Sequence record: OQ845958.1
DNA from: Escherichia phage pEC-M719-6WT.2
Direction: 5' to 3' (one strand)
DNA length: 64,000 bases
Shown: one piece after another, positions 1 to 64,000 of the stretch
How positions within the stretch are numbered: the first letter of the stretch is position 1
How the letters are laid out: every line of letters starts with the position of its first letter
Position numbers and translations under genes: made by a program
The notes under the pieces: model-generated
The model's input: only the letters and a program-made list of their open reading frames with translations
Told to the model about the DNA's origin: nothing
Databases searched by the model: none

Positions 1-1163
1 TTATACTTCTTATTCATCTTCTCTGCAGCTTTCATTGCTTCAGCCGAACGTTTGTCATGATATTTTGCTATCTTGGTTTGGTCTTCATCATCCAGAGTTG
101 CCCCTGTATTTTGCTGATAAGACATCAAAGCCGAGGCTTCCACATTATCCGCTAAATCGCCCATCCCAGGGATTTTGCTTAAGATAGCTGAAATCAGTTT
201 CGAAATCCCAAGCATAAGAAGTTGAGCCATGTTCTTCGTTAAGTTAACCATCCCACGGATAATAGCTTCAGCTAATCCCAACCAGTTCCTTTCACTAAAC
301 ATCGCTTCAGCATTCTTAGCCCAAGTCATTAGTCCTTCGAGTAACGGTCCCCATTCTTTGAACTTGTCATTAAATTCGGCCCATCCTTTTTCGAATTGCT
401 TCATGAAATATTGAAAATAAACTCGTATCGCATCGATACCAAATACCAACAGCAATAATCCACCAATAAGCTTGGCTGCTTCAGCAGCGGCCGTAATTGT
501 GTATTTGAACAGCATCCCGGAGATTCGGTCAGCAACAGAAATCGATGCCTTAAATCCTTTTTCGGTTATCTTCGAAAGGGTGTCAAGCTTATCGCCAAGT
601 GACCAGGTATTAGTCTCTTTGCCTTCTGCATCGTTTTTTGGTTGTTCTGGTTCTGGAATGAAGTCTGCGTCTGGCTTTTGTTCTTCAGGTGGTATGAGCT
701 CTGGAACGCTCGCTGTGGGCTTATTCTCTTCAGGCTCTGGTAATGCATCCTCCACAGGTTTAAGGCTTTCAGAACCAGCTACAGGAGACGTGACACCTAG
801 TTTACCACTTATCATTGCACTGAGTTTGTCGAGTTTATCCGTGAGAATATCCGTGAGGTTTTTAATCCCTTGTTGAGTCTTCTCGGTGGCTTCGGCCGTC
901 AGTTCGACCCCAGCACTGATATCCTGGAGGACTCCATTATTGGTTTGGATATTCTCGATAATCTGATTACCCTTATCCTCAATAGCTTCCGACACAAGTT
1001 CGGTTGCAGCTTGTGTATTTGTAAGAGTTGTATTCAGATTCGATAGTTCGTCATTCTGTTCGGCAGAGAGGGCTTCCGCCCTCCTTTGTGGTGCTAATTC
1101 TTCAATAAGCTTTTTATTCGGTCCACCGCGTCTGAAGCTCGTTTGTTCGGAGTTCTTATTCAT
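1..1163 (-). CDS. 29: Baseplate hub / tail-length protein gp29, N-terminal part (gene runs off window start)
   Basis: Minus-strand frame opens at ATG 1161-1163 overlapping gp28 stop and stays open to the window edge by manual translation; position after 51-27-28 as in T4. Confidence 0.6.
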   Translation of the reverse strand, partial: MNKNSEQTSFRRGGPNKKLIEELAPQRRAEALSAEQNDELSNLNTTLTNTQAATELVSEAIEDKGNQIIENIQTNNGVLQDISAGVELTAEATEKTQQGIKNLTDILTDKLDKLSAMISGKLGVTSPVAGSESLKPVEDALPEPEENKPTASVPELIPPEEQKPDADFIPEPEQPKNDAEGKETNTWSLGDKLDTLSKITEKGFKASISVADRISGMLFKYTITAAAEAAKLIGGLLLLVFGIDAIRVYFQYFMKQFEKGWAEFNDKFKEWGPLLEGLMTWAKNAEAMFSERNWLGLAEAIIRGMVNLTKNMAQLLMLGISKLISAILSKIPGMGDLADNVEASALMSYQQNTGATLDDEDQTKIAKYHDKRSAEAMKAAEKMNKKY

Positions 1164-1716
1164 TTAGGAGTTCCATTATTTTCAGTAACCCCTTAACAGG
1201 ACCATTCGGTCCCGGGATTGCTAATGTGCTTGTGATATCGTCTGCCCACTTAGCAACAAAAGCAGGCATATCCAGAAAGTCTGGAACGTCTTCCCCGAGA
1301 TAAAGAGTCTCCAGGAGATTGTCAACTGGTCCGAATTCTTCATACGGTTTATTAGAGCGGAATTTAAATGTTTTTCCTTGATAAGAGAATTCAAGGCGCT
1401 GACAGATATAAACATCATCCAGCTTATATGTAAACCCATCAATCTCACGTTTGTCTTTTAGCTTACCATTAAATTCCAGAAGATGTAAAGATACAAAGTC
1501 GGATTCAGCTGCTGTAAGATTAGGGAATATCGATTGCATAATCTTTCTTAATGCAGCGTATGGGTTAGGTTCGTTTTTAATCAGATTGTGATGTTTAAGA
1601 CCCAGCTTAGGAATGTGAATCTCTTTATCACCCAGCTGTATTTTCTTCGTCGGCAGAATCAGTTTTAAGTTCATTTTTAACCTTTGGTGGCTCTTCAACT
1701 TCAATAGGCTTACCAT
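1156..1716 (-). CDS. 28: Baseplate hub distal subunit gp28
   Basis: 186 aa track ORF immediately downstream of gp27, T4 gene order; true start may be internal ([11 protein letters not shown]) since track start overlaps gp27 by 88 nt. Confidence 0.7.
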
Positions 1717-2797
1717 TGGTAAACATATAGAGGTTTGTAATTGATGTATTGTTACTCACTTCATGAATAACTTCGTCTACGTAAAAATCATATTTGAATT
1801 GGTTCTTCGGGTCATAGAAATTTATCTTATCACCCGGGGTTAATTCAAAGTTCCCGTATGTTTTGCAATGCGCGTAACCATCATATTGAGACATGGTTAT
1901 TAATCGTTGCGCTTCTTCGAAACCGTTTCGGTATGTATAATCCGAATAGCCGCCTGAACGAGATACCAGAATGCTGTTTTGTCCTTCCCCAAAAGTTATT
2001 CTGGTTGCGTTCTTGTCAAGGAATGAATGTGCATACACGGTTGCGTTTTCGTATGGTTTTCTTGTGTGTTGGTTCGCCTTTGTTAACCATTCAAAATCGA
2101 AGGCCAATGGAGTCTCGAGGTTTTGTACAAACTGGCCAACCAATCGAGGTTCACCCACCACGAAATTAATTGGCTCTTGTGATGTTAACCATTCATAATC
2201 CTGGATACTTATTCCATCAATATCTTCCCATACAAAAACAAATTTATCAGTTTCTACTGCCAAACCAACTTCCCTTATGAATTCCATATATCGGTTCATC
2301 GAATCACACCATGGAACGTTAGGAGCATAAACGTTTATGCCGTTTATTGGTGGAGAAAGCAACGGTCTATCCTGATAAATTACCCCGGTCATTTCGACTA
2401 ATGTTTCTTGTACACTCGGGTAAAACATACGACTAAATTTCAGGTCTTCAATTTCGTGAATAGGAGCCAGCTGAATTGTAATTATATTATCGCCTTTTGA
2501 ATCCACAGAAACTGCAAAGTGTTTGCTTCCATATATTCTGGATTGGGTTCGGTCTGAGTTGGCATTCTTAACGGAGACTTGTATAATTTGTTCACCGTTC
2601 ATTTTTGTATGTAAGTTCTTTGTGTCGTAGAATTGCAACAGACCTTCGTTTCTTCCGTAAAGAGAATCACGCATGGTCATAGTTGTAAATGTTGCAGCCA
2701 GTTCTACAAAACGGTGCTCGAGCCAGGCATCATAATCTTCGTAAAGGCGTATACTGATATTAGGAAAGCCTTCACGCTGCATAGATTTAGCTGTCAT
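1628..2797 (-). CDS. 27: Baseplate hub subunit gp27
   Basis: 389 aa; strong match to recalled T4 gp27 (e.g. [25 protein letters not shown]). Confidence 0.95.
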
Positions 2798-3546
2798 TTC
2801 TTCAAGTCCTTCTCAACTAACGATAAAGCAATACCTCGTTCGATAGGAATCATGTGCATGATGCTATCCAGTGTATATTGATTCTTTACCAGTAAGTGGT
2901 TAATTTGATAAAATACAAAGACTTCATCCGGGTTAAGGATAAGCTTAAAGACATCAATCAAGTCTGTATATTCGGTTTTGTGTTTTTCGCAGCAACCATA
3001 TGTAAATGGAATATAAACCGAATGCATTTTCTTAAGAAGCTCTTCGAGGCTCTCTATATCAATTGCATCGATAACTTGCATCTTTGTTTCTTCGGGAAGG
3101 TCTTCCCAATTGTATTTTTGTTCCGAGTCTTCGACGGTCTGAATGGTATTCAAGACAAGCTCTGACTTATCTTTATATTCCACTTCAGGGAACTTAAATT
3201 GTATTTTTATCCCCGCGGTTTCCATTGTTGGATTTGTCAATGGACCTTGACTCATATTAAACAAAGTCTGCTTTGTCTTTTTACATTTTTGACATTCAAA
3301 CGCTACCGGGACTTTTGTCTTACCGATAGAGGAAGTGAATACCTTCAGGAATATGTAAGGCCTCCATGCTTTTGGATACTCTCCAAAATAATCTTCCAAC
3401 AGTTCGTCTAATAATTGTTTTTGTTCTTCGACGGGTTTGTTGTTCATGTCGTTTCGCACAAGCAGTAAATCACGGTAATCAGCGACTGTAAACGGTTTGA
3501 AACGATGAACTCCGTCTGGCATTTCACATCTTACGATATTGGCCAT
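2794..3546 (-). CDS. 51: Baseplate hub assembly catalyst gp51
   Basis: 250 aa (T4 gp51 249 aa), position between 27 and 26, late promoter TATAAATA 25 nt upstream. Confidence 0.85.
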
Positions 3547-3570
3547 AGAATCCCCTTTTATCTTTATTGA

Positions 3571-3582
3571 TATTTATAAATA
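3571..3582. promoter_or_regulatory. Overlapping divergent late promoters for genes 51 and 26
   Basis: TATTTATAAATA: TATAAATA 3575-3582 on plus (gp26 ATG 18 nt downstream) and TATTTATA 3571-3578 (TATAAATA on minus, 25 nt upstream of gp51). Confidence 0.6.
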
Positions 3583-3599
3583 CAGTAAAGGAGCAAATT

Positions 3600-4223
3600 A
3601 TGACTTATGAATTTATTGTCCAAATTAAAAATAAAACTATAAATTGTAGGGCTTTTACCTTGCGCGAATACAAAGATTTGCTTCAGGCAAAATTAGAAAA
3701 GCGTATGGAACCTGCAATAATTGAACTGCTTAATAAATGCACTGATGCTAAAGGGTTAAACAAACAGGAAGCCGAGCTGCTTCTTATTAATCTCTGGGCA
3801 AATAGTCTCGGAGCTGTTAACGTCGAGCATACATGGGTATGCGAATGCGGAAAGGAACAAGATATTCCTGTGACTATAAGTCGTGCAAGCATCGTGGATG
3901 AGTCTGAAGTTATTCGTGATTTCGGGGCATTTAAAATTAAATTCCGTTATCCTGGGTTGTTTGAAGACGGCGATAAAGGTAAAATGATTGCTTGTTGTAT
4001 CGAATATATTATCACGGAAGGTGGCGAGCGCATCGTTGTTGATGACTTAAATGAAGCCGAAATCGAGGACCTATACAACGCAATTACCCTCGATGATATA
4101 AATGCACTAACCGAAGAACTTCTCAAGCCACAGGTCCAAATGGCTATTCCTATCTCTTGCGAGTGCGGAGCGCATTCTGTCCATGTAATTAAGGGGCTTA
4201 AAGAATTCTTTAAGTTTATGTAA
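3600..4223 (+). CDS. 26: Baseplate hub subunit gp26
   Basis: Start moved to ATG 3600 preceded by AAGGAG RBS; about 207 aa (T4 gp26 208 aa); abuts gene 25. Confidence 0.8.
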   Translation: MTYEFIVQIKNKTINCRAFTLREYKDLLQAKLEKRMEPAIIELLNKCTDAKGLNKQEAELLLINLWANSLGAVNVEHTWVCECGKEQDIPVTISRASIVDESEVIRDFGAFKIKFRYPGLFEDGDKGKMIACCIEYIITEGGERIVVDDLNEAEIEDLYNAITLDDINALTEELLKPQVQMAIPISCECGAHSVHVIKGLKEFFKFM

Positions 4224-4613
4224 ATGAATATAAACAAAATGTATAGCGATGTATCTCCCGACTTATCTACAAGTTGGGATAAAGACGTTGCTAAAGTAAC
4301 TGGCGCAAGGTCTGTTAAGAACAGTCTTCTAGGAATAATCACCACAAGAAAAGGGTCACGGCCTTTTATGCCTGAATTTGGATGTGATATAAGTAATCAG
4401 CTTTTTGAGAATATCACACCGTTAATTACAGATACCATTAAACGCAACATCGTCTCCGCGGTGCGGAACTTCGAACCAAGAATAAGCAATCTACAGGTTG
4501 CAGTTGTCCCTATGTATGATGATAACTCCATTATCGTAACGGTTCAGTTCAGCATTGTTGATGACCCTGATACCCTCGAACAAATCAGGATTCAGCTAAG
4601 TCAAAACGGTTAA
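4224..4613 (+). CDS. 25: Baseplate wedge protein gp25
   Basis: 129 aa; near-identical motifs to T4 gp25 (LLGIITTRKGSRPF.PEFGCD). Confidence 0.95.
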   Translation: MNINKMYSDVSPDLSTSWDKDVAKVTGARSVKNSLLGIITTRKGSRPFMPEFGCDISNQLFENITPLITDTIKRNIVSAVRNFEPRISNLQVAVVPMYDDNSIIVTVQFSIVDDPDTLEQIRIQLSQNG

Positions 4614-4649
4614 TGCTTTAATTTTATGGCTGTATAATGGTTCTAGACC
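4614..4649 (+). promoter_or_regulatory. MotA-box middle-promoter cassette upstream of uvsY (TGCTTTA-N12-TATAAT-GGTTCTAGACC)
   Basis: TGCTTTA 4614-4620, extended -10 TGTATAAT 4631-4638, conserved GGTTCTAGACC 4639-4649. Confidence 0.6.
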
Positions 4650-4666
4650 CTTACATTGGATACATT

Positions 4667-5101
4667 ATGAAAACAGAGATTGAATATAAGTTGGAAGTCT
4701 TTCAGGACGAGTTAGATGCAGATTTAAAAATTGATGGTACACAACTTCAATATGAAACACAAAACAACGTTTTGTTGCATAGCAAATGGTTGAGATTGTA
4801 TACCAACTGCAAGAAAGAAATAATGCGTCTTGAGATTCAGAAGAAAACTGCACTGAAAAAACGACTAGACCATTATACGGGAAGAGGTGACCCAGGGGAA
4901 GAGGTATGCATGGATGTATACGAGAAGTCAGAATTGAAAACAGTCATGGCAGCAGATTCAAACATACTGAAGATTGATACTTCAATTCAGTATTGGGCAC
5001 TACTCCAGGACTTCTGTAGCGCTGCATTAGATGGTGTTAAGTCGCGAAGTTTCGCACTTAAACATATGTTAGAAATAAGACAATTCGAGGCAGGCAAATA
5101 A
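4667..5101 (+). CDS. uvsY: Recombination mediator UvsY
   Basis: Matches T4 UvsY (LQYE..NNV.L.SKWL, YEKSE.KTV, IKSRSFALKHM); start set to ATG 4667 (MKTEIEYK); MotA-type middle promoter upstream. Confidence 0.95.
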   Translation: MKTEIEYKLEVFQDELDADLKIDGTQLQYETQNNVLLHSKWLRLYTNCKKEIMRLEIQKKTALKKRLDHYTGRGDPGEEVCMDVYEKSELKTVMAADSNILKIDTSIQYWALLQDFCSAALDGVKSRSFALKHMLEIRQFEAGK

Positions 5102-5334
5102 TGCGATATTCTATCGACGATGCGTTTAACCAAGACGAAGAGTTCGAAGAAGAAATTAAGTATATGATGAAGGAATGGAAATTGAATCGTGCAGATATTC
5201 GTATCTGCGCTGACCACCCTTGCGGTGAAGATGTTATCTATGTTAAAGGTAAATTTGCAGGATACATCGATGATGCGTTCTATTCTCACAATATGGGGAT
5301 AGATACTGGTATGAGATACTTTAAGGAAAATTAA
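5101..5334 (+). CDS. Hypothetical protein in the uvsY.-1 position
   Basis: 77 aa ORF overlapping uvsY stop (ATGA); positional analogue of T4 uvsY.-1. Confidence 0.5.
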   Translation: MRYSIDDAFNQDEEFEEEIKYMMKEWKLNRADIRICADHPCGEDVIYVKGKFAGYIDDAFYSHNMGIDTGMRYFKEN

Positions 5335-5445
5335 ATGAAAAATATTAGTAAGATTCTCGACGAGATGGTTATCTCTGCAAACCGAATAACTGAAATTGTT
5401 AATGAGATGAAAGCTCGTGCTGCTATTATGAAGAGCACTAAATAG
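5335..5445 (+). CDS. Hypothetical small protein (36 aa)
   Basis: Short ORF with TAAATG overlap with the upstream gene; below the track size cutoff; weak. Confidence 0.3.
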   Translation: MKNISKILDEMVISANRITEIVNEMKARAAIMKSTK

Positions 5446-5473
5446 ATATGTAAGTTTAACTGAGGAGACAATC

Positions 5474-5641
5474 ATGTCAGATAAGATTTGTGTTGTCTGT
5501 AAAACTCCAATCGATTCTGCATTGGTTGTGGATACAGACCAAGGTCCGGTGCATCCGGGCGCCTGTTATAATTATGTTCAGAGTTTGCCAGTTACGGAAA
5601 ATACAGAAGAGCAACTGAACGAGACCCAACTTTTAATTTAG
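5474..5641 (+). CDS. Hypothetical Cys-containing small protein (55 aa), uvsY.-2 position
   Basis: Strong RBS GAGGAG 8 nt before ATG 5474; CxxC near N-terminus; followed by a hairpin terminator. Confidence 0.45.
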   Translation: MSDKICVVCKTPIDSALVVDTDQGPVHPGACYNYVQSLPVTENTEEQLNETQLLI

Positions 5642-5666
5642 CTAGTGTTGTTAACCATTTTTGGTT

Positions 5667-5698
5667 TTGCCCCTTCCTTTTGGTTGGGGCCTTTTTAT
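5667..5698. terminator. Bidirectional hairpin terminator (GCCCC...GGGGC + T-run)
   Basis: Inverted repeat 5669-5673/5686-5690 followed by CTTTTTATTT; sits between convergent genes. Confidence 0.55.
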
Positions 5699-5926
5699 TT
5701 AGAAATCTTCGTCTTCGTCGTCGTCCATATCCTCAAGCTCGGCGCGTTTACCGGCAAGAGCATCACGAACACTGATATCATCGGAATCTTTTAGTTCAGC
5801 TTCTTTGCTGCGTTTTTTATAATAGCCTTCCAACTCCTTCAGACCGTCCATGGTCTGACAGGAACCAATCTTAGCCATAAAGCCTTCAATTGATGCTTCG
5901 TACATAATTTCTTCGAAGGATTTCAT
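5699..5926 (-). CDS. uvsW.1: UvsW.1-like small acidic protein
   Basis: 75 aa acidic C-terminus; position 3' of uvsW as in T4. Confidence 0.55.
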   Translation of the reverse strand: MKSFEEIMYEASIEGFMAKIGSCQTMDGLKELEGYYKKRSKEAELKDSDDISVRDALAGKRAELEDMDDDEDEDF

Positions 5927-6621
5927 TATATTTCCACCTGTTTAATTAAATTTCTGATTTTATATAAAGAAAGCCCCGTTGCTACAGAAGCTTGCTTCAT
6001 CGAACCATATTCAATCCCGTTTAAAACCACTTTCTTAGCGGCAGGATTTTTGGATGGGTCTTTATAACGTTCTTTTGCTTTATCTGAAATTTTCTTTGAT
6101 GCTTCTGGTGTATGTGATTTACCATACATCCAATTACCTTCACCTTTATTTCTTTCAGATATAGCTTGACATTGTGCTTGAGAGTATTTATACGGATTCG
6201 CTTTCTTTGTCGCAGATATTTTATCGGCCCAAGTTATTTTGCGACCCTTCAATAATTGGCTCATATATTCTTTATGTTCTTCAGTATGGTGCTTACCATA
6301 AAAAGGATTACCTTCACCAGTTTGAAGAGCTGACATTTGCCTACGCTCCCATCCATACGATTTATTAAATTGTCGTTGATGTGTCCGAGAGCTCATACCC
6401 ATAGCAATGACGGCCTTTATAAGACCGTAATGATTAGGATGAATTTTGGCCAATAATTTATGTGCAATAAAATGTTCTTCCGGAGTAAGGTTGACTCTGT
6501 TTTCTTGTGTATCAGGTCCACCCATACATTCTGGAATAATATGGTGAGATTCCGTATATCCAATTGGTTTGGAAGCCTTTCGGCTCCCAATTAAATCATC
6601 ATATATTTTTTGATAATTCAA
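5926..6621 (-). CDS. Free-standing HNH homing endonuclease with NUMOD3-like repeats
   Basis: HNH signature (HHIIPECMGG..N..H) at N-terminus; two GEGN(P/W)(F/M)YGK.HT.E repeats; start/stop overlap uvsW and uvsW.1. Confidence 0.8.
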   Translation of the reverse strand: MNYQKIYDDLIGSRKASKPIGYTESHHIIPECMGGPDTQENRVNLTPEEHFIAHKLLAKIHPNHYGLIKAVIAMGMSSRTHQRQFNKSYGWERRQMSALQTGEGNPFYGKHHTEEHKEYMSQLLKGRKITWADKISATKKANPYKYSQAQCQAISERNKGEGNWMYGKSHTPEASKKISDKAKERYKDPSKNPAAKKVVLNGIEYGSMKQASVATGLSLYKIRNLIKQVEI

Positions 6622-8117
6622 ATTTCCACCTGTTTAATTACATAGTTAAACCGTTCATCAGCATATCTTTGTATACGTTCAAGGCCATGCTTTAGGGCAA
6701 AGTTCAAATGAACATATTTCTTTTTAGCATTTGCCGATTTAGGTTTAACACCCATATCGTCAACGATATCAAAAACGTTTGCTTGTGATTTGGATTCATG
6801 TTTTCGAAGCACGCGGCCAATTGTCTGGAGTACAATTACCTTTGACTTGACCGGGTGAGCGAAAATAATATGATGGAGGTTTTTAACGGAAATACCCGTC
6901 GAGAATACACCGTATGAAGCTACAACAATAATTCCTTTTCCATTCTCTGCCATGACCTTTAATGCATTACGAGTTTCGGTATCAACTTCCCCGGAAACAT
7001 AATACACTTTCTCATGACCAGCTTCCTTAAGCATTTCAAACATCGATTTGCCATGCTCGATATTCTTAAACATCAAAAAGACGTTTTCATCTTTTTTAGC
7101 AAGCTTGAGAGCAAGATTTGTTACCCATTTATTTCGGCGTGTAGCTTTTGTAATTACCTTAATTTCATCCTGATAAGTTTTACCTTTCATTTTAACGGTA
7201 AATTCATCAGGGTAACGAAGGAAAATACTATTTATTTTAAGGTCAGTAACCTGTCCATCTTCCATCAATTTAGATGTGGATACTGGTTTAAAGATATCAC
7301 CAAACAGACCCATATATTGCATAAGGTTGGCTTTGCCGTCACGGAGTGAACCTGACAAACCAAATTTAAACGTACAATTCGTAAGGCCTTCGATAACCGT
7401 CGAAATTGATTTACCTGTCGCCATATGACATTCGTCATTCATAAACTGGCCAAACTGTTCAAACCATTCTTTAGGTTGTTTTACAGCCGTCTGATAAGTC
7501 GATACATAAATCATCGCATCAGAATCGCGTTTGGTACCAGAACGAATACCCAGACAAGCTTCACGAGGGAACAGACGATAATCAACAAAGTCATTAATCA
7601 TCTGGTCAACGAGCGCAGTTGTAGGAACAAGGATAAGTACTTTGCCTTCATAGTTCTCGAGATAATATCGCGCCAGAAGCGCCTGGATGAGACTTTTACC
7701 TGCAGACGTAGGTAAGTTCAGAATCTTTCTTCTGTTGACCAGACCATCATATACGGCGTCAGATTGATACCAATGGGGAGTTATCTTGGTATTGCCTGAA
7801 TAGATTTCTTTTGACTCGACCCATTTGTCGAATTCTTCGCGAGAGATTTCTTCTTTCTCTGTGATTTGTGGGTCAATCCAGAATGAATAGCCAAACTGGT
7901 CAGCGAACTTTTTAATTTGATTAACCAAACCGTATGGTAATTTACGATTGTAATCCAGGAGGCGGATTCGTCCGTCCCAAACTCCCTGCTTGAATTTTGG
8001 ATTGAAGCGATAGTTTTCAGCTTCGAAGCTGAAGTAATCACGGAGTTCGTAGAAGATTCCATCTTCACATTCAACATGCACGTGACTAAAATTTAGAAAG
8101 TTGATTTTAATATCCAT
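6618..8117 (-). CDS. uvsW: UvsW DNA/RNA helicase
   Basis: Strong match to T4 UvsW (NLPTSAGKS Walker A, DECH box); track start is a GTG extension, start set to ATG 8115-8117 (MDIKINF). Confidence 0.95.
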   Translation of the reverse strand: MDIKINFLNFSHVHVECEDGIFYELRDYFSFEAENYRFNPKFKQGVWDGRIRLLDYNRKLPYGLVNQIKKFADQFGYSFWIDPQITEKEEISREEFDKWVESKEIYSGNTKITPHWYQSDAVYDGLVNRRKILNLPTSAGKSLIQALLARYYLENYEGKVLILVPTTALVDQMINDFVDYRLFPREACLGIRSGTKRDSDAMIYVSTYQTAVKQPKEWFEQFGQFMNDECHMATGKSISTVIEGLTNCTFKFGLSGSLRDGKANLMQYMGLFGDIFKPVSTSKLMEDGQVTDLKINSIFLRYPDEFTVKMKGKTYQDEIKVITKATRRNKWVTNLALKLAKKDENVFLMFKNIEHGKSMFEMLKEAGHEKVYYVSGEVDTETRNALKVMAENGKGIIVVASYGVFSTGISVKNLHHIIFAHPVKSKVIVLQTIGRVLRKHESKSQANVFDIVDDMGVKPKSANAKKKYVHLNFALKHGLERIQRYADERFNYVIKQVEI

Positions 8118-8145
8118 GATGATTCCAAGGTAATAAATATATCTA

Positions 8146-8153
8146 TATTTATA
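8146..8153 (-). promoter_or_regulatory. Late promoter (TATAAATA on minus strand) for uvsW
   Basis: Plus-strand TATTTATA about 30 nt upstream of the uvsW ATG. Confidence 0.5.
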
Positions 8154-8171
8154 CACTAACCGAGGTTCATC

Positions 8172-8837
8172 ATGATTGACAAGAACTACATTGAGGAAAT
8201 TCGTGTCCTCGAGAAAAAAGAAGCCAAAGAAAAATTAGCCGAATACGCAGCATCACTTGGCGTTGATGTTAAGAAAACAAAAACCTTTGATAATATGTTG
8301 GCTGACCTGGAAGCAGGACTTAAAGCATTTGCTGACATGCCTATGCCTGATGATAATGAAGGTCTGAGCATCACTGACCTTATCGATGCCGACGATGAAT
8401 TGTCAGGTGCTAAATTTGATGGCGATGAGTCAGCTAAAGAAGAAGCTAAACTCTTATTTGATGCTCCAACCGAAGCAAAGGTTGAAGTTGTTGAAATCGA
8501 AGAACCAGTTGTTTTGGTCGAAGAAGATGTTCCTTTTATCGAAGAAAAGTTCGAAGCAGCTGTTGCTAAGGTTGTCGAATCTGAAAAACCTGTATTTGCT
8601 CTGCCAAAAAACTTTAGTCCAAATCTTATGCTTATTGGCAAGAACCCTGGATTCTGTACTGTTCCGTGGTGGATTTATCAGTGGATTGCCGAGACTCCGG
8701 ATTGGAAAGAACGTCCAACTGCTTTCCCACATCCCACCGCGCATCAAACCCTATTCAGTTTGATTTATTACATCAATCGTAATGGGTCTGTTCTAGTACG
8801 AGAAACTCGTAACTCATCTTTTGTCACTTTAAAATAA
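8172..8837 (+). CDS. inh: Inh-like protein (inhibitor of prohead protease), acidic
   Basis: 221 aa; position immediately upstream of hoc matches T4 transcription order inh-hoc-24.3-24.2-rnlB; sequence identity not verified. Confidence 0.55.
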   Translation: MIDKNYIEEIRVLEKKEAKEKLAEYAASLGVDVKKTKTFDNMLADLEAGLKAFADMPMPDDNEGLSITDLIDADDELSGAKFDGDESAKEEAKLLFDAPTEAKVEVVEIEEPVVLVEEDVPFIEEKFEAAVAKVVESEKPVFALPKNFSPNLMLIGKNPGFCTVPWWIYQWIAETPDWKERPTAFPHPTAHQTLFSLIYYINRNGSVLVRETRNSSFVTLK

Positions 8838-8846
8838 GGGTTTATT

Positions 8847-9980
8847 ATGGCTTATACCGTAGCTATTGCTCCTTTGGCGGCTACGGCCGTTATTGGAGCA
8901 ACAACCAATTTCACTGCAACCGGCTCTGGTGCTGCAGCTGAAGGTGTTGAATCATTTGTATGGACCGTTGATGGCGTTCCTCAATCTTCTGTGACTGCAG
9001 CAATGGATTATGTCGCTGTTGGCCCAGCAGGCAGTAAGACTATTAAAGTTGTTGCAACTACCACTCCGGCAGACGGTGAACCGGAAACTGCTGAGGCTGA
9101 GACAACTTTAACTATCCAGAATAAAACAATGCCTGCTATTACATTGACTTTAGACCCTGCCTCTGTTACTAAAGAAGTGGGGCAATCTCAAGTTGTTACT
9201 GCTAACGTGACAGGCGCTCCTTCTGGTGCAACAATCGCTTACGTTTGGAAACGTAACACTAGCGTAATCGCAGGTCAAACTGGTAAAACTATTACCGTCA
9301 CCGAATCAGCAGAAGCAAATTATACATTGAACTGTGAAGTTACTGTTTCTGCACCCGATTATAATAATGGCACCGCATCTAAAGGAGCTGCGGTAACTTT
9401 TGTTAAGAAAACTATGTCGGGTGTTTCTGTTACTTTAGCACCGACCTCTATTAATGTTCCTGAAGGAACTCCGGCTTCTTTTAAAGCTACTGTAGCCGGT
9501 GCGCCTGCTGGTGCTACTTTTGCCTATTCTTGGAAGAAAGATGGTTCACCAGTCGCTGGTACCACGGATACTTTGGCAATCGATACAAGCGCCGAAGGTT
9601 CCCAGTTAATTGAAGTTTCTGTTGTTGTATCTGCTACAGATTATAACCCTGTAACCGTTACCAAAACTGGTAATGTAACAGTCACGGCTAAAGTCGCACC
9701 AGTTCCAGATGGCGAATTACCATATATTCACCCATTGCCAGTACGTAATTCAGCTTATATCTGGTGTGGTTGGTGGGTTATGGATGAAATTCAGAAAATG
9801 ACTCTTGCTGGGCAAGACTGGAAAACTGATGACCCAGATAGCCCGTATTATTTGCACCGATACACACTTCAAAAAATGATTACCGACTATCCAGAGGTTG
9901 ATGTACAAGAATCTCGTAATGGTCGAGTTATTCATCGCACCGCTTTAGAAACTGGTATTATATACGATTACGTTTATTAA
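8847..9980 (+). CDS. hoc: Hoc, highly immunogenic outer capsid protein (Ig-like repeats)
   Basis: 377 aa; C-terminal region matches T4 Hoc (YIWCGWWVMDEIQKMT, YYLHRYTLQKM, ESRNG). Confidence 0.9.
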   Translation: MAYTVAIAPLAATAVIGATTNFTATGSGAAAEGVESFVWTVDGVPQSSVTAAMDYVAVGPAGSKTIKVVATTTPADGEPETAEAETTLTIQNKTMPAITLTLDPASVTKEVGQSQVVTANVTGAPSGATIAYVWKRNTSVIAGQTGKTITVTESAEANYTLNCEVTVSAPDYNNGTASKGAAVTFVKKTMSGVSVTLAPTSINVPEGTPASFKATVAGAPAGATFAYSWKKDGSPVAGTTDTLAIDTSAEGSQLIEVSVVVSATDYNPVTVTKTGNVTVTAKVAPVPDGELPYIHPLPVRNSAYIWCGWWVMDEIQKMTLAGQDWKTDDPDSPYYLHRYTLQKMITDYPEVDVQESRNGRVIHRTALETGIIYDYVY

Positions 9981-9983
9981 TTA

Positions 9984-10012
9984 AAAAGGGACCTTCGGGT
10001 CCCTTTATTTTT
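9984..10012 (+). terminator. Rho-independent terminator after hoc
   Basis: AAAGGGACC ttcg GGTCCCTTT hairpin followed by T-run. Confidence 0.7.
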
Positions 10013-10100
10013 ATGGTACTGAGCAAACGTTGCCTGGCCCCTTCTCCGGTAAGTCCTTGTGGTCATACCATAACAATTGTTCATCTGGCATAAAAATCAT

Positions 10101-10130
10101 GTTTACAAGTTAAAAATTCCATGTTAAGAT
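10101..10130 (+). promoter_or_regulatory. Early-type promoter (GTTTAC -35, TAAGAT -10)
   Basis: GTTTAC 10101-10106, 18 nt spacer, TAAGAT; upstream of the 10160 ORF. Confidence 0.4.
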
Positions 10131-10159
10131 AGCTTCACTAACTCAACATGAGAATCATT

Positions 10160-10351
10160 ATGGATAAGGTTAAAGTACATTTTTTGCATGAATCTGGCAT
10201 GACATTTATTGAAATCGCCAAGGTATTAGGCGGGACTGCTAAAGAGATGGCAAAGGCCTGGGTTGATGTAGAACAAGCCAAAGCTAAATTTAAAGCGAAA
10301 GAAAAGATTGTTTATCGTAAACGTTTGAATAACAAAAAGGTGAAGAAATGA
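10160..10351 (+). CDS. Hypothetical small basic protein (24.3 position)
   Basis: Track ORF 10148-10351; second ATG 10160 chosen; lysine-rich C-terminus. Confidence 0.45.
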   Translation: MDKVKVHFLHESGMTFIEIAKVLGGTAKEMAKAWVDVEQAKAKFKAKEKIVYRKRLNNKKVKK

Positions 10352-10611
10352 CATTCGCAGAAGAACTACGCCAAATAGCCAAAGAGTCACAAGATAAAGT
10401 TGCAAATGACTTTATTTCTATATTTCGCAAAGTGGCTATTGCCGCCGCCGAGAACGGCAAAGATGCTGTTAATATGGCAGTTTCTGAAAAAGAGTATGAA
10501 GAAGGAAACCGCGCAAAGATATCTGAATTTCTGCGAGCAGAAAAATTTACATCTTTTACCTGGAATTATGATTGGCAAGAATCCAAGCCAATGCTGTATG
10601 TAAAATTCTGA
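10348..10611 (+). CDS. Hypothetical protein (24.2 position)
   Basis: 87 aa ORF with ATGA overlap with the upstream ORF. Confidence 0.45.
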   Translation: MTFAEELRQIAKESQDKVANDFISIFRKVAIAAAENGKDAVNMAVSEKEYEEGNRAKISEFLRAEKFTSFTWNYDWQESKPMLYVKF

Positions 10612-10618
10612 CCCTTTT

Positions 10619-10655
10619 TGCTTCAAATAAAAATGCGGTATAATGGTTCTAGACC
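10619..10655 (+). promoter_or_regulatory. MotA-box middle-promoter cassette (TGCTTCA-N13-TATAAT-GGTTCTAGACC)
   Basis: TGCTTCA 10619-10625, TATAAT 10639-10644, conserved GGTTCTAGACC downstream; upstream of rnlB. Confidence 0.55.
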
Positions 10656-10741
10656 CTTTGTGACTATTAATTCCTTTCAAAGAAAGAAAGTATAGCGGGT
10701 CTAATTTATAATGATATTTATAACATCAAAAGTGAGAGATT

Positions 10742-11749
10742 ATGTTTAAGAAATACAACAGCCTTGAAAATCACTATAATAACAAGTTCATTGAAAAGAT
10801 TCGCCTGCAAGGCTTCACCAGCGGTGAATGGGTAGCTCGTGAGAAAATTCATGGTACCAACTTTTCATTAATCATTGAACAAGACAATGTGACATGCGCG
10901 AAACGCACTGGACCTATTCTACCTGCAGAAGATTTCTATGGTTATGAAATTGTATTAAAGAACTACGCAGATTCTATTAAATCTGTGCAGAAACTTTTGC
11001 AGGATATTAATTACCAGGCTTACCAGATTTATGGCGAGTTTGCTGGTACAGGTATTCAGAAGAATGTGGATTACGGCGATAAAGATTTCTATGTGTTTGA
11101 TATCCGCGTTACTAAGGAAGATGGCTCTGAATCCGTCCTGACTGACACACTTATGGAAGCCTTTTGTATTATTCATAAGTTTAAAGTTGCCCCACGCCTG
11201 GCCACAGGTAGCTTTGAAGACTTGATTAAGCTCCCTAATGACCTGGATTCTGTGGTCCCTGATTACAATTTTACAGTGGATAACGCAGGATTGACTACAG
11301 CAAATACCACTGATTTTGATGCAAAGGTGGAAGGTAAAGTATTCACTGCTGAAGGATTTGTATTAAAACCTGATGTTCCTGCATGGTTACCTAACGGTGA
11401 GCGCGTAGCGATTAAATGCAAGAACTCTAAATTCAGTGAAAAGAAAAAGTCTGATAAGCCTATTAAAGCTGCAGTTGTGTTGTCACAGGAAGACCTGGAT
11501 GTTTTATGGAAGTTCACTGATTATGTGACTGTTAACCGCATCAATAATGTTATCAGTAAGATTGGGGAAGTATCGCCGAAGGATTTTGGGAAGGTAATGG
11601 GTTTGACTGTCCAGGATATCCTGGAAGAAGCGGGTCGTGAAGGCCTTGAATTAACCCAGACGGAAAATCCTGTTGAAGTTAAAAAGCAACTTATCGCAAA
11701 TGTAAGAGAAACATTAAGACATGTTTGGATTGCATTAATTAGTGAATAA
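10742..11749 (+). CDS. rnlB: RNA ligase 2 (Rnl2)
   Basis: 335 aa; very strong match to T4 Rnl2 ([32 protein letters not shown]). Confidence 0.95.
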
Positions 11750-11778
11750 AAAAGGGCCACAAGGCCCTTATTCTTTTT
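11748..11778. terminator. Bidirectional hairpin terminator (GGGCC...GGCCC)
   Basis: AAAAAGGGCCacaaGGCCCTTATTCTTTTT between convergent rnlB and the 24 paralog. Confidence 0.7.
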
Positions 11779-13051
11779 CCAGCGGTGGAAGTTTAACACC
11801 AAGATAAGAACTCAATTGACTTTGGTTAGCCATCTTATCCATATCAGCTCCATCAATAAGGCGAGCTTCTTTATCATCTTTAGCAACGGTGTAAGGGTTT
11901 GCAGTCAAAGCATAACGAGCTAACAGTGCAACCGTAGGCTGTAAGCTTTCAGGGTCAACAATAACCTTGAATTCCCCAACCGAGGTATCACCCTCATCAT
12001 CAACTTCGCTAAGCCCTTCCGTATAAGGCGCATAATACAAAGATGCGACCGTCTGACCCTCGCCCATATCCGCATTTACACCAACAATAACATAATCGCA
12101 TGGACTATTCATATCTGCATAAAGAGGCAAACCGTTCTTCAGAACACCATAGGCCAATTCATCCTGGTCTTCCTTTTTCTCAACCCAACCAGAAGCGGCT
12201 AAAATAGCTGCACAACGGGAAGAAGCAACCGCATATGTACCAGCAAATGAAGTCTGACGTTGAACTGCAGAATTCATTTCACACATATAATAATACAGGG
12301 TTCGCGCGCGGTCCTGTGCGTTATCATATTTCGGGTCAGTGAGATTCAACACGCCTTTTTCAGAAACACCTTGTACCTTGAAGCGGGAACTAACAGTAAT
12401 AAGGGATTGCAATACATCCTTATTAATTTCCTCCGCCATTTGAATACCGAGAATATTATCGATGAAGTCTGTTGCATCGAAACCGTTTGCTTCCAGGTCC
12501 TGGGCAAGCTCGACAGTTAAAGAAGTTTTCAACTTTCTGGATTTAACTTCAGTCTGCCATTTATCGATACGGAACCCAGCTTCAGCAATTTCAGGATGCC
12601 CCTTTTCAAATTTATCAGTGAAAGCAGCATCTGACATCATTCTTATATGTCCAGCAGCAATGGCTTCAGAAATAACTTCACCTAAATCAGTTTCGAGTGT
12701 CCCGGCGAATGGTGATGCTTCCAGAACTTTGAATACAACGCTTTCAAACTGAAACATATCGCCGACTGCATAAGCTTCGTCTTTGTTTGTAAATTCTGGA
12801 ATATTCTTACGCTCGAACATACCAATCTGACCTGCAAATGTTGCTCCACCGAGATAAGTCATTTTATCATCTGGGTTCAGAACACGAACACCATACAGGG
12901 CTGCAACAGGCTGGGTAGTTTTCTGTTCGGCCACGAGCGCTTTAAAAATTCGTTTATTCGTAGCCTGAGTATAAGAAAGCAAATTAGGACGGGCGACCTG
13001 GTTGGCCGCCGTTAATGTTGATTCGTGAATTAGTGCATTAATCTTTTGCAT
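11768..13051 (-). CDS. Head vertex protein gp24 paralog (second, diverged copy)
   Basis: 427 aa; alignable with the adjacent gp24 along its length (TNQPVAALYGV, KSRKLKT.LTVELAQDLEANGF, NPYTVAKDDKEAR); in tandem. Confidence 0.85.
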   Translation of the reverse strand: MQKINALIHESTLTAANQVARPNLLSYTQATNKRIFKALVAEQKTTQPVAALYGVRVLNPDDKMTYLGGATFAGQIGMFERKNIPEFTNKDEAYAVGDMFQFESVVFKVLEASPFAGTLETDLGEVISEAIAAGHIRMMSDAAFTDKFEKGHPEIAEAGFRIDKWQTEVKSRKLKTSLTVELAQDLEANGFDATDFIDNILGIQMAEEINKDVLQSLITVSSRFKVQGVSEKGVLNLTDPKYDNAQDRARTLYYYMCEMNSAVQRQTSFAGTYAVASSRCAAILAASGWVEKKEDQDELAYGVLKNGLPLYADMNSPCDYVIVGVNADMGEGQTVASLYYAPYTEGLSEVDDEGDTSVGEFKVIVDPESLQPTVALLARYALTANPYTVAKDDKEARLIDGADMDKMANQSQLSSYLGVKLPPLEKE

Positions 13052-14332
13052 TTACGCCTCATAAATGATTGGCGGAAGTTTAACACCGAGCAGATAAGAC
13101 ATATTGCTCTGACCGGCCATTAAATCCATATTGGTTGCATCGATAATACGAGCTTCTTTATCGTCTTTAGCAACGGTGTACGGGTTAGCTGAAAGTGCGT
13201 AACGAACCATCAGAGAGATAGATGGCTGCAAGCTGTCTGGGTCCACAATGACCTTAAACGCACCAACGTGCTCTTCATCATCCAAGTCCAGGCCTTCGGT
13301 ATAAGGAGCATAGAAAATTGAGCCTACGACTTCGTTTCCGCCGTAATTTTCTTTAACACCAACAGTTACATAATCCAATGGACTGTTAACATCACAGAAT
13401 ACAGGGAGGCCATTAATCAAATAACCGTACGCTGTTTCGGGGAGCCACTGTTCGTCTTCTGGCCTGTGTTTCAACCAACCAGAACCGGCCAACATAGCAG
13501 CAACACGGCTAGAGGCAACAACAAAGGTACCGGAATAAGATGTAGTTTTCTGAATTTCGGAGTTCATTTCGCAAACCAGTTCGTACAGTTTACGTGCACC
13601 TTCTGGGGCTGCATCGTATGTTAAATCGATGGTGCCATTGTCAGAAACGCCAGTTACTTTATAACGCTTGGAAACGGTAATAAGAGACTGAAGAACATCT
13701 TTGTTAATTTCATCTGCCATAATAGTGGCAAGCAGGTCTTCTAAGAAAGCAGGAGCATTAAAACCATTTGCTTCCATATCCTGGGCAAGTTCAACAGTTA
13801 ATGCAGTTTTCAATTTACGTGTTTTAACCGGAGCATTCCATTTGTTAACCTGGAATACAGCATTGCTAATTTCAACATCACCGGCTTCGAATTTTTCAGT
13901 GTGTGCGGCATCAGGAACAAGGCGAATAGTCGATGCAATAAGACCTTCTTGCAGAACATCAGATAACACTGTTTCTGTGGTCGATGCAAATGGATTATCA
14001 ACCAGAGCTTTGTAAACGATATTTTGGTATTTTACATATTCGCCTTTAGCCACAGGCTGAGTGGCTGTAGTTAATTCTGGAATAGTTGTGCGGTCTTTAG
14101 AACCGACTTCGCCTCCATAAGTAGCGCCCGTCTGGAAACTGAATTCATTATCAGGAGTAAGATATTTAACACCATACAGTGCAGCAACAGGTTGGTTAGT
14201 ACGTTGTTCAGCGATGATATCGCGGTAAATCAATTTAGTCGTAGCGCGGGTCAAAGCAACAAGATTCGGGCGGCCCAAGGAGTTGCTGGTAGTAATAGTT
14301 GACTCGCGCAGTAATTTGTTAATCTTTGCCAT
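13052..14332 (-). CDS. 24: Head vertex protein gp24
   Basis: 426 aa; strong match to T4 gp24 N-terminus (MAKINKLLRESTITTSNSLGRPNLVALTRATTKLIY). Confidence 0.95.
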   Translation of the reverse strand: MAKINKLLRESTITTSNSLGRPNLVALTRATTKLIYRDIIAEQRTNQPVAALYGVKYLTPDNEFSFQTGATYGGEVGSKDRTTIPELTTATQPVAKGEYVKYQNIVYKALVDNPFASTTETVLSDVLQEGLIASTIRLVPDAAHTEKFEAGDVEISNAVFQVNKWNAPVKTRKLKTALTVELAQDMEANGFNAPAFLEDLLATIMADEINKDVLQSLITVSKRYKVTGVSDNGTIDLTYDAAPEGARKLYELVCEMNSEIQKTTSYSGTFVVASSRVAAMLAGSGWLKHRPEDEQWLPETAYGYLINGLPVFCDVNSPLDYVTVGVKENYGGNEVVGSIFYAPYTEGLDLDDEEHVGAFKVIVDPDSLQPSISLMVRYALSANPYTVAKDDKEARIIDATNMDLMAGQSNMSYLLGVKLPPIIYEA

Positions 14333-14358
14333 TTGCGCTTTCCTTTTGTGATATACTT

Positions 14359-14366
14359 TATTTATA
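14359..14366 (-). promoter_or_regulatory. Late promoter (TATAAATA) for gene 24
   Basis: Plus-strand TATTTATA about 27 nt upstream of the gp24 start. Confidence 0.55.
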
Positions 14367-14372
14367 AAAGTT

Positions 14373-14402
14373 GTTTACAACCAGATTAAGATAAGACATA
14401 AT
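14373..14402 (+). promoter_or_regulatory. Early-type promoter (GTTTAC-N18-CATAAT) with conserved leader CCATACTGAGTTA
   Basis: GTTTAC 14373-14378, CATAAT 14397-14402; the same leader recurs at about 52551 and 53597. Confidence 0.5.
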
Positions 14403-14443
14403 GATTCCATACTGAGTTAACAAACAAAACCTGGAGTTTAAAA

Positions 14444-14725
14444 ATGAACAAAGCAACTTTCCTTCTGAACACCTTTAAAAAATTGGAAATTGAAGTTATT
14501 GCATTGGTCAACAAATACCCAAATGGTGTTAATGGTAATGCTCTGAACAAACTAGTTAAAAAATATGAAAACTTAGCATATGACACTGATTTCTGGTGGA
14601 ATGGTAATTATTCTACTCACACTAAAGATAAAAATGGTAACTGGTTGAAACTTCAAGAAAACAATGTTAACTTCAGAGACCTCATCAAGCGCCGGGTAGA
14701 AGTTCATTTAAATGGTATGGTATGA
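14444..14725 (+). CDS. Hypothetical protein encoded opposite to the late genes, between 23 and 24
   Basis: 93 aa ORF with GGAG RBS, own early-type promoter and own terminator; occupies the position of segD in T4 but has no endonuclease motifs. Confidence 0.5.
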   Translation: MNKATFLLNTFKKLEIEVIALVNKYPNGVNGNALNKLVKKYENLAYDTDFWWNGNYSTHTKDKNGNWLKLQENNVNFRDLIKRRVEVHLNGMV

Positions 14726-14732
14726 AAACAAG

Positions 14733-14760
14733 AAAGGGACCTCAAGGGTCCCTTTTTATT
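14733..14760. terminator. Bidirectional hairpin terminator (GGGACC...GGGTCCC)
   Basis: AGAAAGGGACCtcaaGGGTCCCTTTTTATT between the plus-strand ORF and the 3' end of gene 23. Confidence 0.7.
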
Positions 14761-14775
14761 TAACTTAATCTAGGA

Positions 14776-16335
14776 TTAAATTCCTTTAACATATACGCGG
14801 CGGAAGTAACCGTTCAAGCCGAGGCTGTTAACGATGTCCGGCATGCCATTCTGGATGCGCTTGGCCGGAGCCTGAGCTACCGGGTCAGCGAACGGGTTAA
14901 TACCGATACCGTAACGGGTTTTGAAGCCCATAACCGGCTGGAAGTTTTTCGGGTCAGAGCCACGCAGCGGGGTCAGTGCAACATATGGTGCGTAGTAGAT
15001 ACCAGCATCCATTTCGTTAGCGCCTTTGTAACCGATGGTGAAATAGTCTGCACGAGCATACTGGTCGATGTATACACGGTATTTGCCACCCAGAACACCA
15101 GCGAACACAGCTTTAGTGGTGTCAACGTTGAAACCTTTACCCAGACCCTGAGCAGCATAAGATACGGAGGTATCAACTGCAGCCAGTACGTTAACTACGT
15201 TACGGGAAGCGATGATGAAGTTACCTGCACCACGGCCAGTCTGACGAGCGATTTCAGCGGCTTCTTTATCAATCTGGAACAGTAAAGCTTTGAAGCTTTC
15301 ACCAGCCCAACGAGCGCCACGGATATCAATCGGGTCCTGGAAGTCAAACACACCAGCTTTAGCGCCAACGGTGTTGGTCATACCAGATTTACCAACCTGT
15401 GCGGAGTAGTTAATCCAATCGATAACTTCGCGGTTGATTTCCAGCATAATTTCGGTAGCCAGAATACCACTCAATTCGGCATCAGCATCCATACCATGAA
15501 CAGCGCGCAGGTCCTGTGCCAGTTCGATGGAGTAACTTGCTTTCAGCTGGCGGGATTTAGCTTCGATAACTTGTTTATCGATACGGAAGCCCATTTCGTT
15601 CCACGGGTTATCAGTAGAACCGTTGAAGCCTTCCTGCAATTCGGCGATAGAGGTAGCCATACCTTCAGCGATTTCGGCCAGCTTACCAGCTTCGAGCAGT
15701 TTGGTAACTTCGGCGTCAAGTTTAGCGGCATCAGTAGCAGCAGCATCAACGGTTACAGCTTCAACAGCCTGGAAGTGCGCGGCACCGGTTGCTTCGAAGA
15801 AGTGAGAATAAATTTTACCAACGGTAAGAACTTTGCTTGCAGCCAGAGCTTCGAAAGCCTCAGCAGCGCCCTGACCAGAGAACATAGCATTTGGAGCATA
15901 CATCGGGTGGAAAGCTTCTTTAGCACCTGCAGCTACAGGGTCTTTACCGTAAACTGCACGCAGGGCAAATACCTGGCCAGTCGGGTTGTTCAGAGGCTGT
16001 ACGCCACAAATATCAAACGCAATCAGATGCGGGATAGCACGACGAACCATGCCCATAACTGCCGGCCCAATCTGAGTTACTGCACCAGAGGTCTGGCCAG
16101 CAGCGATATTGGTAGCATCATAACCATGGTCACCACCGATTTCAGCTTCGGTCAGGAAAGAACCAAATGCTTCGGAGATTTTTTCGTCACGGTATTCAGG
16201 AGCGGTCAGAATATCTTGTTCCTGGTTTTCAAAGATTTTAGCGATGATAGCTTGTTTGGAAGCACCAACGATTTCCGGAAGAGCTTCGTTTTCCAGCAGA
16301 GCGGACCATTTTTGAACTAATGCATTCTTTTTCAT
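14776..16335 (-). CDS. 23: Major capsid protein gp23
   Basis: 519 aa; near-identical to T4 gp23 over long stretches (IGPAVMGMVRRAIP, FRRVYVKGI C-terminus). Confidence 0.97.
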   Translation of the reverse strand: MKKNALVQKWSALLENEALPEIVGASKQAIIAKIFENQEQDILTAPEYRDEKISEAFGSFLTEAEIGGDHGYDATNIAAGQTSGAVTQIGPAVMGMVRRAIPHLIAFDICGVQPLNNPTGQVFALRAVYGKDPVAAGAKEAFHPMYAPNAMFSGQGAAEAFEALAASKVLTVGKIYSHFFEATGAAHFQAVEAVTVDAAATDAAKLDAEVTKLLEAGKLAEIAEGMATSIAELQEGFNGSTDNPWNEMGFRIDKQVIEAKSRQLKASYSIELAQDLRAVHGMDADAELSGILATEIMLEINREVIDWINYSAQVGKSGMTNTVGAKAGVFDFQDPIDIRGARWAGESFKALLFQIDKEAAEIARQTGRGAGNFIIASRNVVNVLAAVDTSVSYAAQGLGKGFNVDTTKAVFAGVLGGKYRVYIDQYARADYFTIGYKGANEMDAGIYYAPYVALTPLRGSDPKNFQPVMGFKTRYGIGINPFADPVAQAPAKRIQNGMPDIVNSLGLNGYFRRVYVKGI

Positions 16336-16356
16336 GTGTTGTATAACCTTATTAAA

Positions 16357-17175
16357 TTAAGAAATTCGTGATGCTGCGAGAGCAGACAAGTCCGCGAAGG
16401 ACAGGGTAGGCTTGGCGCCTTTTTCTTCAACTGCTTCTGAAATGTAATTCAGTGCCGCAGCATCGTCTACATTTTTATTTATAGCGGCTTCGGTGATTGG
16501 TTTGCCGGTGGGTTCTACCTGACCTTTAACCATTTCAACGATAGCGCCAATTTTGGTACCGAATGCATCAGAGTATTCCATGCCTTCTACCAGAGAACCA
16601 ACTTTTTCTTTTTGAGATTCAGTCAGGTCTTTAGTCGCTTCAGTCAACGCAACTTCACGTTGGACATAATTGATATAAGCATCACGCTTAGCAACTTCTT
16701 CGAACAGATTAGCGGTTTCTTCTTTCTGTTCAGCCAGTTCTTCCTGCATTTCTGCAACAACATCGACAGATTCTTCTGGAACAACAACGTTGTGCTCAAC
16801 GAACAGTTCTTTCATGCCGGTGAACATGGATTCGAACAGGTCAGCTTTAATGCCACGGTCGACAGCCAGTTTATTTTCAGCGAGCCATTCTTTAGCAACG
16901 TGGTCCAGGAATTTAGCTGCAGATTCTTTCAGTTTTTTCTCTGCTTTTTCGTCGGCTTCTTCTTTATTCTTTTCGACTTCTTCTTCAGCTTTTTCAGCGA
17001 TGGCGTGAATGTGAGATTCTGCCAGTTTGATGGCGTGTTGCTTGACGGTAGCTTCGAATACAGTGCCGAAGGTAGCTTTCGCTTCCGGGGACAAATTAAC
17101 TGATTCGAAAATACTATCGAGAGCAACGGAAGCATCGATATTCTGAGCTTCAGAAATGAGTTGTTCTTTAAGCAT
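16357..17175 (-). CDS. 22: Prohead scaffolding core protein gp22
   Basis: 272 aa acidic coiled-coil protein between 21 and 23; T4 gp22 about 269 aa. Confidence 0.9.
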   Translation of the reverse strand: MLKEQLISEAQNIDASVALDSIFESVNLSPEAKATFGTVFEATVKQHAIKLAESHIHAIAEKAEEEVEKNKEEADEKAEKKLKESAAKFLDHVAKEWLAENKLAVDRGIKADLFESMFTGMKELFVEHNVVVPEESVDVVAEMQEELAEQKEETANLFEEVAKRDAYINYVQREVALTEATKDLTESQKEKVGSLVEGMEYSDAFGTKIGAIVEMVKGQVEPTGKPITEAAINKNVDDAAALNYISEAVEEKGAKPTLSFADLSALAASRIS

Positions 17176-17204
17176 TTTGTAGTCCTGTTGTTAAGATATA
17201 CATT

Positions 17205-17212
17205 TATTTATA
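17205..17212 (-). promoter_or_regulatory. Late promoter (TATAAATA) for gene 22
   Basis: Plus-strand TATTTATA 30 nt upstream of the gp22 ATG. Confidence 0.55.
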
Positions 17213-17846
17213 ACGTCTTTAAAGCCTCTGCGAGAGCCATAAAGGCGTCATCGGCACTGGTATCGGCAACTGCCGTTTGTGATTCTGTAATCTGCTTTGG
17301 TTTGACCCAAGCGTCCGGAGCACTTGGCCCCCATACTGCATCTACTCCAACCGTCAATTTAAAACCTTCATTAACGATGCTATAACCTTTTGCTGATTTA
17401 GTCAAGGAACCAAGTCCACGACTAGATACACCTGGAATCCAACCTGCTCTTATATTTGCAGCAAGTTTATCACCTGGGCCATGGTCGCCTTCGATAATAC
17501 GTGCGCGGCCATATACATCATTACCTTTCCACCACATATCTTCAATAATAATAGCGGCTTGCATAGGGTCGACGTTAGCACGGGGCGGATGATTTAATTC
17601 TCCTAAAGCTTGTTTAGTAGCAACCTGTTCTGTCATATAATCAGCAACGGCTTTTTCCAAAATATGTTTAGGATAAAGTCGTTTATTACGGTTAACAACT
17701 TCAGCTTGTAGGAAAATACCTTCAATATAAAGTCCTGGCTTTAAACCGCTGCTGGAACCGTCATGAGATTCCAACATCGGTACACCATCTTTAATTTCGC
17801 CCGGTTGACCCCAGTGTTCAATTAGTAACTCTGGTTTCTGTTCCAT
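17208..17846 (-). CDS. 21: Prohead protease gp21
   Basis: 212 aa; strong match to T4 gp21 (GELNHPPRANVDPMQAAIIIEDMWWKGNDVYGRAR). Confidence 0.95.
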   Translation of the reverse strand: MEQKPELLIEHWGQPGEIKDGVPMLESHDGSSSGLKPGLYIEGIFLQAEVVNRNKRLYPKHILEKAVADYMTEQVATKQALGELNHPPRANVDPMQAAIIIEDMWWKGNDVYGRARIIEGDHGPGDKLAANIRAGWIPGVSSRGLGSLTKSAKGYSIVNEGFKLTVGVDAVWGPSAPDAWVKPKQITESQTAVADTSADDAFMALAEALKTL

Positions 17847-18274
17847 TAATCAAGTCCGAATGCTTTACGCTTAGCTCGAGCTTTTTTGCGCTTGCGCTCT
17901 GCTCTGATTTGCGTAGATGGGTTTGCTCTTTTTGTTTTAGTAGCCAGACGGGCAATTTGACGACGTTTAGCTTTAGAAAGACCAGTTGTTTGGAAAGCAT
18001 TACGCTTACGAGTAGCTAGGTCTTTTGTGCGGGTTAACTCACCGCGAGACGATACATGTTTAACGATAAATTCGTTAAGCTGAACACCTTCATTCAGCGC
18101 GCCGATAACCGTTGCTTTTTCATATTCACCGGCTGCAAACATGTTTTCTACAATAATATTTATATCGTCTTTTTCTAAGGCTTCAGATAATGAATCAAAT
18201 TGTCCCTGAGCTTCTTCGGAAACACTTTCAATGTTTTCAAGAGTTAATTCGTAATCATCAGGGATAATAAACAT
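17846..18274 (-). CDS. 68: Prohead core protein gp68
   Basis: 142 aa with basic C-terminus; position between 67 and 21. Confidence 0.8.
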
Positions 18275-18522
18275 TATTCATCGTCCTCATCTTCATCATC
18301 GTCGCCTTCGTCAGCGTCATCAGATTCTTTTTTGTCTTTCTTTTCTGCTTTACCGTCTTCATCATCTTCTTTAGGCTCTTCGCCTTCAATCATGATGGAA
18401 CGTGCAATTTCAATCTTACGTTCTTCAATCAAACTACCGCATACTGGGCCAATGTTTTCAGCAAAATATTTGCGAACGGCTACGAGGTCGTTTGATTTAA
18501 TGGCTTCAAATAAATCATCCAT
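18274..18522 (-). CDS. 67: Prohead core protein gp67
   Basis: 82 aa with highly acidic C-terminal tail; position after gene 20. Confidence 0.8.
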
Positions 18523-20096
18523 TAGAAATCCTCTTCTTCTTCTTCAGGGTTTTGGAAACGAGCCTCTTTGGACTCCAATTCAATTTGCTTAGCTTCTTGA
18601 TTAATTTCTTCATCAGACATCTGGAGGAAGTCCTTCATAGCCGTTTGATGCGAAATATATTTACCGATAAACGGTTCAGCCATCGTTAGCATATTGATTC
18701 TGCGTTCCATGATTTCTGCGTCTTTCATTTCGGTGAAATAGCTATCACGGTTGAACGTAACTTTAATATTATTTAGTTCCTTTTCCCATTCCTCTTCTGA
18801 AATAATTTTTTTCAGGATAAGGTTGGTTTTAAGCGGGTCGAGGAAAACTTCTTCAAATTTATTCTGTAGCTGCCTAATCCATTTAGAGAAATTCAATTCA
18901 TCGCGAGTAATTGTCGCGCCCGCATCAAACATAACGCCGCTGTTTTGGTCATTAGGGATACGAGATAATGGAATTCGGAGAGCCTGATATAGGTTGTTCT
19001 TAAACCAGCGAACATCGTCCATATCCGACATGCCTTGTGCACCCGGGAGTGTATCAACTTCGGTGACTGCTTTACCATCACGACGTTGCAACCAATAGTC
19101 TTCTGTCATTGACATGTTGTGCTGTTGGTTTTTGATTTTACCCGTGGTTGCATCATATACGACACGGTTTTTCATCGTATTCATAATATGTTGCATGTGT
19201 GCTGCTGCTTTACGAGACGGCATATTTCCGGTATCGATATAAAAGACTCGGCGGTCTGGTGCACGAGTTATACGATAAATGACTAAAGCATCTTCTAATA
19301 GTTTTAATTGGTTTGCAGGTTTAATTGCTCGTTGTAAGTATCCGATGATATTCTTACCACAGCAATCGAGTAATCCCGAATGCGCATATACAATCGCCGC
19401 ACGAGGAATTTTTATTTTAGTACCTGCTTCATATATACGACCATCGGCACAATAACTTTCATGACCAGTATCGTATACAAAATATTCTCTGTAACCGTCG
19501 ACAATTTTTGTACCATTTTCCATGCGTGTAACGATTTCACGGATGAACTGGATTTGTCTTGGGTCAAGGCGACGAAGTTCTTGGACCCCATCTTTAAGTT
19601 TTGCTGGGTTGATAATTTTGTGGAAGAAAATTCGAGAATCCACATACCAACGTTTAAAGTGGTCAGAACCTTTACGCTCGAAATTAAGGAGGTTATTAAC
19701 TTCCGCGAATTCTTCAAGGATTCGGTCTTTAATTTTCTGACTAAATTCGGTAGCATCAAGATTAAGAGCTACAACATCTTTACCGTCTTCAAAAACGATA
19801 GCATCAGACACAATTTCTTGCACCGCGTTATCAACTTCATAATTATTTAGTAAGTTGCGGTAGGTGTCAATTAATTCCCTGGTATTTTTTACTTCAGGTT
19901 CATTACTCCCGAACATCTGTTGCATCAATGCATTATACGGGACGTTTTGTTCTTGTGACTCAATTTCGCGAGCCCCATCGTCAAACTTCGGCCCGGTCAT
20001 TGACTCTAAATTATTTTTTTCTTGTTGCTTATATTCTTGTTCATCTTCTTTAGCCCAAGGCTTAAGAAAATTTAGTATTGTGTTAAAACCTGCCAT
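18522..20096 (-). CDS. 20: Portal vertex protein gp20
   Basis: 524 aa, same length as T4 gp20; conserved position upstream of 67/68/21. Confidence 0.95.
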
Positions 20097-20144
20097 TAGA
20101 GTCTCCGAAGTTTGGGAAATGAGGCCGAAGCCTCATAATAACTT

Positions 20145-20152
20145 TATTTATA
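20145..20152 (-). promoter_or_regulatory. Late promoter (TATAAATA) for gene 20
   Basis: Plus-strand TATTTATA upstream of gp20; adjacent GAGGC..GCCTC hairpin after gene 19. Confidence 0.5.
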
Positions 20153-20153
20153 C

Positions 20154-20645
20154 TTATTCCCACCAGTCAATTGCGAACGTTGCTTCGAACGTTTCAATTT
20201 CGTTGTTACTGTCCCAATCCATCTGGACTTCCCCAACGTTGGTTGGCCACATGCCGGTAATAACAACTTCTTTCGTAACGGTCTTACCATCACGATGGAA
20301 CTGACGAACAGTAGCGGTTTTCTTATAATCAGCAGGAGCTGCACCGGTGATTTCGTTAGTCATACCGTGACACAGGTTTTGCCAATCAACAATTGCTTGA
20401 CGAACTTTATGAGCATCGTCGTTATAAATCGTAATAGTCCAGTCATCAAATGTACGGTCGCCCGCAACGTTGATTTTACGGTTCATGTAACCGACAGGAA
20501 CTTTTTCTACAATGCCAGCAGGCATCGGGGCTGCTTTACAATGGAAAGCAAAGTTTTTACCCAGGAATGGGATTTCGACTTCGAACAGGTTAGGGCGAGC
20601 AAAGTCGCCGGATTCGAAAGCGCGTGTGATATCGGTCAACTCCAT
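20154..20645 (-). CDS. 19: Tail tube protein gp19
   Basis: Matches T4 gp19 (TRAFESGDFARPNLF, VTKE..I.G.WPTNVGE.Q.DWDSNNEI); start set to internal ATG (MELTDI) with AAAGAGGA RBS. Confidence 0.95.
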   Translation of the reverse strand: MELTDITRAFESGDFARPNLFEVEIPFLGKNFAFHCKAAPMPAGIVEKVPVGYMNRKINVAGDRTFDDWTITIYNDDAHKVRQAIVDWQNLCHGMTNEITGAAPADYKKTATVRQFHRDGKTVTKEVVITGMWPTNVGEVQMDWDSNNEIETFEATFAIDWWE

Positions 20646-20696
20646 TAAGGAATCCTCTTTATAGACACAGGTCGCGCGAACGCGTCCCTGATGCAT

Positions 20697-20704
20697 GTAT
20701 TTAT
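20697..20704 (-). promoter_or_regulatory. Late promoter (TATAAATA) for gene 19
   Basis: Plus-strand TATTTATA about 50 nt upstream of the gp19 ATG. Confidence 0.5.
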
Positions 20705-20760
20705 ACTAGGTAATATGATTCATCATCTCAAGATAACGGCTTCCCAGAATCAACTACAGG

Positions 20761-20808
20761 AGCCCGTAGAACCGATTATGCTTTTATTTATACCACTGTA
20801 TAATGGTT
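20761..20808 (+). promoter_or_regulatory. Palindromic middle-promoter-like cassette (TGCTTTT-N13-TATAAT-GGTTCTACGG), oriented antisense to gene 18
   Basis: 10-nt perfect inverted repeat CCGTAGAACC/GGTTCTACGG flanks a MotA box, TATAAT and an internal TATTTATA. Confidence 0.5.
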
Positions 20809-20849
20809 CTACGGTTTCTAACTGATTAATTCATTCTAAGCGATGATAA

Positions 20850-22829
20850 TTATTGTGGCCCAATCAGCTCATCAAAATCAGCACCAGTGCTAGTGGCTAC
20901 GAAGTTAAGAGTGATGTAGTTGATGCTGCGCGCAGGTTTAAAATAAATGCTAGCAACAAACTCATTTCGGTCTATGACCGACGGGGTGTTGTTAGTAGTA
21001 TCACAAACTACACGACCTTCATAAATGCCACCAAGTGCACGAATACCATCCAAGTATTGAGAAGTTTCCATACGGAATGATGCACGAGTGAAGTTATCGT
21101 TAAGCTCAAACAGTTTATATTTGGATGCATCACCGATATTTTTCTTCAGCATATTCGTAAGACGACGAACGTTAATATGGTCCATCGGAGATGGAACTTT
21201 AGTTGCAGTCTTATCACCATACAGAACAAAACCATCACCACCTGCGAAACCAACAACCGGGTTGATAGCTTCTTGATACATGCGGTCACGTTGGGTCTGA
21301 CGTGGTTCAACAGCCAATTTCAGAACGTTCAGAATCTGACCGCGGTTATAACCAGCCGGAGACATCCAAGGCTGAGAAACATCATCAGTACGAGCACACA
21401 GACCAGCCATATCAGCTGCCAGAGGAACCCAACGGTTAACGTCATTATATTTATCATACTGATATTTATAGTTGCCATCAATCGCTGCATAAGTCGTGCT
21501 GATATTCATGTTATCAGTATCAAATGCGCCAGCACCTGTACGCCAGTCAATCAGGTTATCCACTGCACGGGTCAGAGGAACGTTAACCAACAGACCTTTC
21601 GGCGGGGAAATAAATGCCAGACAATCCTGACGTTCGTCAGCAATAGAAACCACGTGTTTCTGAACAGTGGAAGCGGTTGCATCACCTTCACCAGCTACTG
21701 CACCAGCGATAAGCAGGTTAATATGCAGTGCTTCACGGTCAGCAAACAGGTCCCAACCTTGCATCAAATCACCAGCGGTAATCTTATCGTTTGCAGAAAT
21801 ACCACCAGACAGATTGATGATACCACTGAAGCCTGCAGGCCAGTTGCGAGATGTTGCATAGATGTAGTTGGAAGTACCTTTTGCAAAGTAGTCATCCAGA
21901 TAAATGTTATTACCGTAAACATCTTTTTCGCCCTGCTTGGTAGACAAAACAACGTTTTCGACGATTGCACCATCGCGGCGAACGATAATTGCATATTGGT
22001 TTTCAGACTGAGGACCATAGTTAAACACGGCACGAGCCACAGAAGCACGCGTTCCGCCGCCCGGGAAAATATTCAGATTTGCAGCTGCGCCTTTTTCAAA
22101 TTCAGCTTTAGATACGATTTCAACTTCCAGAGTAGAACCGATTTCGCCTGGATAAAGAGCAACAACACCTGGCATTGCATATTTTGCTAATGATGCCTGG
22201 AATTCCAGAGAAGTAATTGCTTCTTCACTGTTTTCTGCTTCAGTCAACAGAATTCCAGAATCGGTAACAATTTTCCCAACAGTGATGGTACCAGATACAC
22301 CAGAAGAAGTGGTTGTAACTTCCGCAGTCCATGCACTACCTAAATTAGGATACTGATTAATAGTTTTGGCAAATGCAATAATCTTATCGGTAGGAATAAA
22401 GATTGCCTGAATTTTACCATCAACGTCGACCTTGGTCACACGGCCAGCCGGTTCAACAACAGTCTGGTTGTGTTTAACCTGAATAACATCACCGACAGCA
22501 TAGTTTGTACCAGCAGTTACGATGGTAGTTTCAATATTGCCAGCAATAGGGGATGCGTTTTTAGCTTCGTCACGGTTAACAACACGTACAGTACGGAGGT
22601 CATTACCATATTGCAGGAAGTTCATCCCACTCATAAAGTAATCTGCTGTTTCATTATTCGGACCACCAAACAAATCAACAAGTTCAACTTCGTTTGTAAT
22701 TTGAGTTACCTGGAAAGCTGGGCCCCACTGGAATTTACCAACCAGCGCCGCACGACCCGTCGCGTTACGAACAACAGTGCTTTGTACCGTTGTTTCTTTG
22801 AGCTCAATGCCCGGGGATAATAAAGCCAT
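20850..22829 (-). CDS. 18: Tail sheath protein gp18
   Basis: 659 aa, same length as T4 gp18; near-identical blocks (LLSPGIELKETTVQSTVV, SPAGYNRGQILNV). Confidence 0.97.
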   Translation of the reverse strand: MALLSPGIELKETTVQSTVVRNATGRAALVGKFQWGPAFQVTQITNEVELVDLFGGPNNETADYFMSGMNFLQYGNDLRTVRVVNRDEAKNASPIAGNIETTIVTAGTNYAVGDVIQVKHNQTVVEPAGRVTKVDVDGKIQAIFIPTDKIIAFAKTINQYPNLGSAWTAEVTTTSSGVSGTITVGKIVTDSGILLTEAENSEEAITSLEFQASLAKYAMPGVVALYPGEIGSTLEVEIVSKAEFEKGAAANLNIFPGGGTRASVARAVFNYGPQSENQYAIIVRRDGAIVENVVLSTKQGEKDVYGNNIYLDDYFAKGTSNYIYATSRNWPAGFSGIINLSGGISANDKITAGDLMQGWDLFADREALHINLLIAGAVAGEGDATASTVQKHVVSIADERQDCLAFISPPKGLLVNVPLTRAVDNLIDWRTGAGAFDTDNMNISTTYAAIDGNYKYQYDKYNDVNRWVPLAADMAGLCARTDDVSQPWMSPAGYNRGQILNVLKLAVEPRQTQRDRMYQEAINPVVGFAGGDGFVLYGDKTATKVPSPMDHINVRRLTNMLKKNIGDASKYKLFELNDNFTRASFRMETSQYLDGIRALGGIYEGRVVCDTTNNTPSVIDRNEFVASIYFKPARSINYITLNFVATSTGADFDELIGPQ

Positions 22830-22858
22830 TTTGAGTCCTCTAATAGTTTGCTTTACTT

Positions 22859-25165
<2,307 letters not shown>

Positions 25166-25169
<4 letters not shown>

Positions 25170-26041
25170 AGTGGTACCCTATTTTTTCTTGGAGCTGGCG
25201 GTGCTGGGTCAACCGGTACAGGAATATCCTGCGAATATGTTTGAACAGATTCACCTTGCCAGTCTTCTTGGTCGACGTCTCGTGGAACGGCTTCCGAGTC
25301 AACAGATTCGAAATTGCCCTCTGGTGCAAGCTCTCTGGAATTTGCAAAGAAGTCAAGATAGATAGTACGGATTTCCCCGGCTACTTCCTTGACCGGTGGA
25401 TATAACCAACCGTTAACTTCGAACATAATGGACCATTCGAGTCTACGACGAGTCATTGCATCACCTTCAATTTGCTCATCCATAGCAATTGACTGCAATA
25501 CGATTCTTATATCACGTTCGAATGTAATTTCATTCGTGTAAAGTTCAGTGATGGTTGTATTAAAATGTGGCTGGAAGTAAGGCATGATTTGTTCGATAAT
25601 CTGGAACATATCATCTTGATGCCTTGTATATATTCCAAGCTCGAAAATCATTTTGACCGGCACAGGAGAATATTGAGATATCTGCTTGCGAGGGTCGTTA
25701 TTAGCAAATCGCGCTTGTGTGTGATTCTGGAGAGCCGTTTTATATTGCCCGTTATACATCAAGTCAACCATATGTAGGTTCATACGGGGCAATACGGTCT
25801 CGATTTTAGCCTTCTGAGCAGCACGTTCTTGTGGTGACATGTCAGGAGTCGGTGTATTCTGAATAGCGGTCCATTTTCCAAGCTGCATCATGAATTTTTC
25901 TTTTGAAGCATAAGAAATAGGGACCTTAATATATTTAAGTCCAGTGTCTTCTCTGGTTCTGGCCACTTGTACATGGGAAAATAAATCGCCCATTAAAACG
26001 ATATAGCGACGCAGAGACGAATTATAAAAATGCCCAAACAA
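25166..26041 (-). CDS. 15: Tail sheath stabiliser / tail completion protein gp15
   Basis: Matches T4 gp15 ([35 protein letters not shown]). Confidence 0.95.
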
Positions 26042-26084
26042 AGTAACCTCCAGGCGCCCAGTTCGGGCGCATTAATAAATGTAT

Positions 26085-26873
26085 TTATTCATCAAAGAAA
26101 CTATCGTCAAAGCTATCCTGTTTTGCCTTCGGAGGAGCCTCAAGTCCACGACCATTCTGCACAAAATATGGTTTAACATATTCAGCTGCTTCTGCGTTAA
26201 TCTCATTGGATTCAGCATAAGGGATATTGCTGATATCTGTAAGACCATCGATATTGTGGATTGGTTGTAAATCGAGCTCACTGAATTCTGGAATATTAAT
26301 ACCTTCATTCCGTTGCAATTCGGGTTTAAGCTCTTCTCCGGAGTAAATGTATTTGCTCGCAGTGATTTTACGGATAGCATTTTGACCTACCTGATAGAAT
26401 GGGTCATAAGGTTGCACCCATGTAATTTCGAACAGGCTGTTATCAAGAGGGAAATAAATCAAATCCCCGGCAATAGGTTCAGTTCCATTGCATTGGTGTT
26501 TAAACAGGTTAGGGTTAATCGATATTGTAATTTCATCGTTCACAGTCATACCGAATTTACTAAAGATAGAACCATCACCCTGATATGCATCGAACGTATC
26601 CAGATATCCAGCAAATTTCCATGCTTTATCAAATTTACTCTGGAGGTCTTCACCAAATAACAAATCCGGTTTAACGAATTGCCTTGGGATATAATAAAGA
26701 GACATTCCGCGCATCTGAATACTTTCAGCAACAATAGCATCTGCTAAAGTCTGGGTATTTTCATGATGCATAAAGTTTACATATTGGTTGAGTATCTCTG
26801 ACGAGTTTGTATTGTCATACCCGGTTCCATCTTCGAGCCGAGCGAATAAGCTTGCATCATAAGAATTACGCAT
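26085..26873 (-). CDS. 14: Neck protein gp14
   Basis: 262 aa (T4 gp14 256 aa); position upstream of gene 15. Confidence 0.8.
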
Positions 26874-27501
26874 AATTCCATAATTTCCATTTTTCGGCTG
26901 TACTTTTACATCTGTAAATGACCGTCGCCGGTGTTATCGAATAATATTCTGCACATTTTCTTCCGGTACAAAATTCTAGGTCGCCGGTAATAATTTTACG
27001 CGCGGCCGGATTTTTATCATCAGAAAAATCTGGATGTCTGTCCTTAAAATCAATCCACATTCGAGCTGTTGATTCTTTACGACGTTTTAATCCTTCTTCT
27101 GACCATTCCCTTTGTTTTGCTGCGTCTGACATTCGTTTTCTTGATTCTGCTGTTCTCTTTTTACCAAAGGCAGGGGAATCTTCTGGACAACTATAACCTT
27201 CTGGTCCGCCTCCCCCTGTTGGATGTAAATTTGCACAATTATCGAAACTTTCTAAAAGCTCACTGACTAGTAAGGCTTCGGCTTCTTTTAATAGGGCAGG
27301 CGATTCAAAAGGTTTAGACCATGTAATGTCGACTAAACATTTCCTTCCGTATTTTTGTTTAGCTCGCTTGACAATAGTACCAGAACCGAAATAACTATCC
27401 GCTTTAGAATCTTCATAATGTGAATGGCGTTTACCGCCATATACCATTATCCCATTAGATGTTTCAAATGTTGATACATAAAGTCTATAGTATGTAGTCA
27501 T
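26866..27501 (-). CDS. Seg-like GIY-YIG homing endonuclease
   Basis: N-terminal GIY-YIG-like YRLY-x11-VYGG; C-terminal tail ([31 protein letters not shown]) aligns with the I-TevI/Seg C-terminal DNA-binding tail; inserted between neck genes 13 and 14. Confidence 0.6.
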
Positions 27502-27504
27502 TAA

Positions 27505-28443
27505 TCACCCAATTAGTATTCCAGCTGGTGCATCCAGCAGGTCAAGTTCTTCGCGGAGACGTTCTTTTTCCATACGAGCTTCTTCAATTAAACGAACACC
27601 ATCAACCGTGGTACCACCTGGCATCATCATCCCCTGGTGTTTAGCCAATACGTTGCCGTTAACTTCCTTAACGAGCGCTGTGGCATAGTCTTTCACCCAA
27701 CGGTTGTTATATGCACCATCTTGAAGTCCAAGGTCCTCACCAGCTCTCATACCGCTTATTCTGCGCGCTGGGTTATCCCACTGTGCGCCTGCATTCCACG
27801 GATTATCACAATCAGCCGAAGCAAAACCATAGCCAGCTGTATTGCCTACCATTGAATCCACACCGTTATATGATTTGGTAAAAACTTCAATTACAATCAC
27901 ATCTCCCTGGCGGAAGTTGCCCATAATTTTAAGTTGTTCGGTATCGTCATTATACCAGTAATCTGGCAGCGGAACCATCAGGTCTTGCATCATTGAACGG
28001 TATTGCATAAGCTGTGTAAAATAACCAAGGTCTGCACCAAAAGCATTTGGACCAAAGCTGTTACATGAGCTACCCATTCCACCGTTAATCCCGGCCAGTC
28101 CCAGAACAAAATCTGTGAACCATGGATATGTAGCTTGACCATCCATCGAAGTTAATGAACCGACGTTAGTACGAATAATCTGCGTTACTGCAAAAATATT
28201 ACGGCCTTTTAAATCGAAAACACCATCGCGAAATTTCTGTTGTGAAACGTCATCATGACCGATATAAAAAGCCTGATAACCTTTGTTATAACCATTATAA
28301 TGATATTCACCATATAATTCTAATGCACGCTGGATGCAATCATAGACCTGTTCGGTCGTAACTTCGATATTCGTAATTGGAGCACCAAGACGTCGAAGGA
28401 TTGCATCTTTTAATTGTTTCGGGTTGTATGATTCAGTTGCCAT
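27505..28443 (-). CDS. 13: Neck protein gp13
   Basis: 312 aa; strong match to T4 gp13 ([36 protein letters not shown]). Confidence 0.95.
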
Positions 28444-28461
28444 ATGTTTTCCTCTTTACTG

Positions 28462-28469
28462 TATTTATA
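28462..28469 (-). promoter_or_regulatory. Late promoter (TATAAATA) for gene 13
   Basis: Plus-strand TATTTATA upstream of the gp13 ATG. Confidence 0.5.
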
Positions 28470-28494
28470 CGAAAAAAGGGCCGAAGCCCTTTTG
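28466..28494 (-). terminator. Rho-independent terminator after wac
   Basis: Minus strand reads AAAGGGCttcgGCCCTTTTTT immediately 3' of wac. Confidence 0.65.
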
Positions 28495-30120
28495 TTATGG
28501 TCCAACAGTCACGAATGTAGACAAAAGAACCCATGCATTATCAACGAGCACATAAGGGAGACCATCAGCTGCAGGAGCGACAGGAGGCCTTTTGGCGAGC
28601 TCTGTTTCTAAGGCTGATACTTTACCTTCTAAAGTAGTTATCTTCGCCTCGGCCGCATCCAGGCGACCAGGGAGCGGAGTTACTGTACCTTCAAGGGTTG
28701 TCACGCGAGTGGTTAATGGTGCAATTTTTGCAGTATCGAGTTTAATTGCATCAATCTCGGTTCTGGTATCGATAATTTCAGTCCAGTTTCCTTGCTTGCG
28801 ACCATATAACTTATTGTCCAATGGTGCGTCGTTCAGCTTGGATGCCATCAGCATATCCAAGTTAATTACAACCGGAAGAACACCACGTTCAGCCACAGTA
28901 GCACCGTTAGGGTTTGTACCATTCATCTGGCTAGTTAAAGTCAAAATAGAGCCTTTCATACCAGTGTTATTTGTACCGATTTCGGCCTGTACATCCTGAA
29001 GGCCTGATGCAGTTTCGTTAGCCAGTGTAGTGGTCGCATTCAACTTATACGTGATAGTGTTTGGCTCCGGAGATTGCTCTGTACCGATTCTCTGAGAAAG
29101 CCATGCAGTGGTACCACGTAAACCAGAGCTTGAATCCTGGCCAACAACAACCTGTAAGCCATTAACATCCGAGCGCAAAGCACTGATTCGACCATTAATT
29201 GTTAATGGTTCCAGAGCGGTGCCGATATCAGCTTCAACCTTAGCAAGTCTTGGTTTGATATCCGCAATATCTGTTTCATTGACCGAAACACGTCCACCAA
29301 GATTTTCAACGCGAGTTGTAATTGCAAGTCCGTTACCAAAACCAATAGCTTCTTGAATGTTGACAATATCTTCGTCAATTTCGACTACTTTGTCGTCAAG
29401 AGTATTCAGTCGAACAAATACAGTCGGTTTACCTGTTGCTAAAGTAGACTCACCTAATTCTTCGCGAATTTTAATTACTTTTATGTTAAGAGAACCAACA
29501 TCAGAATCATGATAGTTATCTTCAAGAGTCTTAATACGAACTCCATGAGCAACAATAGCCGAACTGTTATCGATGATGCGGCGTTTCATGCCTTTTGACG
29601 GATTGCCGATAACCTGGAGACCATTTATATCTTGGTCAACATACTGGCCTAATTCATTTTTAATCCATACGAGGTCATTACGAACTGTGCGATAATATGA
29701 ATCGGTTAACGGGTCATAAACGCCAACATCTTCTTTTAACTTTTTAAGGTCTTCAGATGTTTCGCTTGATAATAATTCGGTATTAAATTGACGTTCATCA
29801 AGGTCAAGAATATCCGTACGGTTTTTTTCAATTTGTTTAACAACTTCCGTGTTAGTTGTTATATTCAAAGCTTCCTGAATATTATTGACGTTATCAATAA
29901 TTTCGTTTATTTTTTCTTTAGATGCATTTGAGTTGTCGTCGAGTGTATCTACGTTTGTTTGAACGCCAACTGCAGCGGCGTTCAAATTACCATCATGACC
30001 ATATTTGGTACTGGCCGCAGTCATACAATCGCCGTTTTGTATCCAACGAATTCTCTGTTGACCTTCGTCTGGAATACCGATGCTATACGGCAGTTCTTTG
30101 AGACTGAGTTTATTAATCAT
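28495..30120 (-). CDS. wac: Fibritin (whisker/collar) with C-terminal foldon
   Basis: Coiled-coil protein ending in a foldon-like GLPYVLVDNAWVLLSTF; start set to internal ATG (MINKLSLKELPY) just after the gp12 stop. Confidence 0.9.
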   Translation of the reverse strand: MINKLSLKELPYSIGIPDEGQQRIRWIQNGDCMTAASTKYGHDGNLNAAAVGVQTNVDTLDDNSNASKEKINEIIDNVNNIQEALNITTNTEVVKQIEKNRTDILDLDERQFNTELLSSETSEDLKKLKEDVGVYDPLTDSYYRTVRNDLVWIKNELGQYVDQDINGLQVIGNPSKGMKRRIIDNSSAIVAHGVRIKTLEDNYHDSDVGSLNIKVIKIREELGESTLATGKPTVFVRLNTLDDKVVEIDEDIVNIQEAIGFGNGLAITTRVENLGGRVSVNETDIADIKPRLAKVEADIGTALEPLTINGRISALRSDVNGLQVVVGQDSSSGLRGTTAWLSQRIGTEQSPEPNTITYKLNATTTLANETASGLQDVQAEIGTNNTGMKGSILTLTSQMNGTNPNGATVAERGVLPVVINLDMLMASKLNDAPLDNKLYGRKQGNWTEIIDTRTEIDAIKLDTAKIAPLTTRVTTLEGTVTPLPGRLDAAEAKITTLEGKVSALETELAKRPPVAPAADGLPYVLVDNAWVLLSTFVTVGP

Positions 30121-30128
30121 TTTGGTCC

Positions 30129-31679
30129 TTAGTAATGAATTTTGATAATATAGTTTAAAGACATATTCCATGGGCGAGTTTCATAACCAATAAGACCTTC
30201 ACGGTTTAACGTACCTAAAGCATCTCTGCCGCCACCGAGTTCAAATCCATCGTTAGTAAAATATGAAGCGTTATCCCAGTCTGCATATTTTCTTGTGCCC
30301 AGATAACCTTGATAAACTGATGCACCAAATGGAGCTTCGTTACGTTGGTATTCACCCCAACCACCCGCGTGTTTATGATATGACATTTGCTGAGCTTGTA
30401 CACCACCGACCCATGAACCATCACAACCAACACCCAAACGGTCTTTGCCATAACCATCTTGACCGCGGTTATTCAGAATATGTCCACCGGTACCAGCACC
30501 ACGAACAAACAAACCACGCATATCAGGAATACCGACGTTGGTCCAATCGCCACCGAAACGAGTTCCAACAGTATTTCGATAGTCAGGGAATTGGTCACCA
30601 TTAACGGTGCCGCCGTGACACATAATCCAGCCAGGAGGAGCACTATCACCTGCGAACATCATCACCGTTCCAACTGGAACCCGTTCAGAAGCATAGCGCT
30701 GTGTAGAAAGTAATTGACCGCCCATATGAGCTGTATTGGAATCAAAATTGCCGGTGGAAATATAATCTAAAGAAAGACTTCCATTAATTCGTTGACCACC
30801 ACGAGTGTTGATTACATCAGCATTCCAAGCCAGTGCACCTGAACCATCACCACCAGGAGCAACCCCCGCTTGAGTAGTTAATCTAACAACGCCACGAATA
30901 TCGGTTGTGGCTCCACGACCATTAAGAGTTGCACCAGTTACCGCAACACCATCAGCACTGTTATTAATTTCTGACTGGTTACCAAGACGAATAATTCCAG
31001 CGCGGTCTTGTGTTGCTGTACGAGCATTTAAACCTGCTGGAGAAATTGCTACACCGTCACCCAGGGTTCCTGCTTGCACTTCAGCATTTGTAGCAATTCG
31101 TACTAAACCAGAAACAGTTTGTGTGGCAGTTGAATAAGTTGGAAGCGCCGCTGTTGCTTTGCCAATTGCCAGAGCAACTTTCAACGGAGACATAGCGGTT
31201 GTATCATCTGTACCAGCTAAAGCTGCATCCTCGGTACTAATACGAAGAACACCCAGGTTATTTTCAGTACCAACACGAACAGTAAAAACATTATCAATTG
31301 TTGCTTTTAATGAAGATGGAACAATAGCTGCATCGGTTACTGTCCCGGCAATTGCTTCGGCATTGGTTGCATAACGGGTAATACCTACATAAGTTTCTGT
31401 AGCTTGCGTAGGAATGTCTAAACGAGCTTTTAAGGTCGCTGGAGTAACTGCAGAGTCTGGACTAATACCATCAATAACTTCTTGTGTGGTGGCTAGCCTG
31501 ATGAGTCCTGCGGTCGTTTCGGATGAGGCTGGGATATATCCATCTAACGCAATTTTATTAAGAGACCCTAAAGCCTCTTGTACGTTGGTAACAGTCGACG
31601 GGAAAGCTGTTCCCGTCGGGTCGAATGTTTTATATTCGGATTTATCGCTAATGTGTTTTAGCGTGTTAGTCGTTGTCAT
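30129..31679 (-). CDS. 12: Short tail fiber protein gp12
   Basis: 516 aa; matches T4 gp12 (QEVIDG, VTPATL, KQQMSYHKHAGG.GEY, NETRPWN.SLNYIIK). Confidence 0.95.
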   Translation of the reverse strand: MTTTNTLKHISDKSEYKTFDPTGTAFPSTVTNVQEALGSLNKIALDGYIPASSETTAGLIRLATTQEVIDGISPDSAVTPATLKARLDIPTQATETYVGITRYATNAEAIAGTVTDAAIVPSSLKATIDNVFTVRVGTENNLGVLRISTEDAALAGTDDTTAMSPLKVALAIGKATAALPTYSTATQTVSGLVRIATNAEVQAGTLGDGVAISPAGLNARTATQDRAGIIRLGNQSEINNSADGVAVTGATLNGRGATTDIRGVVRLTTQAGVAPGGDGSGALAWNADVINTRGGQRINGSLSLDYISTGNFDSNTAHMGGQLLSTQRYASERVPVGTVMMFAGDSAPPGWIMCHGGTVNGDQFPDYRNTVGTRFGGDWTNVGIPDMRGLFVRGAGTGGHILNNRGQDGYGKDRLGVGCDGSWVGGVQAQQMSYHKHAGGWGEYQRNEAPFGASVYQGYLGTRKYADWDNASYFTNDGFELGGGRDALGTLNREGLIGYETRPWNMSLNYIIKIHY

Positions 31680-32344
31680 TACGATACTCGCTTATAATGG
31701 TAAAGTGAAATTGCGCCATCTGCTGTGCCACCTGATAATGTCTGGGTTGAAGTTCCAAGATATTCCCAGGAACCATAACCACCGCGCGGTTGCTGTATAA
31801 TAGTCTGGCTAAGCGTACAACCATATTGAGTAAAAGGTGCAAAATTATGGTTTTGATAGTCGTTATATGTAATATTTAATATAGACTGGTCTACACTATC
31901 AATTGCAGAGCTTGATACAATTAAACTATCAGCAACAGCCGCCAGCAAAGCATCGTTAACCTTGGAAGCAACTAATACAGCCGAATCCCCGACAATAACC
32001 TCAACTGGAATACCAAAAATGAAAAATAAAACAGTATCACCAACTCCAGCACCAGAAATAGACCCGGTAAATTTAATTTTATCCGACTGACTGATTGCCG
32101 CAGGAGAAAGGTTATTCGTATTAGTAATTACACTGCCAACCGGAAGCTCATATCGAAACGCAATATCATCTATTGCGCTCTGAACTGTTGGATAAAAAAT
32201 ACCCTCGGTTGTTTGTGTTGCAGATGGGCCGCCGATTGCTCGTTGACCCATGACAGCCGTAATATTTTTTGATGTATTTTGAAATTCTAAGCAACTAGCA
32301 AGGCGGGAAATTACTCCAGCCTTTTTATTCGTTAATGTTTTCAT
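31679..32344 (-). CDS. 11: Baseplate wedge / short-fiber attachment protein gp11
   Basis: 221 aa (T4 219 aa); position between 10 and 12. Confidence 0.85.
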   Translation of the reverse strand: MKTLTNKKAGVISRLASCLEFQNTSKNITAVMGQRAIGGPSATQTTEGIFYPTVQSAIDDIAFRYELPVGSVITNTNNLSPAAISQSDKIKFTGSISGAGVGDTVLFFIFGIPVEVIVGDSAVLVASKVNDALLAAVADSLIVSSSAIDSVDQSILNITYNDYQNHNFAPFTQYGCTLSQTIIQQPRGGYGSWEYLGTSTQTLSGGTADGAISLYHYKRVS

Positions 32345-34155
32345 TAAGCAATCCTTACCCAGCGATGAGCAATCAAATATGGAGGCATTGTATAAACTGG
32401 TTGAGCTTGAGGGTCTTGCGCCTGATTAATGGTGGCTTTGTCTTCTCTGTATTTGGTATAGGCTGGACCTTGTGCATCTGGGTCTACCTGACAACCACCG
32501 ACAACAATCGGACCATTATCATCAACAACTAAAACCTTCTCATCAGTTTCAAGTTTAGGTACGTTTATATCTTTAATATGAACTTCAACGCTACCACCTG
32601 TACCACCTGCTGTCGCTTGTGGGTTACCACCAGAATCCAGGTCATTATTGTTTGTATGGAAGTTTGAGGCAGGGTCGTCTGACCAGGCAACAATTACACG
32701 TTCTTTCAAACGTTTCCATGAACCAAATCCCATATAAGTAACCGGGTTATTTGGGTTAACTGTATTTTCGTAAATTGTACCGACCGGATAGAATAATTCA
32801 AAGATAGCGCCAACAGAAGATGGAACAACTTCCTGAAGACCGACTGGTTCAACGTTTGGTGCAAACGGATTATCAAAATCTGTAATACGCACACGACCGG
32901 TTAGGCTTAACGTATTTCCCTGAGAAACATAAAGAGTATCAGTCTCATCACGGATTTCATCCATGGTCATAGTTGTGCCGATATCGTTATTGTACCAAAT
33001 GACCGACAGAATATCACCGTCTTCAAATTCACGGTAAATGCTAATGCCTTCGATACGGTTATCATCATCAAATTGCAGCAAATAATCCTGGTTTGATTCA
33101 GACCAGCTACCACCATTTGCACTACATTCTGCAGCAGTAGAACCTTGTGCACCTTCACAATAAAATACTGGAGTTCCCGCAGTACCAGCTTGATGTTGCA
33201 AAATACTGTTAATGAATACCTGACATGCGTTTGGGTTAATTGGGCTACCCGGAGAAATACCAAGTTCTTCAATTGTAAAGGTGTGTTTGGTTGTCAAATC
33301 TGTAACAATCAAAGAACCATTAATTGTTGTTTCTTTGGTCCTGTCTTGACTACGAACAAGTATATCACGACGATTATACGAACTACGCCATTGAGCAATA
33401 CCATCATTAAATGTTCGGATGATAACAGTATCACCTTCAGCACATGGCATTTTCAGACGGATGCTTTTACCATCAAGCGCAACGATTTCACCAGGGTTTG
33501 CACCAGGGGAACCAAATTCAGCATTCACCGGGTCGAAAATATCATCTTTACCATAAAACAGGTCGTTACCACGATGTTTGACTTCTAAGTTCGATACGCT
33601 ATATGGAATAGCACCAAACACATTGATAAAGTCAGTTTGTCCTTCGGTGGCAATAAACTGTTGGGATGCAACTGTGGCAACGTCGTTATTTGAAATTTTA
33701 TCGACTTGTTTATTATCGATATATTCCCAACGACCTGGTGAACAATATACAAGTTCAAGGTCAGCTAAGTTGCGTTTAATTTCTACTGGATTCGGTGAGC
33801 CTTTAATCGTATCCCCAACTGCAGGAACAATTGTCACCGGGTTGATTTGCCAGGTAGCAAACACATCACGCAAGCGAATTACATAATTGTATTCTTGAGT
33901 TGTTCCTTTTGGAAGGATAACTCGAACTGCACCGGCTGATGTATCGATGGTATAGCTTCGACCCATAACAGCGGACAACTCGGTGCCTTCTTGCGTAGTC
34001 CAAGTTTTCCATGCACCAGCTGCATGGGGATTTTCACCGTCCCCTAGCTGATAATAAAGGTCATCAAAGTTATTATTTATTTTTTGACCGCCGAGACGAA
34101 GGTAATCACCAGTACCATCATCAACCATATTGCCAATTTTTAAATTCTGTTTCAT
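32344..34155 (-). CDS. 10: Baseplate wedge protein gp10
   Basis: 603 aa (T4 602 aa); position in the 9-10-11 series. Confidence 0.85.
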   Translation of the reverse strand: MKQNLKIGNMVDDGTGDYLRLGGQKINNNFDDLYYQLGDGENPHAAGAWKTWTTQEGTELSAVMGRSYTIDTSAGAVRVILPKGTTQEYNYVIRLRDVFATWQINPVTIVPAVGDTIKGSPNPVEIKRNLADLELVYCSPGRWEYIDNKQVDKISNNDVATVASQQFIATEGQTDFINVFGAIPYSVSNLEVKHRGNDLFYGKDDIFDPVNAEFGSPGANPGEIVALDGKSIRLKMPCAEGDTVIIRTFNDGIAQWRSSYNRRDILVRSQDRTKETTINGSLIVTDLTTKHTFTIEELGISPGSPINPNACQVFINSILQHQAGTAGTPVFYCEGAQGSTAAECSANGGSWSESNQDYLLQFDDDNRIEGISIYREFEDGDILSVIWYNNDIGTTMTMDEIRDETDTLYVSQGNTLSLTGRVRITDFDNPFAPNVEPVGLQEVVPSSVGAIFELFYPVGTIYENTVNPNNPVTYMGFGSWKRLKERVIVAWSDDPASNFHTNNNDLDSGGNPQATAGGTGGSVEVHIKDINVPKLETDEKVLVVDDNGPIVVGGCQVDPDAQGPAYTKYREDKATINQAQDPQAQPVYTMPPYLIAHRWVRIA

Positions 34156-35024
34156 TATACCGGTACTCCGATTGTTTGGGCGGAAATTACTTTAATAGCG
34201 AGCTTCATGGCAGTGGGTGAGCTTATAGCCGCCTGTATGATGTCCTGGTTATCAATTCTAAAATCGATAGCATATATCTCATCATCGTCGTTAGCTTGTC
34301 CACGTCTGATTACAGCGTATTCTGTGCTATATACCTTGCGGTCCTTAAGGTCGATGTAAAGTAACATTTCTGATGCTTTGTATTTAGTTTCGTCTGTTGA
34401 AATAGCCGTAAGCATCAATTTGATAGTTTTATAATCTGCGCGGTAAGCGATTGGAATATCACGAACAACCGAGCTCATATTGTATGTTTTGTCGAGCAAT
34501 ACAGATTGGTTACCAAACATACTTTCAATTTTGTAGTCCCAGGTCCCTACGCCGTTAGCATCGTCAATACACCACAATGTAATTTTTGTATAAGGCTGAG
34601 TAAATTTCATTTTGTTCGTTGCAGCGGTCAGGAATGAATCCGTGCCTTGTAGTTCAACTTCCAGAGGCATCGAGGTGGATAATGAACCATTGGAGTTAAT
34701 AAAGATAACACCTTCGCCTGCTTTACCTTTTGCAATTCTTGCGGTGATAACACCTTCGGCAGTATTGACATCACGCATAGAACCGAGAGCAACAGTTGAG
34801 TTCCATTCGATGATATTTGTAGCTTTTTGATAGTACCCAGTCGCATGAAGGACCTGGGTGTTTTCTCCATTGTTCACAGAGTACAGACGCTGGTCGCCAA
34901 ATGTATTATACAAACTGTCTAAATCCACGTTCAGTTTACGACCGCCTTCATATAGAATATCACCGGTGCTGGCGTTACCAATCTCGCCGATGTCTACTAA
35001 TAATTTTGGGGTTTGATTAATCAT
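34155..35024 (-). CDS. 9: Baseplate protein gp9 (long-fiber socket)
   Basis: 289 aa (T4 288 aa); position. Confidence 0.85.
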   Translation of the reverse strand: MINQTPKLLVDIGEIGNASTGDILYEGGRKLNVDLDSLYNTFGDQRLYSVNNGENTQVLHATGYYQKATNIIEWNSTVALGSMRDVNTAEGVITARIAKGKAGEGVIFINSNGSLSTSMPLEVELQGTDSFLTAATNKMKFTQPYTKITLWCIDDANGVGTWDYKIESMFGNQSVLLDKTYNMSSVVRDIPIAYRADYKTIKLMLTAISTDETKYKASEMLLYIDLKDRKVYSTEYAVIRRGQANDDDEIYAIDFRIDNQDIIQAAISSPTAMKLAIKVISAQTIGVPV

Positions 35025-35051
35025 AGGTAAGCCTCGTTATTGATATAGCTA

Positions 35052-35059
35052 TATTTATA
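35052..35059 (-). promoter_or_regulatory. Late promoter (TATAAATA) for gene 9
   Basis: Plus-strand TATTTATA 28 nt upstream of the gp9 ATG. Confidence 0.55.
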
Positions 35060-35062
35060 GAA

Positions 35063-35090
35063 TAAAAAAGGGACCCGAAGGTCCCTAGTT
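35063..35090 (-). terminator. Rho-independent terminator after gene 8
   Basis: Minus strand reads GGGACCttcgGGTCCCTTTTTT. Confidence 0.65.
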
Positions 35091-36093
35091 AGAATTCAAA
35101 AATAATGTTAACTTCTTCTGTCTGGTCCATTGCACGAATAATTGGTGGGCGGTTTTCCATATAAATCATTTCCCCAGAATGACGGTCCAAATCAATTGCA
35201 TCGTAGTATTCTTTGATTGCTTTGACATTTGGGTCATTAGGATGTACTTTAACTTCAAGTGGGTTGGATATAATCGACAGCTGTCGGAAGCCTTTGTTTC
35301 CCGGGAGACTGAATTCTGGGAAGTAAATGGAATCCATAAATGCTTTAAATCTGATTGTATATCCTTTGATTCTATATATTAAACCGAAATCATCTTGTTG
35401 CCAGCTGATATTGTCTTTGTAACCCCAACGTGACGGGTCTTCTTCGATTTCTTCAGGCCATGGAACAACAATATATTCGTTAGTACAGCGGTTGATGGAT
35501 ACATCAGGCGGAATCTCATACAAATATTCCCAGAGATAACCATCGCCCATATCAACTCGTCCTTCAGTGTCGCCAGTCCCTGCTGGAGCTCTCGTCGAGT
35601 TATATTCTGCCGTCCATTTACCACCGAGTTTTAAGCACTCTTCTTTATTGATAATGGAATAAATGGAGCAAGTCCCAACATCAGGAACATCTACACAACG
35701 ATAAACCATCCAACCTTTACCAACATCAGTTCGGTTATATGGAGCACTGTTAGCTACAACAATTTCCCCTACCTGGAAGTTAAGCGGATTAGGATATCTG
35801 ATATCGCCCCAGTCTTTACGTGGGACAACACAATCAAGCATTGATTTATAAACTTTGACTGCCCCCATCATATTGGTCCAAGTATCTTCAACACCTTGTG
35901 CTGTATCAACTGGATAAGGAGGGGCGAACCCCGGGTCATTCTCATTCGAAGCCCAAGGTTCAGCACGACCGAATGTTACATACATCGTATTCTGGTCGGG
36001 CTCGTTACCAATCATTTTATAAAAGTTATACATTTTTTCAGTTCGAAATTTCGAGGTAATTATCGAACGATAAACTACAGATGAATTATTCAT
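35089..36093 (-). CDS. 8: Baseplate wedge protein gp8
   Basis: 334 aa, same length as T4 gp8; position. Confidence 0.85.
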   Translation of the reverse strand: MNNSSVVYRSIITSKFRTEKMYNFYKMIGNEPDQNTMYVTFGRAEPWASNENDPGFAPPYPVDTAQGVEDTWTNMMGAVKVYKSMLDCVVPRKDWGDIRYPNPLNFQVGEIVVANSAPYNRTDVGKGWMVYRCVDVPDVGTCSIYSIINKEECLKLGGKWTAEYNSTRAPAGTGDTEGRVDMGDGYLWEYLYEIPPDVSINRCTNEYIVVPWPEEIEEDPSRWGYKDNISWQQDDFGLIYRIKGYTIRFKAFMDSIYFPEFSLPGNKGFRQLSIISNPLEVKVHPNDPNVKAIKEYYDAIDLDRHSGEMIYMENRPPIIRAMDQTEEVNIIFEF

Positions 36094-39000
36094 TTACCTT
36101 TACCTGTGTTGGGTCTTTCGGGTCGCGTGGATTACCAATATCATCCTTAAGACGTTGATTAACCAAATTGCGCCAGTTAGCAAAAGTCACGGCAGACTGG
36201 TCAAACAATGGACTGTATTTTTTACGACGTTCAGACGGGAGAGTCCCATGAAAATCTGAAAAATCGTTTTCGGCATCATAATCTGCTGGTAATGGGAATG
36301 GTAAACCTGCATTAGGAGCAATATTATATACCGCTTCACCTGTAACAGGGCTACGCTCAATGTTTCCATCGGCCCCAATAACTGCGATACGGTCGCACCA
36401 TTCTGACGGAATACCTGACGACCAACGATAGTTGTTCAGTTTATTGATAATAGTTTCGGTATGTTTTAATGACAGACCAGCATTAACAAACATTGTCAAT
36501 AATGTAATTCCAACGAATCCAAATCCAACCGGATGAACAAATCGCAATACGTCATTACGATAACGAGATGTTGGGAGACTTGATTTAATGGTCATTACAT
36601 AGTAAGAACGATTTCGGTTGATATAATCGATGTTGTTGCTAAGTAATTCTTTCCCACGAACACCCTGAACAATCATACCTTCAAAGGAAGTCCTTTCGGA
36701 TTTAATTTCTTGCCCAACAATAAAGCGACCAAGTAAGTTATGAATCGTGATACGCCATCTCAATTTCCCCTGTTTGTAGTCACGTTCCATATAAGTAACG
36801 TTACTGCGACCAGTTGGTGTGTAAATTGTTTGTCCAACAATATCTTCGCTGATGTTATCAGATTCGACGATTATATCATACTCGGTTCCGTTCTTGGATT
36901 CAATATCGATTTCAACGTCTTCATTATATAACAATTTGAACAAAAACTTATAGGATGCTTCAGTACCCTTAGTGGACCAAAAATCAGACTGTCTTGCTTC
37001 AAAGAAACGAACTACTTCGTCGCGCTTGGTCTTTGACAAATATATGTTTCTTTTGTACATTTCGCTCCAAAGGTATTCCCATGCATCTTCCTCGCGCGGG
37101 TACTGGTTGCGAATTAAGTTCAAAAGGTTGTTATAATAGGTGCCAGAGCCATCACTGATAAACTGTAAATAATATTCACAGAATTTTTCGAAGTTGCTAT
37201 CCTGGAGCAAATAACTATCCGGAACCATCTTTGTTAAAAGAGGACGCAAGTCTGGGTCTTTCTCTTGTTCGTCATTATCTGGGGTCCATGGAATATCATG
37301 TTCCTGGTTCTGTAATTCTGCAGTGAACATAACTTCTTTCGGTTTCCAGATTAATCTAACTTCATCACGTCTACGATAGTCAAATTCAAAATAGCCAATA
37401 AGCTCTCCAGTATTTTTGTGTAACATAATACCCGAGGCGTATTTTTTAAAGCCATTGAATTCGATGTTAGGAGAAGTAACTTTTACTTGACCTTTATTCC
37501 AGTATTCGTGTACAATACGTTCAGGCGATGAACCACCAAAGGTATCGATAATCTTTTGATATAGCATGTCATTATATACAACCAGAGCTCTGTCTGATGT
37601 GGTAATCCAACAACGAGTATCATCACGACGAGACCAGTTAAAGAACGGTTCAGCGTAATATGACATACGACCAGGTTTAAACTCTTCCCAACCTGAATCT
37701 TTATTCGACCTAAAACTCATCATCAAATAATGCTTGTCATGTATCCATTGTTCGTCATACACATATTTGACTGCTTCATTAACTTCTTCAGGATACTTAG
37801 CAGGGAGTTCAGTATCCGGCTCTACGGAATAACGGAAGTTACTTGAACTGATAAAAAGTTCAATTCCGTCGGTTGACATGCTTGTGTAACCATGTTCAAT
37901 ACGTCGACGTTCATCCTCTGTGTTACCAAAAACTCGTGTCCATGTATCGGTGTCAGCATTTAATTTATAAACGCCCTTTGATAATGAATCGACAACGTTT
38001 TCAGGTTTAGTCGGGTCTTGTCGCTCTTCTTTTACTTCACCCGTGATTAATGCAAATACTTCACCATCAATTGCATCCATCTTATAACAAACAGCTTTGG
38101 GGTTACCACTTATTGTGCTATATCCAGCTTCAAATAATTTTTCACCGAATGTTGGGGAGTTGGGGTCGTTATCAATTGGAGCATCAGAAGATTTAGCTTT
38201 GTACACACGGTCGCGCCCGGCAACGTAAATCATGGAATCGGTCGTAGTGATTGCTTCAGCAATTGTCGAGATATAAGCAGGAAGTCTTGCGTATGTGCCA
38301 AATATTTCAATATCAAATCCAAGATTGATATCCGAACCAATTTTTGCAAATGTTATGTCCTGAGAACTGAATCGAACATCATCAGCAGACCATCTTATGT
38401 CACTTGATTTGCGACCGTAAAAAATTCGGTCATACCCGAGTACATAAGTTGTTGTATCTGATTGATAATAAATTGTGCGCGATACTGGGTTACCGATACG
38501 GTCATTAAACAATTTTACATAATACCAGTTCTGCCCTTTATCATTGGAGACTTTGACAGTTGTCTGGAATCGTTCAAACAAATACAGTACGCCACCGAGT
38601 TCAGCAATCATTGTACGATTAACATCGTTACATACCGGCTGAATGCTACCCTGGATTTCGTGGTATTGGTCTTCTTTTAATACATAGTTTGAAATTGAAG
38701 ACAAATGAGAATACGCAGGAGTAAAGCTAAAATCTTCAGACATCAGCGATGCCATAATTGCATCATTATTAAAGTTGATATAAGCTTGGTTATTGTTTGT
38801 AAATTTTTCTTCGATGAATTTATTTGTTAATGTAAATTCACGCATGTGCTCAAATGTGTATGCGTTAGTTGCAAAGGTTTCAAATTCTTCGGTATAAACC
38901 CAATCAGATTGTTCAAAACCCATTGCTGCAACAGCAACACGCATTTTGTAAAATGATACTGGACGAATAAAATCTTGTTCGAACCATTCATTGTCTGGAG

Positions 39001-39184
39001 TATAACCTAAATTCCTCCATAACAGATTTTCTTCTGGAATAGCAACACCATTTTCTTTTGTCGTAGCAATCTCAACAAAATAATAAAAGTTGGCGCCAAC
39101 ATTATCCCATTTTATGCTAACCTGGTTAGCAGATAGTTTATCAATCCGTAAGCTGGTTACATAAGGGGCTTTAACACTCATCAT
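36086..39184 (-). CDS. 7: Baseplate wedge initiator gp7
   Basis: Strong match to T4 gp7 from MMSVKAP onward; start set to ATG 39184 with AAGGAAA RBS; the track ORF has a 31-codon N-terminal extension. Confidence 0.95.
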   Translation of the reverse strand: MMSVKAPYVTSLRIDKLSANQVSIKWDNVGANFYYFVEIATTKENGVAIPEENLLWRNLGYTPDNEWFEQDFIRPVSFYKMRVAVAAMGFEQSDWVYTEEFETFATNAYTFEHMREFTLTNKFIEEKFTNNNQAYINFNNDAIMASLMSEDFSFTPAYSHLSSISNYVLKEDQYHEIQGSIQPVCNDVNRTMIAELGGVLYLFERFQTTVKVSNDKGQNWYYVKLFNDRIGNPVSRTIYYQSDTTTYVLGYDRIFYGRKSSDIRWSADDVRFSSQDITFAKIGSDINLGFDIEIFGTYARLPAYISTIAEAITTTDSMIYVAGRDRVYKAKSSDAPIDNDPNSPTFGEKLFEAGYSTISGNPKAVCYKMDAIDGEVFALITGEVKEERQDPTKPENVVDSLSKGVYKLNADTDTWTRVFGNTEDERRRIEHGYTSMSTDGIELFISSSNFRYSVEPDTELPAKYPEEVNEAVKYVYDEQWIHDKHYLMMSFRSNKDSGWEEFKPGRMSYYAEPFFNWSRRDDTRCWITTSDRALVVYNDMLYQKIIDTFGGSSPERIVHEYWNKGQVKVTSPNIEFNGFKKYASGIMLHKNTGELIGYFEFDYRRRDEVRLIWKPKEVMFTAELQNQEHDIPWTPDNDEQEKDPDLRPLLTKMVPDSYLLQDSNFEKFCEYYLQFISDGSGTYYNNLLNLIRNQYPREEDAWEYLWSEMYKRNIYLSKTKRDEVVRFFEARQSDFWSTKGTEASYKFLFKLLYNEDVEIDIESKNGTEYDIIVESDNISEDIVGQTIYTPTGRSNVTYMERDYKQGKLRWRITIHNLLGRFIVGQEIKSERTSFEGMIVQGVRGKELLSNNIDYINRNRSYYVMTIKSSLPTSRYRNDVLRFVHPVGFGFVGITLLTMFVNAGLSLKHTETIINKLNNYRWSSGIPSEWCDRIAVIGADGNIERSPVTGEAVYNIAPNAGLPFPLPADYDAENDFSDFHGTLPSERRKKYSPLFDQSAVTFANWRNLVNQRLKDDIGNPRDPKDPTQVKVNE

Positions 39185-39189
39185 GGTTT

Positions 39190-39215
39190 CCTTAAAAAGC
39201 CTCCGAAGAGGCTTA
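39190..39215 (-). terminator. Hairpin (possible attenuator/terminator) at the gene 6 / gene 7 junction
   Basis: AAGCCTCttcgGAGGCTT hairpin overlapping the gp6 stop, followed by a T-run. Confidence 0.4.
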
Positions 39216-41159
39216 TAGTGTAATCGGTTCAAGGTCAATCTTTGTATATTGCGGACGAAGGTCATTCTCAAATACAATCAGTGAACCATCTTGCGTGTAT
39301 ATATTATCTTGGTTGGGACTTGCATAAAGTTCGATTGATTGAACTTCAAAGCGCTCGGATGTCAATCCAATCGCGGCGATATCCCAAAAAATATAGTCAG
39401 AGTAATAGTCAATTTCGCCAATTGCGTAATAAACTGTTTGGTCAGCCGGAGCTTCCATTTTATTAAAGTCATCTTGTAGGTAAGGCTGGATGTTTACGTT
39501 TTCGATAACATCACCCGGACGGAATGGACCAATTACCATTTTGCCATCACCACGAGAATCTTTATCAGTTGCAACAATGCGAACGTTATAGGCTTCACCC
39601 GTAGTCGGAACAAATTCAAATTCGCTTGATTCGACTGAACGGTTGCCATACTGGTTATAGTATTTAATGCCGGATTCCGGAGTCTTAAAGAAGTTCAGGA
39701 CCTCACGCACCATCGAAATGGTTGCAGACGAACCAAGAATACTATGGTCGGTATTATCCACATATGTAAGCATTTTTGACTTAGCAAAACTTCTGTTAAA
39801 GATTTCAACTTCATCGATATAATAACGGTCAATCTGATTAATGATTTGTGCTTGCAACCATTGTTCAGATTCTTGTAATTTGTTCAGCGCATAAGACACT
39901 TTGATATTATGTTTAAGGAACAAATAATCCGGAGAAATTACCGATGGTGTAATTGTTGATACGTTGAACTCGCTAAGGTAGTTCTGGATATCCTCACGCT
40001 GCACTGCAGTGAGATATAAGCCCGATTTAGGCTTAACTGATATAAACGCATACCCTGGTTTATTAGCGTCTGTAAACGTCTGTACGGCTTGCACGATTGA
40101 GCCAAATCTTTCGGATACGAAGGTATCATAATCCGTTCCGGTGACAGCACGCATCTGCGCTTCACGTTTAACAACAGCCAGTTCACGGATACGTTCGATA
40201 TCTTCTGGGTCACCACCACCATCAGCACCGACATAATCAGGGTCGTTATTATAGTTTTCGGTAATTTTATCCACTGTAATATAAGACAAAGTATCAGCAT
40301 AACTAAAATCAACAGCGCCGTTTGCATCTGCCCCGGAAGTACGAAGATACTCAATAACAATTGTTGAATCTTGCACAGGTTTAAGACCGCCAATATAGTT
40401 GGCTTCCATAACGCCACCGGCCACAGATTTAGTGGATTCACCTTCACCGAAGAAAAATTCGGTATAGCCATCAATTGTTTCACGCATATAAAATATGGTG
40501 GAAGTCGAACCAGCATGAACCATTGATTTGTTCGTCCAGTCATCCCACTCAACACCATTCACATATAACTTAACTTCTTTGCGGTCAATATCCGGGTCGC
40601 GGATAAGAATAGGTTGTTTCGGGTCATATAAAAGTTCCGTACGAATAATACGACCCTGTGCCAGAGATACAATCGGAAGGTATTGGTTGTTAATATCTTT
40701 AACCGCGATAACGTTTTCCGTGGTAACAAAAACATAAGGGTCAGCTGATGTATCACGAGCATAAGCCAGGAATTTAGTTCCTCGTGGGATTTCAATATTC
40801 GATGGTTGCAGAGCATGAGAACATGTCAACATAACCGAAGTCTTTGCAGCCGAGCGAGAAGATGGAAGATAACCATTATCCTGTGCAGCCTGAACAACTG
40901 AAGACCTTAAGTTTGCAGTTCCGATAAATGATTCGTAAACCGCCGTGTTAGCAAACTGCTGCATATACAATGTATTATATGCAAGCATATCAATCAGGAT
41001 ATTCATTCGCGAACCTACGAAATCATAATCCTTAAATTCATCCTGGCTTGATAACCAGTCGATGATATTCTTTTTAATTTCTTCAAACGTAGCTCCCACA
41101 AATACTTTTGGGATAGCGTTAACGGTTCTTGTTAATTGGTAATTCGTAGGAGTAGCCAT
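39213..41159 (-). CDS. 6: Baseplate wedge protein gp6
   Basis: 648 aa (T4 660 aa); position between 5.4 and 7. Confidence 0.85.
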   Translation of the reverse strand: MATPTNYQLTRTVNAIPKVFVGATFEEIKKNIIDWLSSQDEFKDYDFVGSRMNILIDMLAYNTLYMQQFANTAVYESFIGTANLRSSVVQAAQDNGYLPSSRSAAKTSVMLTCSHALQPSNIEIPRGTKFLAYARDTSADPYVFVTTENVIAVKDINNQYLPIVSLAQGRIIRTELLYDPKQPILIRDPDIDRKEVKLYVNGVEWDDWTNKSMVHAGSTSTIFYMRETIDGYTEFFFGEGESTKSVAGGVMEANYIGGLKPVQDSTIVIEYLRTSGADANGAVDFSYADTLSYITVDKITENYNNDPDYVGADGGGDPEDIERIRELAVVKREAQMRAVTGTDYDTFVSERFGSIVQAVQTFTDANKPGYAFISVKPKSGLYLTAVQREDIQNYLSEFNVSTITPSVISPDYLFLKHNIKVSYALNKLQESEQWLQAQIINQIDRYYIDEVEIFNRSFAKSKMLTYVDNTDHSILGSSATISMVREVLNFFKTPESGIKYYNQYGNRSVESSEFEFVPTTGEAYNVRIVATDKDSRGDGKMVIGPFRPGDVIENVNIQPYLQDDFNKMEAPADQTVYYAIGEIDYYSDYIFWDIAAIGLTSERFEVQSIELYASPNQDNIYTQDGSLIVFENDLRPQYTKIDLEPITL

Positions 41160-41167
41160 TTTATTTC

Positions 41168-41461
41168 CTATTTTATAAAGACTTTTGATGAGGCTTGAGC
41201 CACAGTATCACCACATGAAATCGGGTCTGCCATTTGAACAGCTTTCTTACCGGTAACGAATACCTTTGATGTACGCGGTTGTGTTACTCCGCCGTGGGTT
41301 TCATATGGTTTTTTAATTTCGGTATGCTCGGTAATAGGGTCTCCGGCAACTAATACTGGAATTCCCCCGGTGAATACTTTACCTTGAGTTGCATTAATTA
41401 CAGTCGGCGGCCATGCTTCGTGGCCTGCTGTAACACATTGATTAAAACTTAATCCAGCCAT
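41168..41461 (-). CDS. 5.4: PAAR-repeat tip protein of the central spike, gp5.4
   Basis: 97 aa, same size as T4 gp5.4; Gly/Val-rich; position after gene 5. Confidence 0.75.
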
Positions 41462-41958
41462 TAATCCCTCGCGTATACGTATGAACGCAATTTATCGGCC
41501 CATCTTGACCAGTTGCCAACGATAGTTTTTGTGTAAACTTTTGTCATTGTCTTTCTTACTGGAGCAGGAGGTGGGTCGGTCTCATTACCTGTACGGCTAT
41601 TACTGCCACCAGAGTTCCCTGTGTCTCCACCAGAGCTCTCTTCTTGAAAATCATAGGTTAGGGTTACCGTGTATGAAAAGACCTTCTGGAGGCTCGATGG
41701 GGCCCTCCAGAGATACAATTGAGTACTCTTATCGGTAGGAAGGTCTTCCCATGAACCAGCAGTTTTAAATTCGTCATTAAGCCGATATTTAAGTGCATCA
41801 TCTGCAAATCCGAACACGGATTCATAAACACCATAAAGATGATTTCCCTCAACATTAACGCCAGGGGTGACCTCATATTCAGTTATATTTATTTCGACTA
41901 ATGTTTCGTTTGTTTCTAATTGAGCTGTAAACGTAACATCGATTGAGGCTCCTTCCAT
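41461..41958 (-). CDS. 5.1: Hypothetical protein in the gp5.1 position
   Basis: Track ORF 41461-42042; start moved to internal ATG with AGGAG RBS (MEGASIDV) to avoid overlap with gp5. Confidence 0.5.
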
Positions 41959-41992
41959 GGAGTCTCCTAGGTCAGTGCTCATCGGAAGTATA

Positions 41993-43735
41993 TTAGCCAA
42001 TGTCAATCCTCGAACCATCAATAGTATATTGACCAGATGCAATAGAACTCATTGAAGCCATAGTCTCGGACCAATCACCTGCACAAGTCCAAGATACGGT
42101 ACCATTTACAGTCCAGTTTAAATTACCATTAGTCGTGCGAGTTTCATTACCTTCTACTAAGGTAGTCGCATCACCCTTAACAGTAACATCAGCGTTTCCT
42201 TCAACAATAACAGTAACGTTGCCTTTAACTCTGAGTGTTCCATTACCTTCTACAGTTTTCTCTTCGTTACCACGAATATGGATGGTTTCGTTTCCATCGG
42301 TCTGACGACGAACGTTAGCCATATTGTAATAGGTTTCATCACCACCTATATTGACTTTATTATTCCCACCCACGTAAGTGCTCGAATCACCCTGGGTCAT
42401 ATAATAGCCATCGGCTACCGTCTTCGAAGTCTTACGACCATCTGGTGCAACTTCCTCATAAGAACCAGTCGGATGAATCAGTCGATAACGTTCTTGTCCT
42501 GGAGTGTTATCGAATTCCTGAATATGTCCGCCTTCGGTTTGCATTGTCTGCACATAAGGATATTCACCTTTGTAACTTGATTCTGGCTCTTTAAATAGAA
42601 TCCTCGTATCTTCTGGAGTCCACGGGTCGGCCGGGTCAGAATTTGTAGGGGCCGCAAAGGTTTGAATCATCCTATATGAACGCCCTTTAAATTCCATTTC
42701 TTTAGGGGCCATAATACCATATGATTCCATATTACCAGTAAGGATAATCATTGATACCCTTGATGCACGCCCTTTAGTTTGGTTAAACCATACTGAATTA
42801 CGAGCTTCCTCAAATGCCTTTTTATAATCGCCTATTAACATTGCACTAAGCATTCCACGGAATTTAGCAAGTCCACCTAATCCCATTTGGAAAGCCATGT
42901 TTTCAAGAGCCATTTGTCTTGAACGGTTTTCTTTATTGTAAACCGGACCTACAACACTATGTCTACCTATATCATTTTGGACTTTTTTAAGGTCTTCTTG
43001 GAATAACTTAGAAGCCTCGTCCATTGATATTGCACCAGGGTTACCTTTAACTTCACGGCCTATTTGATTAGATAATATTTTGTTTATCTGATTCATATCT
43101 CTAATAGGTTGTGGTGTAATTAAGTGTCCTATACCTATAGTAGGATAACCTTCAGTGTCCCAATATACTTTCAGACGAAGACCTTCATCACGGTGAAGCA
43201 TATTTTCAATTGTGAAATTAGGATTATCATCTGGCTTAACTTGACTCAAATCAAGGCCATCAGGGTTAATACCCAAATCAAGGTTTGCATCCTGAATTAC
43301 GTTTGAAGTGTCATCATAACCGACCTCACCGCCTCGGTTAAGCGCAGCAGCATCATTGCCCACATAAAGCGGATATTGCCCTGTGGGGTCGCTAAAACCT
43401 TCTGTTGTGTTTGCCTTCTGTCTTGATGCTGAGCCATATGTACCAAGGACTAATCCATTGAGCTTCCACTTGTCCAAAAAGTGACCATATACTTGAGTCC
43501 CTGGTACCATACCAGTCATGGCAGTTTGAATACCGGAAACCGATGCAGATGATGTTGGCATCAATACGGACATCCATGGCAGGTCTTCAGTTCTGATACC
43601 TTTTACCGGCCCTTGTGATTTCTCATATGGATGCATACCCCATACCCGGACGCGAACACGACCTTGTTGAAGTGGGTCCATTCGGTCTTCGACAACACCG
43701 ACGAACCAACTTACACTATCTGACATATTAATCAT
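41993..43735 (-). CDS. 5: Baseplate central spike / tail lysozyme gp5
   Basis: 580 aa; T4-lysozyme-like domain (LRLKVYWDTEGYPTIGIGHLI) and C-terminal beta-helix repeats. Confidence 0.95.
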   Translation of the reverse strand: MINMSDSVSWFVGVVEDRMDPLQQGRVRVRVWGMHPYEKSQGPVKGIRTEDLPWMSVLMPTSSASVSGIQTAMTGMVPGTQVYGHFLDKWKLNGLVLGTYGSASRQKANTTEGFSDPTGQYPLYVGNDAAALNRGGEVGYDDTSNVIQDANLDLGINPDGLDLSQVKPDDNPNFTIENMLHRDEGLRLKVYWDTEGYPTIGIGHLITPQPIRDMNQINKILSNQIGREVKGNPGAISMDEASKLFQEDLKKVQNDIGRHSVVGPVYNKENRSRQMALENMAFQMGLGGLAKFRGMLSAMLIGDYKKAFEEARNSVWFNQTKGRASRVSMIILTGNMESYGIMAPKEMEFKGRSYRMIQTFAAPTNSDPADPWTPEDTRILFKEPESSYKGEYPYVQTMQTEGGHIQEFDNTPGQERYRLIHPTGSYEEVAPDGRKTSKTVADGYYMTQGDSSTYVGGNNKVNIGGDETYYNMANVRRQTDGNETIHIRGNEEKTVEGNGTLRVKGNVTVIVEGNADVTVKGDATTLVEGNETRTTNGNLNWTVNGTVSWTCAGDWSETMASMSSIASGQYTIDGSRIDIG

Positions 43736-44334
43736 AGCGCCTTCTCCATCTCGCGGATTAATGCCGAAATAAATGATTCGATATCATTAGGGTCGATTAT
43801 CTTTATTTCTCGTTTATATTCATTTTTGCGAATAGCATCTTCGTAGATATCCACTGCAGCTAATGGGCCTTCATACTGTGGGTATAATTTGTTCTTATCA
43901 CCTTTATCATACCATGTGTATGGATTATCAGGATAAGAAACAAGATTCCAGAATTTTTCACCATCTTCATTTACATGATAAAGAACTTGATTACCACCTA
44001 TATTCGAATAGCGTTGAATTGATGCCTGATACGATGATTCTTGTGAACATATCCAACCATAATACGGGTCATAGATATTATTAAGCATAAGGAGAACCCA
44101 ATAGAGTTGAGTATTACCATAGAGCTGATATGCAAGTTCTTCAGGTCTCGGAGCTCCGGCGATGTAATATGTTTTCGGTGTATAATTAACCGCAACCTTA
44201 TCAAAATACGCACGATAGTTTCTGAAGATGTCAGTCATTGGGATGCTTAAGACATCTTCTTTCGTTAATGATGCCGAGTTTTTTCTGATTGTTTTAGCAT
44301 CATAATCAATTGGGTTAAAAAATGAAAAAAGCAT
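43732..44334 (-). CDS. 53: Baseplate wedge protein gp53
   Basis: Matches T4 gp53 (IPMTDIFRNY, PRPEELA, QLYWVLLM, DPYYGW, DNPY.WYDKGDK); start set to internal ATG (MLFSFFNP). Confidence 0.9.
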   Translation of the reverse strand: MLFSFFNPIDYDAKTIRKNSASLTKEDVLSIPMTDIFRNYRAYFDKVAVNYTPKTYYIAGAPRPEELAYQLYGNTQLYWVLLMLNNIYDPYYGWICSQESSYQASIQRYSNIGGNQVLYHVNEDGEKFWNLVSYPDNPYTWYDKGDKNKLYPQYEGPLAAVDIYEDAIRKNEYKREIKIIDPNDIESFISALIREMEKAL

Positions 44335-44342
44335 AAAGCCTC

Positions 44343-44375
44343 CATTTATAAATAAGTATATCAATATTTATTAGG
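44343..44375. promoter_or_regulatory. Divergent late-promoter region (TATAAATA for gene 4; near-consensus on the opposite strand for gene 53)
   Basis: CATTTATAAATAAG: plus-strand TATAAATA 44347-44354 lies 29 nt before the gp4 ATG. Confidence 0.55.
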
Positions 44376-44382
44376 AGGCTAT

Positions 44383-44832
44383 ATGGCATACTCCGGGAAA
44401 TTTAAGCCCACTAATATAGAAAAATATAAGGGCGACTGGAAGAAAATACAATACCGGTCAAGCTGGGAGGCTTGGTTGATGAGATGGCTCGACAACCATC
44501 CGAACGTTGTTCAATGGGGCTCTGAGACTGTGATTATTCCATACTTCTGCAATGCTGAAGGGAAAAAGCGCAGATATTATATGGATTTCTGGGTTAAGTT
44601 CGATACGGGACAACAGTTCTTTTTCGAAGTTAAGCCATTAAAAGAAACAAGACCTCCAGCCAAGCCAGTTAATAATACAGCCGCGAGTAAAAAGAGATTT
44701 ATTAACGAGATGTACACCTGGAGCGTTAACTCTGACAAATGGAAAGCTGCGCAAGCTACCGCTGATAAAATGGGCATAACGTTCAGGATAATCACTGAAA
44801 ACTCACTGAAAAAATTAGGATGGAAAGGATGA
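44383..44832 (+). CDS. 4: Head completion protein gp4
   Basis: 149 aa; strong match to T4 gp4 ([41 protein letters not shown]). Confidence 0.95.
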
Positions 44833-45653
44833 GTATTTTTACATTTATCAATGAATCTGCAGATAAACCAGGTCCGAAACCCAGTAAATCAGAACAACAA
44901 TGGGTTGAGATAGGGGTTGAATTTTATACAGCAAAAGAAAAAGGAATGACCTCGAAGAAGTTTGCTGAAGAGAAAGGAATCAACTATTCGACCTTTACCA
45001 AAAGCATGTCGAGATATCATTCAAGAATTCAGACTGCTTATAAAGTATCCAAGCTCAAAAAGAAACCTGCTGGTAAACTTACGAAGGCTGAACGCCAGCT
45101 GATAATGGTGAATAGCTTTAGGAAGAGCATAAGAGATAAGATTGCTAACGAAGGCGCTGCAAGCAACACCAAATCCGCCAGATGGTTCGCAGAGACAATT
45201 AAGAAATCAGTTCGTGGCCACGTAACGGCTAAACCTCAACCAGGTAAACTTTATGCTTATATCTATGATGCAAAGCATAAGGATACTCTTCCGTACTGGG
45301 ACAAATATCCGTTAATCATTTATCTTGGGCTAGGTAAGCACAATTTGATGTATGGTTTGAACTTGCACTATATTCCACCGAAGGCACGTCAAGAGTTCCT
45401 TGAGGAACTTCTTAAGCAATATGCCAATACTCCTACGATTACAAACAAGACTCATCTGAAGATTGATTGGTCAAAGGTGAAGGGATTTAAAGGGGCTGAC
45501 CAGATGATTAAAGCATATATACCCGGCAATATAAAAGGTACTATCACTGAAATCAAGCCCAGCGACTGGGCAAACGTTGTTATGCTTCCGTTGCAACAAT
45601 TTATGTCGAAAGGCAAAAGATTCTCTTCCCAGAAAGTATGGAGAAATTCATAA
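44820..45653 (+). CDS. 2: DNA end protector protein gp2
   Basis: 277 aa (T4 gp2 274 aa); position between 4 and 3. Confidence 0.8.
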
Positions 45654-45671
45654 TCTATTATCGGTCAGTGT

Positions 45672-45715
45672 TATTGGTAAGGACAAAAGGTCTAGAACCA
45701 TTATAACACTGATTG
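45672..45715 (-). promoter_or_regulatory. Middle-promoter-like cassette on the minus strand (TGCTTTA-N13-TATAAT-GGTTCTAGACC)
   Basis: Reverse complement of 45672-45715 reads tTGCTTTAaaacaatcagtgtTATAATggttctagacc; flanked by inverted repeat CAGTGTTAT/ATAACACTG; points antisense to genes 2 and 4. Confidence 0.5.
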
Positions 45716-45738
45716 TTTTAAAGCAAACAAGGTGCATT

Positions 45739-46338
45739 ATGTCAGGTTTATATAATCAAACTAACACGACTAACTTTATATTAGAGGTAAGCGATTCAAA
45801 CCTCACACAGACCTTTAAACTCAACGTTCAAGACGTTACCCTCCCTGGTGTTCACATCCCTGTGACAGATGTTCCTGGGGGAACACAAGGTATAAATCGC
45901 TCCAGTCTTCCTGGTAGTACAATAGAATTCGACCCACTGATTGTTAACTTTCTGTGTGACAAAGACCTAAGAGCATGGCTTGACATTTATAAATGGATGC
46001 TCTCGCTCAACAACTACATCACACACGAATCAAAAGCATGGCATCCGAAGGGTCGCCCTGAAGCGGTCACGCTTCATATCTTAGATAACAACAAGGACAA
46101 AATTGTCATGTCAATCCATTACTATGGAGCATGGCCGTCCGACCTGTCAGAGATTCAGTACTCATATAAAGAAGATTCTGACCCGGCTATCAATGCAACA
46201 GCAACTTTTAACTTTAAGTCTTTTGCTGTAGAAATTGATGGTATAATAATAGAAGGTAGACCACAGATTGATAGTAATGCAGCAATGCAACAGGAAATCA
46301 GGTCTAAGTCAATGCATCCATCTATGAGAAATGTATGA
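45739..46338 (+). CDS. 3: Tail completion / sheath stabiliser gp3
   Basis: Matches T4 gp3 (LYNQTNTT, PGSTIEFDPL, YKWMLS, VTLHILDNNKDKIVMSI, AWPSDLSEI.YSY.E.SDPAI); start set to ATG 45739. Confidence 0.9.
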   Translation: MSGLYNQTNTTNFILEVSDSNLTQTFKLNVQDVTLPGVHIPVTDVPGGTQGINRSSLPGSTIEFDPLIVNFLCDKDLRAWLDIYKWMLSLNNYITHESKAWHPKGRPEAVTLHILDNNKDKIVMSIHYYGAWPSDLSEIQYSYKEDSDPAINATATFNFKSFAVEIDGIIIEGRPQIDSNAAMQQEIRSKSMHPSMRNV

Positions 46339-47011
46339 AATTAATTGCGATTGTGGGTAAAAAACGCAGTGGTAAAGATACGACTGCTGATTATGTTATT
46401 AGTCAAAACGGAACAAAGTGGCAGCTTGCAGGTCCGATTAAAGAAGCGCTTTATAAAGCGTGGATTCGTCAAGACCTGCCACACAATTTGACCCTGGAAA
46501 ATTTTGATGGACAAGGTTATGACCGTGAAAAAACCTTGATAATGAACAACACCGAAGCTTATATTCTTCTGGTTGATGCTCTTGAATGGTTGAAACAACA
46601 ATACAATCTTGACCTTCCGAATCCAGATATGGTTCGTAAAATCATTGAATTTCACACACTAAATAATGTTGAGCCCTGGACAGTTAGACGTTTCATGCAG
46701 ACCCTTGGAACTGACATCGTTTGTACAGAGTTCGACAGCATGTTTTGGATTAAAACTTTTGCGTGCGATTATCTTGACAACCTCTATTCTGGATATAAAT
46801 ATTACGTTGTCCCAGATGTTCGTCAAAAGAATGAACTTGATTCGCTTCGGGCGATGGGTGCTACAATAATCTTTGTAGAACGCGATGAAGCAAATCATTC
46901 TACCGATACACACATTACGGAAGCTGGACTTCCACCACTAGCTAGTGACATTGTTATTAAAAACAATGGCACACTCGAAGAACTTTTTGATAAAATTAAT
47001 AAGGTAATATA

Positions 47012-47012
<1 letters not shown>
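46335..47012 (+). CDS. 1: Deoxynucleoside monophosphate kinase gp1
   Basis: P-loop (GKKRSGKDTTAD) and match to T4 gp1 (YQLAGPIK, LGTD, YYVVPDVRQ, AMGAT, THITEAGLP). Confidence 0.9.
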
Positions 47013-47702
<690 letters not shown>

Positions 47703-47703
<1 letters not shown>

Positions 47704-47741
47704 TGTACAAATAAGTGTAGGTGCAGTATTATGTTCCTACA
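47703..47741 (+). promoter_or_regulatory. Early promoter with the -10 inside a stem-loop (GTGTAC-N18-TATTAT; stem GTGTAGG/CCTACAC)
   Basis: GTGTAC 47703-47708, TATTAT 47727-47732, inverted repeat 47716-47722/47735-47741. Confidence 0.5.
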
Positions 47742-47767
47742 CCAACGAATGAACAAACGGAGTTAAT

Positions 47768-48100
47768 ATGAACATCAAAACTTACAACGAGTTTTTAGCC
47801 GAATCCGCCATCAATGAGACCAAATCAATTGATGATAGTGAAGGCTCTCTGAAATTTGGTTTAACCAAAAATGCAGATGGTGTTTTCTTTCAGATTGGTA
47901 ATGAACGTTTTCAAACGTCCAAATATTCCAAAGCTGCAGTTGAAGCTGTCCTGAAATCGGGTGGCAAGTGGAAAGGCAAAGAAGGTACTAAAGAAATTGG
48001 TATCGCTGTTGACGGCGGTATGGCTTATTTTAAAATTGGCGATGAACAATTTATTATGTCTGCTCGCGGACGTAAAGAACTGGCAAAACTTTATAAATAA
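47768..48100 (+). CDS. Internal-protein-like small protein with CTS-like N-terminus (MNIKTYNEFLAE), ipI position
   Basis: 110 aa, GGAG RBS, N-terminus resembles the T4 capsid targeting sequence, internal duplicated motif. Confidence 0.6.
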   Translation: MNIKTYNEFLAESAINETKSIDDSEGSLKFGLTKNADGVFFQIGNERFQTSKYSKAAVEAVLKSGGKWKGKEGTKEIGIAVDGGMAYFKIGDEQFIMSARGRKELAKLYK

Positions 48101-48108
48101 GGTTTCTT

Positions 48109-48381
48109 ATGAAAACTTTCAATGAATTTTTCAACGAGTCACAACTGAATGAAGAAGTAAAAATTAGTAAAGCGGTCAAAGCTATGATTGACAATATCAA
48201 TCACTTGTATAGCATTGACTTAACTGACCATATAACAATTGGCAACAAACGCAACTTTTTCGCGTTTGACATTTCAGAACTTGACCAGAACCAAATTAAT
48301 AACATTGAGCGCTTCGCCAATGACAAGGGTCTCCGTCATGAGACAGCTGGTTATAAAAAATACGCAATTTATCTAAAATAG
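48109..48381 (+). CDS. Internal-protein-like small protein (MKTFNEFFNE)
   Basis: 90 aa with CTS-like N-terminus. Confidence 0.55.
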   Translation: MKTFNEFFNESQLNEEVKISKAVKAMIDNINHLYSIDLTDHITIGNKRNFFAFDISELDQNQINNIERFANDKGLRHETAGYKKYAIYLK

Positions 48382-48389
48382 GATTTCAA

Positions 48390-48689
48390 ATGCAAACGCT
48401 CCATGAATTTTTGGTAGAAAACAATTACCTGGCAGAAGCAAAAACCTGGCCTCTGGGCCTTCAGAAGAAAAACACCTACAAATGGGTTGACTTCAAAGGT
48501 AAAGGCGACGCTGAAGACTTTGACCAGCTGCGTAAAAATGGTTATACCTTCCTTGACTCTAATTATAACAAAATTACCTCTTTTAGTCAGAAATCAAGCA
48601 TTGCTTTCATTGAAACTGGTAAGAACACCCCTAAAAATATCACTGACGACTTCGCTGCTTATGGCGTAATTCGTGGTAGTAAGATGTAA
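48390..48689 (+). CDS. Internal-protein-like small protein (MQTLHEFLVE)
   Basis: 99 aa with CTS-like N-terminus; followed by a terminator. Confidence 0.55.
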   Translation: MQTLHEFLVENNYLAEAKTWPLGLQKKNTYKWVDFKGKGDAEDFDQLRKNGYTFLDSNYNKITSFSQKSSIAFIETGKNTPKNITDDFAAYGVIRGSKM

Positions 48690-48696
48690 TTAACAA

Positions 48697-48720
48697 AAGG
48701 GGATAATTATCCTCTTTTTA
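48697..48720 (+). terminator. Rho-independent terminator (GGGGATAA/TTATCCTC + T-run)
   Basis: AAAAGGGGATAATTATCCTCTTTTTA. Confidence 0.6.
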
Positions 48721-48735
48721 TGGCTTGGAGACAAC

Positions 48736-48978
48736 ATGAAAACTTATCAAACATTTATAACAGAATCTTCCCATGGTATGGAAGTTAAACTTGGTCAAGC
48801 CCTTGCTGAAGCAGAGCGCCTGTTTGCACGTATCAAAGAACTTGCTGATTCAGTAGACGCATCATCTTTTAAAGGCGACCAGGGTAAAGTTAAAGCTCTC
48901 CTTGCTCTTTGTTCCGATGCAGGCGAGATTGCTAAGAACGGCACCAAGATGAAAAAACGTCTGGAAGACTTAAAATAA
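48736..48978 (+). CDS. Internal-protein-like small protein (MKTYQTFITE)
   Basis: 80 aa with near-canonical CTS. Confidence 0.6.
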   Translation: MKTYQTFITESSHGMEVKLGQALAEAERLFARIKELADSVDASSFKGDQGKVKALLALCSDAGEIAKNGTKMKKRLEDLK

Positions 48979-48979
48979 A

Positions 48980-49020
48980 GTATACGCGATGGGATAACTG
49001 CAGTATAATTATCTCATCAA
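48980..49020 (+). promoter_or_regulatory. Early promoter / stem-loop cassette (GTATAC-N18-TATAAT within GATAA..TTATC)
   Basis: GTATAC 48980-48985, TATAAT 49004-49009, conserved leader TCAACTACTGGAGA. Confidence 0.5.
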
Positions 49021-49034
49021 CTACTGGAGACAAC

Positions 49035-49289
49035 ATGAAAACTTATCAAGAATTTATTAACGAAGCCGCAGATGCAAAAGTTGAGTTTGCTTATGTTGGT
49101 TCCCCGCGTGGTAGTTTTTCTAATGAGGAATTGCGCCGTTCACTAGACAACTTCATGCAGTTAAGTGCTGAAGTATCGCATGATGGTCGCTATGACATCG
49201 TTACCATTAAAGGTTCTGAAGACCTTATCAAAAAGTGGCACAAGCAGAAAGATGTTGAGATGCGTTACTATCGTATCCCTAAAAAATAA
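49035..49289 (+). CDS. Internal-protein-like small protein (MKTYQEFINE)
   Basis: 84 aa with canonical CTS-like N-terminus. Confidence 0.6.
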   Translation: MKTYQEFINEAADAKVEFAYVGSPRGSFSNEELRRSLDNFMQLSAEVSHDGRYDIVTIKGSEDLIKKWHKQKDVEMRYYRIPKK

Positions 49290-49325
49290 GTGTACTTTTG
49301 AATGGGATAGCGTATAATTATCCCA
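49290..49325 (+). promoter_or_regulatory. Early promoter / stem-loop cassette (GTGTAC-N17-TATAAT within GGGATA..TATCCC)
   Basis: GTGTAC 49290-49295, TATAAT 49313-49318, stem GGGATA 49304-49309 / TATCCC 49320-49325. Confidence 0.55.
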
Positions 49326-49346
49326 TCAACTACTGAGGAGAATAAA

Positions 49347-49532
49347 ATGAAACGTTGCGAATTAATTAGAAATGTTACTGCCCTTGTTGCTGTTACCGCT
49401 TTTGGTTTTAGCATGTTTGCTGGCTTTATGTTGAATATGCTTTCAACTTCTGAGAATATAATCTCTTTAGTAGTTGCATTTTTAATTGGTTCAATCTCTT
49501 TCGTTATGGATAAAATCTCCAAAGGTGAGTAA
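49347..49532 (+). CDS. Small hydrophobic (2-TM) protein
   Basis: 61 aa with GAGGAG RBS; two hydrophobic segments. Confidence 0.5.
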   Translation: MKRCELIRNVTALVAVTAFGFSMFAGFMLNMLSTSENIISLVVAFLIGSISFVMDKISKGE

Positions 49533-49533
49533 A

Positions 49534-49923
49534 ATGTATAAAGTGTATGCGGATTATCAGGCAAATCCATCTGAAAAACCAGATTGCCAAATTGGGTGGG
49601 CGTATGACACCCTGCTTGAAGCAGTAGATAAAGCCCAGGAATTAGGGTATAGTTATGTGGATATTGTCCAACCCAATGGAACAGTTATTACTCTTGAAGA
49701 ATTCAAGAATATCAAAACAAACTTTTTGCTCTTTGCTGGTGATAGCTATTATCCTCGTGGCGGTTATGCTGACTTAATCGCAAAGGCTGCGACTGAAGAT
49801 GAACTGCGCGATATCATTAAAGAAAACGAGAATAAGCCTTGTTATGGTTCCAATCGCTTTGACTGGTGGCAGATTGTCAATGCCAATACACATACTATTG
49901 TTGATGAAGGCACATGCGAATGA
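49534..49923 (+). CDS. Hypothetical protein
   Basis: Track ORF 49486-49923; start moved to ATG 49534 (MYKVYADYQ) after the stop of the upstream ORF. Confidence 0.5.
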   Translation: MYKVYADYQANPSEKPDCQIGWAYDTLLEAVDKAQELGYSYVDIVQPNGTVITLEEFKNIKTNFLLFAGDSYYPRGGYADLIAKAATEDELRDIIKENENKPCYGSNRFDWWQIVNANTHTIVDEGTCE

Positions 49924-50396
49924 ATATCAAATTTGGTCAGACCATCCCTAAAGGTTACGCGATTGAAATTGAAACCTGGGAAAATGATGGTGATAATTAT
50001 AAAACCCAGACTGTATTTGGTGTAGAAGAGCAAGAAATCCAACAGTATAAATATATCCTGGAACTTTTCCATGGTTCGCATTGCAACAACCCAGATAAAT
50101 GCGGTAATTCAAAATGGGATGTGGTTAAACACTTGGTTATCGCCCACATTGCATCTGGCGTAAAATCTGGTCAGTTAACCCATGAATTTTTAAGTAAGGT
50201 TCTGGGTGTAGAAGATTTAGAAGCCTTGTTGAATGACGATGAAGAAGCATACTACTTGAATGAAGCCCTTACTGAGCTCCTTGGTATGGCTTGCGAATAT
50301 GATGGCGATTTCATGCGTGTAATTTCTTATGTTAAGCTATATATAATCGAAGAAGAAATCAAAATCCCATCCGTTAAAGCGCTTGATATGCTTTAA
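49920..50396 (+). CDS. Hypothetical protein
   Basis: About 158 aa with ATGA overlap with the upstream ORF. Confidence 0.5.
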   Translation: MNIKFGQTIPKGYAIEIETWENDGDNYKTQTVFGVEEQEIQQYKYILELFHGSHCNNPDKCGNSKWDVVKHLVIAHIASGVKSGQLTHEFLSKVLGVEDLEALLNDDEEAYYLNEALTELLGMACEYDGDFMRVISYVKLYIIEEEIKIPSVKALDML

Positions 50397-50516
50397 TAAA
50401 AACGCGTTATTATTAATAAGTACCCTCTATTACCAAAGGTTCTTCCCTCAAAGAACCTTTCATAATAGCATGTGCTATTAATCAAACTTACTTTACTTAA
50501 TTTTACTTGAGGTGTT

Positions 50517-50786
50517 ATGTTAGTATTAAAATTAGCTTTTTATGACCCTAAAACAAAGACAACCACTACCAAACGTTGCTCTATTTCGTATGAGTGTCAA
50601 TTTGGCGAAATTCAGCATCCAACAGGCGAAACCTTTATGTCAATTGGTTGTTCAACATTTAATAAAGTCAAATTAATCCCGTTGGTTAACGCGGCAGCTT
50701 ATCTGGTTGCACCAGAAGAAATGACTTATCATACAATTCAGCATATGGTTAAAGATGATAATGCTCCCGCTGGATTTGTAATTTAA
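50517..50786 (+). CDS. Hypothetical protein
   Basis: 89 aa with GAGGTG RBS; ends 5 nt before the tRNA. Confidence 0.5.
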   Translation: MLVLKLAFYDPKTKTTTTKRCSISYECQFGEIQHPTGETFMSIGCSTFNKVKLIPLVNAAAYLVAPEEMTYHTIQHMVKDDNAPAGFVI

Positions 50787-50791
50787 TTTTA

Positions 50792-50867
50792 GGCCCTGTA
50801 GCTCAATTGGTTAGAGCATCCGGCTCATAACTGGCAGGTTTCCGGTTCAAGTCCGGATGGGGCCACC
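50792..50867 (+). tRNA. tRNA with anticodon CAT (Met, or Ile2 by analogy with the T4 AUA-reading tRNA-Ile)
   Basis: Manual fold: acceptor GGCCCTG/TGGGGCC, D-arm GCTC..GAGC, anticodon loop CTCATAA, T-arm TCCGG TTCAAGT CCGGA; one anticodon-stem mismatch. Confidence 0.8.
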
Positions 50868-50944
50868 CGGGGTGTAGCTCAATTGTATAGAGCAACGGTC
50901 TTCTAAACCGTAGGTTGTGGGTTAGAATCCCACCACCCCGACCA
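50868..50944 (+). tRNA. tRNA-Arg (anticodon TCT)
   Basis: Manual fold: acceptor CGGGGTG/CACCCCG, anticodon stem ACGGT/ACCGT, loop CTTCTAA, T-arm GTGGG TTAGAAT CCCAC, encoded CCA. Confidence 0.85.
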
Positions 50945-50959
50945 ATTACCGAGGATATT

Positions 50960-51199
50960 ATGGTTATTAGTGAATCATATGCAGTTATGGATATAACCAA
51001 CAACGAGCTGGTTTATAGCTTTGATGAGTTTGATGAAAATGATAAACAAGTCCCATGGTTTGCATTAACTGCTCCACCTGAGCATAATAAATATCTAAGT
51101 TTCCCGACTCGCAGATTAGCAACAAATTTTATGGAATTCAATGACCTTGATTCCAATTACAAGGTTGTTAAAGTCAAATTAGCTATTACAATTGAATGA
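50960..51199 (+). CDS. Hypothetical acidic protein
   Basis: Track ORF starts inside the tRNA; start moved to ATG 50960 with GAGGA RBS. Confidence 0.5.
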   Translation: MVISESYAVMDITNNELVYSFDEFDENDKQVPWFALTAPPEHNKYLSFPTRRLATNFMEFNDLDSNYKVVKVKLAITIE

Positions 51200-51432
51200 G
51201 AAACCGGGTCGCTACCGGTAAGTCGTCGGACTGAAGTTCCCTGGAGTATAGTTCCTCCCACAGTTTTACTGTGTTCTGGTTCTTTACTATCACAGCTGAA
51301 ACGGCGCACCCTTTTAACGGAGTTTTTCCAGAGCGGACGGTGCGTCCGGTAGTATGAGAAATCCGAGCGGATGGTGCATCCGGTACTATGGAATATAAAT
51401 ATTAACAACAACCCTAATAATGGAAAAACAAA
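51200..51432 (+). ncRNA. Candidate structured small RNA locus next to the tRNAs
   Basis: 233 nt with no ORF; several hairpins including two tandem hairpins with compensatory substitutions; T4 carries small stable RNAs in its tRNA region. Confidence 0.3.
51331..51390 (+). repeat. Tandem 26-nt hairpin repeat (two copies, period 34) with covarying stem
   Basis: gagCGGACGgtgCGTCCGgtagtatg / gagCGGATGgtgCATCCGgtactatg. Confidence 0.7.
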
Positions 51433-51816
51433 ATGCTTACATATGCAGAATTTTTAAATCGCAATACCATCACCGAATCCATACTGACTGAAGCTGGTAA
51501 ATTTTCTTTAGTGGCTCCAGAAAAAGCCGGTGTTTCAATTGGTGACCGTGTTATGTTCAAGAAACCAGTTAATGGTGTTTCTTGGGGTATCGTAACTGGG
51601 TTTGGCATCAAAGCTAAAGACGTTAAAAATGCCGCGGCACCAGGTGCCAAACTGGCCGGTTCTAAAGTTTCAACTTATATGGTTCGCCCTAAACAGTCTC
51701 CAGGTAATGGTGCTGCTGACTGGGTTGGCGCTCCAATCGAAATCGCTCGTGATAAATTCTTGAACATCACCGACCGTGCCAACGAACGCGCTGCAATGGC
51801 ATTCGCTCGCGGATAA
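51433..51816 (+). CDS. Hypothetical protein with weak CTS-like N-terminus (MLTYAEFLN)
   Basis: 127 aa; followed by a hairpin terminator. Confidence 0.5.
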   Translation: MLTYAEFLNRNTITESILTEAGKFSLVAPEKAGVSIGDRVMFKKPVNGVSWGIVTGFGIKAKDVKNAAAPGAKLAGSKVSTYMVRPKQSPGNGAADWVGAPIEIARDKFLNITDRANERAAMAFARG

Positions 51817-51852
51817 GAACACTTGCCTTGCAGGTGGAACCCCGACAAGGTA

Positions 51853-51884
51853 TAGCCCCTTCCGAAAGGTTGGGGCTTTTTTAT
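51853..51884 (+). terminator. Rho-independent terminator
   Basis: AGCCCCttccgaaaggttGGGGCTTTTTT. Confidence 0.65.
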
Positions 51885-51905
51885 AAATCAACTAAAGAGA
51901 AACGT

Positions 51906-52460
51906 ATGAAACTGTTAAAATATTTGAGTTGGATTCTGTTAGTTCCGCTGGATTTTATCTCCATGATTCTGGCCGTTATCCTGGCTCCATTTGTAGTTCC
52001 GTTCCATAATAAAAAGACTGGTAAACTTCCGTTCGGGTTTGATTGGATGATGACTTATGATAATCCGATTGATGGTGACCGGGGTCATGTCAAACGTTGG
52101 TCAAAAATCCGAAAATGGCCATTAGGTGTTTACTTCCAACGAGTAGCCTGGCTCTGGCGAAACAAAGCATACAATTTTGCTTACCACAAGCTCGGTCGTG
52201 ATTGCAATTCAGAATTCCATTATAAAGGTAATCCTGATGTTGAATCCGGCTCCCCAGACAAAGCTCACCATGGCTGGCTCTGGATGTGGAATGATAATGC
52301 ATGGGGTGTGTTCGCTTCCGTACCTTATCTTAAAGTTGGTGGAATCACCTTTTATCTGCGCGTGTATTGCGGTTGGAAGCTCAAGAGTCTTCTGTCCCGA
52401 CCAATCCCTAAGGCTATGCTCGCCTTTCATATAAATCCGTTCCGCTTTTATAAGAACTAA
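51906..52460 (+). CDS. Hypothetical Trp-rich protein with N-terminal transmembrane anchor
   Basis: Start moved to ATG 51906 (MKLLKYLSWILLVPL) with RBS; hydrophobic N-terminus; terminator follows. Confidence 0.55.
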   Translation: MKLLKYLSWILLVPLDFISMILAVILAPFVVPFHNKKTGKLPFGFDWMMTYDNPIDGDRGHVKRWSKIRKWPLGVYFQRVAWLWRNKAYNFAYHKLGRDCNSEFHYKGNPDVESGSPDKAHHGWLWMWNDNAWGVFASVPYLKVGGITFYLRVYCGWKLKSLLSRPIPKAMLAFHINPFRFYKN

Positions 52461-52461
52461 C

Positions 52462-52484
52462 AGCCCGCATTGCGGGCTTTTTTA
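52462..52484 (+). terminator. Rho-independent terminator
   Basis: AGCCCGCattGCGGGCTTTTTT. Confidence 0.7.
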
Positions 52485-52520
52485 TACCCCGAATAAATTT
52501 GAAATTTTCTTCAAAAAGTA

Positions 52521-52575
52521 GTGTACATCCGAATTGACTGGATGCATAATGATTCCATACTGAGTTACACACTGA
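52521..52575 (+). promoter_or_regulatory. Early promoter cassette (GTGTAC-N18-CATAAT) with conserved leader CCATACTGAGTTA
   Basis: GTGTAC 52521-52526, CATAAT 52545-52550. Confidence 0.5.
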
Positions 52576-52601
52576 ATCAAACAAAACTTTGGAGAAATAA
52601 A

Positions 52602-53027
52602 ATGAACTTCCTGACCCTGACTTCTGCATTCTCTGTTACCCGCATCACTAACAAAATGGTTGCCGACGAAGTATGTGAAATCTGCATTCGTGAAGATGCA
52701 CTTATTCATCTGACTTCAACCCAGATTGTTGCCATCGCTAAGTCCCTTAATTCTGAACTGAAGGTAAACACCAAACAGTCAAAAGAATCTATCATTGAAT
52801 TAATCCAAGCTGAAATGATTGAATTCCCAATTGAAGAAGTTAAAGAAGAAAAAATCCAGTCCAAATCTGGTAATGCTCGTGACATTTGCTTCCAGGCATT
52901 TGCAGAAATTGATATGGCAGATGGTGCAGCTCGCCGCGCCCTGATTGATGTTCTGGTTAACACCCATGATATCAAAAAGACTGTTGTTCAGTCATATGCT
53001 TCCAACTTCCGCAAAGCTCAAAAATAA
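52602..53027 (+). CDS. Hypothetical protein, paralog of the 53111 ORF (shared C-terminal domain)
   Basis: Start moved to ATG 52602; C-terminus GAARRALIDVLV...VVQSYASNFRK shared with the next gene. Confidence 0.55.
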   Translation: MNFLTLTSAFSVTRITNKMVADEVCEICIREDALIHLTSTQIVAIAKSLNSELKVNTKQSKESIIELIQAEMIEFPIEEVKEEKIQSKSGNARDICFQAFAEIDMADGAARRALIDVLVNTHDIKKTVVQSYASNFRKAQK

Positions 53028-53038
53028 TTGAGAAAAGT

Positions 53039-53075
53039 GTTTTACTTCCAGGTGGGATAGTGTATAATTATCCCA
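53039..53075 (+). promoter_or_regulatory. Early promoter / stem-loop cassette (TTTTAC-N17-TATAAT within GGGATA..TATCCC)
   Basis: TATAAT 53063-53068, stem GGGATA 53054-53059 / TATCCC 53070-53075, then leader CATACTGAGTTACCAAATAAA. Confidence 0.55.
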
Positions 53076-53110
53076 TACTGAGTTACCAAATAAACAAACG
53101 GGATAATAAA

Positions 53111-53554
53111 ATGAAAACTTCAAAACTGGTTAAGTACGTTAAGCTGGCATTAAACAACTCTTCTGAAGCTGAAGCACAATCCGCAGCACGTATGTTCTTC
53201 AAACGTCTGGCAGCTGAAGGTATTTCATTTAACCCGGCAGTATTTGGTATCACTCGTGGCGAAGCTGCTAAACTGGCAACTCTGGCAGGTAAAATTTTTA
53301 AAGGTCTGAATGATGGACAGGTTAAACCAGAAGTTAAACCTACTCCTAAAGCTGAACCAAAAGCTGAACGTAAGGCACCTAAACGCTCCGGTATGAGCAA
53401 CAAAGATTTATGCTATGATATGTTCAAAACTGTTAATATGTCTAATGGTGCTGCTCGCAGAGCTGTTATTGATATGATTGTGCGTGAGTTTGGATTCAAC
53501 AAAGCATCAGTTCAGTCTTATGCTTCCAACTTCCGCAAAGAATTTGAAATTTAA
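53111..53554 (+). CDS. Hypothetical protein, paralog of the 52602 ORF
   Basis: Start moved to ATG 53111; C-terminus GAARRAVIDMIV...SVQSYASNFRK; Lys/Pro/Glu-rich linker. Confidence 0.55.
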   Translation: MKTSKLVKYVKLALNNSSEAEAQSAARMFFKRLAAEGISFNPAVFGITRGEAAKLATLAGKIFKGLNDGQVKPEVKPTPKAEPKAERKAPKRSGMSNKDLCYDMFKTVNMSNGAARRAVIDMIVREFGFNKASVQSYASNFRKEFEI

Positions 53555-53560
53555 TTCAAA

Positions 53561-53596
53561 AAGGGGGTATACAAGCCCCCTGCTTTAAGGCATAAT
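53561..53596 (+). promoter_or_regulatory. Hairpin plus early promoter (GTATAC-N18-CATAAT), -35 inside a GGGGG/CCCCC stem-loop
   Basis: GGGGG 53563-53567 / CCCCC 53576-53580; CATAAT 53591-53596; leader CCATACTGAGTTACCAAATAAAAC. Confidence 0.5.
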
Positions 53597-53637
53597 GATT
53601 CCATACTGAGTTACCAAATAAAACACTGGAGAATAAA

Positions 53638-53943
53638 ATGAAATTCATCATCAACCTGGCGCTTGTTGACTTTGATAAAACTGGTAATTTCGCATCTGCT
53701 GAAAATATGATTCGTAACACCAAGTTTAAAGTGCAAGTCCAACAGGCGGTAGCAAAAGAGTTCTTTACTGATAAATTAACTAACGTTGTTAATCACCTGA
53801 ATGTGCAAGTTAAATTCACTCGTGAAGCGGAAACTACTGTTGCATTTGATTTTGACTGCCAATACCATGATGAATATGTTCGCCGCATCCTGGATATTGT
53901 GTCTGATGAACTTTACTATGGTGTGCAGGAAAACAAAATCTAA
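53638..53943 (+). CDS. Hypothetical protein
   Basis: 101 aa with GGAG RBS. Confidence 0.55.
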   Translation: MKFIINLALVDFDKTGNFASAENMIRNTKFKVQVQQAVAKEFFTDKLTNVVNHLNVQVKFTREAETTVAFDFDCQYHDEYVRRILDIVSDELYYGVQENKI

Positions 53944-54015
53944 ATTAGTGCTTTAATGGGAACATGATAGTATGTTCCCTGGATAATAAAACATTAACCA
54001 ACTGAAGGAAATACC

Positions 54016-54609
54016 ATGAATACTTTAAAGAAACTTGTTGAATTCATCCGCTCCAAACTGGGGACTGCAATGGCAAAAAACCTGTCTATTGAAGACCAAT
54101 ATACTCAAGCGGCGTCTACCCTGATTGACAAGATTACTGAGCTCCAGACCGCCCACGTTAAGTCTGTTAATGAAGAAAAACGCATCCGCGAGTTAGCGAA
54201 TGAAAAAGACCAACTCGCCGCCTCAAAAGAGCGTGAAATCCGCAAACTGATTGCTGATGGTGCGGATGTCCAGGTCCATGCTAAACTGGGTCTCCTGTAT
54301 CGTCGCACTGCTAAACAACTTCGTAAGAAGGCAGACGATTATGTTGAAATGCGTAATGAAATTAAATTGAAAGTTAAAGAGCTGGATGATTCTCGTCAGG
54401 AACTAGCTGTTAAACTGGAATACATCCGCGAAACCCGTAAGGTATCTGCCCTGGGTATTGCGACTGCAGATGATGTTGTTGAAATCGCTGCATTGACTAA
54501 GATTGATATTGAAGACACCTTGATGCGTGTTGAAACCTTCAAAGGTCCACAGGTTGGTGTGGATACCACGTCCGCTGACATTGAAGAATACATCAATTCA
54601 CTTAAGTAA
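54016..54609 (+). CDS. Hypothetical coiled-coil protein
   Basis: 197 aa, heptad-like charged repeats throughout; hairpin terminator follows. Confidence 0.55.
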
Positions 54610-54651
54610 GATAAAGGGGGCAAAGCCCCCTAATTGGGAGAGGAGAAAATT

Positions 54652-55206
54652 ATGACTTTATATGATAATCTTTTATCAAATGTGGAATGGTTTGGCGGTA
54701 GTGGTCTTGCCACTGAAACTAACACAGTTCTTTATAGAATCCGCCGCGACTTGGGCTATTCCAATGATTTCTTAAGAAGAACAACAAGTCGCGGCGATAC
54801 TACCAAATTGCCTTTTATTTTTGCTTTAGCTGAAGACCTTTCTTTCGCAGATGCCTTGGAAATTATTGATGTAAATCTGGGTATTCAACGAGTGGAATTC
54901 GCTGGACTACGTTATTCAGTATATGCTTTAAACGAACCAAGTGATTATAAACAGCTTACTAATGCGGACGATGATGACCATTTGGTATGTTATTTGATGT
55001 TAGAAAATGGTGACCACTTTGGAATGGTTGACCGCCGTCCAGCTTATACTGATATTAAAAATTATGATAAAGATGAGCTTCTTGATTTGGCGGCTGAGTA
55101 TACATTAGAGGGTCGTAAACGGAAACGTAAGCTTAATCGTTTTATTGCTGAATGTCGTGAATATGCTAAAGGGGTTCAAAATGCGAACGTTATATCTGCC
55201 AAGTAA
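54652..55206 (+). CDS. Hypothetical protein ending in FIAECREY (C-terminal motif family)
   Basis: Start set to ATG 54652 after GAGAGGAG RBS. Confidence 0.5.
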   Translation: MTLYDNLLSNVEWFGGSGLATETNTVLYRIRRDLGYSNDFLRRTTSRGDTTKLPFIFALAEDLSFADALEIIDVNLGIQRVEFAGLRYSVYALNEPSDYKQLTNADDDDHLVCYLMLENGDHFGMVDRRPAYTDIKNYDKDELLDLAAEYTLEGRKRKRKLNRFIAECREYAKGVQNANVISAK

Positions 55207-55540
55207 ACCAGAAAAATTTGTATACGCAGACAAGATTGATAAAGACCTTATGCCAGCATTTGGGGCTCTGTCCATATGCATCGTTGGGGTTATAATGGTG
55301 GTGCTTTGTGGGGATATGGATATCATTAGTGTTGGAGTTGCCTGGGCGCTAATAATCGCAGCTCCTTTTATTACGGTCCTGAGTATGATATTGATAAATG
55401 TGTGGCATCAAAATCATATGAATAAAGGATATCGTGGGCGAGTTAAAGAGTGGGAACAAAAATGTATTTCCCTACAAGAAGAGCACAAAATTAAATGTGC
55501 CGAAGAATTTATTAAGGAGGTTCGTAATGGAACGGCCTAG
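55181..55540 (+). CDS. Small membrane protein (2 TM), C-terminal EEFIKEVRNG
   Basis: Start set to ATG 55181 after AAAGGGG; two hydrophobic helices. Confidence 0.5.
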   Translation: MRTLYLPSKPEKFVYADKIDKDLMPAFGALSICIVGVIMVVLCGDMDIISVGVAWALIIAAPFITVLSMILINVWHQNHMNKGYRGRVKEWEQKCISLQEEHKIKCAEEFIKEVRNGTA

Positions 55541-55880
55541 TCTTACATCACATGTTTATCAATTGGCTGAATATGATATTGGTGCCAATTTATTATTAGG
55601 GATTGCCACCGGTATGCTTGGTGGTTTGGTTGGTCTGGTAATGACCACGGTTATGGCTGCAATCGAGGGAGTCATGCCTATTGAGATGGGCTTCTTTATG
55701 ATAATCGCTCCGGCTGTTGTGGCTTATTTTATCCCTGTTGTGTATGATATCTGTCACACAAATGCCTTGAATGCTCCTAGTCGGAAGAGATACGCTTCAG
55801 CAATGGCTGAGTATAATAAGTTCCTAGACAAAACAAAACGTAATGACCTTGAAACCTTTATTAAGGAATGTAAATCATGA
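55527..55880 (+). CDS. Small membrane protein (2-3 TM), C-terminal ETFIKECKS
   Basis: Start set to ATG 55527, whose RBS AAGGAGG is encoded by the C-terminal codons of the upstream gene. Confidence 0.5.
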   Translation: MERPSLTSHVYQLAEYDIGANLLLGIATGMLGGLVGLVMTTVMAAIEGVMPIEMGFFMIIAPAVVAYFIPVVYDICHTNALNAPSRKRYASAMAEYNKFLDKTKRNDLETFIKECKS

Positions 55881-56167
55881 ATAAAATTGAAATTGCTATC
55901 CCCAAGTATTATGATGAGAAATCTGCAGAAAAAGCTATCTATTCTCTTCTAAATAAGACCTCTGAAATTGAAAAACACTGTGAAGAAATCGCAGATGAAT
56001 ATGGTATCCAATTCGGTACCGGTGATTATGGTTCAGGCCGTACATATTATCCTGTCGGTTATGAGTGCTCCCAGTGGTTTAAAGATGAAATTGAAAACAA
56101 CGGCGGCGAAGTTGAAAACGGTGTCGTTACAGTTGGTGCTTGGGTCTCCTCTTCGGCAATGTGCTAA
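55877..56167 (+). CDS. Small protein, WVSSSxxC-tail family member A
   Basis: 96 aa ending WVSSSAMC; ATGA overlap with the upstream gene. Confidence 0.55.
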   Translation: MNKIEIAIPKYYDEKSAEKAIYSLLNKTSEIEKHCEEIADEYGIQFGTGDYGSGRTYYPVGYECSQWFKDEIENNGGEVENGVVTVGAWVSSSAMC

Positions 56168-56176
56168 GGAAACGCT

Positions 56177-56458
56177 ATGATGAATGATTACCGTAAAAAT
56201 AAAGAACTGGCTAACGCAGTAAATGATATCCATAAAGCTATTCGTCGTGCCGAGGAAATTGCAAACAAATATGAGACTCATTTTAATATATACCCTGCTC
56301 GCGGTATGGGCGGTGACTATTATTCTCCTGGTGCCTTGAAAGCTGACCTTGCCCATTGGGAAGAACATGGCCATCCTGAATGGGCTATTGTTAACACTCA
56401 TGACTATACAACTGACCTGGAAAATGGCGGATGGGTGTCCTCCTCTTCTGAATGTTAA
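56177..56458 (+). CDS. Small protein, WVSSSxxC-tail family member B
   Basis: 93 aa ending WVSSSSEC; shares GDY..G and ENGG motifs with member A. Confidence 0.55.
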   Translation: MMNDYRKNKELANAVNDIHKAIRRAEEIANKYETHFNIYPARGMGGDYYSPGALKADLAHWEEHGHPEWAIVNTHDYTTDLENGGWVSSSSEC

Positions 56459-56466
56459 GGAATTAT

Positions 56467-56664
56467 ATGTCTCGTGAATTAGATTGTGCAATCCGTACTG
56501 CCGCGGCAGCTATTGAAAACGTTATCCAGATTTGTAAAGAAGAACGCGAAGAAGCTGATATCTACATTGATGGTGTTCGTGACCTAGAACGACATATTAC
56601 GCTTTATAATGGTTGTATTACAATTAGTGGTACCTCTTGGGTGTCCTCCTCTTACGAATGCTAA
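56467..56664 (+). CDS. Small protein, WVSSSxxC-tail family member C
   Basis: About 65 aa ending WVSSSYEC; start set to ATG 56467 after TAAGGAA. Confidence 0.5.
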   Translation: MSRELDCAIRTAAAAIENVIQICKEEREEADIYIDGVRDLERHITLYNGCITISGTSWVSSSYEC

Positions 56665-56674
56665 GGAATAAAAA

Positions 56675-56899
56675 ATGACTGATATTAACGAATTAGAAAA
56701 AGCTGCTCTTGAACTGGCTGCCCTGTATAAGAAAGTAAAAGATATGGCTTCTGCTCAGGATTTTGGTGTTGAGCTAGATGATTATGACGGTGAAGTTCGT
56801 CTTGAAGATTGGCTGAATAGCTCTTGTTACGGCGAAGAAGCTGGTCGCACCTTCGTTGCCCGCGCCGACGGTAAAATCTGGTACCCGAGCTCATGCTAA
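56675..56899 (+). CDS. Small protein, divergent tail-family member D (ends WYPSSC)
   Basis: 74 aa ending IWYPSSC. Confidence 0.5.
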   Translation: MTDINELEKAALELAALYKKVKDMASAQDFGVELDDYDGEVRLEDWLNSSCYGEEAGRTFVARADGKIWYPSSC

Positions 56900-57120
56900 A
56901 ATTAAAGAAAAGATACATTAGTAAAATAAATGGTCTTCGCGATTATGCCAAAGGTTGGCCATTAAGTATTATTATGGCTGATAGACATCCACGTTATAAT
57001 AACGAGTTGACTTATTACAAAAAGTATGATTCATATTGTCGGTCTAAAGCGGGTCGTTTAGATGGTTCCTATGAAGAATATTTCGGTAAAAAACCTACTC
57101 GTATTTCGTTAGGAAAATAA
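56893..57120 (+). CDS. Hypothetical small basic protein
   Basis: 75 aa overlapping the previous stop; weak RBS. Confidence 0.4.
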   Translation: MLKLKKRYISKINGLRDYAKGWPLSIIMADRHPRYNNELTYYKKYDSYCRSKAGRLDGSYEEYFGKKPTRISLGK

Positions 57121-57222
57121 TTTAATCACAAGGATGTGATAAGAAAATTATGTACAAGATTTAGTATACAAGTCTAAAGAAACGTAGTATCATTATCTTT
57201 GTCAACTAATGAGGAAAATATT

Positions 57223-58182
57223 ATGATGTTAGTTATTGGTTCTCGTGCATTACATAACGCTGGTCTGATTGAAAGTCAGAAAATTGAAAACTCTGATTGG
57301 GACTTCATCGCAGACCAAGGTTCCTGGAACAGCTTTAAAACCCAGATGATGGGACAACACGTGCATGTGGATAACCCAGATGTTCAAGCTTTTAAATGTA
57401 TGCACAATGGTAAAGAAACCTATTTTGAAGCGTACATCGTCCGCGCACTGACAAGTGTTCGTGAATTGACTGATGAGTTACAAGAGGAAGATTTTACCTC
57501 CAGTTATCGTCTGCTCAAATATGCGAAGGCAAATATTCAGAAAGACCGTCTATCTGGTTTTTACTGGGCAACTCCTGATATTTGTCTGGCAATTAAATTG
57601 TCTCATCGTTACCTGAAGAACAATCCATTCTTCCTGAAGACCATGAGTCATATTAATTACCTTCGCAATAAGGGTGTTGTTCTTAATGACGAACTGCAGA
57701 AAATCATGCTGCAACGCCAGGCAGAAACATTGTCGTATAGTCACCCTAAACTAGACGTGGGCAAGAAAACTTTCTTTAATGATACAATCTATACCCTTGA
57801 CCATGACTCCATCCACGAGGCCGTGGCGCTTGCTGATAAGCCTGCATATAAGTTCTATATGAAGGATGATTCAGAAGTCATGACCTCGCGTGAAAAATTT
57901 GAAGCACTCCCTGAGATTATTAAACTGGCAGGGGTTTATGAAGAAGCATGTGTGCTCGCTCTGGAGCGTTCGCAGGTTCCTAATGAGTTCAATATCTCTC
58001 CATCTGTGAGCTTCCATATTGCGCTAGAAAAAGTCTGTACCTCCATTACTTCTGGATGGTTCCGTGAGTACGCCTGGGAACATTACCAGGAAGTGGTTAA
58101 TATGTACAACACCCTGGGCCGCGAAGACTATGTTAAACGTTTCAAGGCTAACCAACATTTAATTCGTCCTTTCGAAAAATAA
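57223..58182 (+). CDS. Hypothetical protein with possible nucleotidyltransferase-fold motif
   Basis: Start set to ATG 57223 after GAGGA RBS; N-terminal IGSRAL-x17-SDWDFI resembles the hG[GS]...D.D NTase signature. Confidence 0.55.
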   Translation: MMLVIGSRALHNAGLIESQKIENSDWDFIADQGSWNSFKTQMMGQHVHVDNPDVQAFKCMHNGKETYFEAYIVRALTSVRELTDELQEEDFTSSYRLLKYAKANIQKDRLSGFYWATPDICLAIKLSHRYLKNNPFFLKTMSHINYLRNKGVVLNDELQKIMLQRQAETLSYSHPKLDVGKKTFFNDTIYTLDHDSIHEAVALADKPAYKFYMKDDSEVMTSREKFEALPEIIKLAGVYEEACVLALERSQVPNEFNISPSVSFHIALEKVCTSITSGWFREYAWEHYQEVVNMYNTLGREDYVKRFKANQHLIRPFEK

Positions 58183-58241
58183 GTGTGTACAACAAAGTAG
58201 GACTATGACACAATGGTCCCACAATCAATGAGGAAAATATT

Positions 58242-58928
58242 ATGAACGGTCCGAAAACTTTTAATAGTCAAGCTCGTGCAGTTGGTGGTTTTGCACATAA
58301 CGTACAAAATGACCAAATCAAAAATGAACCAATGTTCTTTAACTGTGATTTGAGTTTTGCTTGGGATAATGGTGGCCCAATCACTCGTAGCTTTATTGCC
58401 AATCTCCCAATTGATTGGACTAATCAACATGTTGTATTTGATTCCCGGGTTCATATGCTGATGCCTGGTTGGTATCCCGCTATCCCAGGTTATCACCATG
58501 ATGATGTGCCACGTCCGGATATTCCGGTGGGTCAACACTTTATTACTGCAGGCCAACCTGATTATGATAATCCTCGATACTATTCTGAACATATTCTTGG
58601 TCTTGTTAACGCTGATGTGTGTCCTACTTATTTTGCAACCGGAACTGCACAATTTAGTCAGATTCCTGAAGGCGAACTTATCTATCGTCAGTGGCATAAA
58701 GAAGTTCTGGAAAAAATTGAGTCCAATGAATTAACCAAGTGGGATGCTCCTGACCGCACATTGCTCCAGTTTGATTGGCAGACATGGCATACAGGTTCTC
58801 GCGCAGTAAGTAACGGGTGGCGCTGGTTTGGTCGTGTGTCTCGTAATACTGACCGTGTTAAAAAGATTACAAATGAAATCCGCGTTAATGCTCAAGTATA
58901 TCTGGAATTCCCTATGGAGGGCTGGTAA
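58242..58928 (+). CDS. Hypothetical Trp/His-rich protein
   Basis: 228 aa with GAGGA RBS; no recognisable motif. Confidence 0.55.
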   Translation: MNGPKTFNSQARAVGGFAHNVQNDQIKNEPMFFNCDLSFAWDNGGPITRSFIANLPIDWTNQHVVFDSRVHMLMPGWYPAIPGYHHDDVPRPDIPVGQHFITAGQPDYDNPRYYSEHILGLVNADVCPTYFATGTAQFSQIPEGELIYRQWHKEVLEKIESNELTKWDAPDRTLLQFDWQTWHTGSRAVSNGWRWFGRVSRNTDRVKKITNEIRVNAQVYLEFPMEGW

Positions 58929-59515
58929 TGGCCCTTTATGAGCCTGGGTGCATGGGTGTTGATGTAAACTTCATCCGCCGGGCAGAAAATGCAGGTATAA
59001 TTGTATCAAGAGACGAATTTATGATTACCAAAAAATATTGGGCGAACCTTGATGATGGTGATGAAGGAATCAAGGTGGAAAATGTTGATTGGTCGCGATG
59101 CAATCGTCATGTGAAAGAGCTTTTAATTAAGGAATATAAAATGGGATACATCATTAATGGGCATCAACCAGAACCGCTCAAAGAACAGACACCCGACCCA
59201 TTAATTTCTTATAGCAAGAAATATGGATTTCGTACCTGGAGTGATGAATTTGATAAGTTAATTTGTTCCAGGTTTTATGCCTGGGCTGGAATCTTATTTT
59301 TACCATTCCTGTGGTTTTTCTTGACAGGCAAAAATGAAGCACCCGTGGCTGTAATGGGTGCGTGCTTTTCTACTGCTCTCGCTGGGCTTATTGCATCATT
59401 TTTATGGACTATGGTTATTGAAGTACCTTTTCGTATTTCTAAAGTTAAAAAGGTATATGACGATATCACTAAGAAAAATACATTGAACTCCTTTATTGAG
59501 GAATGCCGTAAATGA
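58928..59515 (+). CDS. Membrane protein (C-terminal 2 TM), C-terminal NSFIEECRK
   Basis: 195 aa; hydrophobic helices near C-terminus; ATGA-type overlap. Confidence 0.55.
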   Translation: MALYEPGCMGVDVNFIRRAENAGIIVSRDEFMITKKYWANLDDGDEGIKVENVDWSRCNRHVKELLIKEYKMGYIINGHQPEPLKEQTPDPLISYSKKYGFRTWSDEFDKLICSRFYAWAGILFLPFLWFFLTGKNEAPVAVMGACFSTALAGLIASFLWTMVIEVPFRISKVKKVYDDITKKNTLNSFIEECRK

Positions 59516-59748
59516 GTATTGCAATTTATATTAAATCCGAGTCATGTGATTCTTATCTGTATTCCTATGATACAGGTACATCAGAAGAGAAAATCAAAGA
59601 TGATTTAGAAAGTGACTTGGATATGTTCCGCCCGATTTCTGAATACAGAATTCAAACTTCTGATAGTGAATCTCCTTCATTGGAAAATAGACTTGAATTT
59701 TTAATGAGTGATATTTTTAACCAATCATGGAAACGTGACGATGAGTAA
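59512..59748 (+). CDS. Hypothetical acidic small protein
   Basis: 78 aa; overlapping junctions on both sides. Confidence 0.5.
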   Translation: MSIAIYIKSESCDSYLYSYDTGTSEEKIKDDLESDLDMFRPISEYRIQTSDSESPSLENRLEFLMSDIFNQSWKRDDE

Positions 59749-60199
59749 GAAAAACGCAGTGAAAGAATTATCTGCTGGTATTATTTTCATGACTGAAGAT
59801 AAAGAGTTATTCATGGGACGTGTGACTGGTTCTCGTAAACCAGGCATGCCTGCGCACAAATGGGACATTCCTAAGGGTCATGTTGAAGCATGTGAATCCC
59901 CGATTGAAGCGGCTATCCGTGAAACCGAAGAAGAAACCGGGTTTACCCAATACGACCCGGCATTCTTAAAGGACCTGGGTGAATTCCGCTATTCAGATAA
60001 CAAAAATCTTCACCTGTTTTTGTACACGGTTCCGGTCGAGCATGAACAGTTTAGACATAGTAAATGCTCTGCCTATCATACCTTCCCGGATGGTAGTTCG
60101 GTTCCAGAGTTCGATGCATTTGCTCTGATTAAACCGAGTCAATGGCAGTATGTGATGGGCAAATCGATGTACAAGGTAATGACTCAAATTTTCGGATAA
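59741..60199 (+). CDS. nudE: Nudix hydrolase NudE
   Basis: Nudix box (GHVEACESPIEAAIRETEEETG); position immediately upstream of e as T4 e.1; start set to ATG 59741. Confidence 0.85.
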   Translation: MSKKNAVKELSAGIIFMTEDKELFMGRVTGSRKPGMPAHKWDIPKGHVEACESPIEAAIRETEEETGFTQYDPAFLKDLGEFRYSDNKNLHLFLYTVPVEHEQFRHSKCSAYHTFPDGSSVPEFDAFALIKPSQWQYVMGKSMYKVMTQIFG

Positions 60200-60225
60200 T
60201 AAATACCCCTATATAAGGGGGTATT

Positions 60226-60717
60226 ATGAATATATTCGAAATGTTACGCATAGATGAAGGTTGTAAGTTGGATTTGTATAAAGATACTGAAGGCTATTGG
60301 ACCATTGGTATCGGGCAACTGATAACTAAGAACCCATCAAAAGATGTTGCTCGTGCCGAGCTCGACAAGCTCATGGGTCGCGTCTGTAATGGTCGCATAA
60401 CCCAGCACGAAGCTGAAACATTGTTTAACCGTTCGGTCGAAAAAGCTAAAGCCGGAATCTTGAGACATCCTGTCTTAAAACCTGTTTATGATGTACTTGA
60501 TGAAGTTCGTCGTTGTGCACTCATTAATATGGTATTCCAAATGGGTGTTGCTGGTGTTGCTGGTTTTCCTAAGGGTATGCGATTGCTGAAGGCTAAATCA
60601 TGGGAAGCGGCTGCTAAGGAACTGGCGGACTCAAGATGGTATAAAGTCCAGACTCCGAACCGAGCCAAACGAGTTATAGAAACGTTCCGCACCGGAACTT
60701 TTGACGCATACAAATAA
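60226..60717 (+). CDS. e: Endolysin (T4 lysozyme family)
   Basis: 163 aa; near-identical to T4 lysozyme ([56 protein letters not shown]). Confidence 0.97.
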
Positions 60718-60725
60718 GGTAAAAT

Positions 60726-60995
60726 ATGAAAACGTATCAAGAATTTTTGGCTGAATCTGTATTAAATGAATCAGATGAAAGCCGCATGGCATTTTTAGCT
60801 AAGAAAGAAGGCTTTGAGTTTACTTCTATTAAAAAAGTTAATGGAACTTCATTTAAAGTTGGTGATTGGACCTTTGGCAACAAAGGAAATGGTCAGTGGC
60901 AAATTGTAGATAAATCTGGCAAAGAAGTGGATTATTTGTTTAATCAGAAATTGGGTGATATCGCTAAACTTATGGGTCAATACTCTAAGAAATGA
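60726..60995 (+). CDS. Internal protein (ipIII position), CTS MKTYQEFLAE
   Basis: 89 aa with canonical CTS-like N-terminus, directly after e. Confidence 0.65.
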   Translation: MKTYQEFLAESVLNESDESRMAFLAKKEGFEFTSIKKVNGTSFKVGDWTFGNKGNGQWQIVDKSGKEVDYLFNQKLGDIAKLMGQYSKK

Positions 60996-61032
60996 TGTAC
61001 ATCTCCAAATGATAGGGTTATAATGACCCTAT
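60995..61032 (+). promoter_or_regulatory. Early promoter / stem-loop cassette (ATGTAC-N18-TATAAT within GATAGGGT..ACCCTATC)
   Basis: TATAAT 61019-61024 in the loop of inverted repeat 61011-61018/61025-61032; leader CAACTACGGAGAA. Confidence 0.5.
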
Positions 61033-61050
61033 CAACTACGGAGAACAAAC

Positions 61051-61467
61051 ATGACTCGCATTAACTTAACCCTGGTGTCTGAACTCGCTGACCAACATCT
61101 TATGGCTGAATATCGTGAGCTTCCTCGCGTGTTTGGTGCTGTTCGTAAGCATGTACAAAATGGTAAAAAGGTTTCTGACTTTAAAATCCCATCATCTTTT
61201 CTTTTAGGGACTGGTCATGTCACCTTCTTTTATGATAAGCTTTTGTTCCTTAAAAACCGGCATCAAGAACTTATTGCAGAATGTTTAAAGCGAGGGTTTA
61301 ACATAAAAGATATTTCTACCCAAGACTTAACTGATATTCCTGATGAATGGAAGAATGATTATCAACCATCAATCTGGTCAATTGAAATCAGTCAAGCCAG
61401 ACTGAATGAGAAAATTTCTCAAAAGCCTGCTTGGTACAAATACTATGGGAAAGCTGTGTACGCTTAA
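61051..61467 (+). CDS. denV: Endonuclease V (pyrimidine dimer DNA glycosylase)
   Basis: 138 aa; near-identical to T4 DenV ([35 protein letters not shown]). Confidence 0.97.
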
Positions 61468-61515
61468 CTAAAAAGGTTGTATAATGATTTTATCAACCAA
61501 ACAATGGAATATAAA

Positions 61516-61815
61516 ATGAAAACTTATCAAGAATTTATCACAGAAGCCAAAGCCCCTAAAGCATTCCAAATTGGGGTCCAAGGTACTTTAGACCAACAAT
61601 ATGTTGATGCTATTGTAGCAAGCCTCGGCAAGCAGGGTGTACAAGTGGATTTGGTTGATTTTACCAAAGGTAATACTTTTAATATTGTTACGTCTAAAGG
61701 CTCTTTAGCTAAAGTTAAAAAGGCTTTTGGTGTAGCACAAGCATACGAAATCGACCATTCTGAATTAGAAAATAAAGGTCGCCAGAACACAATTAAAGGC
61801 TCTGGTTCTTTCTAA
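61516..61815 (+). CDS. Internal-protein-like small protein, CTS MKTYQEFITE
   Basis: Track ORF 61477-61815; start moved to ATG 61516 to expose the CTS. Confidence 0.6.
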   Translation: MKTYQEFITEAKAPKAFQIGVQGTLDQQYVDAIVASLGKQGVQVDLVDFTKGNTFNIVTSKGSLAKVKKAFGVAQAYEIDHSELENKGRQNTIKGSGSF

Positions 61816-61979
61816 TAAAGGCAAGCCGACCCTCTCCTCATGAACGTTGCGTCCTCTGAGTGATGGACCTTTCCCTACCTGTAATAAGGTCGAGCCCAAG
61901 TGCGGTAAAGGGTTTACATACGGATACATGGATGAATTATGTGCCAAGGAATGGCCCCACAACTTAAAAAGAGACAATT

Positions 61980-62507
61980 ATGAAATTTTTAACTCCCATT
62001 TATCTAACCTTAATGCACGCCTTCGCTGAACGCGCCATTGAACGCTTAGATTCAGACCAATACACCTGGTATGAACCCGCTTCAAGAATGCAAGAGTTTG
62101 GTACTCTTAGACTTGACGGCGGAAGGCAAACAGGTAAAACAAGTGCCATTGCACAATTTGCTGCGGATTGGGTTTCTAAGGGTAATGATGTAATTGTTAT
62201 GTCGAGTTCTTCGCATCGCTCACGAGAAATCTGTGATATAATAAAGCGGGTTTCTAAAGCACAGCCACATCTTAATGTTGAACGACCTGGTTTTGTTGTA
62301 TATGATACTGTTCGTTCATTTTTAGATGAAGATCATTTTCACAAATATCGTGGACTGTCTGTTACCCGATTATTGATTATTATTGAAGAGCCTATTCGCC
62401 TACCAGCGATGGATAAGTTCTATGAAGCTTATCAGACAATGATGAATAAATTTATGTGCCAAGGTTCTAAACCTCTGCCACTGTTCTTTGTGATAGGAAT
62501 GCAATGA
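61980..62507 (+). CDS. Hypothetical protein with Walker-A-like motif (GGRQTGKTS)
   Basis: 175 aa; P-loop-like motif; vs.x region relative to T4. Confidence 0.5.
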   Translation: MKFLTPIYLTLMHAFAERAIERLDSDQYTWYEPASRMQEFGTLRLDGGRQTGKTSAIAQFAADWVSKGNDVIVMSSSSHRSREICDIIKRVSKAQPHLNVERPGFVVYDTVRSFLDEDHFHKYRGLSVTRLLIIIEEPIRLPAMDKFYEAYQTMMNKFMCQGSKPLPLFFVIGMQ

Positions 62508-62800
62508 TGACTGATGAAGAACTTTTTGAGTTCTGCTATTTCTCACGTAAGGTCCGAAGAGAGGACCTTACTACAAATTTTGAATATGCTTATTTCTATC
62601 CATTAGAATATGTATTCATGTCAGGGCCCTTTAAGGGCTCTCGTTTTAGATGCCACGCTCCTAGTATCCGATTAATGAAACAGGTTCCTTACTTCACCCT
62701 CGAGTTCATCTCAGGGCCTTGTAAGGGCATTATAACTCGTAGTCTCTTGACGTATGACCAAGAGATTCATATGATTTCTGACTGGAAAAAATATGTCTAA
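62504..62800 (+). CDS. Hypothetical protein
   Basis: 98 aa with ATGA overlap; internal duplication (FMSGPFKGSRF / FISGPCKGIIT). Confidence 0.5.
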   Translation: MMTDEELFEFCYFSRKVRREDLTTNFEYAYFYPLEYVFMSGPFKGSRFRCHAPSIRLMKQVPYFTLEFISGPCKGIITRSLLTYDQEIHMISDWKKYV

Positions 62801-63007
62801 ATTGACTATTGAAGGTTCTGAAGAAGCTCTGAAGATGTTTGTTGACTGGTTCCACGAACAGGGCGAACAAGGCTTTATGGAATGTTGGGACGGTGGCCAA
62901 TGGAATGGTAAAGAAATTGTTTATCCGAGTACATATATCTCTGTTCGTGGCGGATATGATGGCCTTCGTTTGGTAGAATATGATAATGCATCTGATGAGG
63001 AAGTGAA

Positions 63008-63011
<4 letters not shown>
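62793..63011 (+). CDS. Hypothetical protein
   Basis: 72 aa; overlapping junction. Confidence 0.5.
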
Positions 63012-63590
<579 letters not shown>

Positions 63591-63591
<1 letters not shown>

Positions 63592-63625
63592 TGTACAAGC
63601 AGGTTGAAATGAGTTATGATTATCC
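63591..63625 (+). promoter_or_regulatory. Early promoter (GTGTAC-N18-TATGAT), degenerate stem-loop cassette
   Basis: GTGTAC 63591-63596, TATGAT 63615-63620, then TATCCCATCAAAC leader. Confidence 0.45.
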
Positions 63626-63647
63626 CATCAAACAAAAGGAGATAATC

Positions 63648-64000
63648 ATGACTACTATCGATTCAAGTGTTTACATTCGCCGCAATAAACTTCGTCGCAT
63701 TTTTGAAACGGAGTTCCTCAAAATTAATAATGCTATCAACAAGGCTTGTAAAGAAGCAGGCCTTGAGGCATTCTTCATTAAGTACAGTCCGCACCTGTTG
63801 GACCGTGCAATCCAACGTGAAATTGATGAACAATATGTTTTTGACTTGTTTGGAAAAATCACACCACATGTAAAAGAAATCGTTGAATTCCTGGAGATGA
63901 AACCACTCCCGGAAGTTGAAGCACAAATTGACCCGAATGTGAACTATCGTCCACTTCGTCTGGAAATCACAGACAAGAACCTGTGGTTAGGAATGACAGT
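63648..64000 (+). CDS. regB: RegB endoribonuclease, N-terminal part (runs off window end)
   Basis: Strong match to T4 RegB N-terminus (IRRNKLRR.FE.EF..INN, KYS.HLLDRAIQREIDE.YVF.LF, YRP.RLEITD.NLWLG); ATG 63648 after AAAGGAG. Confidence 0.9.
   Translation, partial: MTTIDSSVYIRRNKLRRIFETEFLKINNAINKACKEAGLEAFFIKYSPHLLDRAIQREIDEQYVFDLFGKITPHVKEIVEFLEMKPLPEVEAQIDPNVNYRPLRLEITDKNLWLGMT

Follow-up and report, generated by a model that had tools for sequence, protein, structure and literature searches.

T4-like phages carry composite cassettes in which a promoter is combined with a stem-loop, known as PeSLs and PmSLs (Arbiol et al. 2010, PMC2839356; Comeau et al. 2014, PMC4122927). MotA-dependent middle promoters also form part of the T4 origins ori(34)/oriG and ori(uvsY)/oriF, each of which consists of such a promoter and a downstream unwinding element (Kreuzer and Brister 2010, PMC3016281). 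In T4, the MotA box follows the consensus (a/t)(a/t)(a/t)TGCTTtA, lies near -30 and is spaced 12 ± 1 bp from the -10 element, and middle promoters have an excellent sigma-70 -10 element (TAtaaT) downstream of this box (PMC2988021). Here, we analysed a palindrome in the spacer between genes 18 and 19 of Escherichia phage pEC-M719-6WT.2, using a 64,000-nt stretch of its DNA (hereafter the window). The window is part of a T4-like genome (genus Gaprivervirus) whose late genes occupy the minus strand, and its identity to Gapriverviruses reaches 99.4%. We consider it somewhat better than an even chance that the palindrome is the stem of a composite cassette, in which a middle and a late promoter are opposed to each other and a hairpin forms in read-through RNA. 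In the literature, we found no paper on the 18-19 site, on Gaprivervirus transcript maps or on "anti-late RNA".

The initial annotation had described a 48-nt imperfect palindrome at 20761–20808 in the gene 18-19 intergenic region. The quoted sequence is found in the window and its location in this spacer is borne out by the homology of gp18 and gp19, but the element itself spans 20764–20814 and is 51 nt long. Its 10-nt arms form a perfect inverted repeat, as had been proposed, with 31 nt between them (Table 1). Relative to the plus-strand promoter, the arms occupy positions -47 to -38 and -6 to +4. The stem is extended inward by pairing of ATTAT with ATAAT, the -10 hexamer without its first base, and RNAalifold retains three of these pairs. 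No other copies of the arms exist in the window, where the promoter core alone recurs. Both of the TATAAT-like hexamers that had been noted are present, TATAAT on the plus strand and CATAAT (20780–20775) on the minus strand, but the latter does not hold up as a promoter and most plausibly represents the complement of the -10 hexamer that extends the stem.

Table 1. Features of the gene 18-19 spacer and its flanking genes, in window coordinates.
Feature	Position	Strand	Description
Gene 19 (tail tube, gp19)	20154–20645	-	Assigned by homology; 100% identity over 163 aa
Proximal late promoter of gene 19 (predicted)	20698–20705	-	16-nt direct repeat (repeat family D1) shared with the distal promoter
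Outer helix, 3' side	20743–20761	-	From RNA folds
Left arm, CCGTAGAACC	20764–20773		3' half of the hairpin in late-sense (minus-strand) RNA
Inner stem extension, ATTAT	20775–20779		Pairs with ATAAT (20800–20804), with a 1-nt bulge at 20774
MotA box, TTATGCTTTTA	20776–20786	+	Matches the T4 consensus; 12–13 bp upstream of the -10 hexamer
Predicted late start	20779	-	6th nt after the octamer; from T4 late-promoter geometry
Distal late promoter of gene 19 (predicted), TATAAATA	20785–20792	-	Exact octamer in the loop, inside the spacer of the plus-strand promoter
-10 hexamer, TATAAT	20799–20804	+	6/6 match, followed by GG
Right arm, GGTTCTACGG	20805–20814		Positions -6 to +4 of the predicted plus-strand middle promoter
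Predicted antisense middle start, A20811	20811	+	7th nt after the -10 hexamer; by analogy with T4 PuvsY
Outer helix, 5' side	20817–20840	-	In read-through RNA from gene 18; from RNA folds
Gene 18 (tail sheath, gp18)	20850–22829	-	Assigned by homology

Analysis of the plus strand predicted a MotA/AsiA-dependent middle promoter that is oriented antisense to gene 18. Its MotA box ends in A if the spacer is taken as 12 bp and in T if it is taken as 13 bp, and the other middle-promoter modules in the window have an identical layout of MotA box and -10 hexamer. The mapped start of T4 PuvsY (115371) is the seventh nucleotide after TATAAT (gaatctA), and the start of the antisense transcript was placed accordingly. 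Between Gaprivervirus and Dhakavirus, the spacer is best conserved in the block GTATAATGG. VR20, a 97%-identical relative, encodes motA (VR20_271) and asiA (VR20_264), both of which lie outside the 64-kb window, and it also encodes gp55 and gp33. Plain sigma-70 promoters were rejected in either direction. The rightward TATAAT has no -35 element (TTATGC occupies its place) but does have a MotA box, while the leftward CATAAT has neither a usable -35 element nor a MotA partner, the best candidate in a promoter scan being a poor TATACA (9/12), and the minus strand contains no MotA box.

The loop holds a late-promoter octamer in the minus orientation, as had been noticed initially, at a distance of 140 nt upstream of the gene 19 ATG and on the same strand. 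The octamer of T4 late promoters, which are of the gp55/gp33/gp45 type, occupies positions -13 to -6. The window has 22 late octamers where 5.35 would be expected, and their orientation follows that of the late genes; an octamer that overlaps a MotA box and a -10 hexamer occurs once in the VR20 genome. The T4 18-19 spacer likewise contains two late octamers. From these observations, we infer a leftward gp55-type late promoter with its octamer at 20792 to 20785, which would feed gene 19 jointly with the proximal late promoter, so that gene 19 would be served by two late promoters. The idea of a bidirectional promoter is favoured as far as two opposed promoters are concerned, but their form differs from the one envisaged, with a MotA-type middle promoter reading rightward and a late octamer leftward. 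Because the same 30 bp are shared, the middle and late promoters could not be occupied simultaneously, and such mutual exclusion would fit a hand-over from middle to late transcription. The RNA from the plus-strand promoter would be non-coding and antisense to gene 18 at its 3' end; gene 18 would both supply the read-through RNA and be targeted by the antisense transcript.

Folding of the minus-strand RNA gave an energy of -32.5 kcal/mol (z = -4.5), and the plus-strand RNA folds about as well (z = -4.7), so the energy does not choose between the strands. The outer helix, in comparison, is limited to the minus-strand RNA because its pairing needs three G-U pairs. Changes in the outer helix among relatives are one-sided and keep the pairing, and are not significant; covariation within the genus is not significant either, as the inner stem is invariant and values as high as those observed also arise in the shuffle controls. 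Late RNA from the predicted start at 20779, for which a fold was computed as well, would carry only the 3' half of the stem. RNAs from either internal promoter would stay unfolded because one arm is missing, and the read-through RNA from gene 18 would be the sole RNA that has both arms and is able to fold, its hairpin comprising 15 bp, or about 33 bp when the outer helix is included.

Several conventional roles of such a hairpin were considered and rejected. On the late-sense strand, the hairpin continues into GGGCUCCUGUAG without a U-run (the plus-strand continuation is UUUCUAAC), and it is therefore not a classical intrinsic terminator; a terminator scan returned a weak 6-bp site overlapping the arm and nothing else. 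Sequestration of a ribosome-binding site was discarded as well, since the 3' arm ends at 20764 and the Shine-Dalgarno sequence and ATG of gene 19 (approximately 20645–20660) are about 100 nt away and unpaired. Nor is a hairpin a general habit of late promoters, as the octamer described here is the only one of the 22 in the window that is strongly structured. A covariance-model search against Rfam 15 yielded no match with E ≤ 1 at 20500–21300 on either strand. We infer that the hairpin may mark or protect the 3' end of the gene 18 mRNA, or may attenuate read-through or act as an insulator.

GGTTCTA is the conserved downstream core of a middle-promoter family, and the right arm corresponds to the conserved -6 to +4 core of this family. 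The core TATAATGGTTCTA also occurs at 4633 (+), 10639 (+) and 45705 (-) of the window and at six sites in VR20, where TATAATGGTTCT is likewise found six times. Identical TATAATGGTTCTA cores lie upstream of uvsY and rnlB, and the T4 homologues of these two promoters are mapped middle promoters. VR20 contains three antisense GGTTCTA modules, all of them inside perfect inverted repeats of at least 10 nt; the VR20 genome (170 kb) has 21 such repeats, three of which fall exactly on the antisense copies. The three copies have stems of unrelated sequence. All four strong antisense MotA-type promoters of VR20 have TATAATGGT in common with PuvsY, the oriF homologue.

These shared sequences also bear on another explanation, drawn by analogy with oriF and oriG, in which an R-loop origin is built around the antisense middle promoter, whose non-coding transcript would remain hybridised in the A+T-rich DNA downstream and prime leading-strand synthesis, with the palindrome as an accessory. 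The distribution of TATAATGGT is consistent with it, and T4 oriG is itself an antisense, non-coding middle promoter inside the late gene 34 that is conserved in VR20. The region after the predicted antisense start is in agreement too, offering just a 16-codon ORF with no Shine-Dalgarno sequence and an RNA whose first 150 nt are unstructured (z = +0.9). However, the A+T content from +1 to +50 is 66% versus 59% for the window, and 31% of 50-nt windows are equally or more A+T-rich, so that the region is not distinctive as an A+T-rich unwinding element. In addition, the T4 18-19 spacer has no such promoter or known origin, and PrnlB and the nrdC.6 promoter contain the same core and are ordinary sense promoters. 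We regard an origin at this site as improbable. A related proposal is that a family of non-coding antisense MotA-promoter cassettes, located in the 18-19, 2-3 and srd-modA spacers and in the oriG homologue in gene 34, might serve as R-loop origins or as generators of antisense RNA, the palindrome coupling their firing to the termination of the opposing sense transcript. The members share TATAATGGT, the three intergenic copies and PuvsY have TATAATGGTTCTA, and each intergenic copy sits in a long inverted repeat; we put this proposal forward as a doubtful one.

Comparison of the relatives revealed that the palindrome is far less variable than its surroundings. In an alignment of the 10 relatives that lack gene 19.1, the variable extra gene of the 18-19 spacer, 1 of 51 columns varies in the palindrome versus 19 of 49 in the flanks (Fisher p = 2e-6). 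Genomes of the RZ/VR7 type retain the arms, although the loop and both flanks are changed, and have a different outer stem. The conservation of the palindrome, which the initial annotation had named as a check, stands in these genomes but not in VR26 and the Dhakaviruses, where the arms are missing and the promoter core is kept; VR26 is viable without the arms. Different inverted repeats surround the same promoter in VR26 and the Dhakaviruses. At the homologous place, the Dhakavirus stem is CCCAGGC/GCCTGGG. Two double changes and two G-C to G-U changes set it apart, the G-U pairs forming on the late-sense RNA only, and the match between the Dhakavirus and Gaprivervirus outer stems depends on an ambiguous short alignment. 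The fold of AnYang is weak (z = -1.8). A hairpin after gene 18 is common to T4, Mosigvirus, Jiaodavirus and Winklervirus, and in the first three a late octamer lies against or across the 3' arm of a hairpin. A scan of IMG/VR with the core pattern recovered VR20, VR25 and VR26 only.

The alignment also indicated that the left arm belongs to an 11-nt insertion, CGTAGAACCGA, which is specific to most Gapriverviruses and absent from VR26 and the Dhakaviruses, and which is the exact reverse complement of the promoter core in the right arm. Such an insertion could have arisen by template switching (a quasi-palindrome event) that copied the core in inverted form, leaving functional promoters and arms that are a functionless by-product. 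The lack of covariation in the inner stem is compatible with this explanation, and so is the frequency of such repeats: about 3.6 perfect 10-nt inverted repeats with a loop of at most 40 nt (seed count) are expected by chance per random 64 kb of the same composition and 7 loci are present in the window, so the inverted repeat alone is not significant. Against it, the arms are invariant where the flanks differ, and they are kept across the RZ/VR7 lineage despite the changed loop and flanks. The alternative inverted repeats around the same promoter in VR26 and the Dhakaviruses, and the long inverted repeats around all three antisense modules of VR20, point in the same direction. On the grounds of fold, conservation and the coincidence of inverted repeats with the antisense modules of VR20, the palindrome is real, conserved and non-random, and we think it unlikely that the arms are a mere by-product.

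The inverted repeat might instead act at the level of DNA, either as an operator through which a dimeric phage protein controls both promoters or as a cruciform; a protein-binding site and a cruciform had both been suggested initially. The half-site GGTTCTA occurs at the same position in six promoters, three times as the near-palindrome GGTTCTAGACC, and the arms flank both promoter cores symmetrically, which speaks for a DNA-level site. In the 18-19 element, however, the half-sites point towards each other with their starts separated by 41 bp, whereas they are adjacent at the other promoters, and there is no known candidate for the binding protein. An unpaired spacer of 21–31 nt disfavours cruciform extrusion, and the spacer of this element has that length; the G-U pairs of the outer helix can form only as minus-strand RNA. 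A DNA-level site is quite unlikely, the cruciform included.

Very unlikely, finally, is a mobile or recombinogenic element of the PeSL/PmSL type or a recognition site for gene 19.1, with an indel hot spot as its main significance: gene 19.1 (phrog_5104) occurs variably at two different spacer positions across Gaprivervirus, Dhakavirus and Serratia phage 4S, and PmSLs with a Mot box are described in phage nt-1 (PMC4122927), but in RZ the 19.1 junction falls outside the palindrome, about 28 nt beyond its right side, the 19.1 flanks are not two copies of one cassette, the cassette is antisense with no downstream gene, unlike PeSLs, and 19.1 has no recognisable nuclease domain in Pfam or PDB. Gene 19.1 as a homing endonuclease was likewise dropped, as neither database gave support and the sole match was phrog_5104, of unknown function. 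By eye, gene 19.1 shows an HNH-like motif, which is unconfirmed.

If the composite cassette is correct, a 51-bp element would combine a middle promoter, a late promoter on the opposite strand and an RNA hairpin that forms only upon read-through at one site, representing a compact temporal switch in the middle of the tail and head operon. It would also place a non-coding antisense promoter in a structural-gene spacer, where T4 has no such promoter at the same site. The wrapped antisense modules share the core with PuvsY and its first bases, TATAATGGT, with the oriG homologue, which provides a testable lead on replication start sites in T4-like phages other than T4 and on antisense RNA directed against late genes. 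Should these predictions fail, the element would be an ordinary conserved hairpin beside a late promoter.

The spacer hairpins of T4, Mosigvirus, Jiaodavirus and Winklervirus resemble the 18-19 element in that they directly follow gene 18 and precede or overlap TATAAATA for gene 19. Those hairpins differ in being short and rich in G+C, with small loops and an octamer abutting the 3' arm, and none of the spacers contains an antisense MotA-type promoter. The T4 type of late promoter within a hairpin (e, soc, I-TevI, segB, and mobE of Aeh1) shares with our locus an octamer inside the hairpin, so that transcripts from the late promoter would be without the 5' arm and the read-through RNA alone would fold (PMC2988022, PMC3014915). 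In those cases the 3' arm sequesters the ribosome-binding site of the next gene, whereas here the Shine-Dalgarno sequence of gene 19 lies about 100 nt beyond the arm. A classical version of the hairpin with a late promoter is seen elsewhere in the window, at gene 4 (44336–44383).

The likeness to PeSLs and PmSLs lies in an intergenic promoter with a stem-loop between the upstream box and the -10 element, or over the -10 element (PMC2839356), and in the presence of several copies with a common core per genome, next to indels of non-essential genes. In contrast to them, the 18-19 cassette opposes its flanking genes and is followed by neither an ORF nor a Shine-Dalgarno sequence, its loop holds a late promoter on the opposite strand, the stems of its paralogous copies are unrelated in sequence, and it is located in a conserved structural module instead of a hyperplastic region. 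Relative to oriF and oriG, the cassette is intergenic and not within a gene, T4 has nothing at this place, the downstream A+T content is not distinctive, and oriF and oriG have no enclosing palindrome. The resemblance to oriG consists in a MotA-type promoter that is non-coding and antisense to a late structural gene. With both origins, the start of the core, TATAATGG, is identical, and the uvsY promoter of this phage has the identical TATAATGGTTCTA core.

Forty-one phage records match a 901-nt stretch around the palindrome (top identity of 99.4%), and nearly all of them belong to Gaprivervirus (Tevenvirinae, T4-like; VR7, VR20, SP18, and UPEC07). The minus strand is the strand of the late genes at this locus, and the coordinates of genes 18 and 19 therefore place the palindrome inside the 204-nt spacer between them. 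The palindrome sequence quoted in the initial annotation is present in the window and its perfect arms were borne out, with the coordinates shifted by 3-6 nt; the true span is 51 nt. The arms, CCGTAGAACC and GGTTCTACGG, are separated by 31 nt, and the stem extends inward past them (ATTAT/ATAAT, with one bulged base). Perfect 10-nt inverted repeats with loops of up to 40 nt occur at 7 loci in the window, against ~3.6 seeds expected in random sequence of the same composition; such repeats are not rare, so a 10-nt repeat by itself proves nothing. The non-random character of the palindrome follows from its strong folds, its invariance relative to the flanks, and its octamer. Secondary-structure prediction, suggested with the initial annotation, gave -32.5 kcal/mol (z = -4.5) for the minus-strand RNA and z = -4.1 for single-stranded DNA. 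In ten aligned relatives without gene 19.1, a variable extra gene of this spacer, 1/51 columns is variable in the palindrome vs 19/49 for the two flanks taken together (p = 2e-6 by Fisher's test), and the octamer in its loop is the only one of 22 late octamers in the window held inside a strong hairpin. The sole variable column, 20793, has each of the four bases in at least one of the ten relatives; it directly adjoins the octamer, within the middle-promoter spacer.

Coordinates of the features discussed (in the window unless another genome is named)
Feature	Position	Strand
Gene 20	18522-20096	-
Gene 19 (tail tube)	20154-20645	-
Gene 18 (tail sheath)	20850-22829	-
Gene 17	22862-24694	-
Palindrome	20764-20814	
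Left arm; right arm	20764-20773; 20805-20814	
MotA box; -10 TATAAT (predicted)	20776-20786; 20799-20804	+
Late octamer TATAAATA, distal; proximal	20785-20792; 20698-20705	-
Outer pairs	20817-20840 with 20743-20761	-
Gene 19 leader tetraloop hairpin	20672-20683	-
Antisense ORF within gene 18	21177-22190	+
Module copies, uvsY; rnlB	4633; 10639	+
Module copy, gene 2-3 spacer	45705	-
Middle-promoter modules, uvsY; rnlB	4600-4665; 10610-10745	+
Late octamer facing rnlB promoter	10715-10722	-
Gene 2-3 inverted repeat	45665-45712	
Gene 4 hairpin	44336-44383	+
GATGGGATAA...TTATCCCATC variant	~48988	
VR20 srd-modA paralogue (L021)	10958-11030	
VR20 GATGGGATAA...TTATCCCATC hairpins, record (L022)	57681-57711 (7681-7711), 71815-71847 (21815-21847), 72150-72180 (22150-22180)	
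Gene 19.1 in relatives	L001 2242-2847, L003 2242-2847, L004 2050-2733, L006 2227-2877, L027, L029	

A local search with the spacer as the query revealed that CTGTATAATGGTTCTA recurs in the window, and the aligned sites share one module, TGCTT(T/C)A, 12-13 nt, and TATAATGGTTCTAGACC, of which the palindrome carries the variant TGCTTTTA-N12-TATAATGGTTCTACGG on the plus strand. A T4 middle promoter is defined by a MotA box, (a/t)(a/t)(a/t)TGCTTtA, with its centre at -30, and by a good sigma-70 -10 placed 12 +/- 1 bp away (PMC2988021); the palindrome module fits this definition. Two copies lie immediately upstream of uvsY and rnlB, and the T4 promoters PuvsY and PrnlB are middle promoters mapped experimentally, with the PuvsY start at the seventh base past TATAAT, the A of gaatctA. 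By analogy, the start here would be A20811, in ggttctA. The module match and the mapped T4 homologues therefore make the right arm positions -6 to +4 of a predicted MotA-dependent promoter; MotA, AsiA, gp55, and gp33 are encoded by the relative VR20 (97% identical at the locus). This promoter is predicted to face right and to transcribe the 3' end of gene 18 in antisense, and no plausible ORF lies downstream of its start (16 codons only, without a ribosome binding site). A 337-codon antisense ORF farther into gene 18 is probably a codon-bias artefact. The T4 gene 18-19 spacer contains no MotA box and no TATAAT, and no middle promoter is listed there. Near-identical modules precede uvsY (the T4 oriF/PuvsY homologue) and rnlB; the rnlB promoter is faced by an opposite-strand late octamer, and AGACCC in the rnlB leader is able to pair with GGGTCT. 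A middle promoter plus an A+T-rich region downstream is the minimal R-loop origin (PMC3016281), and an origin of the T4 oriF/oriG type could agree with this definition and with the shared core; the A+T content downstream is not distinctive, however, and we consider such an origin unlikely.

The minus-orientation octamer noted in the initial annotation was found in the loop, and a second copy lies closer to gene 19, both within a 16-nt direct repeat. Since the distal octamer sits within the middle-promoter spacer, it overlaps the MotA box as TGCTTTTATTTATA. In late promoters, the octamer usually occupies -13 to -6, which puts the predicted late start near 20779 (-). With ~30 bp common to both promoters, simultaneous occupancy would be impossible. 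Of the 32 octamers in VR20, only this one overlaps an opposite-strand MotA core and -10. The proposed bidirectional promoter was thus right in spirit, in that two opposed promoters are predicted, but it takes another form, a rightward middle and a leftward late promoter. Downstream of the proximal late promoter, the gene 19 leader carries a CGCG-UUCG-CGCG tetraloop hairpin, of which UPEC01, TH15, and TH54 have a UACG version, likewise a UNCG loop. Gene 4 shows the classical T4 design: a hairpin, AGCCTCC/GGAGGCT, holds TATAAATA in its loop and its 3' arm is the Shine-Dalgarno sequence, so late transcripts would free the ribosome binding site.

In VR20, TATAATGGTTCT occurs in six copies, in sense orientation at PuvsY, PrnlB, and the nrdC.6 promoter and antisense in the gene 18-19, gene 2-3, and srd-modA spacers. 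A relaxed MotA-type scan of VR20 yielded four strong antisense candidates, three intergenic and one the T4 ori(34)/oriG homologue inside gene 34, all reading TATAATGGT. Three of the 21 perfect inverted repeats in VR20 (at least 10 nt, loops of up to 60 nt) lie exactly on the three intergenic modules; with 3/3 enclosed, an antisense promoter within a repeat is thus a pattern and not a single case. The window's gene 2-3 copy has a perfect 10-nt repeat, TCAGTGTTAT/ATAACACTGA, enclosing the minus-strand MotA-type promoter TGCTTTA-N13-TATAATGGTTCTAGACC, antisense into genes 2 and 4; on the late-sense (+) strand its hairpin is followed by UUGUUUU and is terminator-like. The cassette has its closest paralogue, CGCTTTTATTTTTACTGTG-TATAATGGTTCTA, in the VR20 srd-modA spacer; this copy is antisense to early genes, enclosed by CATTATACAC/GTGTATAATG, and without a late octamer. 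That the palindrome is one of a family of hairpin-wrapped antisense promoters acting as replication origins or antisense-RNA generators is a doubtful proposition. VR20 also repeats the hairpin GATGGGATAA...TTATCCCATC between internal-protein genes, with a TATAAT-like sequence in the loop, which looks like PeSL-type promoter-stem-loops; the window has a variant with an imperfect partner arm.

Comparison with relatives gave a mixed picture of conservation, the check named in the initial annotation: the arms are invariant in ten relatives and kept in the RZ/VR7 type, but the palindrome is absent from VR26 and the left arm from Dhakaviruses. In RZ, VR7, DK-13, TH57, and DCP80, gene 19.1 lies between palindrome and gene 18, the arms are kept 10/10, the loop and both flanks are changed, and the outer stem is different. 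In VR26, where a 19.1 gene immediately precedes gene 19, TGCTTTTATTTATA-N6-TATAATGG is retained but both arms are missing; in their place is CCGTGTTAT/ATAACACGG, and its 5' arm on the late-sense strand overlaps the octamer. In Dhakaviruses (AnYang, VR5, JS98, and IME540), GTATAATGGTT is the most conserved block of the spacer, with a degenerate box (CGCTGTA), no late octamer, and CCCAGGC/GCCTGGG enclosing it. Functionless arms left by a templated insertion would agree with the arm loss in VR26 and with the left arm being an 11-nt insertion, CGTAGAACCGA, in the cross-genus alignment (absent from VR26 and Dhakaviruses); this reading fits poorly with arm invariance and the 3/3 antisense-module pattern and appears improbable. 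T4, Mosigvirus, Jiaodavirus, and Winklervirus have a short G+C-rich hairpin directly after gene 18 and no antisense MotA-type promoter in the spacer; a late octamer lies next to, or overlaps, the 3' arm of a hairpin in T4, Mosigvirus, and Jiaodavirus. A hairpin plus late promoter following gene 18 is thus a general feature, Gaprivervirus and Dhakavirus have the antisense promoter in common, and the octamer in the loop with a perfect inner palindrome is Gaprivervirus-specific.

Analysis of the possible transcripts indicated that both halves of the palindrome are present solely in RNA reading through from gene 18: RNA begun at 20811 (+) holds only 4 nt of it, and RNA begun at 20779 (-) only the 3' half (z = -1.3). 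The minus-strand fold gains ~18 outer pairs, including three G-U pairs impossible on the other strand; plus-strand RNA likewise folds well, with a different extension. Within the genus, outer-pair variants are one-sided changes that keep pairing, in counts not above shuffle controls, and the inner stem is invariant. A helix on the late-sense RNA is supported by the differences between the outer stem of the window and the Dhakavirus stem (two double changes plus two from G-C to G-U), but the right side of the alignment is uncertain by 1-2 nt. AnYang folds weakly (z = -1.8). No Rfam family matches the element, and the literature search found no paper on this spacer site. As for a DNA operator or cruciform, the half-site GGTTCTA does occur at other promoters too, but the half-sites here are wrongly spaced and the outer pairs are specific to RNA, making it very unlikely.

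Gene 19.1 (201-227 aa, phrog_5104, function not assigned, no Pfam or PDB match) is not in the window; it occupies two different positions in the spacer of some Gapriverviruses, Dhakavirus IME540, and Serratia phage 4S. Upstream of it, RZ has a further hairpin, GCGCGTAT...ATACGCGC, that overlaps a late octamer. A PeSL-like cassette that is mobile or recombinogenic, or a target of 19.1, would suit a spacer that is a hot spot for indels, but has slightly less chance still than an operator: in RZ, ~28 nt separate the 19.1 junction from the palindrome, and no nuclease domain is recognisable in 19.1.

We think it somewhat probable that the cassette combines an antisense non-coding middle promoter, a gene 19 late promoter, and a hairpin of gene 18 read-through RNA. 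The motif identities are well supported; we infer the promoter activities, start sites, and hairpin role. The hairpin would mark or protect gene 18 RNA at its 3' end, or attenuate read-through, gene 19 meanwhile being re-initiated from its two late promoters, and the promoter DNA in common may allow a middle-to-late hand-over. Among described elements, the nearest in kind is the composite promoter-stem-loop motif (PeSL/PmSL) of T4-like phages. A PeSL has its stem-loop either overlapping the -10 or placed between it and the upstream box; phage nt-1 has a Mot-box version, and the motifs are located near indels (PMC2839356, PMC4122927). In contrast to these motifs, the cassette is antisense without a downstream gene, has an opposite-strand late promoter, and is located in the structural module. 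It partly resembles the T4 genes e, soc, and I-TevI, with late promoters in hairpins (PMC2988022, PMC3014915), but its hairpin sequesters no ribosome binding site. Like oriG, it places an antisense MotA promoter, here a predicted one, in a late region.

Follow-up and report, generated by a model that had tools for sequence, protein, structure and literature searches.

Escherichia phage pEC-M719-6WT.2 raises the question of what an extra open reading frame (ORF) is doing between the neck genes 13 and 14, and how it came to lie there. In the window analyzed here, a stretch of 64,000 nucleotides from sequence record OQ845958.1, the ORF list gives a 211-amino-acid frame at positions 26866-27501 of the minus strand, with the ATG at 27501 and the TAA at 26866-26868. 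The frame is called seg here, and it was entered as a Seg-like GIY-YIG homing endonuclease ORF on the basis of the ORF list, a match to the family PHROG 314 and identity to a protein of Shigella phage SP18. It is preceded on the same strand by gene 13, the neck or head-tail adaptor gene (27505-28443; 312 aa; PHROG 211, E 7e-42), and followed by gene 14, the neck or head closure gene (26085-26873; 262 aa; Pfam T4_neck-protein, E 2e-102). The order of genes on the minus strand, gp12, wac, 13, the ORF, 14, 15, 16 and 17, is the order found in T4. In T4 itself, the end of gene 13 at 94553 is followed by the start of gene 14 at 94555, so the initial annotation was right that the T4 junction holds no gene.

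That annotation had also placed the ORF between genes 13 and 14, without naming a strand. The flanking genes were identified correctly, but the ORF is not simply intergenic, since it overlaps gene 14 by 8 nt. The gene 14 ATG (26871-26873) lies inside the last seg codons, and on the other side 3 nt separate the gene 13 stop codon from the seg ATG. The longest ORF for gp15 (window 25166-26041; 291 aa) begins at TTG, and its relatives are annotated at either 876 nt, the length of this ORF, or 828 nt, so that public records do not agree on the start. The longest ORF for wac, the fibritin gene (window 28495-30171; 558 aa), overlaps the end of gene 12 (30129-31679) by 43 nt; the annotated length of wac is approximately 525-558 aa in close relatives and larger in VR26, such that the fibritin 5' end or start is either variable or inconsistently called.

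The ORF is a real gene rather than a chance frame, given that PHROG 314, a family named 'homing endonuclease', matches it over its full length (E 1.8e-29) and that an exhaustive HMMER search of a library of 1.84 billion proteins returned 347 relatives at E<=1e-3. No further member of the family was found in the 64-kb window. The GC content of seg, 38.7% set against 40.7%, gives no sign of foreign origin. The predicted protein is 100% identical to ADO19516.1, which is annotated as 'segC: homing endonuclease' between gp13 and gp14 of SP18 (GQ981382), and the gene is labelled 'homing endonuclease' or 'putative endonuclease' in Yersinia phage P8, phage RZ and VR26. It is an ordinary element of a known kind, already annotated in identical form in public records. 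A literature search turned up no description or test of an endonuclease at the 13/14 junction.

The name given to the gene in the SP18 and VR26 records can be rejected. T4 segC is located at 80196-80618, between 5.1 and 5.3, and its product of 140 aa shares only 30% identity with the seg protein over 126 residues, with no counterpart of residues 127-211. As judged from these comparisons, the 'segC' label is a misnomer produced by similarity transfer. Other features of the public records deserve comment. In SP18 (GQ981382; 1686-2372), gp14 is annotated from a downstream start as a protein of 229 aa, leaving a gap of 94 nt, and the full ORF of 262 aa overlaps seg as it does in the window. In VR26 (KP007362; 2467-3048), seg is annotated as 193 aa, and the full 211-aa ORF, beginning MATYY, is intact. 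The start codons of SP18 gp14 and VR26 seg are therefore likely to be mis-annotated. In Escherichia phage vB_EcoM_JQD51 (PV204681; 1073-4261), the product names appear to be displaced by one gene, such that gp13 is called 'endonuclease', the endonuclease 'head closure protein' and gp14 'tail sheath stabilization protein'.

Is the encoded protein an endonuclease? The N-terminal GIY-YIG catalytic domain is assigned to approximately residues 1-100 (27202-27501, minus strand) and includes Y8, Y21, G23, E75 and N91. The GIY-YIG-like pattern YRLY-x11-VYGG that was noticed initially was found at residues 5-8 and 20-23. In an alignment of 44 relatives of seg (alignment A2), the residues Y8, Y21, G23, Y37, G39, G41, E75, N91 and G96 are invariant, and these take in the GIY and YIG tyrosines of the GIY-YIG superfamily together with its YIG glycine, catalytic glutamate and asparagine. 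The seg protein gives no match at E<=1 to the Pfam models GIY-YIG (PF01541) or SegE_GIY-YIG (PF19835), nor do its homologues of 52-60% identity; among the 44 remote homologues, 7 match PF19835, 2 match PF01541 and 13 match I-TevI_DNA-bd. Neither phmmer nor a profile hmmsearch matched seg to any of the PDB sequences. The grounds for the GIY-YIG assignment are therefore the fold, the conserved residues and transitive homology. The AlphaFold model derived from the 44-sequence alignment is confident (mean pLDDT 91.5) and predicts the GIY-YIG alpha/beta fold, with strands at residues 4-14 and 17-27 that carry RLY (Y8) and VYGG (Y21, G23), respectively.

The remainder of the protein resembles the linker and DNA-binding parts of I-TevI. 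A NUMOD3-like linker motif was found at residues 109-125 (27127-27177, minus strand) with an E-value of 0.01 to Pfam NUMOD3, which is below the curated cut-off; 10 of the 44 homologues match NUMOD3, with a best E-value of 6e-14. Thus the Pfam search suggested in the initial annotation for both domains yielded a sub-threshold match for NUMOD3 and no direct match for GIY-YIG. The C-terminal region, approximately residues 152-211 (26869-27048, minus strand), is I-TevI-like and assigned as a DNA-binding helix-turn-helix. The pattern described earlier for this tail is present, with one slip of spacing, given that GDLEF reads G...F and not G..F. The proposed kinship with the I-TevI/Seg DNA-binding tail was borne out by four comparisons: BLASTP aligned the C-terminal 60 residues with residues 178-240 of I-TevI (E 0.006), the best Foldseek match of the model was 1I3J, the I-TevI DNA-binding domain (probability 0.99), close homologues of seg match PF20987 (I-TevI_DNA-bd), and hhalign of the family profile against I-TevI was collinear over 185 columns (E 1.7e-4, probability 49%). 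The hhalign comparison pairs Y21 with Y17, E75 with E75 and N91 with N90 of I-TevI. For the region of I-TevI R27, seg has K24-R25 after YGG and R46 in the first helix, where the alignments to I-TevI are gapped and unreliable.

I-TevI is encoded by an intron, and one homologue of seg, that of phage G5211, is labelled as a group I intron-encoded endonuclease. An Rfam scan of 25800-28700 matched no family, including no group I intron, so seg is taken to be free-standing. The intron-encoded reading was rejected for seg on three counts: no intron model was found, the coding sequences of genes 13 and 14 directly adjoin seg, and the NCBIfam model for group I intron endonucleases, TIGR01453, matches residues 107-208 below threshold, at 17.9 bits against a cut-off of 56. 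The gene is a stand-alone ORF between conserved genes and does not lie in an intron.

The gene appears to be expressed with its neighbors. A T4-type late promoter, TATAAATA, is located at 28462-28469 on the minus strand, upstream of gene 13, and it is the sole such motif able to drive a 13-seg-14 transcript. No late-promoter motif with one mismatch or fewer was found on the minus strand between 26800 and 27700, so none lies directly upstream of seg. That the only nearby late promoter is upstream of gene 13 implies that genes 13, seg and 14 are co-transcribed. In the whole window, TATAAATA occurs 22 times, compared with 5.4 expected from shuffles (for example at 28462-28469, 22859-22866 and 20785-20792); almost every copy lies on the strand that encodes the late genes, which fits a T4-type late transcription program. 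Scans for sigma-70-like promoters and terminators were at chance level. Hairpins that sequester the ribosome-binding site are known for some T4 endonuclease genes. RNA folding at the starts of seg and gene 14 showed nothing beyond shuffled controls (z of -1.26 and +0.42), which gives no evidence of such hairpins at either gene. Therefore, neither RNA structure nor a dedicated promoter gives a sign of regulated seg expression.

A structural or assembly protein of the neck is favored only by the location of seg within the operon of late structural genes and by its co-transcription with its two neighbors. The seg protein has no similarity to any structural family, its fold is that of a nuclease joined to a DNA-binding domain, and T4, like most close relatives, builds a normal neck without it. 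A structural role is accordingly given almost no credence. The initial annotation had considered that its endonuclease reading would fall if there were no GIY-YIG domain match and a structural ORF were conserved here in all relatives; instead, the gene is absent from approximately 21 related phages.

The distribution of seg among close relatives bears on how it arrived. The window belongs to the genus Gaprivervirus, and the region is 94-99% identical to phages of that genus. For 32 close records, defined as those at least 90% identical over the 13-14 region, seg is present in 8, which correspond to 5 distinct phages (SP18, P8, RZ, TH40 and VR26). In the other 24 records, or approximately 21 phages, it is cleanly absent, with matches that fall in two pieces and skip seg. 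Comparison of the 13-14 junction in related phages, as had been proposed, thus revealed the gene in a minority and its precise absence in the others.

The junction was resolved with an alignment of 11 genomes (alignment A1), of which 6, including the window, carry seg and 5 do not. The DNA missing from the seg-less relatives corresponds to 26864-27494 of the window on the minus strand, a gap of 631 bp (columns 950-1580 of A1), with an additional 4-bp indel at 27505-27508. In the seg-less genomes the gene 13 stop codon overlaps the gene 14 start codon (TAATG), and the sequence reads ...GGGCTAATGGCTAC|TTATGACGCA...; the junction is also given as TAATGGCTAC|TTATGA. VR26 has an upstream flank of the seg-less type, and its seg begins with ATGGCTACATAT (MATYY), compared with MATYD at the start of seg-less gene 14. 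The endonuclease therefore starts at what was once the start codon of gene 14 and takes over its first codons. At its 3' end (...TGGAATTATGCGTAA), seg supplies a new start for gene 14, such that the N-terminus of gp14 is MRNSYDAS in the window and MATYDAR in seg-less relatives. The insertion thus lies inside the first codons of gene 14, and seg is served by what were the ribosome-binding site and start codon of that gene. Given that seg takes the gene 14 start but supplies a replacement, the essential neck operon stays intact.

Sequence linked to the presence of seg extends into both flanks. At the 5' end of gene 14, a tract at 26784-26856 on the minus strand (columns 1588-1660 of A1) holds 12 positions with a fixed difference between seg-bearing and seg-less genomes. 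All 12 are within approximately 80 bp downstream of the insert, in the first approximately 90 nt of gene 14, and no other fixed difference was found among the 242 variable flank columns of A1. This 73-bp tract may reflect co-conversion or target immunity. A second tract, 27504-27525 on the minus strand (columns 919-940), covers the 3' end of gene 13 and is linked to seg in 5 of the 6 seg-bearing genomes, and VR26 keeps the seg-less type. The last approximately 25 bp of gene 13 differ, such that the C-terminus of gp13 is APAGILIG in the window and four other carriers and APTPILVG otherwise. In ten columns of A1, VR26 groups with all of the seg-less genomes against the other five carriers; nine of these columns fall within 919-940, and the tenth is column 1603, in the 5' end of gene 14.

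The same five seg-bearing genomes share a near-identical block on otherwise diverged backbones. The block spans 26743-27549 of the window on the minus strand (columns 895-1701 of A1) and holds 7 variable columns, with dense variation outside it. We infer that it is the recently transferred unit, consisting of seg with approximately 48 bp upstream and approximately 123 bp downstream. Between the window and SP18, seg differs at 2 of 636 nt (dS 0.015), whereas dS reaches 0.35 in gene 13 and 0.23 in gene 14 (Fisher p 2e-11). A low dS for seg against a high dS for the flanks is repeated for P8 (YenP8), RZ and TH40. Overall, the dS of seg is 15-24 times lower than that of its flanks. A recent transfer would be expected to leave such a pattern of a near-identical gene with short linked flanks on diverged backbones. 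Thus the view of the initial annotation that the gene is free-standing and moves horizontally has held up, as most close relatives lack it and its divergence is far below that of the flanks. General recombination could also have contributed to the mosaic pattern.

VR26 carries a second allele, with 47 nucleotide differences from the window allele and a dS of 0.36. The dN/dS between the two alleles is 0.049, compared with 0.01-0.06 for the neck genes, which shows that seg is under purifying selection and is not decaying. These comparisons indicate a functional gene of recent spread. They also bear on the possibility that seg is the remnant of a homing endonuclease gene that is now inactive or in decay and is a mere passenger in the neck operon. 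A remnant would account for the missing Pfam GIY-YIG match; many homing endonuclease genes of phages are defunct, such as that for T4 I-TevIII according to its annotation, and loss of seg would be difficult given that the start codon of gene 14 is inside it. Decay is hard to reconcile with an ORF that is intact in 6 of 6 carriers, with invariant catalytic Tyr, Tyr, Glu and Asn residues, with a dN/dS of this size over that dS, or with near-identity on diverged backbones, which implies recent spread. We consider a remnant improbable.

Selection of this kind could also act on a domesticated DNA-binding or nuclease protein that is kept for a benefit to the phage, such as exclusion of competitors, recombination or amplification of the neck region, or control of gene 14 translation. 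Purifying selection on seg is as strong as on its essential neighbors, and gene 14 translation now begins inside seg; in addition, SegB is reported to aid immune evasion via the amplification of anti-defence loci (PMC13096335). A beneficial gene of this type would not be expected to be missing in approximately 80% of close relatives and in the majority of phages of four other genera, and the co-transferred flanks are a classic signature of homing. Domestication is judged improbable too, and by a shade more so than decay. The preferred reading, which we hold with considerable confidence, is that seg is a functional, free-standing, Seg-type homing endonuclease with a GIY-YIG domain, a NUMOD3-like linker and an I-TevI-like helix-turn-helix; by analogy with SegF, SegG and SegB, it would spread by homing.

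By that analogy, the seg enzyme would cut the endonuclease-free 13/14 region of a related phage during mixed infection. Repair of the double-strand break would then transfer seg to the recipient along with approximately 50-120 bp of sequence from either side. Indirect support for such cutting and preferential inheritance comes from the flanking tracts linked to seg and from its low dS. The linked substitutions where gene 13 ends and gene 14 begins may shield the carrier from self-cleavage, or may simply have been co-converted; the seg-linked tract could be hitch-hiking donor sequence instead of immunity mutations.

Homologues of seg with 48-60% identity were found in four other groups, also between genes 13 and 14 and overlapping the start of gene 14; they usually take over the start codon of gene 14 and supply a new one. 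The first group is annotated as Tequatrovirus with a Mosigvirus-like neck region, exemplified by F2, and has the gene in 13 of approximately 154 close records. The Dhakavirus example is MX01, of which two records are found among approximately 49 close records, and vB_EcoM_005 encodes the protein too. The gene is present in 3 of approximately 58 close records in Krischvirus, exemplified by G5211, and in 16 of approximately 114 in Slopekvirus, where it is found in phT4A and Klebsiella phages. Within each genus, the nearest seg-less relative differs from the carrier in the initial 50-100 nt of gene 14, with no differences further on. The left junction falls after codon 3-4 of gene 14 in Gaprivervirus and F2, after codon 2 in Slopekvirus, directly after the ATG in Dhakavirus, and in an intergenic spacer in Krischvirus.

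Two simple accounts of these homologues were considered and rejected. Strict vertical co-divergence with the host genus does not hold, given that in Dhakavirus the seg protein is 58% identical to that of the window, compared with 89% for gp13 and 75% for gp14. In F2, Krischvirus and Slopekvirus, the endonuclease has diverged roughly in step with gp13 and gp14. Tracking in some genera and not in Dhakavirus suggests a history that mixes long residence with transfers. A single shared target at the Pro codon of gp14 ILNPYVNF, altered in every seg-bearing genome, was also discarded, since the seg-less Mosigvirus relative already has the codon of the seg-bearing type and the proposal fails as well in Dhakavirus and Krischvirus. 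The neck region of F2 (MN864145) is of interest apart from its endonuclease. Although F2 is classified as Tequatrovirus, its 13-14 region is 98.6% identical to that of Mosigvirus KAW3E185 (MK373782) and approximately 79% identical, among the matches listed, to AR1-like tequatroviruses, which points to mosaicism of the neck module across genera.

Krischvirus KFS-EC (NC_055757; 1287-2102) encodes a different Seg-like endonuclease of 271 aa (YP_010097173.1) between genes 13 and 14. Its domains are SegE_GIY-YIG, NUMOD3 and I-TevI_DNA-bd, and it shares only 22% identity with the seg protein; its gene is inserted upstream of an intergenic spacer, such that gene 14 keeps its own start. By sequence and placement it is a separate lineage at the same junction. 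Recurrence of this kind suggests that the 13/14 junction is a hotspot for endonucleases. A broader scenario, which we advance tentatively and regard as rather doubtful, is that the junction has long been a hotspot within Straboviridae, occupied in at least five genera by a single dedicated Seg lineage. This lineage would persist by capturing the ribosome-binding site and start codon of gene 14, rendering expression of gp14 dependent on seg in an 'addiction by translational coupling', and the unrelated KFS-EC lineage would compete with it for the site.

The practical value of these observations is limited, and the current understanding of homing endonucleases is unchanged. A misleading name, 'segC', is corrected, and the misplaced starts of SP18 gene 14 and VR26 seg are flagged. 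For specialists, the locus offers a clean natural test case of intronless homing into a late structural operon, with useful material in the form of two alleles, one of which has a recombinant upstream flank, and a delimited candidate target or immunity tract of 73 bp. The presence of related endonucleases at one junction in five genera opens target-site evolution and the dependence of gene 14 translation to direct test. Beyond the corrected naming, what is added is the delimitation of a transferred unit and of a candidate target tract, and the recognition of the 13/14 junction as a recurrent endonuclease site across genera.

The closest known systems are the free-standing endonucleases of T4. 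In pairwise BLASTP, the N-terminal 100-125 or so residues of seg match T4 SegC (E 4e-10), SegB (6e-8), SegE (6e-8) and SegD (2e-7) with 26-31% identity. Like seg, these four proteins have a homologous GIY-YIG domain that includes the Y-x-GSG and K-Y-G motifs, and the T4 Segs are likewise free-standing between conserved genes and sporadic among relatives. Unlike seg, they are at other loci, and seg is the orthologue of none of them; its tail is nearer to that of I-TevI, and the T4 Segs reach the Pfam GIY-YIG models, whereas seg and its closest relatives do not. With I-TevI, seg shares a GIY-YIG catalytic domain, a long linker and a C-terminal helix-turn-helix, and I-TevI is the best structural match for both domains. 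However, I-TevI (PDB 1LN0, 1I3J and 1T2T) is encoded within the T4 td group I intron, which seg is not, its linker is longer than that of seg, and similarity in sequence is marginal by the hhalign comparison. SegG has no detectable similarity to the seg protein. The movement of SegF and SegG has been described as 'intronless homing' (Belle et al. 2002 and Liu et al. 2003, as cited in PMC2993671). In this mode of spread, to which SegB also belongs, the allele of a neighboring essential gene that lacks the endonuclease is cut, the break is repaired and flanking markers are co-converted. For SegF, SegG and SegB (PMC2330249 for SegB), cleavage sites and marker exclusion have been measured, whereas the spread of seg is proposed from comparative sequence. 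The linked flanks of 50-120 bp that accompany seg are the footprint expected from co-conversion of the SegF, SegG and SegB type.

Follow-up and report, generated by a model that had tools for sequence, protein, structure and literature searches.

Does a T4-like phage with eight small open reading frames (ORFs), all starting in a manner resembling the capsid targeting sequence (CTS) of T4, really encode eight internal head proteins, and what would such proteins do in the next host cell? The question is raised by a stretch of 64 kb, here called the window, which belongs to a T4-like coliphage of the genus Gaprivervirus and is 95–99 % identical to the phages ECML-359, EAWsc9 and TH55. A sequence-only reading had drawn attention to these ORFs, and all eight are present at the reported coordinates on the plus strand with the reported N-termini. 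Packaging of internal proteins by a CTS is an established concept (Rao and Black 2010, PMC3012670; Kuhn and Thomas 2022, PMC9026906; Silas et al. 2025, PMC12373910). Mapping in T4 showed that targeting needs an aromatic residue at position 4 and Phe at position 7, and that processing needs positions 8 and 10 (PMC9026906).

A strict pattern, M.{0,2}[KQLNRS]T[YFLW].[ETDQ]F[ILFVM].[ENDQ], was searched in the six-frame translation of the 64 kb. It matches exactly seven ORFs, beginning at 47768, 48109, 48390, 48736, 49035, 60726 and 61516, each at the ORF start; elsewhere in the six frames there is no match, and 100 shuffles gave none. With a looser pattern admitting T4 IPI (M.{0,2}[KQLNRSE]T[YFLW].[ETDQ]F, ORF of at least 40 aa) the weaker candidate at 51433 joins them, so that in the window nothing but the eight ORFs is found; applied to 16 kb of T4, this pattern picks out the three true ip genes and no others. 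The earlier count of seven strong candidates and one weaker, set against three in T4, is therefore borne out. The CTS determinants are fully matched in seven ORFs, though 48390 has Leu at position 4 and the motif of 47768 is shifted by two residues. A predicted gp21 cleavage site of the type I/L-x-E lies at positions 8–10 in six ORFs; 48109 has F-N-E and then L-N-E at 13–15, and 51433 has I-T-E at 13–15 and L-T-E at 18–20, comparable to I-T-E at 17–19 in T4 IPI. In AF2 models the leader lies in a short helix, and a linker of low confidence comes next, at the site where the cut is predicted.

The sequence-only reading had itself offered an alternative, namely that the common start is a conserved module for translation initiation. 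In a wider form of this alternative, the start would be an RNA-level module for translation initiation or mRNA function and the proteins would be ordinary cytoplasmic ones, early or late. Identical nucleotide runs at the starts, reaching 23 nt for 49035 and 61516 and including GGAGACAACATGAAAACTTATCAA common to 48736 and 49035, would fit such a module. However, among 39 distinct CTS genes from eight phages the invariant Thr3 is written with four codons (ACT, ACA, ACG and ACC), and position 8, which is Ile or Leu in 36 of the 39, with six; Phe7 is likewise invariant and Glu10 is kept in 35, positions 7, 8 and 10 being among those mapped in T4. The upstream RBS regions vary from gene to gene, the motif of 47768 survives a two-codon shift, and in T4 the 10-residue peptide by itself sends foreign proteins into the head. 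An RNA module is thus highly improbable, and judging from codon usage the constraint is on the peptide and not on the RNA. Furthermore, codon differences to relatives are overwhelmingly synonymous in all eight ORFs (synonymous to nonsynonymous 14:1 in 48109, 18:1 in 61516 and 9:1 in 51433), and by this measure all eight are real genes under purifying selection.

The genomic position of the ORFs points in the same direction as the peptide. Five of them stand in tandem at 47768–49289, as had been claimed, with spacers of 8, 8, 46 and 56 nt, and by synteny (57B-ipI-trna.4 in T4) they occupy the ipI locus; the left landmark, 57B/Acb1, lies at 47248–47703 on the plus strand (Pfam Acb1, E 1e-59). 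Two more, 60726 and 61516, flank denV (61051–61467, plus strand) next to the lysozyme gene e (60226–60717, plus strand), and this region with its landmarks at 60226–61467 is by synteny the ipIII/ipII locus of T4. These two hot spots house seven of the eight ORFs, while 51433 follows the tRNA genes. The same window also encodes, on the minus strand at 16357–18522, the prohead protease and scaffold proteins. These are the major scaffold core protein gp22 (16357–17175; Pfam T4_CASP, E 3e-91), the core being the target of CTS proteins, the prohead core serine protease gp21 (17208–17846; Pfam Peptidase_S77, E 6e-102), and the prohead core proteins gp68 and gp67 (17846–18522), of which gp67 matches Pfam GP67 (E 6e-20) and gp68 is assigned only by its position between gp67 and gp21. 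It is gp21 that is expected to take off the leaders of the eight candidates.

PHROG families named internal head or virion protein are matched by six of the eight ORFs, and relatives annotate members of the set as Ip5, Ip7 and Ip9 and carry Ip10 as well. In the tandem, 48109 (48109–48381, 90 aa) is the orthologue of Ip9 (phrog_7673 'internal head protein', E 2e-57) and is named ip9 in ECML-359 and VR25. Its leader MKTFNEFFNE/SQLNE/ (slashes mark predicted cuts) has Phe at position 8 and L-N-E as second site, and the body is 76 % identical to a Mosigvirus homologue, itself with a canonical I-S-E. The next gene, 48390 (48390–48689, 99 aa; leader MQTLHEFLVE/NNYLAE/), belongs to the VR7 gp154 family (phrog_2667, E 3e-20); VR25 gp289, annotated 'internal head protein', is 98 % identical to it, and VR25, SP18 and CJ20 have a paralogue with 32–36 % identity in the Ip that follows denV. 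The Ip5 orthologue 48736 (48736–48978, 80 aa; phrog_3499, E 2e-41; leader MKTYQTFITE/SSHGMEV) is named ip5 in ECML-359. Its T6 copy has the same body with 82 % identity and carries the IPI-type leader MKTFKEFATKTTITE instead, so that one Ip5 body is common to T6 and the window with differing leaders. The last gene of the tandem, 49035 (49035–49289, 84 aa; MKTYQEFINE/AADAK), is Ip6-like (phrog_8111 'internal virion protein', E 2e-15), with 46–47 % identity to ip6 of VR25 and to the homologue of ip6 in T6; the counterpart in ECML-359 and EAWsc9 is unannotated or 'hypothetical'. Between e and denV, 60726 (60726–60995, 89 aa) matches phrog_8765 'internal virion protein' (E 5e-37), and the CTS of its leader MKTYQEFLAE/SVLNE/ is kept in 11 homologues. 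Its AF2 model (pLDDT 81) has an alpha-beta5-alpha arrangement, for which structure comparison gave no specific match and none to IPI*. Downstream of denV, 61516 (61516–61815, 99 aa; phrog_2667, E 2e-42; MKTYQEFITE/AKAPK) is the orthologue of Ip7, 95 % identical to VR25 ip7, 99 % to JS98 orf112 and SP18 gp122, and 47.5 % over the full length to a Mosigvirus homologue. All these genes, like the other candidates, lie on the plus strand.

The perfect T4-type late promoter TATAAATA occurs 22 times in the window against 5.35 expected. Directly upstream of the candidates it is found only twice, at 48092–48099, ending 9 nt before the start codon of 48109, and at 51394–51401, ending 31 nt before that of 51433 (both plus strand); the other six may be served by read-through from 46794 or by imperfect late sites. 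A hairpin followed by a U run at 48695–48718 (plus strand; −10.1 kcal/mol, z −2.4), between 48390 and 48736, is weak evidence for a terminator.

Two candidates deserve separate consideration, namely 47768 (47768–48100, 110 aa), the first gene of the tandem, and 51433 (51433–51816, 127 aa). The former belongs to the VR7 gp156/phrog_3966 family, a PHROG without assigned function, and public records name its product 'hypothetical' or 'profilin'; its leader MN-IKTYNEFLAE/SAINE/ has the CTS moved in by two residues. The fold is a tandem beta4-alpha repeat as in Whirly, PUR and MRP-like binders of single-stranded nucleic acids, and 47768 is probably a Whirly-like protein and a putative nucleic-acid binder. 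The leader of 51433, MLTYAEFLNRNTITE/SILTE/, is of the IPI type: Thr3, Tyr4, Glu6, Phe7 and Leu8 are kept, Leu2 and Arg10 stand in place of Lys2 and Glu10, and I-T-E follows at 13–15. For 51433, and possibly for 47768, the likeness to the CTS could be due to descent or chance, with a signal that no longer works in targeting and cleavage, and the products would then not be internal proteins. The two extra residues and the PHROG without function of 47768 would agree with this, as would Leu2, Arg10 and the place of 51433 outside the two classical ip loci. In addition, 51433 has no match in PHROG or Pfam, its homologues are confined to 15 phage records with 99 % identity and to one cluster in a set of 5.8 billion proteins, and in both collections none was found outside Gaprivervirus. 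Nevertheless, the layout of 51433 recurs in T4 IPI (MKTFKEFTSTTTPVSTITE; no Glu10, cut after I-T-E19) and in VR25 Ip5 (MKTYNEFLTVTTLNE; Val10, L-N-E at 13–15), the gene has its own perfect late promoter, and the post-tRNA segment of JS98 holds orf135 with a canonical CTS. As for 47768, its homologues in other genera begin with the canonical MKTYxEFLTE. The loss of a working signal is therefore possible but rather unlikely, and both genes are retained here as Ip candidates.

The bodies behind the leaders had been described as unrelated to each other. At the level of BLAST this is correct, the best body-only pair reaching E 0.07 and the eight ORFs forming eight different clusters, but at profile level the families of 47768 and 60726 are weakly linked (hhalign 93 %, E 3e-7, in an alignment that includes the common leader). 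The search that the sequence-only reading had proposed against T4 IPI, IPII and IPIII yielded neither a homologue nor an orthologue for any of the eight bodies, and a sequence search against solved structures no homologue either. The novelty implied by the sequence-only reading does not hold: SP18 has 6 CTS genes, VR25 and CJ20 have 8 each and TH55 has 7, compared with 5 in JS98, 5 in a Mosigvirus and 3 in T4, so that seven to eight genes are the norm for the genus. Such arrays have been known for a long time; phages nearly identical to this one have them too, for the most part annotated, and VR25 is an example of a RefSeq record with such annotation. A literature search for a proteomic paper on Gaprivervirus found none. 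What is new is small. Public records leave three window genes without an Ip name or a function: 60726, which only PHROG names, 47768 (phrog_3966) and 51433, which belongs to no family; the 47768 family and 51433 are added here as Ip candidates. Moreover, TH55 lacks the whole 48390 cassette; the junction, ATGCAAAC/ATGAAAAC, falls precisely on the ATG start codons of two CTS genes, and SP18 keeps a decayed 48390 copy. Finally, the lineage seems to be devoid of hmC genes. Repoila and colleagues are said to have proposed leader-mediated recombination. The genes sit at two or three hot spots, namely the stretch from 57B to trna.4, the surroundings of e and denV, and the segment behind the tRNA genes. 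There they would turn over as cassettes by recombination at the common leader-coding sequence, and each phage would therefore combine one and the same address tag with its own mix of payloads that are unrelated to each other.

Taken together, T4 synteny, the six PHROG matches, the peptide-level constraint and the presence of gp21 and scaffold genes in the window uphold the earlier proposal of internal-protein candidates, and the eight ORFs are probably CTS-packaged ip genes with a likely anti-defence function. By analogy to T4, each product would be made with an N-terminal CTS of about 10 residues that binds the scaffolding core of gp22, gp67 and gp68 during prohead assembly. Cleavage by gp21 would then occur after the Glu of (I/L)-x-E at position 10, or in several proteins at a second site at 13–16, and the mature protein, small and mostly basic, would remain with the DNA in the head, be ejected into the next host and there, most likely, neutralise a fast-acting defence. 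Each of the T4 proteins Ip1, Ip2 and Ip3 inhibits a GmrSD type IV restriction enzyme that differs from those of the other two (PMC12373910), and IPIII is required on strain ECOR17 and acts in trans without its CTS.

The proteins could also be packaged by the CTS and serve in the head itself, where they would neutralise charge, condense the DNA, assist its packaging or ejection, or shield its ends. All but one of the eight predicted mature forms are indeed basic (pI 8.8–10) and small (7.5–12 kDa), a T4 head holds about 1000 internal proteins, which touch DNA phosphates via lysines (PMC3012670), and Silas et al. (2025) found no GmrSD target for 10 further ip genes (PMC12373910). However, a generic role in DNA packing leaves unexplained the 17 unrelated body families among eight phages, the cassettes present or absent and the pseudogenised copies; all three T4 Ips proved to be specific restriction inhibitors, and the T4 ip genes are non-essential. 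A head role in place of an anti-defence role is accordingly improbable.

If anti-defence proteins are delivered, their targets seem to differ from those of T4. In an indirect test on the whole genome of TH55 (95–99 % identical), tblastn gave no match for T4 gp42 or beta-gt; both controls, uvsX (77 %) and imm (52 %), were recovered. Judged by the gene content of TH55, glucosyl-hmC modification seems to be absent in this lineage, and because gp42 and beta-gt are missing there, the glc-hmC-specific enzymes hit by the T4 Ips are unlikely targets here. Since the hmC pathway is apparently lacking, yet eight payloads are under purifying selection, CTS delivery may not be tied to glc-hmC-specific type IV restriction and may bring effectors against other first-line defences; this reading is tentative and, on balance, doubtful. 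If true, the payloads to note would be 47768, as a Whirly-like, putatively nucleic-acid-binding injected protein, and 51433, as an orphan whose long leader is of the IPI type and whose gene lies in a third hot spot.

Proteins delivered with phage DNA are known from several systems. The Dar proteins of phage P1 are large and follow an ordered incorporation pathway. They are packaged in the head, co-injected with the DNA and block restriction (PMC12810830, PMC9024508); unlike the window set, they have no short cleavable CTS common to many small unrelated proteins, and they show no sequence relation to it. Giant phages (SPN3US, phiKZ-like) have ejection proteins that are likewise head-internal, enter the cell and lose a propeptide to a gp21-like prohead protease (PMC5694885, PMC7411985), but they are large, with other propeptides, no MKTYQEF-type tag and another genome organisation. 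Much closer are T4 IPI–III, which have the same CTS (MKTYQEFIAE in IPII and IPIII, MKTFKEF...ITE in IPI), the same two loci (57B-ipI-trna.4 and e-ipIII-ipII-denV), the same protease and scaffold genes in the genome, and small non-conserved payloads. The window differs from T4 in having eight genes instead of three, bodies without homology to any of these three, denV flanked by a gene on either side, a candidate behind the tRNA genes as a third position, and a lineage seemingly without gp42 and beta-gt, for which the glc-hmC-specific GmrSD enzymes are doubtful targets (PMC12373910). The closest counterpart is the hypervariable set of CTS-tagged Ip4–Ip13 of T-even-type phages (Repoila et al. 1994, EMBO J, as cited in PMC3012670 and PMC12373910). 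The window set is that set: 48109 is Ip9, 48736 is Ip5, 61516 is Ip7 and 49035 is Ip6-like, and the diverse payloads have only the CTS in common.

The window matches 716 phage records, the best being those of Escherichia phages ECML-359 (97.9 %) and EAWsc9 (97.5 %), both of the genus Gaprivervirus (Straboviridae, Tevenvirinae), and it aligns with the complete genome of TH55 in collinear blocks of 90–99 % identity. Because of these matches, the window is placed by its sequence among the T4-like coliphages, in the VR5/VR7/SP18 group, and is not a new virus. The eight small ORFs of the sequence-only reading, named here by their start positions (47768, 48109, 48390, 48736, 49035, 51433, 60726 and 61516, all + strand), are all present with the N-termini described. 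Codon differences from relatives are nearly all synonymous (synonymous:nonsynonymous 9:1 for 51433, 14:1 for 48109, 18:1 for 61516 and 11:1 for 47768), which argues that all eight are functional coding genes. A regular expression for the T4 capsid targeting sequence (CTS), run over the six frames of the 64 kb, matched the seven strong candidates only, each at the start of a + strand ORF, and gave 0 matches in 100 shuffles. A looser pattern admitting T4 IPI returned exactly these eight ORFs in the window and, over a 16-kb stretch of T4, exactly the three true internal head protein (ip) genes.

The shared start had also been considered as a possible conserved translation-initiation module. A comparison of 39 distinct CTS genes, drawn from eight phages, shows Thr3 invariant with all four codons in use and Phe7 without variation; 36 of the 39 have Ile or Leu at position 8, by way of six codons, and Glu10 is found in 35. 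In the T4 CTS, positions 4 and 7 are required for targeting and positions 8 and 10 for processing (PMC9026906). Since the constrained residues are the positions mapped in T4 and several codons encode them, the initiation module is ruled out and the start is read as a peptide signal. Variant leaders in the window comprise MNIKTYNEFLAE, MKTFNEFFNE, MQTLHEFLVE and MLTYAEFLNRNTITE; in several of the proteins another (I/L)-x-E site follows at positions 13–16. AlphaFold models of two of these show the leader as a short helix, and the predicted cut site falls in a low-confidence linker behind it.

Six of the eight ORFs (48109, 48390, 48736, 49035, 60726 and 61516) fall into PHROGs families that bear the name internal head protein or internal virion protein; 47768 belongs to phrog_3966 (function unknown) and 51433 to no PHROGs family. 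From annotated relatives, 48109 is Ip9, 48736 is Ip5 and 61516 is Ip7; 49035 is a relative of Ip6 (46 %), and 48390 corresponds to the 'internal head protein' gp154 of VR7. Pfam gave sub-threshold noise only for all eight ORFs, and a PDB sequence search with all eight found no match with E below 0.01. The proposed comparison with IPI, IPII and IPIII of T4 was run: the leaders align, and because only they do, orthology of any of the eight bodies to these proteins was rejected. By body-only BLAST the eight are also mutually unrelated, as had been claimed, save for a possible remote link between 47768 and 60726. Their families reach 93 % in hhalign, a score that takes in the shared leader, and their predicted models differ in topology; a remote common origin of the two families is possible.

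The five candidates said to lie in tandem do so at 47768–49289 (+), between 57B and trna.4/trna.3, the site of the single ipI of T4. The 57B gene (47248–47703, +; Pfam E 1e-59) encodes the anti-CBASS phosphodiesterase Acb1 and lies directly upstream of the array, so that the candidate injected effectors have a gene of known anti-defence function next to them. The genes 60726 and 61516 (+) flank denV just after the lysozyme gene e, corresponding to e-ipIII-ipII-denV of T4. A third position is taken by 51433 (+), which follows tRNA-Met and tRNA-Arg; the same post-tRNA segment of JS98 carries orf135, starting with MKTYNEFLNESVLNE, and may be a third ip hot spot. The window has just two tRNA genes (50792–50944, +), one for Met (CAT) and one for Arg (TCT), against eight in T4; the CAT tRNA is labelled tRNA-Ile2 in the EAWsc9 annotation.

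The window also encodes, on its minus strand, the machinery needed by the CTS model: the gp21 prohead protease (Peptidase_S77, E 6e-102), the gp22 scaffold (T4_CASP), gp67 and, assigned by position, gp68. Perfect late promoters (TATAAATA) number 22 across the window against 5.35 expected, an excess consistent with T4-type late transcription; seventeen of them are on the minus strand among structural genes (3571–35059). A sigma-70 promoter scan found 53 against 42.8 expected, no excess over background.

Two of the ORFs lie outside the PHROGs families named for internal proteins. A canonical MKTYxEFLTE opens the more distant homologues of 47768, which come from Edwardsiella phage PEi20, Salmonella phage STP4-a and metagenomic contigs. 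In Gaprivervirus the old start codon is now ATC, ATA or GTC, and a replacement ATG stands two codons upstream behind GGAG. Taken together, the canonical start and the start-codon shift make the 47768 family a candidate Ip family missed by public annotation. The start further upstream annotated in SP18 and CJ20 was rejected for the window, where a stop codon closes that frame.

The weaker candidate, 51433, begins with MLTYAEFLNRNTITESILTE and lacks Lys2 and Glu10. The leader of T4 IPI (MKTFKEFTSTTTPVSTITE) likewise has no Glu10 and a later I/L-x-E; its mature form comprises 76 of 95 residues, which implies a cut after Glu19. Since Ip5 of VR25 (MKTYNEFLTVTTLNE) is built in the same way, such a leader is an established variant. 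A perfect late promoter of its own ends 31 nt before the gene, which is present in 15 near-identical phage records; a search of 5.8 billion proteins returned only its own 90 % cluster and no homologue outside the genus. On these sequence features 51433 is likely an Ip.

Comparison of relatives exposes the turnover of these genes. TH55 (MT446421.1, 129238–129248) lacks window positions 48398–48731, a segment that comprises the 48390 body, a hairpin and the ribosome-binding site that follows; there the region upstream of 48390 is joined straight to the Ip5 ATG. This places the junction within ATGCAAAC/ATGAAAAC, exactly where two consecutive CTS genes have their start codons, and the segment is, from the alignment, a presence/absence polymorphism of one whole ip cassette. 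Ip5 of T6 (21132) is 82 % identical to 48736, whereas the leaders differ, being MKTFKEFATKTTITE (IPI-type) in T6 and MKTYQTFITE in the window; the predicted cleavage site lies directly before SSHGMEV in both. In SP18, 13531–13785 is a gapped remnant of 48390, 88 % identical, and represents an ip pseudogene. These three comparisons together show, at the sequence level, that ip cassettes are gained and lost and leaders swapped at the shared tag. Both the ip region and the post-tRNA region of the SP18 record (13531–13785 and 11618–11791) have misc_features labelled 'similar to hypothetical protein'.

Four tandem small ORFs of 96, 93, 70 and 74 aa (55877–56899, +) have a common C-terminal motif (WVSSSAMC, WVSSSSEC, WVSSSYEC, WYPSSC); three match phrog_899 and one phrog_4882, both of unknown function, and the four resemble a set of tandem paralogues within the e.2–e.6 variable region. 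Adjacent paralogues at 52602–53027 and 53111–53554 (+) share a C-terminal domain (...GAARRA.ID..V......K..VQSYASNFRK), cross-match in PHROGs (phrog_9997, phrog_18416; E about 1e-15) and are labelled 'rho-N domain' and 'H15 domain' proteins in EAWsc9.

Host immunity meets the injected internal proteins before any other phage molecule; to our knowledge targets are known for only three of them, Ip1–3 of T4. Each is an inhibitor of a GmrSD type IV restriction enzyme, and the enzyme differs among the three; a further 'at least 10' Ips have been recognised by their signal alone, and no GmrSD partner came to light for ten other Ips tested (PMC12373910). IPIII is needed on ECOR17, and CTS-less IPIII works in trans. 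By analogy, the eight window proteins are candidate injected anti-defence proteins. A literature search for virion proteomics of the Ips of VR7, SP18 or JS98 found nothing relevant among the papers searched.

In the whole TH55 genome tblastn found no match to T4 dCMP hydroxymethylase (gp42) or beta-glucosyltransferase; the controls uvsX (77 %) and imm (52 %) were found, and the gene order is 43, imm, a 176-aa ORF and uvsX. This suggests a lineage without synthesis of hmC DNA. Gene 42 is listed for JS98-type phages (Petrov et al. 2010, where Ips are not discussed), so the absence is specific to the lineage tested, TH55. Without glucosyl-hmC in the DNA, the Ips would probably have other defences as targets. 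Eight candidate Ips in a lineage perhaps without cytosine modification are ready small anti-defence candidates for screens on wild E. coli.

Counted over the same genomic interval, CTS ORFs number 3 in T4 and 2 in T6 (Tequatrovirus), 5 each in JS98 (Dhakavirus) and 348Ecol098PP (Mosigvirus) and, within Gaprivervirus, 6 in SP18, 7 in TH55 and 8 each in CJ20, the window and VR25 (7 by pattern plus ip9, MKTFNELFNE); 17 unrelated payload families occur across the eight phages. The repertoire of seven to eight, described as expanded, is thus larger than that of T4 but ordinary for the genus, and the VR25 RefSeq record already labels seven as internal head or virion proteins. A whole-genome scan of TH55 returned the same set plus two matches beyond the window-equivalent region. 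One, a 55-aa ORF (MT446421.1, 75988, −; MKTFKDFINEDMAAGDAGG...KKRKNKDDKPTV; phrog_1823, function unknown) with a CTS-like start, stands immediately before the primase gene 61 in an early-gene region and may be either a ninth protein with the tag or a look-alike by chance; the other, a 47-aa ORF at 107966, looks spurious.

The CTS observation is correct and the internal-protein interpretation sound; the phenomenon is already known and largely annotated in near-identical genomes. Modest additions are two Ip candidates that lack annotation (51433 and the family of 47768), the possible hot spot after the tRNA genes, the clean cassette junction at CTS start codons and a hmC pathway that seems to be absent. 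This kind of element is textbook T4 biology, as are the tag, the loci and the variability, and the same genes are already in GenBank in near-identical phages; the finding therefore adds candidates and no concept.

Follow-up and report, generated by a model that had tools for sequence, protein, structure and literature searches.

The window, a 64,000-nt stretch of Escherichia phage pEC-M719-6WT.2 (OQ845958.1), carries two adjacent tRNA genes followed by a small ORF (ORF79), a gap and a gene behind a late promoter (ORF127), all on the + strand. ORF79 stops with TGA at 51197-51199 and the next ATG lies at 51433, and the 233 nt between them (51200-51432) are indeed, as the original prediction had it, free of + strand ORFs of at least 30 aa. 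Two mechanical ORFs on the - strand overlap the gap (51157-51411 and 51186-51293). The tRNAs score 62 and 74 bits against the Rfam tRNA model, and ORF79 matches phrog_33509 (E 4.5e-57) and is annotated as hypothetical in VR20, SP18 and P479. Judged by sequence comparison, the gap is a composite of two RNA features, a copy of rnaD, which is a known T4 small RNA, and a separate, previously undescribed twin-hairpin module. The main features are as follows.

50792-50867, + strand: tRNA-Met(CAU), from ARAGORN and an Rfam tRNA match
50868-50944, + strand: tRNA-Arg(UCU), from ARAGORN and an Rfam tRNA match
50960-51199, + strand: ORF79, a small phage ORF between tRNA-Arg and rnaD, from the ORF list and phrog_33509
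51196-51311, + strand: ortholog of T4-type rnaD (species 2 RNA), from homology to T2, RB9 and T4 and a conserved fold
51311-51818, + strand: 508-bp cassette of spacer, twin-hairpin module, late promoter, ribosome-binding site and ORF127, from comparison with P479 and SP18
51433-51816, + strand: ORF127, 127 aa, behind the late promoter, from the ORF list
51819-51883, + strand: segment found 3' of rnaC in other phages (AACACTTGCCTTGCAGGTGGAACCCCGACAAGG), terminator and TATAAATC, from sequence comparison

Within the last of these, the intrinsic terminator consists of a stem-loop (51854-51877) and a T run, followed by TATAAATC ahead of a DUF7338 gene. An Rfam/Infernal scan, proposed as a check on the gap, found nothing there: matches to Rfam 15 in the region at E ≤10 are confined to the two tRNAs, and none falls in 51200-51432 with E <9.9. 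Rfam likewise gave no match for rnaC, rnaD or the Kanagawavirus form of the module, with seven related loci yielding tRNAs only at E ≤0.01.

The rnaD region

The sequence of 51196-51311 identifies it as an ortholog of the T4-type stable RNA rnaD, with ends placed by analogy with the RB9 annotation. Identity to T2 is 97% across 51199-51310 and identity to T4 is 96% in the first 54 nt, and the region overlaps the RB9 feature annotated as rnaD "species II RNA". The match to T2, RB9 and T4 resides in a conserved 5' part (~44 nt) and a 3' part (~25 nt). As in T4, rnaD follows the tRNA genes in the same orientation, lying 3' of tRNA-Met and tRNA-Arg, although here the inserted ORF79 separates it from tRNA-Arg; the order ORF79-rnaD-rnaC is found in P479 and SP18. 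RNAalifold recovers a conserved fold from nine homologs, comprising a 5' hairpin and two long-range helices, the latter common to T4-type rnaD and covarying, with compensatory pairs at alignment columns 8/24, 40/107 (U:A versus A:U), 51/97 and 52/96. Two local hairpins belong to this RNA.

51203-51219, + strand: rnaD 5' hairpin ACCGG-GTCGCTA-CCGGT, from the sequence and consensus structure
51259-51273, + strand: hairpin CACAG-TTTTA-CTGTG, the variable central domain of rnaD in its T2 type, from the sequence

Both had been predicted, the second at exactly this position and the first about 10 nt too far downstream (51213-51229). A base pair of the 5' hairpin varies between A:U, G:U and G:C among homologs. 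The central domain is of the T2 type, unlike that of T4 and RB9, and VR20-like and SP18-like phages carry a different hairpin in it. The encoded 3' end is ACCC here rather than the ACCA of T4.

In T4, rnaC and rnaD are stable RNAs of unknown role (PMC3014915, PMC9697503). Both have been reported by RNA-seq with Northern validation, for which a probe against RNAC is described (PMC9697503). In these Gaprivervirus genomes rnaD is unannotated, and hypothetical proteins are annotated across it instead. The whole gap had been proposed as a small RNA comparable to those of the T4 tRNA cluster. This is right for the first half. The covarying hairpins lie outside rnaD, and two separate things had been merged.

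The cassette in place of rnaC

The sibling phages P479 and SP18 carry rnaD-rnaC between identical flanks, the upstream one ending in ACGGCGCACC and the downstream one beginning with AACACTTGCCTTGCAGG, and the cassette at 51311-51818 exactly replaces their rnaC. The T4 species 1 RNA is thus absent from its slot: a search of all 64 kb that allowed up to three mismatches did not find its tRNA-like T arm/3' part (AACCGGGTTCRAATCCCGGCG), and 51311-51432 does not align to rnaC. The tandem hairpins belong to neither of the two T4 RNAs. The cassette was found in only 15 GenBank phage records; VR20 and ECML-359 are examples of phages that carry it. Its gene-proximal elements are these.

51394-51401, + strand: T4-type late promoter TATAAATA, from the sequence and its conservation in relatives
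51421-51435, + strand: ORF127 initiation region, UGGAAAAAC (includes the Shine-Dalgarno GGA) and the AUG at 51433, from the sequence

The late promoter, recognized by the published consensus (PMC3014915), lies directly 3' of the hairpin module and is invariant in 10 phages, and (T/G/C)ATAAATA occupies the equivalent position 5' of the equivalent gene in nine other genera. Late transcription would be expected to start near 51407. Other promoter types were considered and set aside, a MotA-box middle promoter having no TGCTT at -30 and a T4 early promoter being represented by GTTTAC in CIP9 only, at the wrong spacing. ORF127 has no Pfam, PHROG or PDB match; its similarity to the phrog_2280 family covers only the N-terminal ~25 aa, and its likeness to the Kanagawavirus gene is likewise confined to the N-terminus. 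With MLTYAEFL...ITE, this segment is similar to the capsid-targeting sequence found on T4 internal proteins (PMC3012670), and ORF127 probably encodes a capsid-injected protein.

The twin hairpins and their junction

Upstream of the late promoter lie two tandem GTG-loop hairpins, CGGACG-GTG-CGTCCG (A) and CGGATG-GTG-CATCCG (B), just as predicted. They are part of a 26-nt direct repeat (51331-51356 and 51365-51390, 34 nt apart, 88% identical), and the sole difference between their stems, C51338:G51344 versus T51372:A51378, is a true compensatory pair. The elements of the module and the strand preceding it are listed here.

51322-51330, + strand: GUUUUUCCA, candidate anti-Shine-Dalgarno strand just 5' of the module, from the predicted fold
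51331-51348, + strand: unit A, the invariant GAG with hairpin A, CGGACG-GUG-CGUCCG (51334-51348), as P2, from the repeat, covariation and a covariance model
51349-51355, + strand: GUAGUAU, 5' strand of lower P3, pairing with 51383-51389, from the module fold
51356-51367, + strand: 12-nt one-sided internal loop GAGAAAUCCGAG, ending in the second invariant GAG, from the module fold
51368-51382, + strand: hairpin B, CGGAUG-GUG-CAUCCG, the upper P3 stem, from the repeat, covariation and a covariance model
51383-51393, + strand: GUACUAU, 3' strand of lower P3 (51383-51389), and GGAA, 3' strand of P1 (51390-51393), from hand alignment and fold

The repeated unit is specific to this site. A degenerate 18-mer occurs twice in the 64 kb where 0.04 occurrences are expected, and the two copies reach 48 and 34.6 bits (E ~1e-7 and 6e-5) against a covariance model of the unit, with the next best hit in the window at 10 bits. 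Other hairpins with a GGTGC loop (32853-32867 on the + strand and 60684-60698 on the - strand) lie inside long ORFs and were judged to be chance. Covariation analysis over homologous loci, another of the proposed checks, shows the pairing kept in relatives: across nine distinct units 96% of cells pair, all six stem pairs show double-sided change, and none of 500 shuffles equals this. The GUG loop and the 5' GAG are invariant across Gaprivervirus and Kanagawavirus units. Hairpin A takes the form CGGGCG/CGCCCG in five of 10 near-identical phages, such that an A:U to G:C double change segregates between phages at least 97% identical, and TH44 and TH40 have a G·U variant of hairpin B (CGGGUG/CAUCCG). 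The single-sided changes, seen in TH44, TH40, metagenome locus L211 and Vettismorki (3-4 cases), are G·U on the + strand. Thermodynamic stability by itself does not stand out: z is -0.4 over the interval as a whole, and the hairpins taken singly have -1.6 and -0.9. The original prediction argued for selection on structure from the two window copies, and the relatives strengthen that case; the covariation supports selection on the twin hairpins as + strand RNA structure.

The flanks of the hairpins extend this fold. We model 51322-51393 as a structured + strand RNA of ~70 nt with a three-way junction, in which UUCC/GGAA forms P1, hairpin A forms P2, and GUAGUAU/GUACUAU capped by hairpin B forms P3. 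Lower P3 and P1 pair in both lineages despite different sequences: Kanagawavirus has GUAUUCGU/GCGAAUAU at the place equivalent to lower P3 and UAUC/GAUA for P1, the internal loop is 12 nt long in both (GGUUUACCUGAG in CIP9), and in TH44 a U·G pair of lower P3 becomes C-G. The junction also emerges from RNAalifold (z = -9.6 versus column shuffles), the support for P1 and lower P3 coming from only two divergent lineages in a hand-made alignment. Folds that pair with the initiation region are predicted to be more stable than the closed junction by ~8 kcal/mol.

The module has a narrow distribution. IMG/VR pattern scans returned true loci only in VR20, CHI14, EcS1, CIP9 and one CIP9-like contig, a metagenome scan added one (L211), and loci of phrog_2280-like family relatives held no new module variant. 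The remaining IMG/VR pattern matches arose by chance, for instance in GC-rich genomes or collagen-like repeats. The module had no BLAST match in 5,426 E. coli genomes, and it is therefore not REP-like or host-derived. EcS1 and CHI14 have kept the gene and its late promoter but no more of the module than one degenerate hairpin, and so can do without it. That the repeat arose by duplication is shown by a degenerate promoter copy in unit A (TATGAGAAATC versus TATGATAAATA).

Several known classes were compared with the tandem unit. Guanidine-II/mini-ykkC RNAs are tandem-hairpin regulatory RNAs with identical conserved loops (ACGR). The likeness is one of architecture only, namely two like hairpins that share an unvarying loop, are joined by a short linker and lie near a ribosome-binding site, whereas the loops here are GUG, the flanks form a junction and there is no Rfam match at E ≤10. 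A CRISPR repeat or solitary repeat unit was rejected on the 8-nt spacer and, to our knowledge, the unit has no likeness to I-E or I-F repeats. ToxI-type antitoxin repeats fit in their 34-nt period and GAAAU linker but were dismissed for the lack of an Rfam match and the simple-hairpin fold. As for a CsrA site, the GGA lies in the stem and is missing from Kanagawavirus hairpin A; an RNase P minihelix was rejected because the unit lacks a 3' CCA; and a short peptide ORF through hairpin B shows non-synonymous changes in a frame not common to hairpin A.

Possible roles of the module

A cis-acting leader element is the role suggested by where the module lies and by its complementarity to the ribosome-binding site. 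In T4, the ribosome-binding sites of genes e, soc, 49 and I-TevI are masked on early read-through RNA, with a late promoter inside the structure (PMC3014915). The arrangement here is similar, since TATAAATA separates a 5' strand (51322-51330) from the initiation region (51421-51435) with which that strand can pair, a predicted 9-bp helix (51322-51330/51421-51429) covers the Shine-Dalgarno, and late transcripts would lack the 5' strand. Our leading, though tentative, account of the interval is an rnaD ortholog followed by a twin-hairpin leader that would mask ORF127 translation on read-through RNA. The module would be present only on RNAs begun upstream in the tRNA/rnaD unit and reading through, since late transcription starts shortly downstream of it. 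On such RNAs GUUUUUCCA would pair with UGGAAAAAC at the ORF127 ribosome-binding site, the compact hairpin module would shorten the loop to be closed by this helix, and translation before the late phase would be held down. Late transcripts from ~51407 would have an open initiation region. In this way the module may govern how ORF127 is translated from read-through RNA made early.

The folding predictions bear on this in both directions. When 51313-51450 is folded, the minimum-free-energy structure contains the 9-bp helix, of which 51323-51330 (UUUUUCCA) and the partner UGGAAAAA form part, and shuffled sequences seldom offer a 9-nt complement (P ~0.002-0.006), but the helix does not appear when the entire 51199-51470 RNA is folded. 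On the long RNA the ribosome-binding site is predicted to cost ~0.9 kcal/mol more to open than on the late RNA if more upstream sequence is included, and 1-2.3 in other contexts. This masking energy is small, and the locus also differs from the T4 leaders in that the 5' strand lies ~65 nt 5' of the promoter and that the loop encloses a covarying twin-hairpin junction. A comparable helix of 8 bp is present in Kanagawavirus, EcS1 and CHI14 between GAAUAUGA, over the late promoter, and UCAUAUUC, which immediately precedes the Shine-Dalgarno; CHI14 has a G·U variant of it. In Kanagawavirus this helix ends 1 nt before the Shine-Dalgarno, abutting rather than covering it, and overlaps the junction instead of enclosing it, which means that no single simple mechanism is common to both lineages. 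Additionally, UUCC (51326-51329) within GUUUUUCCA is usable for P1 instead, and competition between P1 and the masking helix could allow the module to act as a switch. A simple scaffold role leaves the invariance of the GUG loop and GAG unexplained, and this invariance suggests recognition by a factor.

Such recognition would also fit a stable RNA. The module could be cut from the tRNA/rnaD precursor and accumulate as a trans-acting small RNA that stands in for rnaC, perhaps binding or decoying a host or phage factor that recognizes GUG loops. It occupies the exact rnaC slot directly 3' of rnaD, the Kanagawavirus module likewise follows a conserved structured RNA, the compact covarying fold with invariant loops and GAG flanks suits a factor, and T4 rnaC and rnaD are themselves stable RNAs (PMC3014915, PMC9697503). 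We nonetheless consider this unlikely, given that the module lacks the tRNA-like acceptor/T arm that directs RNase P or 3' processing in rnaC as well as a promoter or terminator of its own, always occurs together with the late promoter, ribosome-binding site and capsid-targeting N-terminus, and has decayed in EcS1 and CHI14 where the gene is kept.

Similarly improbable is a role in RNA processing or stability, whether by flanking an RNase E site in the A/U-rich linker, by blocking 3' exonucleases and so protecting the upstream rnaD/ORF79 RNA, or by capping a processed ORF127 mRNA at its 5' end. Two stable stems do flank a single-stranded GAGAAAUCC linker, every lineage has a stable hairpin or terminator here 5' of the equivalent gene's late promoter, and no further terminator occurs in the window from rnaD to ORF127. 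A thermodynamic barrier alone, however, needs no invariant loops, GAG flanks or covarying junction, and Kanagawavirus has a separate strong hairpin in addition to the module. Nor are the hairpins intrinsic terminators, as A and B are followed by GUAGUAUG and GUACUAUG with no U tract and the terminator scan was silent.

More doubtful still is that the junction is the sensor domain of an RNA switch that controls whether an injected internal protein is translated before the late phase. The two invariant GAG...GUG elements would be read by a protein or small ligand that drives the closing of P1 and lower P3, and the closed junction would compete with the initiation-region helix through UUCC in Gaprivervirus and GAAUAUGA in Kanagawavirus; a variant of this idea is a processed decoy RNA that replaced rnaC. 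Such a switch, if real, would give T4-type phages their first described riboswitch-like element.

A DNA-level element, either paired palindromic protein sites at ~-30 and ~-64 of the late promoter or a recombination joint, is very improbable. The conserved spacing between the units (34-35 bp) and the fixed distance to TATAAATA (8-11 bp) could suit protein sites, and a 23-nt identity (TCCAGAGCGGACGGTGCGTCCGG) joins otherwise diverged genera at this cassette boundary. A joint would recall the PeSL, an early promoter plus stem-loop that serves as a cassette-shuffling motif in T4-like phages (PMC4122927), with which the module shares a composite of stem-loop and promoter at a swapped-cassette boundary in a hyperplastic region. 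Unlike PeSLs, though, it has a late and no early promoter, its stem-loops lack a U tract and the unit is single-copy, at one locus in 64 kb. The half-sites vary freely with only complementarity kept, the invariant centre GTG is asymmetric, the single-sided changes are all G·T on the + strand (3-4 cases only), and the covariation of the flanks makes sense only for a folded single strand. We give least credence of all to a functionless leftover from tandem duplication of a hairpin and late-promoter unit, structured by accident, which would suit the decayed promoter copy, the narrow distribution and the decay in EcS1 and CHI14, but not six of six stem pairs changed on both sides with pairing intact and loops fixed, nor a double compensatory change segregating among phages at least 97% identical.

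Our literature search found no transcriptome for Gaprivervirus or Kanagawavirus. Overall, the locus presents a compact, covariation-backed RNA motif where a unit of stable RNAs transcribed early meets a late gene whose product is probably capsid-injected, at a place where cassettes are swapped and rnaC has been exchanged for the module and ORF127. P479 and SP18, with rnaC, and the window phage, with the cassette, make a natural allelic pair for asking about the role of rnaC or its replacement. According to a 2010 review, T4 had yielded no characterised riboswitch or trans-acting regulatory RNA, and candidates might come from its relatives (PMC3014915). The twin-hairpin module is a concrete, small and mutable candidate for such a regulatory RNA.

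Locus layout and the rnaD half of the gap

The phage belongs to the Gaprivervirus group of T4-like myoviruses, and 50400-52000 is matched best by ECML-359, EAWsc9, the TH phages and VR20. The locus is arranged as follows:

50792-50867, + strand: tRNA-Met
50868-50944, + strand: tRNA-Arg
50960-51199: ORF79, 79 aa, phrog_33509
51200-51432: noncoding gap of 233 nt between ORF79 and ORF127
51334-51348: hairpin A, CGGACG-GTG-CGTCCG
51368-51382: hairpin B, CGGATG-GTG-CATCCG
51394-51401: perfect T4 late promoter, TATAAATA
51433-51816: ORF127, 127 aa

The gap was originally predicted to be free of ORFs, and it holds no + strand ORF of at least 30 aa. An antisense ORF of 84 codons with a TTG start (51157-51411, minus strand) spans rnaD and the hairpins. 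The "hypothetical proteins" annotated over this interval in some GenBank relatives are probably mis-annotations.

By BLAST, the first 50-115 nt of the gap are the sole part matched in hundreds of T-even genomes. In RB9 the matching feature, labelled "rnaD, species II RNA", precedes rnaC (species 1 RNA), and 51199-51310 aligns to T2 with 97% identity. Homologs of rnaD (T2, RB9, VR20, vB_EQ1, JS98, and several TH phages) share a 5' part of about 44 nt and a 3' part of about 25 nt (...ACGGCGCACC), with three unrelated versions of a central hairpin in between. Their RNAalifold consensus comprises a 5' hairpin and two long-range helices, with compensatory pairs that include alignment columns 40/107 (U:A vs A:U). 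This homology and conserved fold make the first two predicted hairpins parts of rnaD: CACAG/CTGTG lies where it was placed, at 51259-51273, and ACCGG/CCGGT exists about 10 nt further left than proposed, at 51203-51219. The observation itself is confirmed, and the suggestion of a T4-like small RNA is right for one half: judged by sequence, the first half of the gap is a known small RNA, while the covarying hairpins form a separate element. In T4, RNAC and RNAD are stable RNAs whose function is not known (PMC3014915, PMC9697503, PMC12685909).

The rnaD central domain occurs as T2, T4/RB9, and JS98 types (window 51244-51290, locus L004 1430-1480, locus L186 1045-1095). All three are found among otherwise near-identical phages with both ends conserved, which looks like a domain swap inside the small RNA. 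A sigma-70-like promoter (TTGTTA, 16 nt, TACAAT) lies at 51165-51192 within the end of ORF79, and its expected start near 51199-51200 is the 5' end of the rnaD ortholog, suggesting that rnaD may own a promoter where ORF79 parts it from tRNA-Arg.

A cassette in place of rnaC

Only 15 GenBank phage records, each at least 97% identical, match 51310-51440, which also has a short match in Kosakonia phage 305. In the sibling Gapriverviruses P479 and SP18, ORF79, rnaD, and rnaC are followed by AACACTTGCCTTGCAGG..., a terminator, and a DUF7338 gene; between the same flanks our phage has 51311-51818 where rnaC would be. The rnaC T arm has no match anywhere in the window. On this comparison, the cassette 51311-51818 is a replacement of rnaC. 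It contains the two hairpins, the late promoter, a weak Shine-Dalgarno, and ORF127, which has no relatives in Pfam, PHROG or PDB. The N-terminus of ORF127 (MLTYAEFLNRNTITE) is similar to the sequence that targets T4 internal proteins to the capsid (MKTYQEFI.E; for the concept, PMC3012670). Its likeness to the phrog_2280-type gene, which stands at the corresponding position in Kanagawavirus, Mosigvirus, Dhakavirus, Karamvirus and others, is confined to that N-terminus. Upstream of the tRNA genes, three consecutive small ORFs (48390-49289) with capsid-targeting-like N-termini MQTLHEFL, MKTYQTFITE, and MKTYQEFINE look like an internal-protein cluster.

Further RNA features occur in relatives. A structured noncoding RNA (AAGGCUGGCGAAUGACCUCUGGGUG...GUCAUCAGAGCCGA; L012 about 1005-1060, L011 about 1085-1150, L008 about 1045-1100, L003 about 1385-1430) is conserved in Kanagawa-, Winkler-, and Marfavirus, where it precedes the twin-hairpin module or the late promoter. 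This RNA has no Rfam family, has a layout reminiscent of rnaD, and likewise carries GGGUG in its apical loop. Kosakonia phage 305 (L003) carries an unannotated rnaC-like sequence at 1010-1160 (T arm CCTGGTTCGAATCCAGG), partly covered by a minus-strand "hypothetical protein", and a second T-arm-like stretch at about 1262-1340 where ARAGORN calls no tRNA.

Covariation and fold of the twin hairpins

The tandem units sit in a 26-nt direct repeat (51331-51356 and 51365-51390, offset 34 nt), and their stems differ, as predicted, solely by a C:G vs T:A pair. Two copies of the degenerate hairpin motif are present in 64 kb, where 0.04 would be expected. The folding energy of the gap and hairpins is by itself unremarkable, so the case for the hairpins depends on comparison with relatives. 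In every lineage a stable hairpin or terminator, then (T/G/C)ATAAATA, lies 5' of the phrog_2280-type gene. Kanagawavirus (Kosakonia 305, CIP9, IME523, Q7622, MY742, one IMG/VR contig, and one metagenome contig) carries a hairpin pair built to the same plan, spaced 35 nt, ahead of the late promoter, and EcS1, CHI14, and Vettismorki have one partly decayed unit each. The stem variants are CGGACG/CGTCCG, CGGATG/CATCCG, CGGGCG/CGCCCG, CAAGCG/CGCTTG, TGGACG/CGTCCA, and CAAGCA/TGTTCT. Across nine distinct units, stem pairing is kept in 96% of cells, all six pairs show double-sided change, and the GTG loop and 5' GAG are invariant; none of 500 shuffles and no slid register came near these values. The proposed selection on structure is supported by this covariation. 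The phages with at least 97% identity divide evenly over hairpin A, five with CGGACG/CGTCCG and five with CGGGCG/CGCCCG, and this split crosses rnaD types. Single-sided stem changes (hairpin B of TH44, TH40, and metagenome locus L211; also Vettismorki) give G·U on the + strand and would give A·C on the opposite strand, and these few cases therefore favour hairpins acting as + strand RNA.

In the window, the sole copies detected by a covariance model of the unit are hairpins A and B (48 and 34.6 bits; next best 10), and the model has no match in T4-, T2-, JS98-, PG7- or Marfa-type loci. Hairpins with a GGTGC loop at 32853-32867 (+) and 60684-60698 (-) have 5 bp, lie inside long ORFs, lack GAG and flank features, and were set aside as chance. 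The GGUGC atop both hairpins (51339-51343, 51373-51377) is the reverse complement of GCACC at the rnaD 3' end (51306-51310), probably by chance for a 5-mer.

When the two-hairpin segment is folded alone, GUAGUAU 3' of hairpin A (51349-51355) pairs with GUACUAU 3' of hairpin B (51383-51389), lengthening hairpin B beneath a 12-nt one-sided internal loop. CIP9 reaches the same fold, also with a 12-nt loop, from different sequences (GUAUUCGU/GCGAAUAU). In a hand alignment made with structure in mind, all proposed junction pairs are standard in all seven distinct modules, and three lower-stem pairs change on both sides between what are effectively two lineages; TH44 has C-G in place of U·G. The 4-bp closing helix also covaries (UUCC/GGAA vs UAUC/GAUA). 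The RNAalifold consensus of this hand-built, effectively two-lineage alignment is a three-way junction (z = -9.6 vs 300 column shuffles). As to the Rfam scan proposed as a check, Rfam has no model for rnaC or rnaD, and the junction matches nothing in Rfam 15.

A possible leader for ORF127

The late promoter initiates transcription immediately 3' of the module (51322-51393), which would therefore be present solely on RNA initiated upstream and reading through; there is no terminator between rnaD and ORF127. The tract GUUUUUCCA (51322-51330) could pair without a mismatch with UGGAAAAAC (51421-51429), a stretch that includes the Shine-Dalgarno. A complement of 9 nt is rare in shuffles (P about 0.002-0.006), and the minimum-free-energy fold of 51313-51450 has the 9-bp helix as its closing stem, with the hairpins enclosed. 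The counterpart in Kanagawavirus, EcS1, and CHI14 is an 8-bp helix, GAAUAUGA/UCAUAUUC (P about 0.03-0.04; G·U variant in CHI14), of which the first strand overlaps the late promoter and the second stops 1 nt before the Shine-Dalgarno. The layout is like that of T4 genes e, soc, 49, and I-TevI, in which translation is masked on early read-through RNA and transcription of late RNA starts within the structure (PMC3014915). By this analogy and the predicted folds, the most likely role of the module would be to mask ORF127 initiation on read-through RNA. Support is modest because in realistic contexts the long RNA is predicted to need just 0.9-2.3 kcal/mol more than the late RNA to open the initiation region, because folds pairing with that region are predicted to be about 8 kcal/mol more stable than the closed junction, and because the Gaprivervirus and Kanagawavirus helices differ in detail. 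The module would serve as a compact scaffold or, since P1 (the closing helix) and the masking helix use the same UUCC, as a competing partner. A scaffold role leaves the invariant GUG loops and GAG flanks unexplained, which hints at a factor reading them.

Other readings fare less well. Sitting where rnaC would be, the module could be a processed stable RNA that substitutes for it, which we consider unlikely, and a role of the hairpins as a signal for RNA processing or stability is about as doubtful. A DNA-level site or recombination joint is improbable beside the strand bias of the G·U changes, and a neutral duplication remnant, set against the covariation, is more improbable still.

Judging by Rfam 15 and the literature searched, the twin-hairpin junction is undescribed. 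The element has a narrow distribution and a function that we infer; the junction is best filed among the structured leaders around T4 late promoters, as a variant of them.
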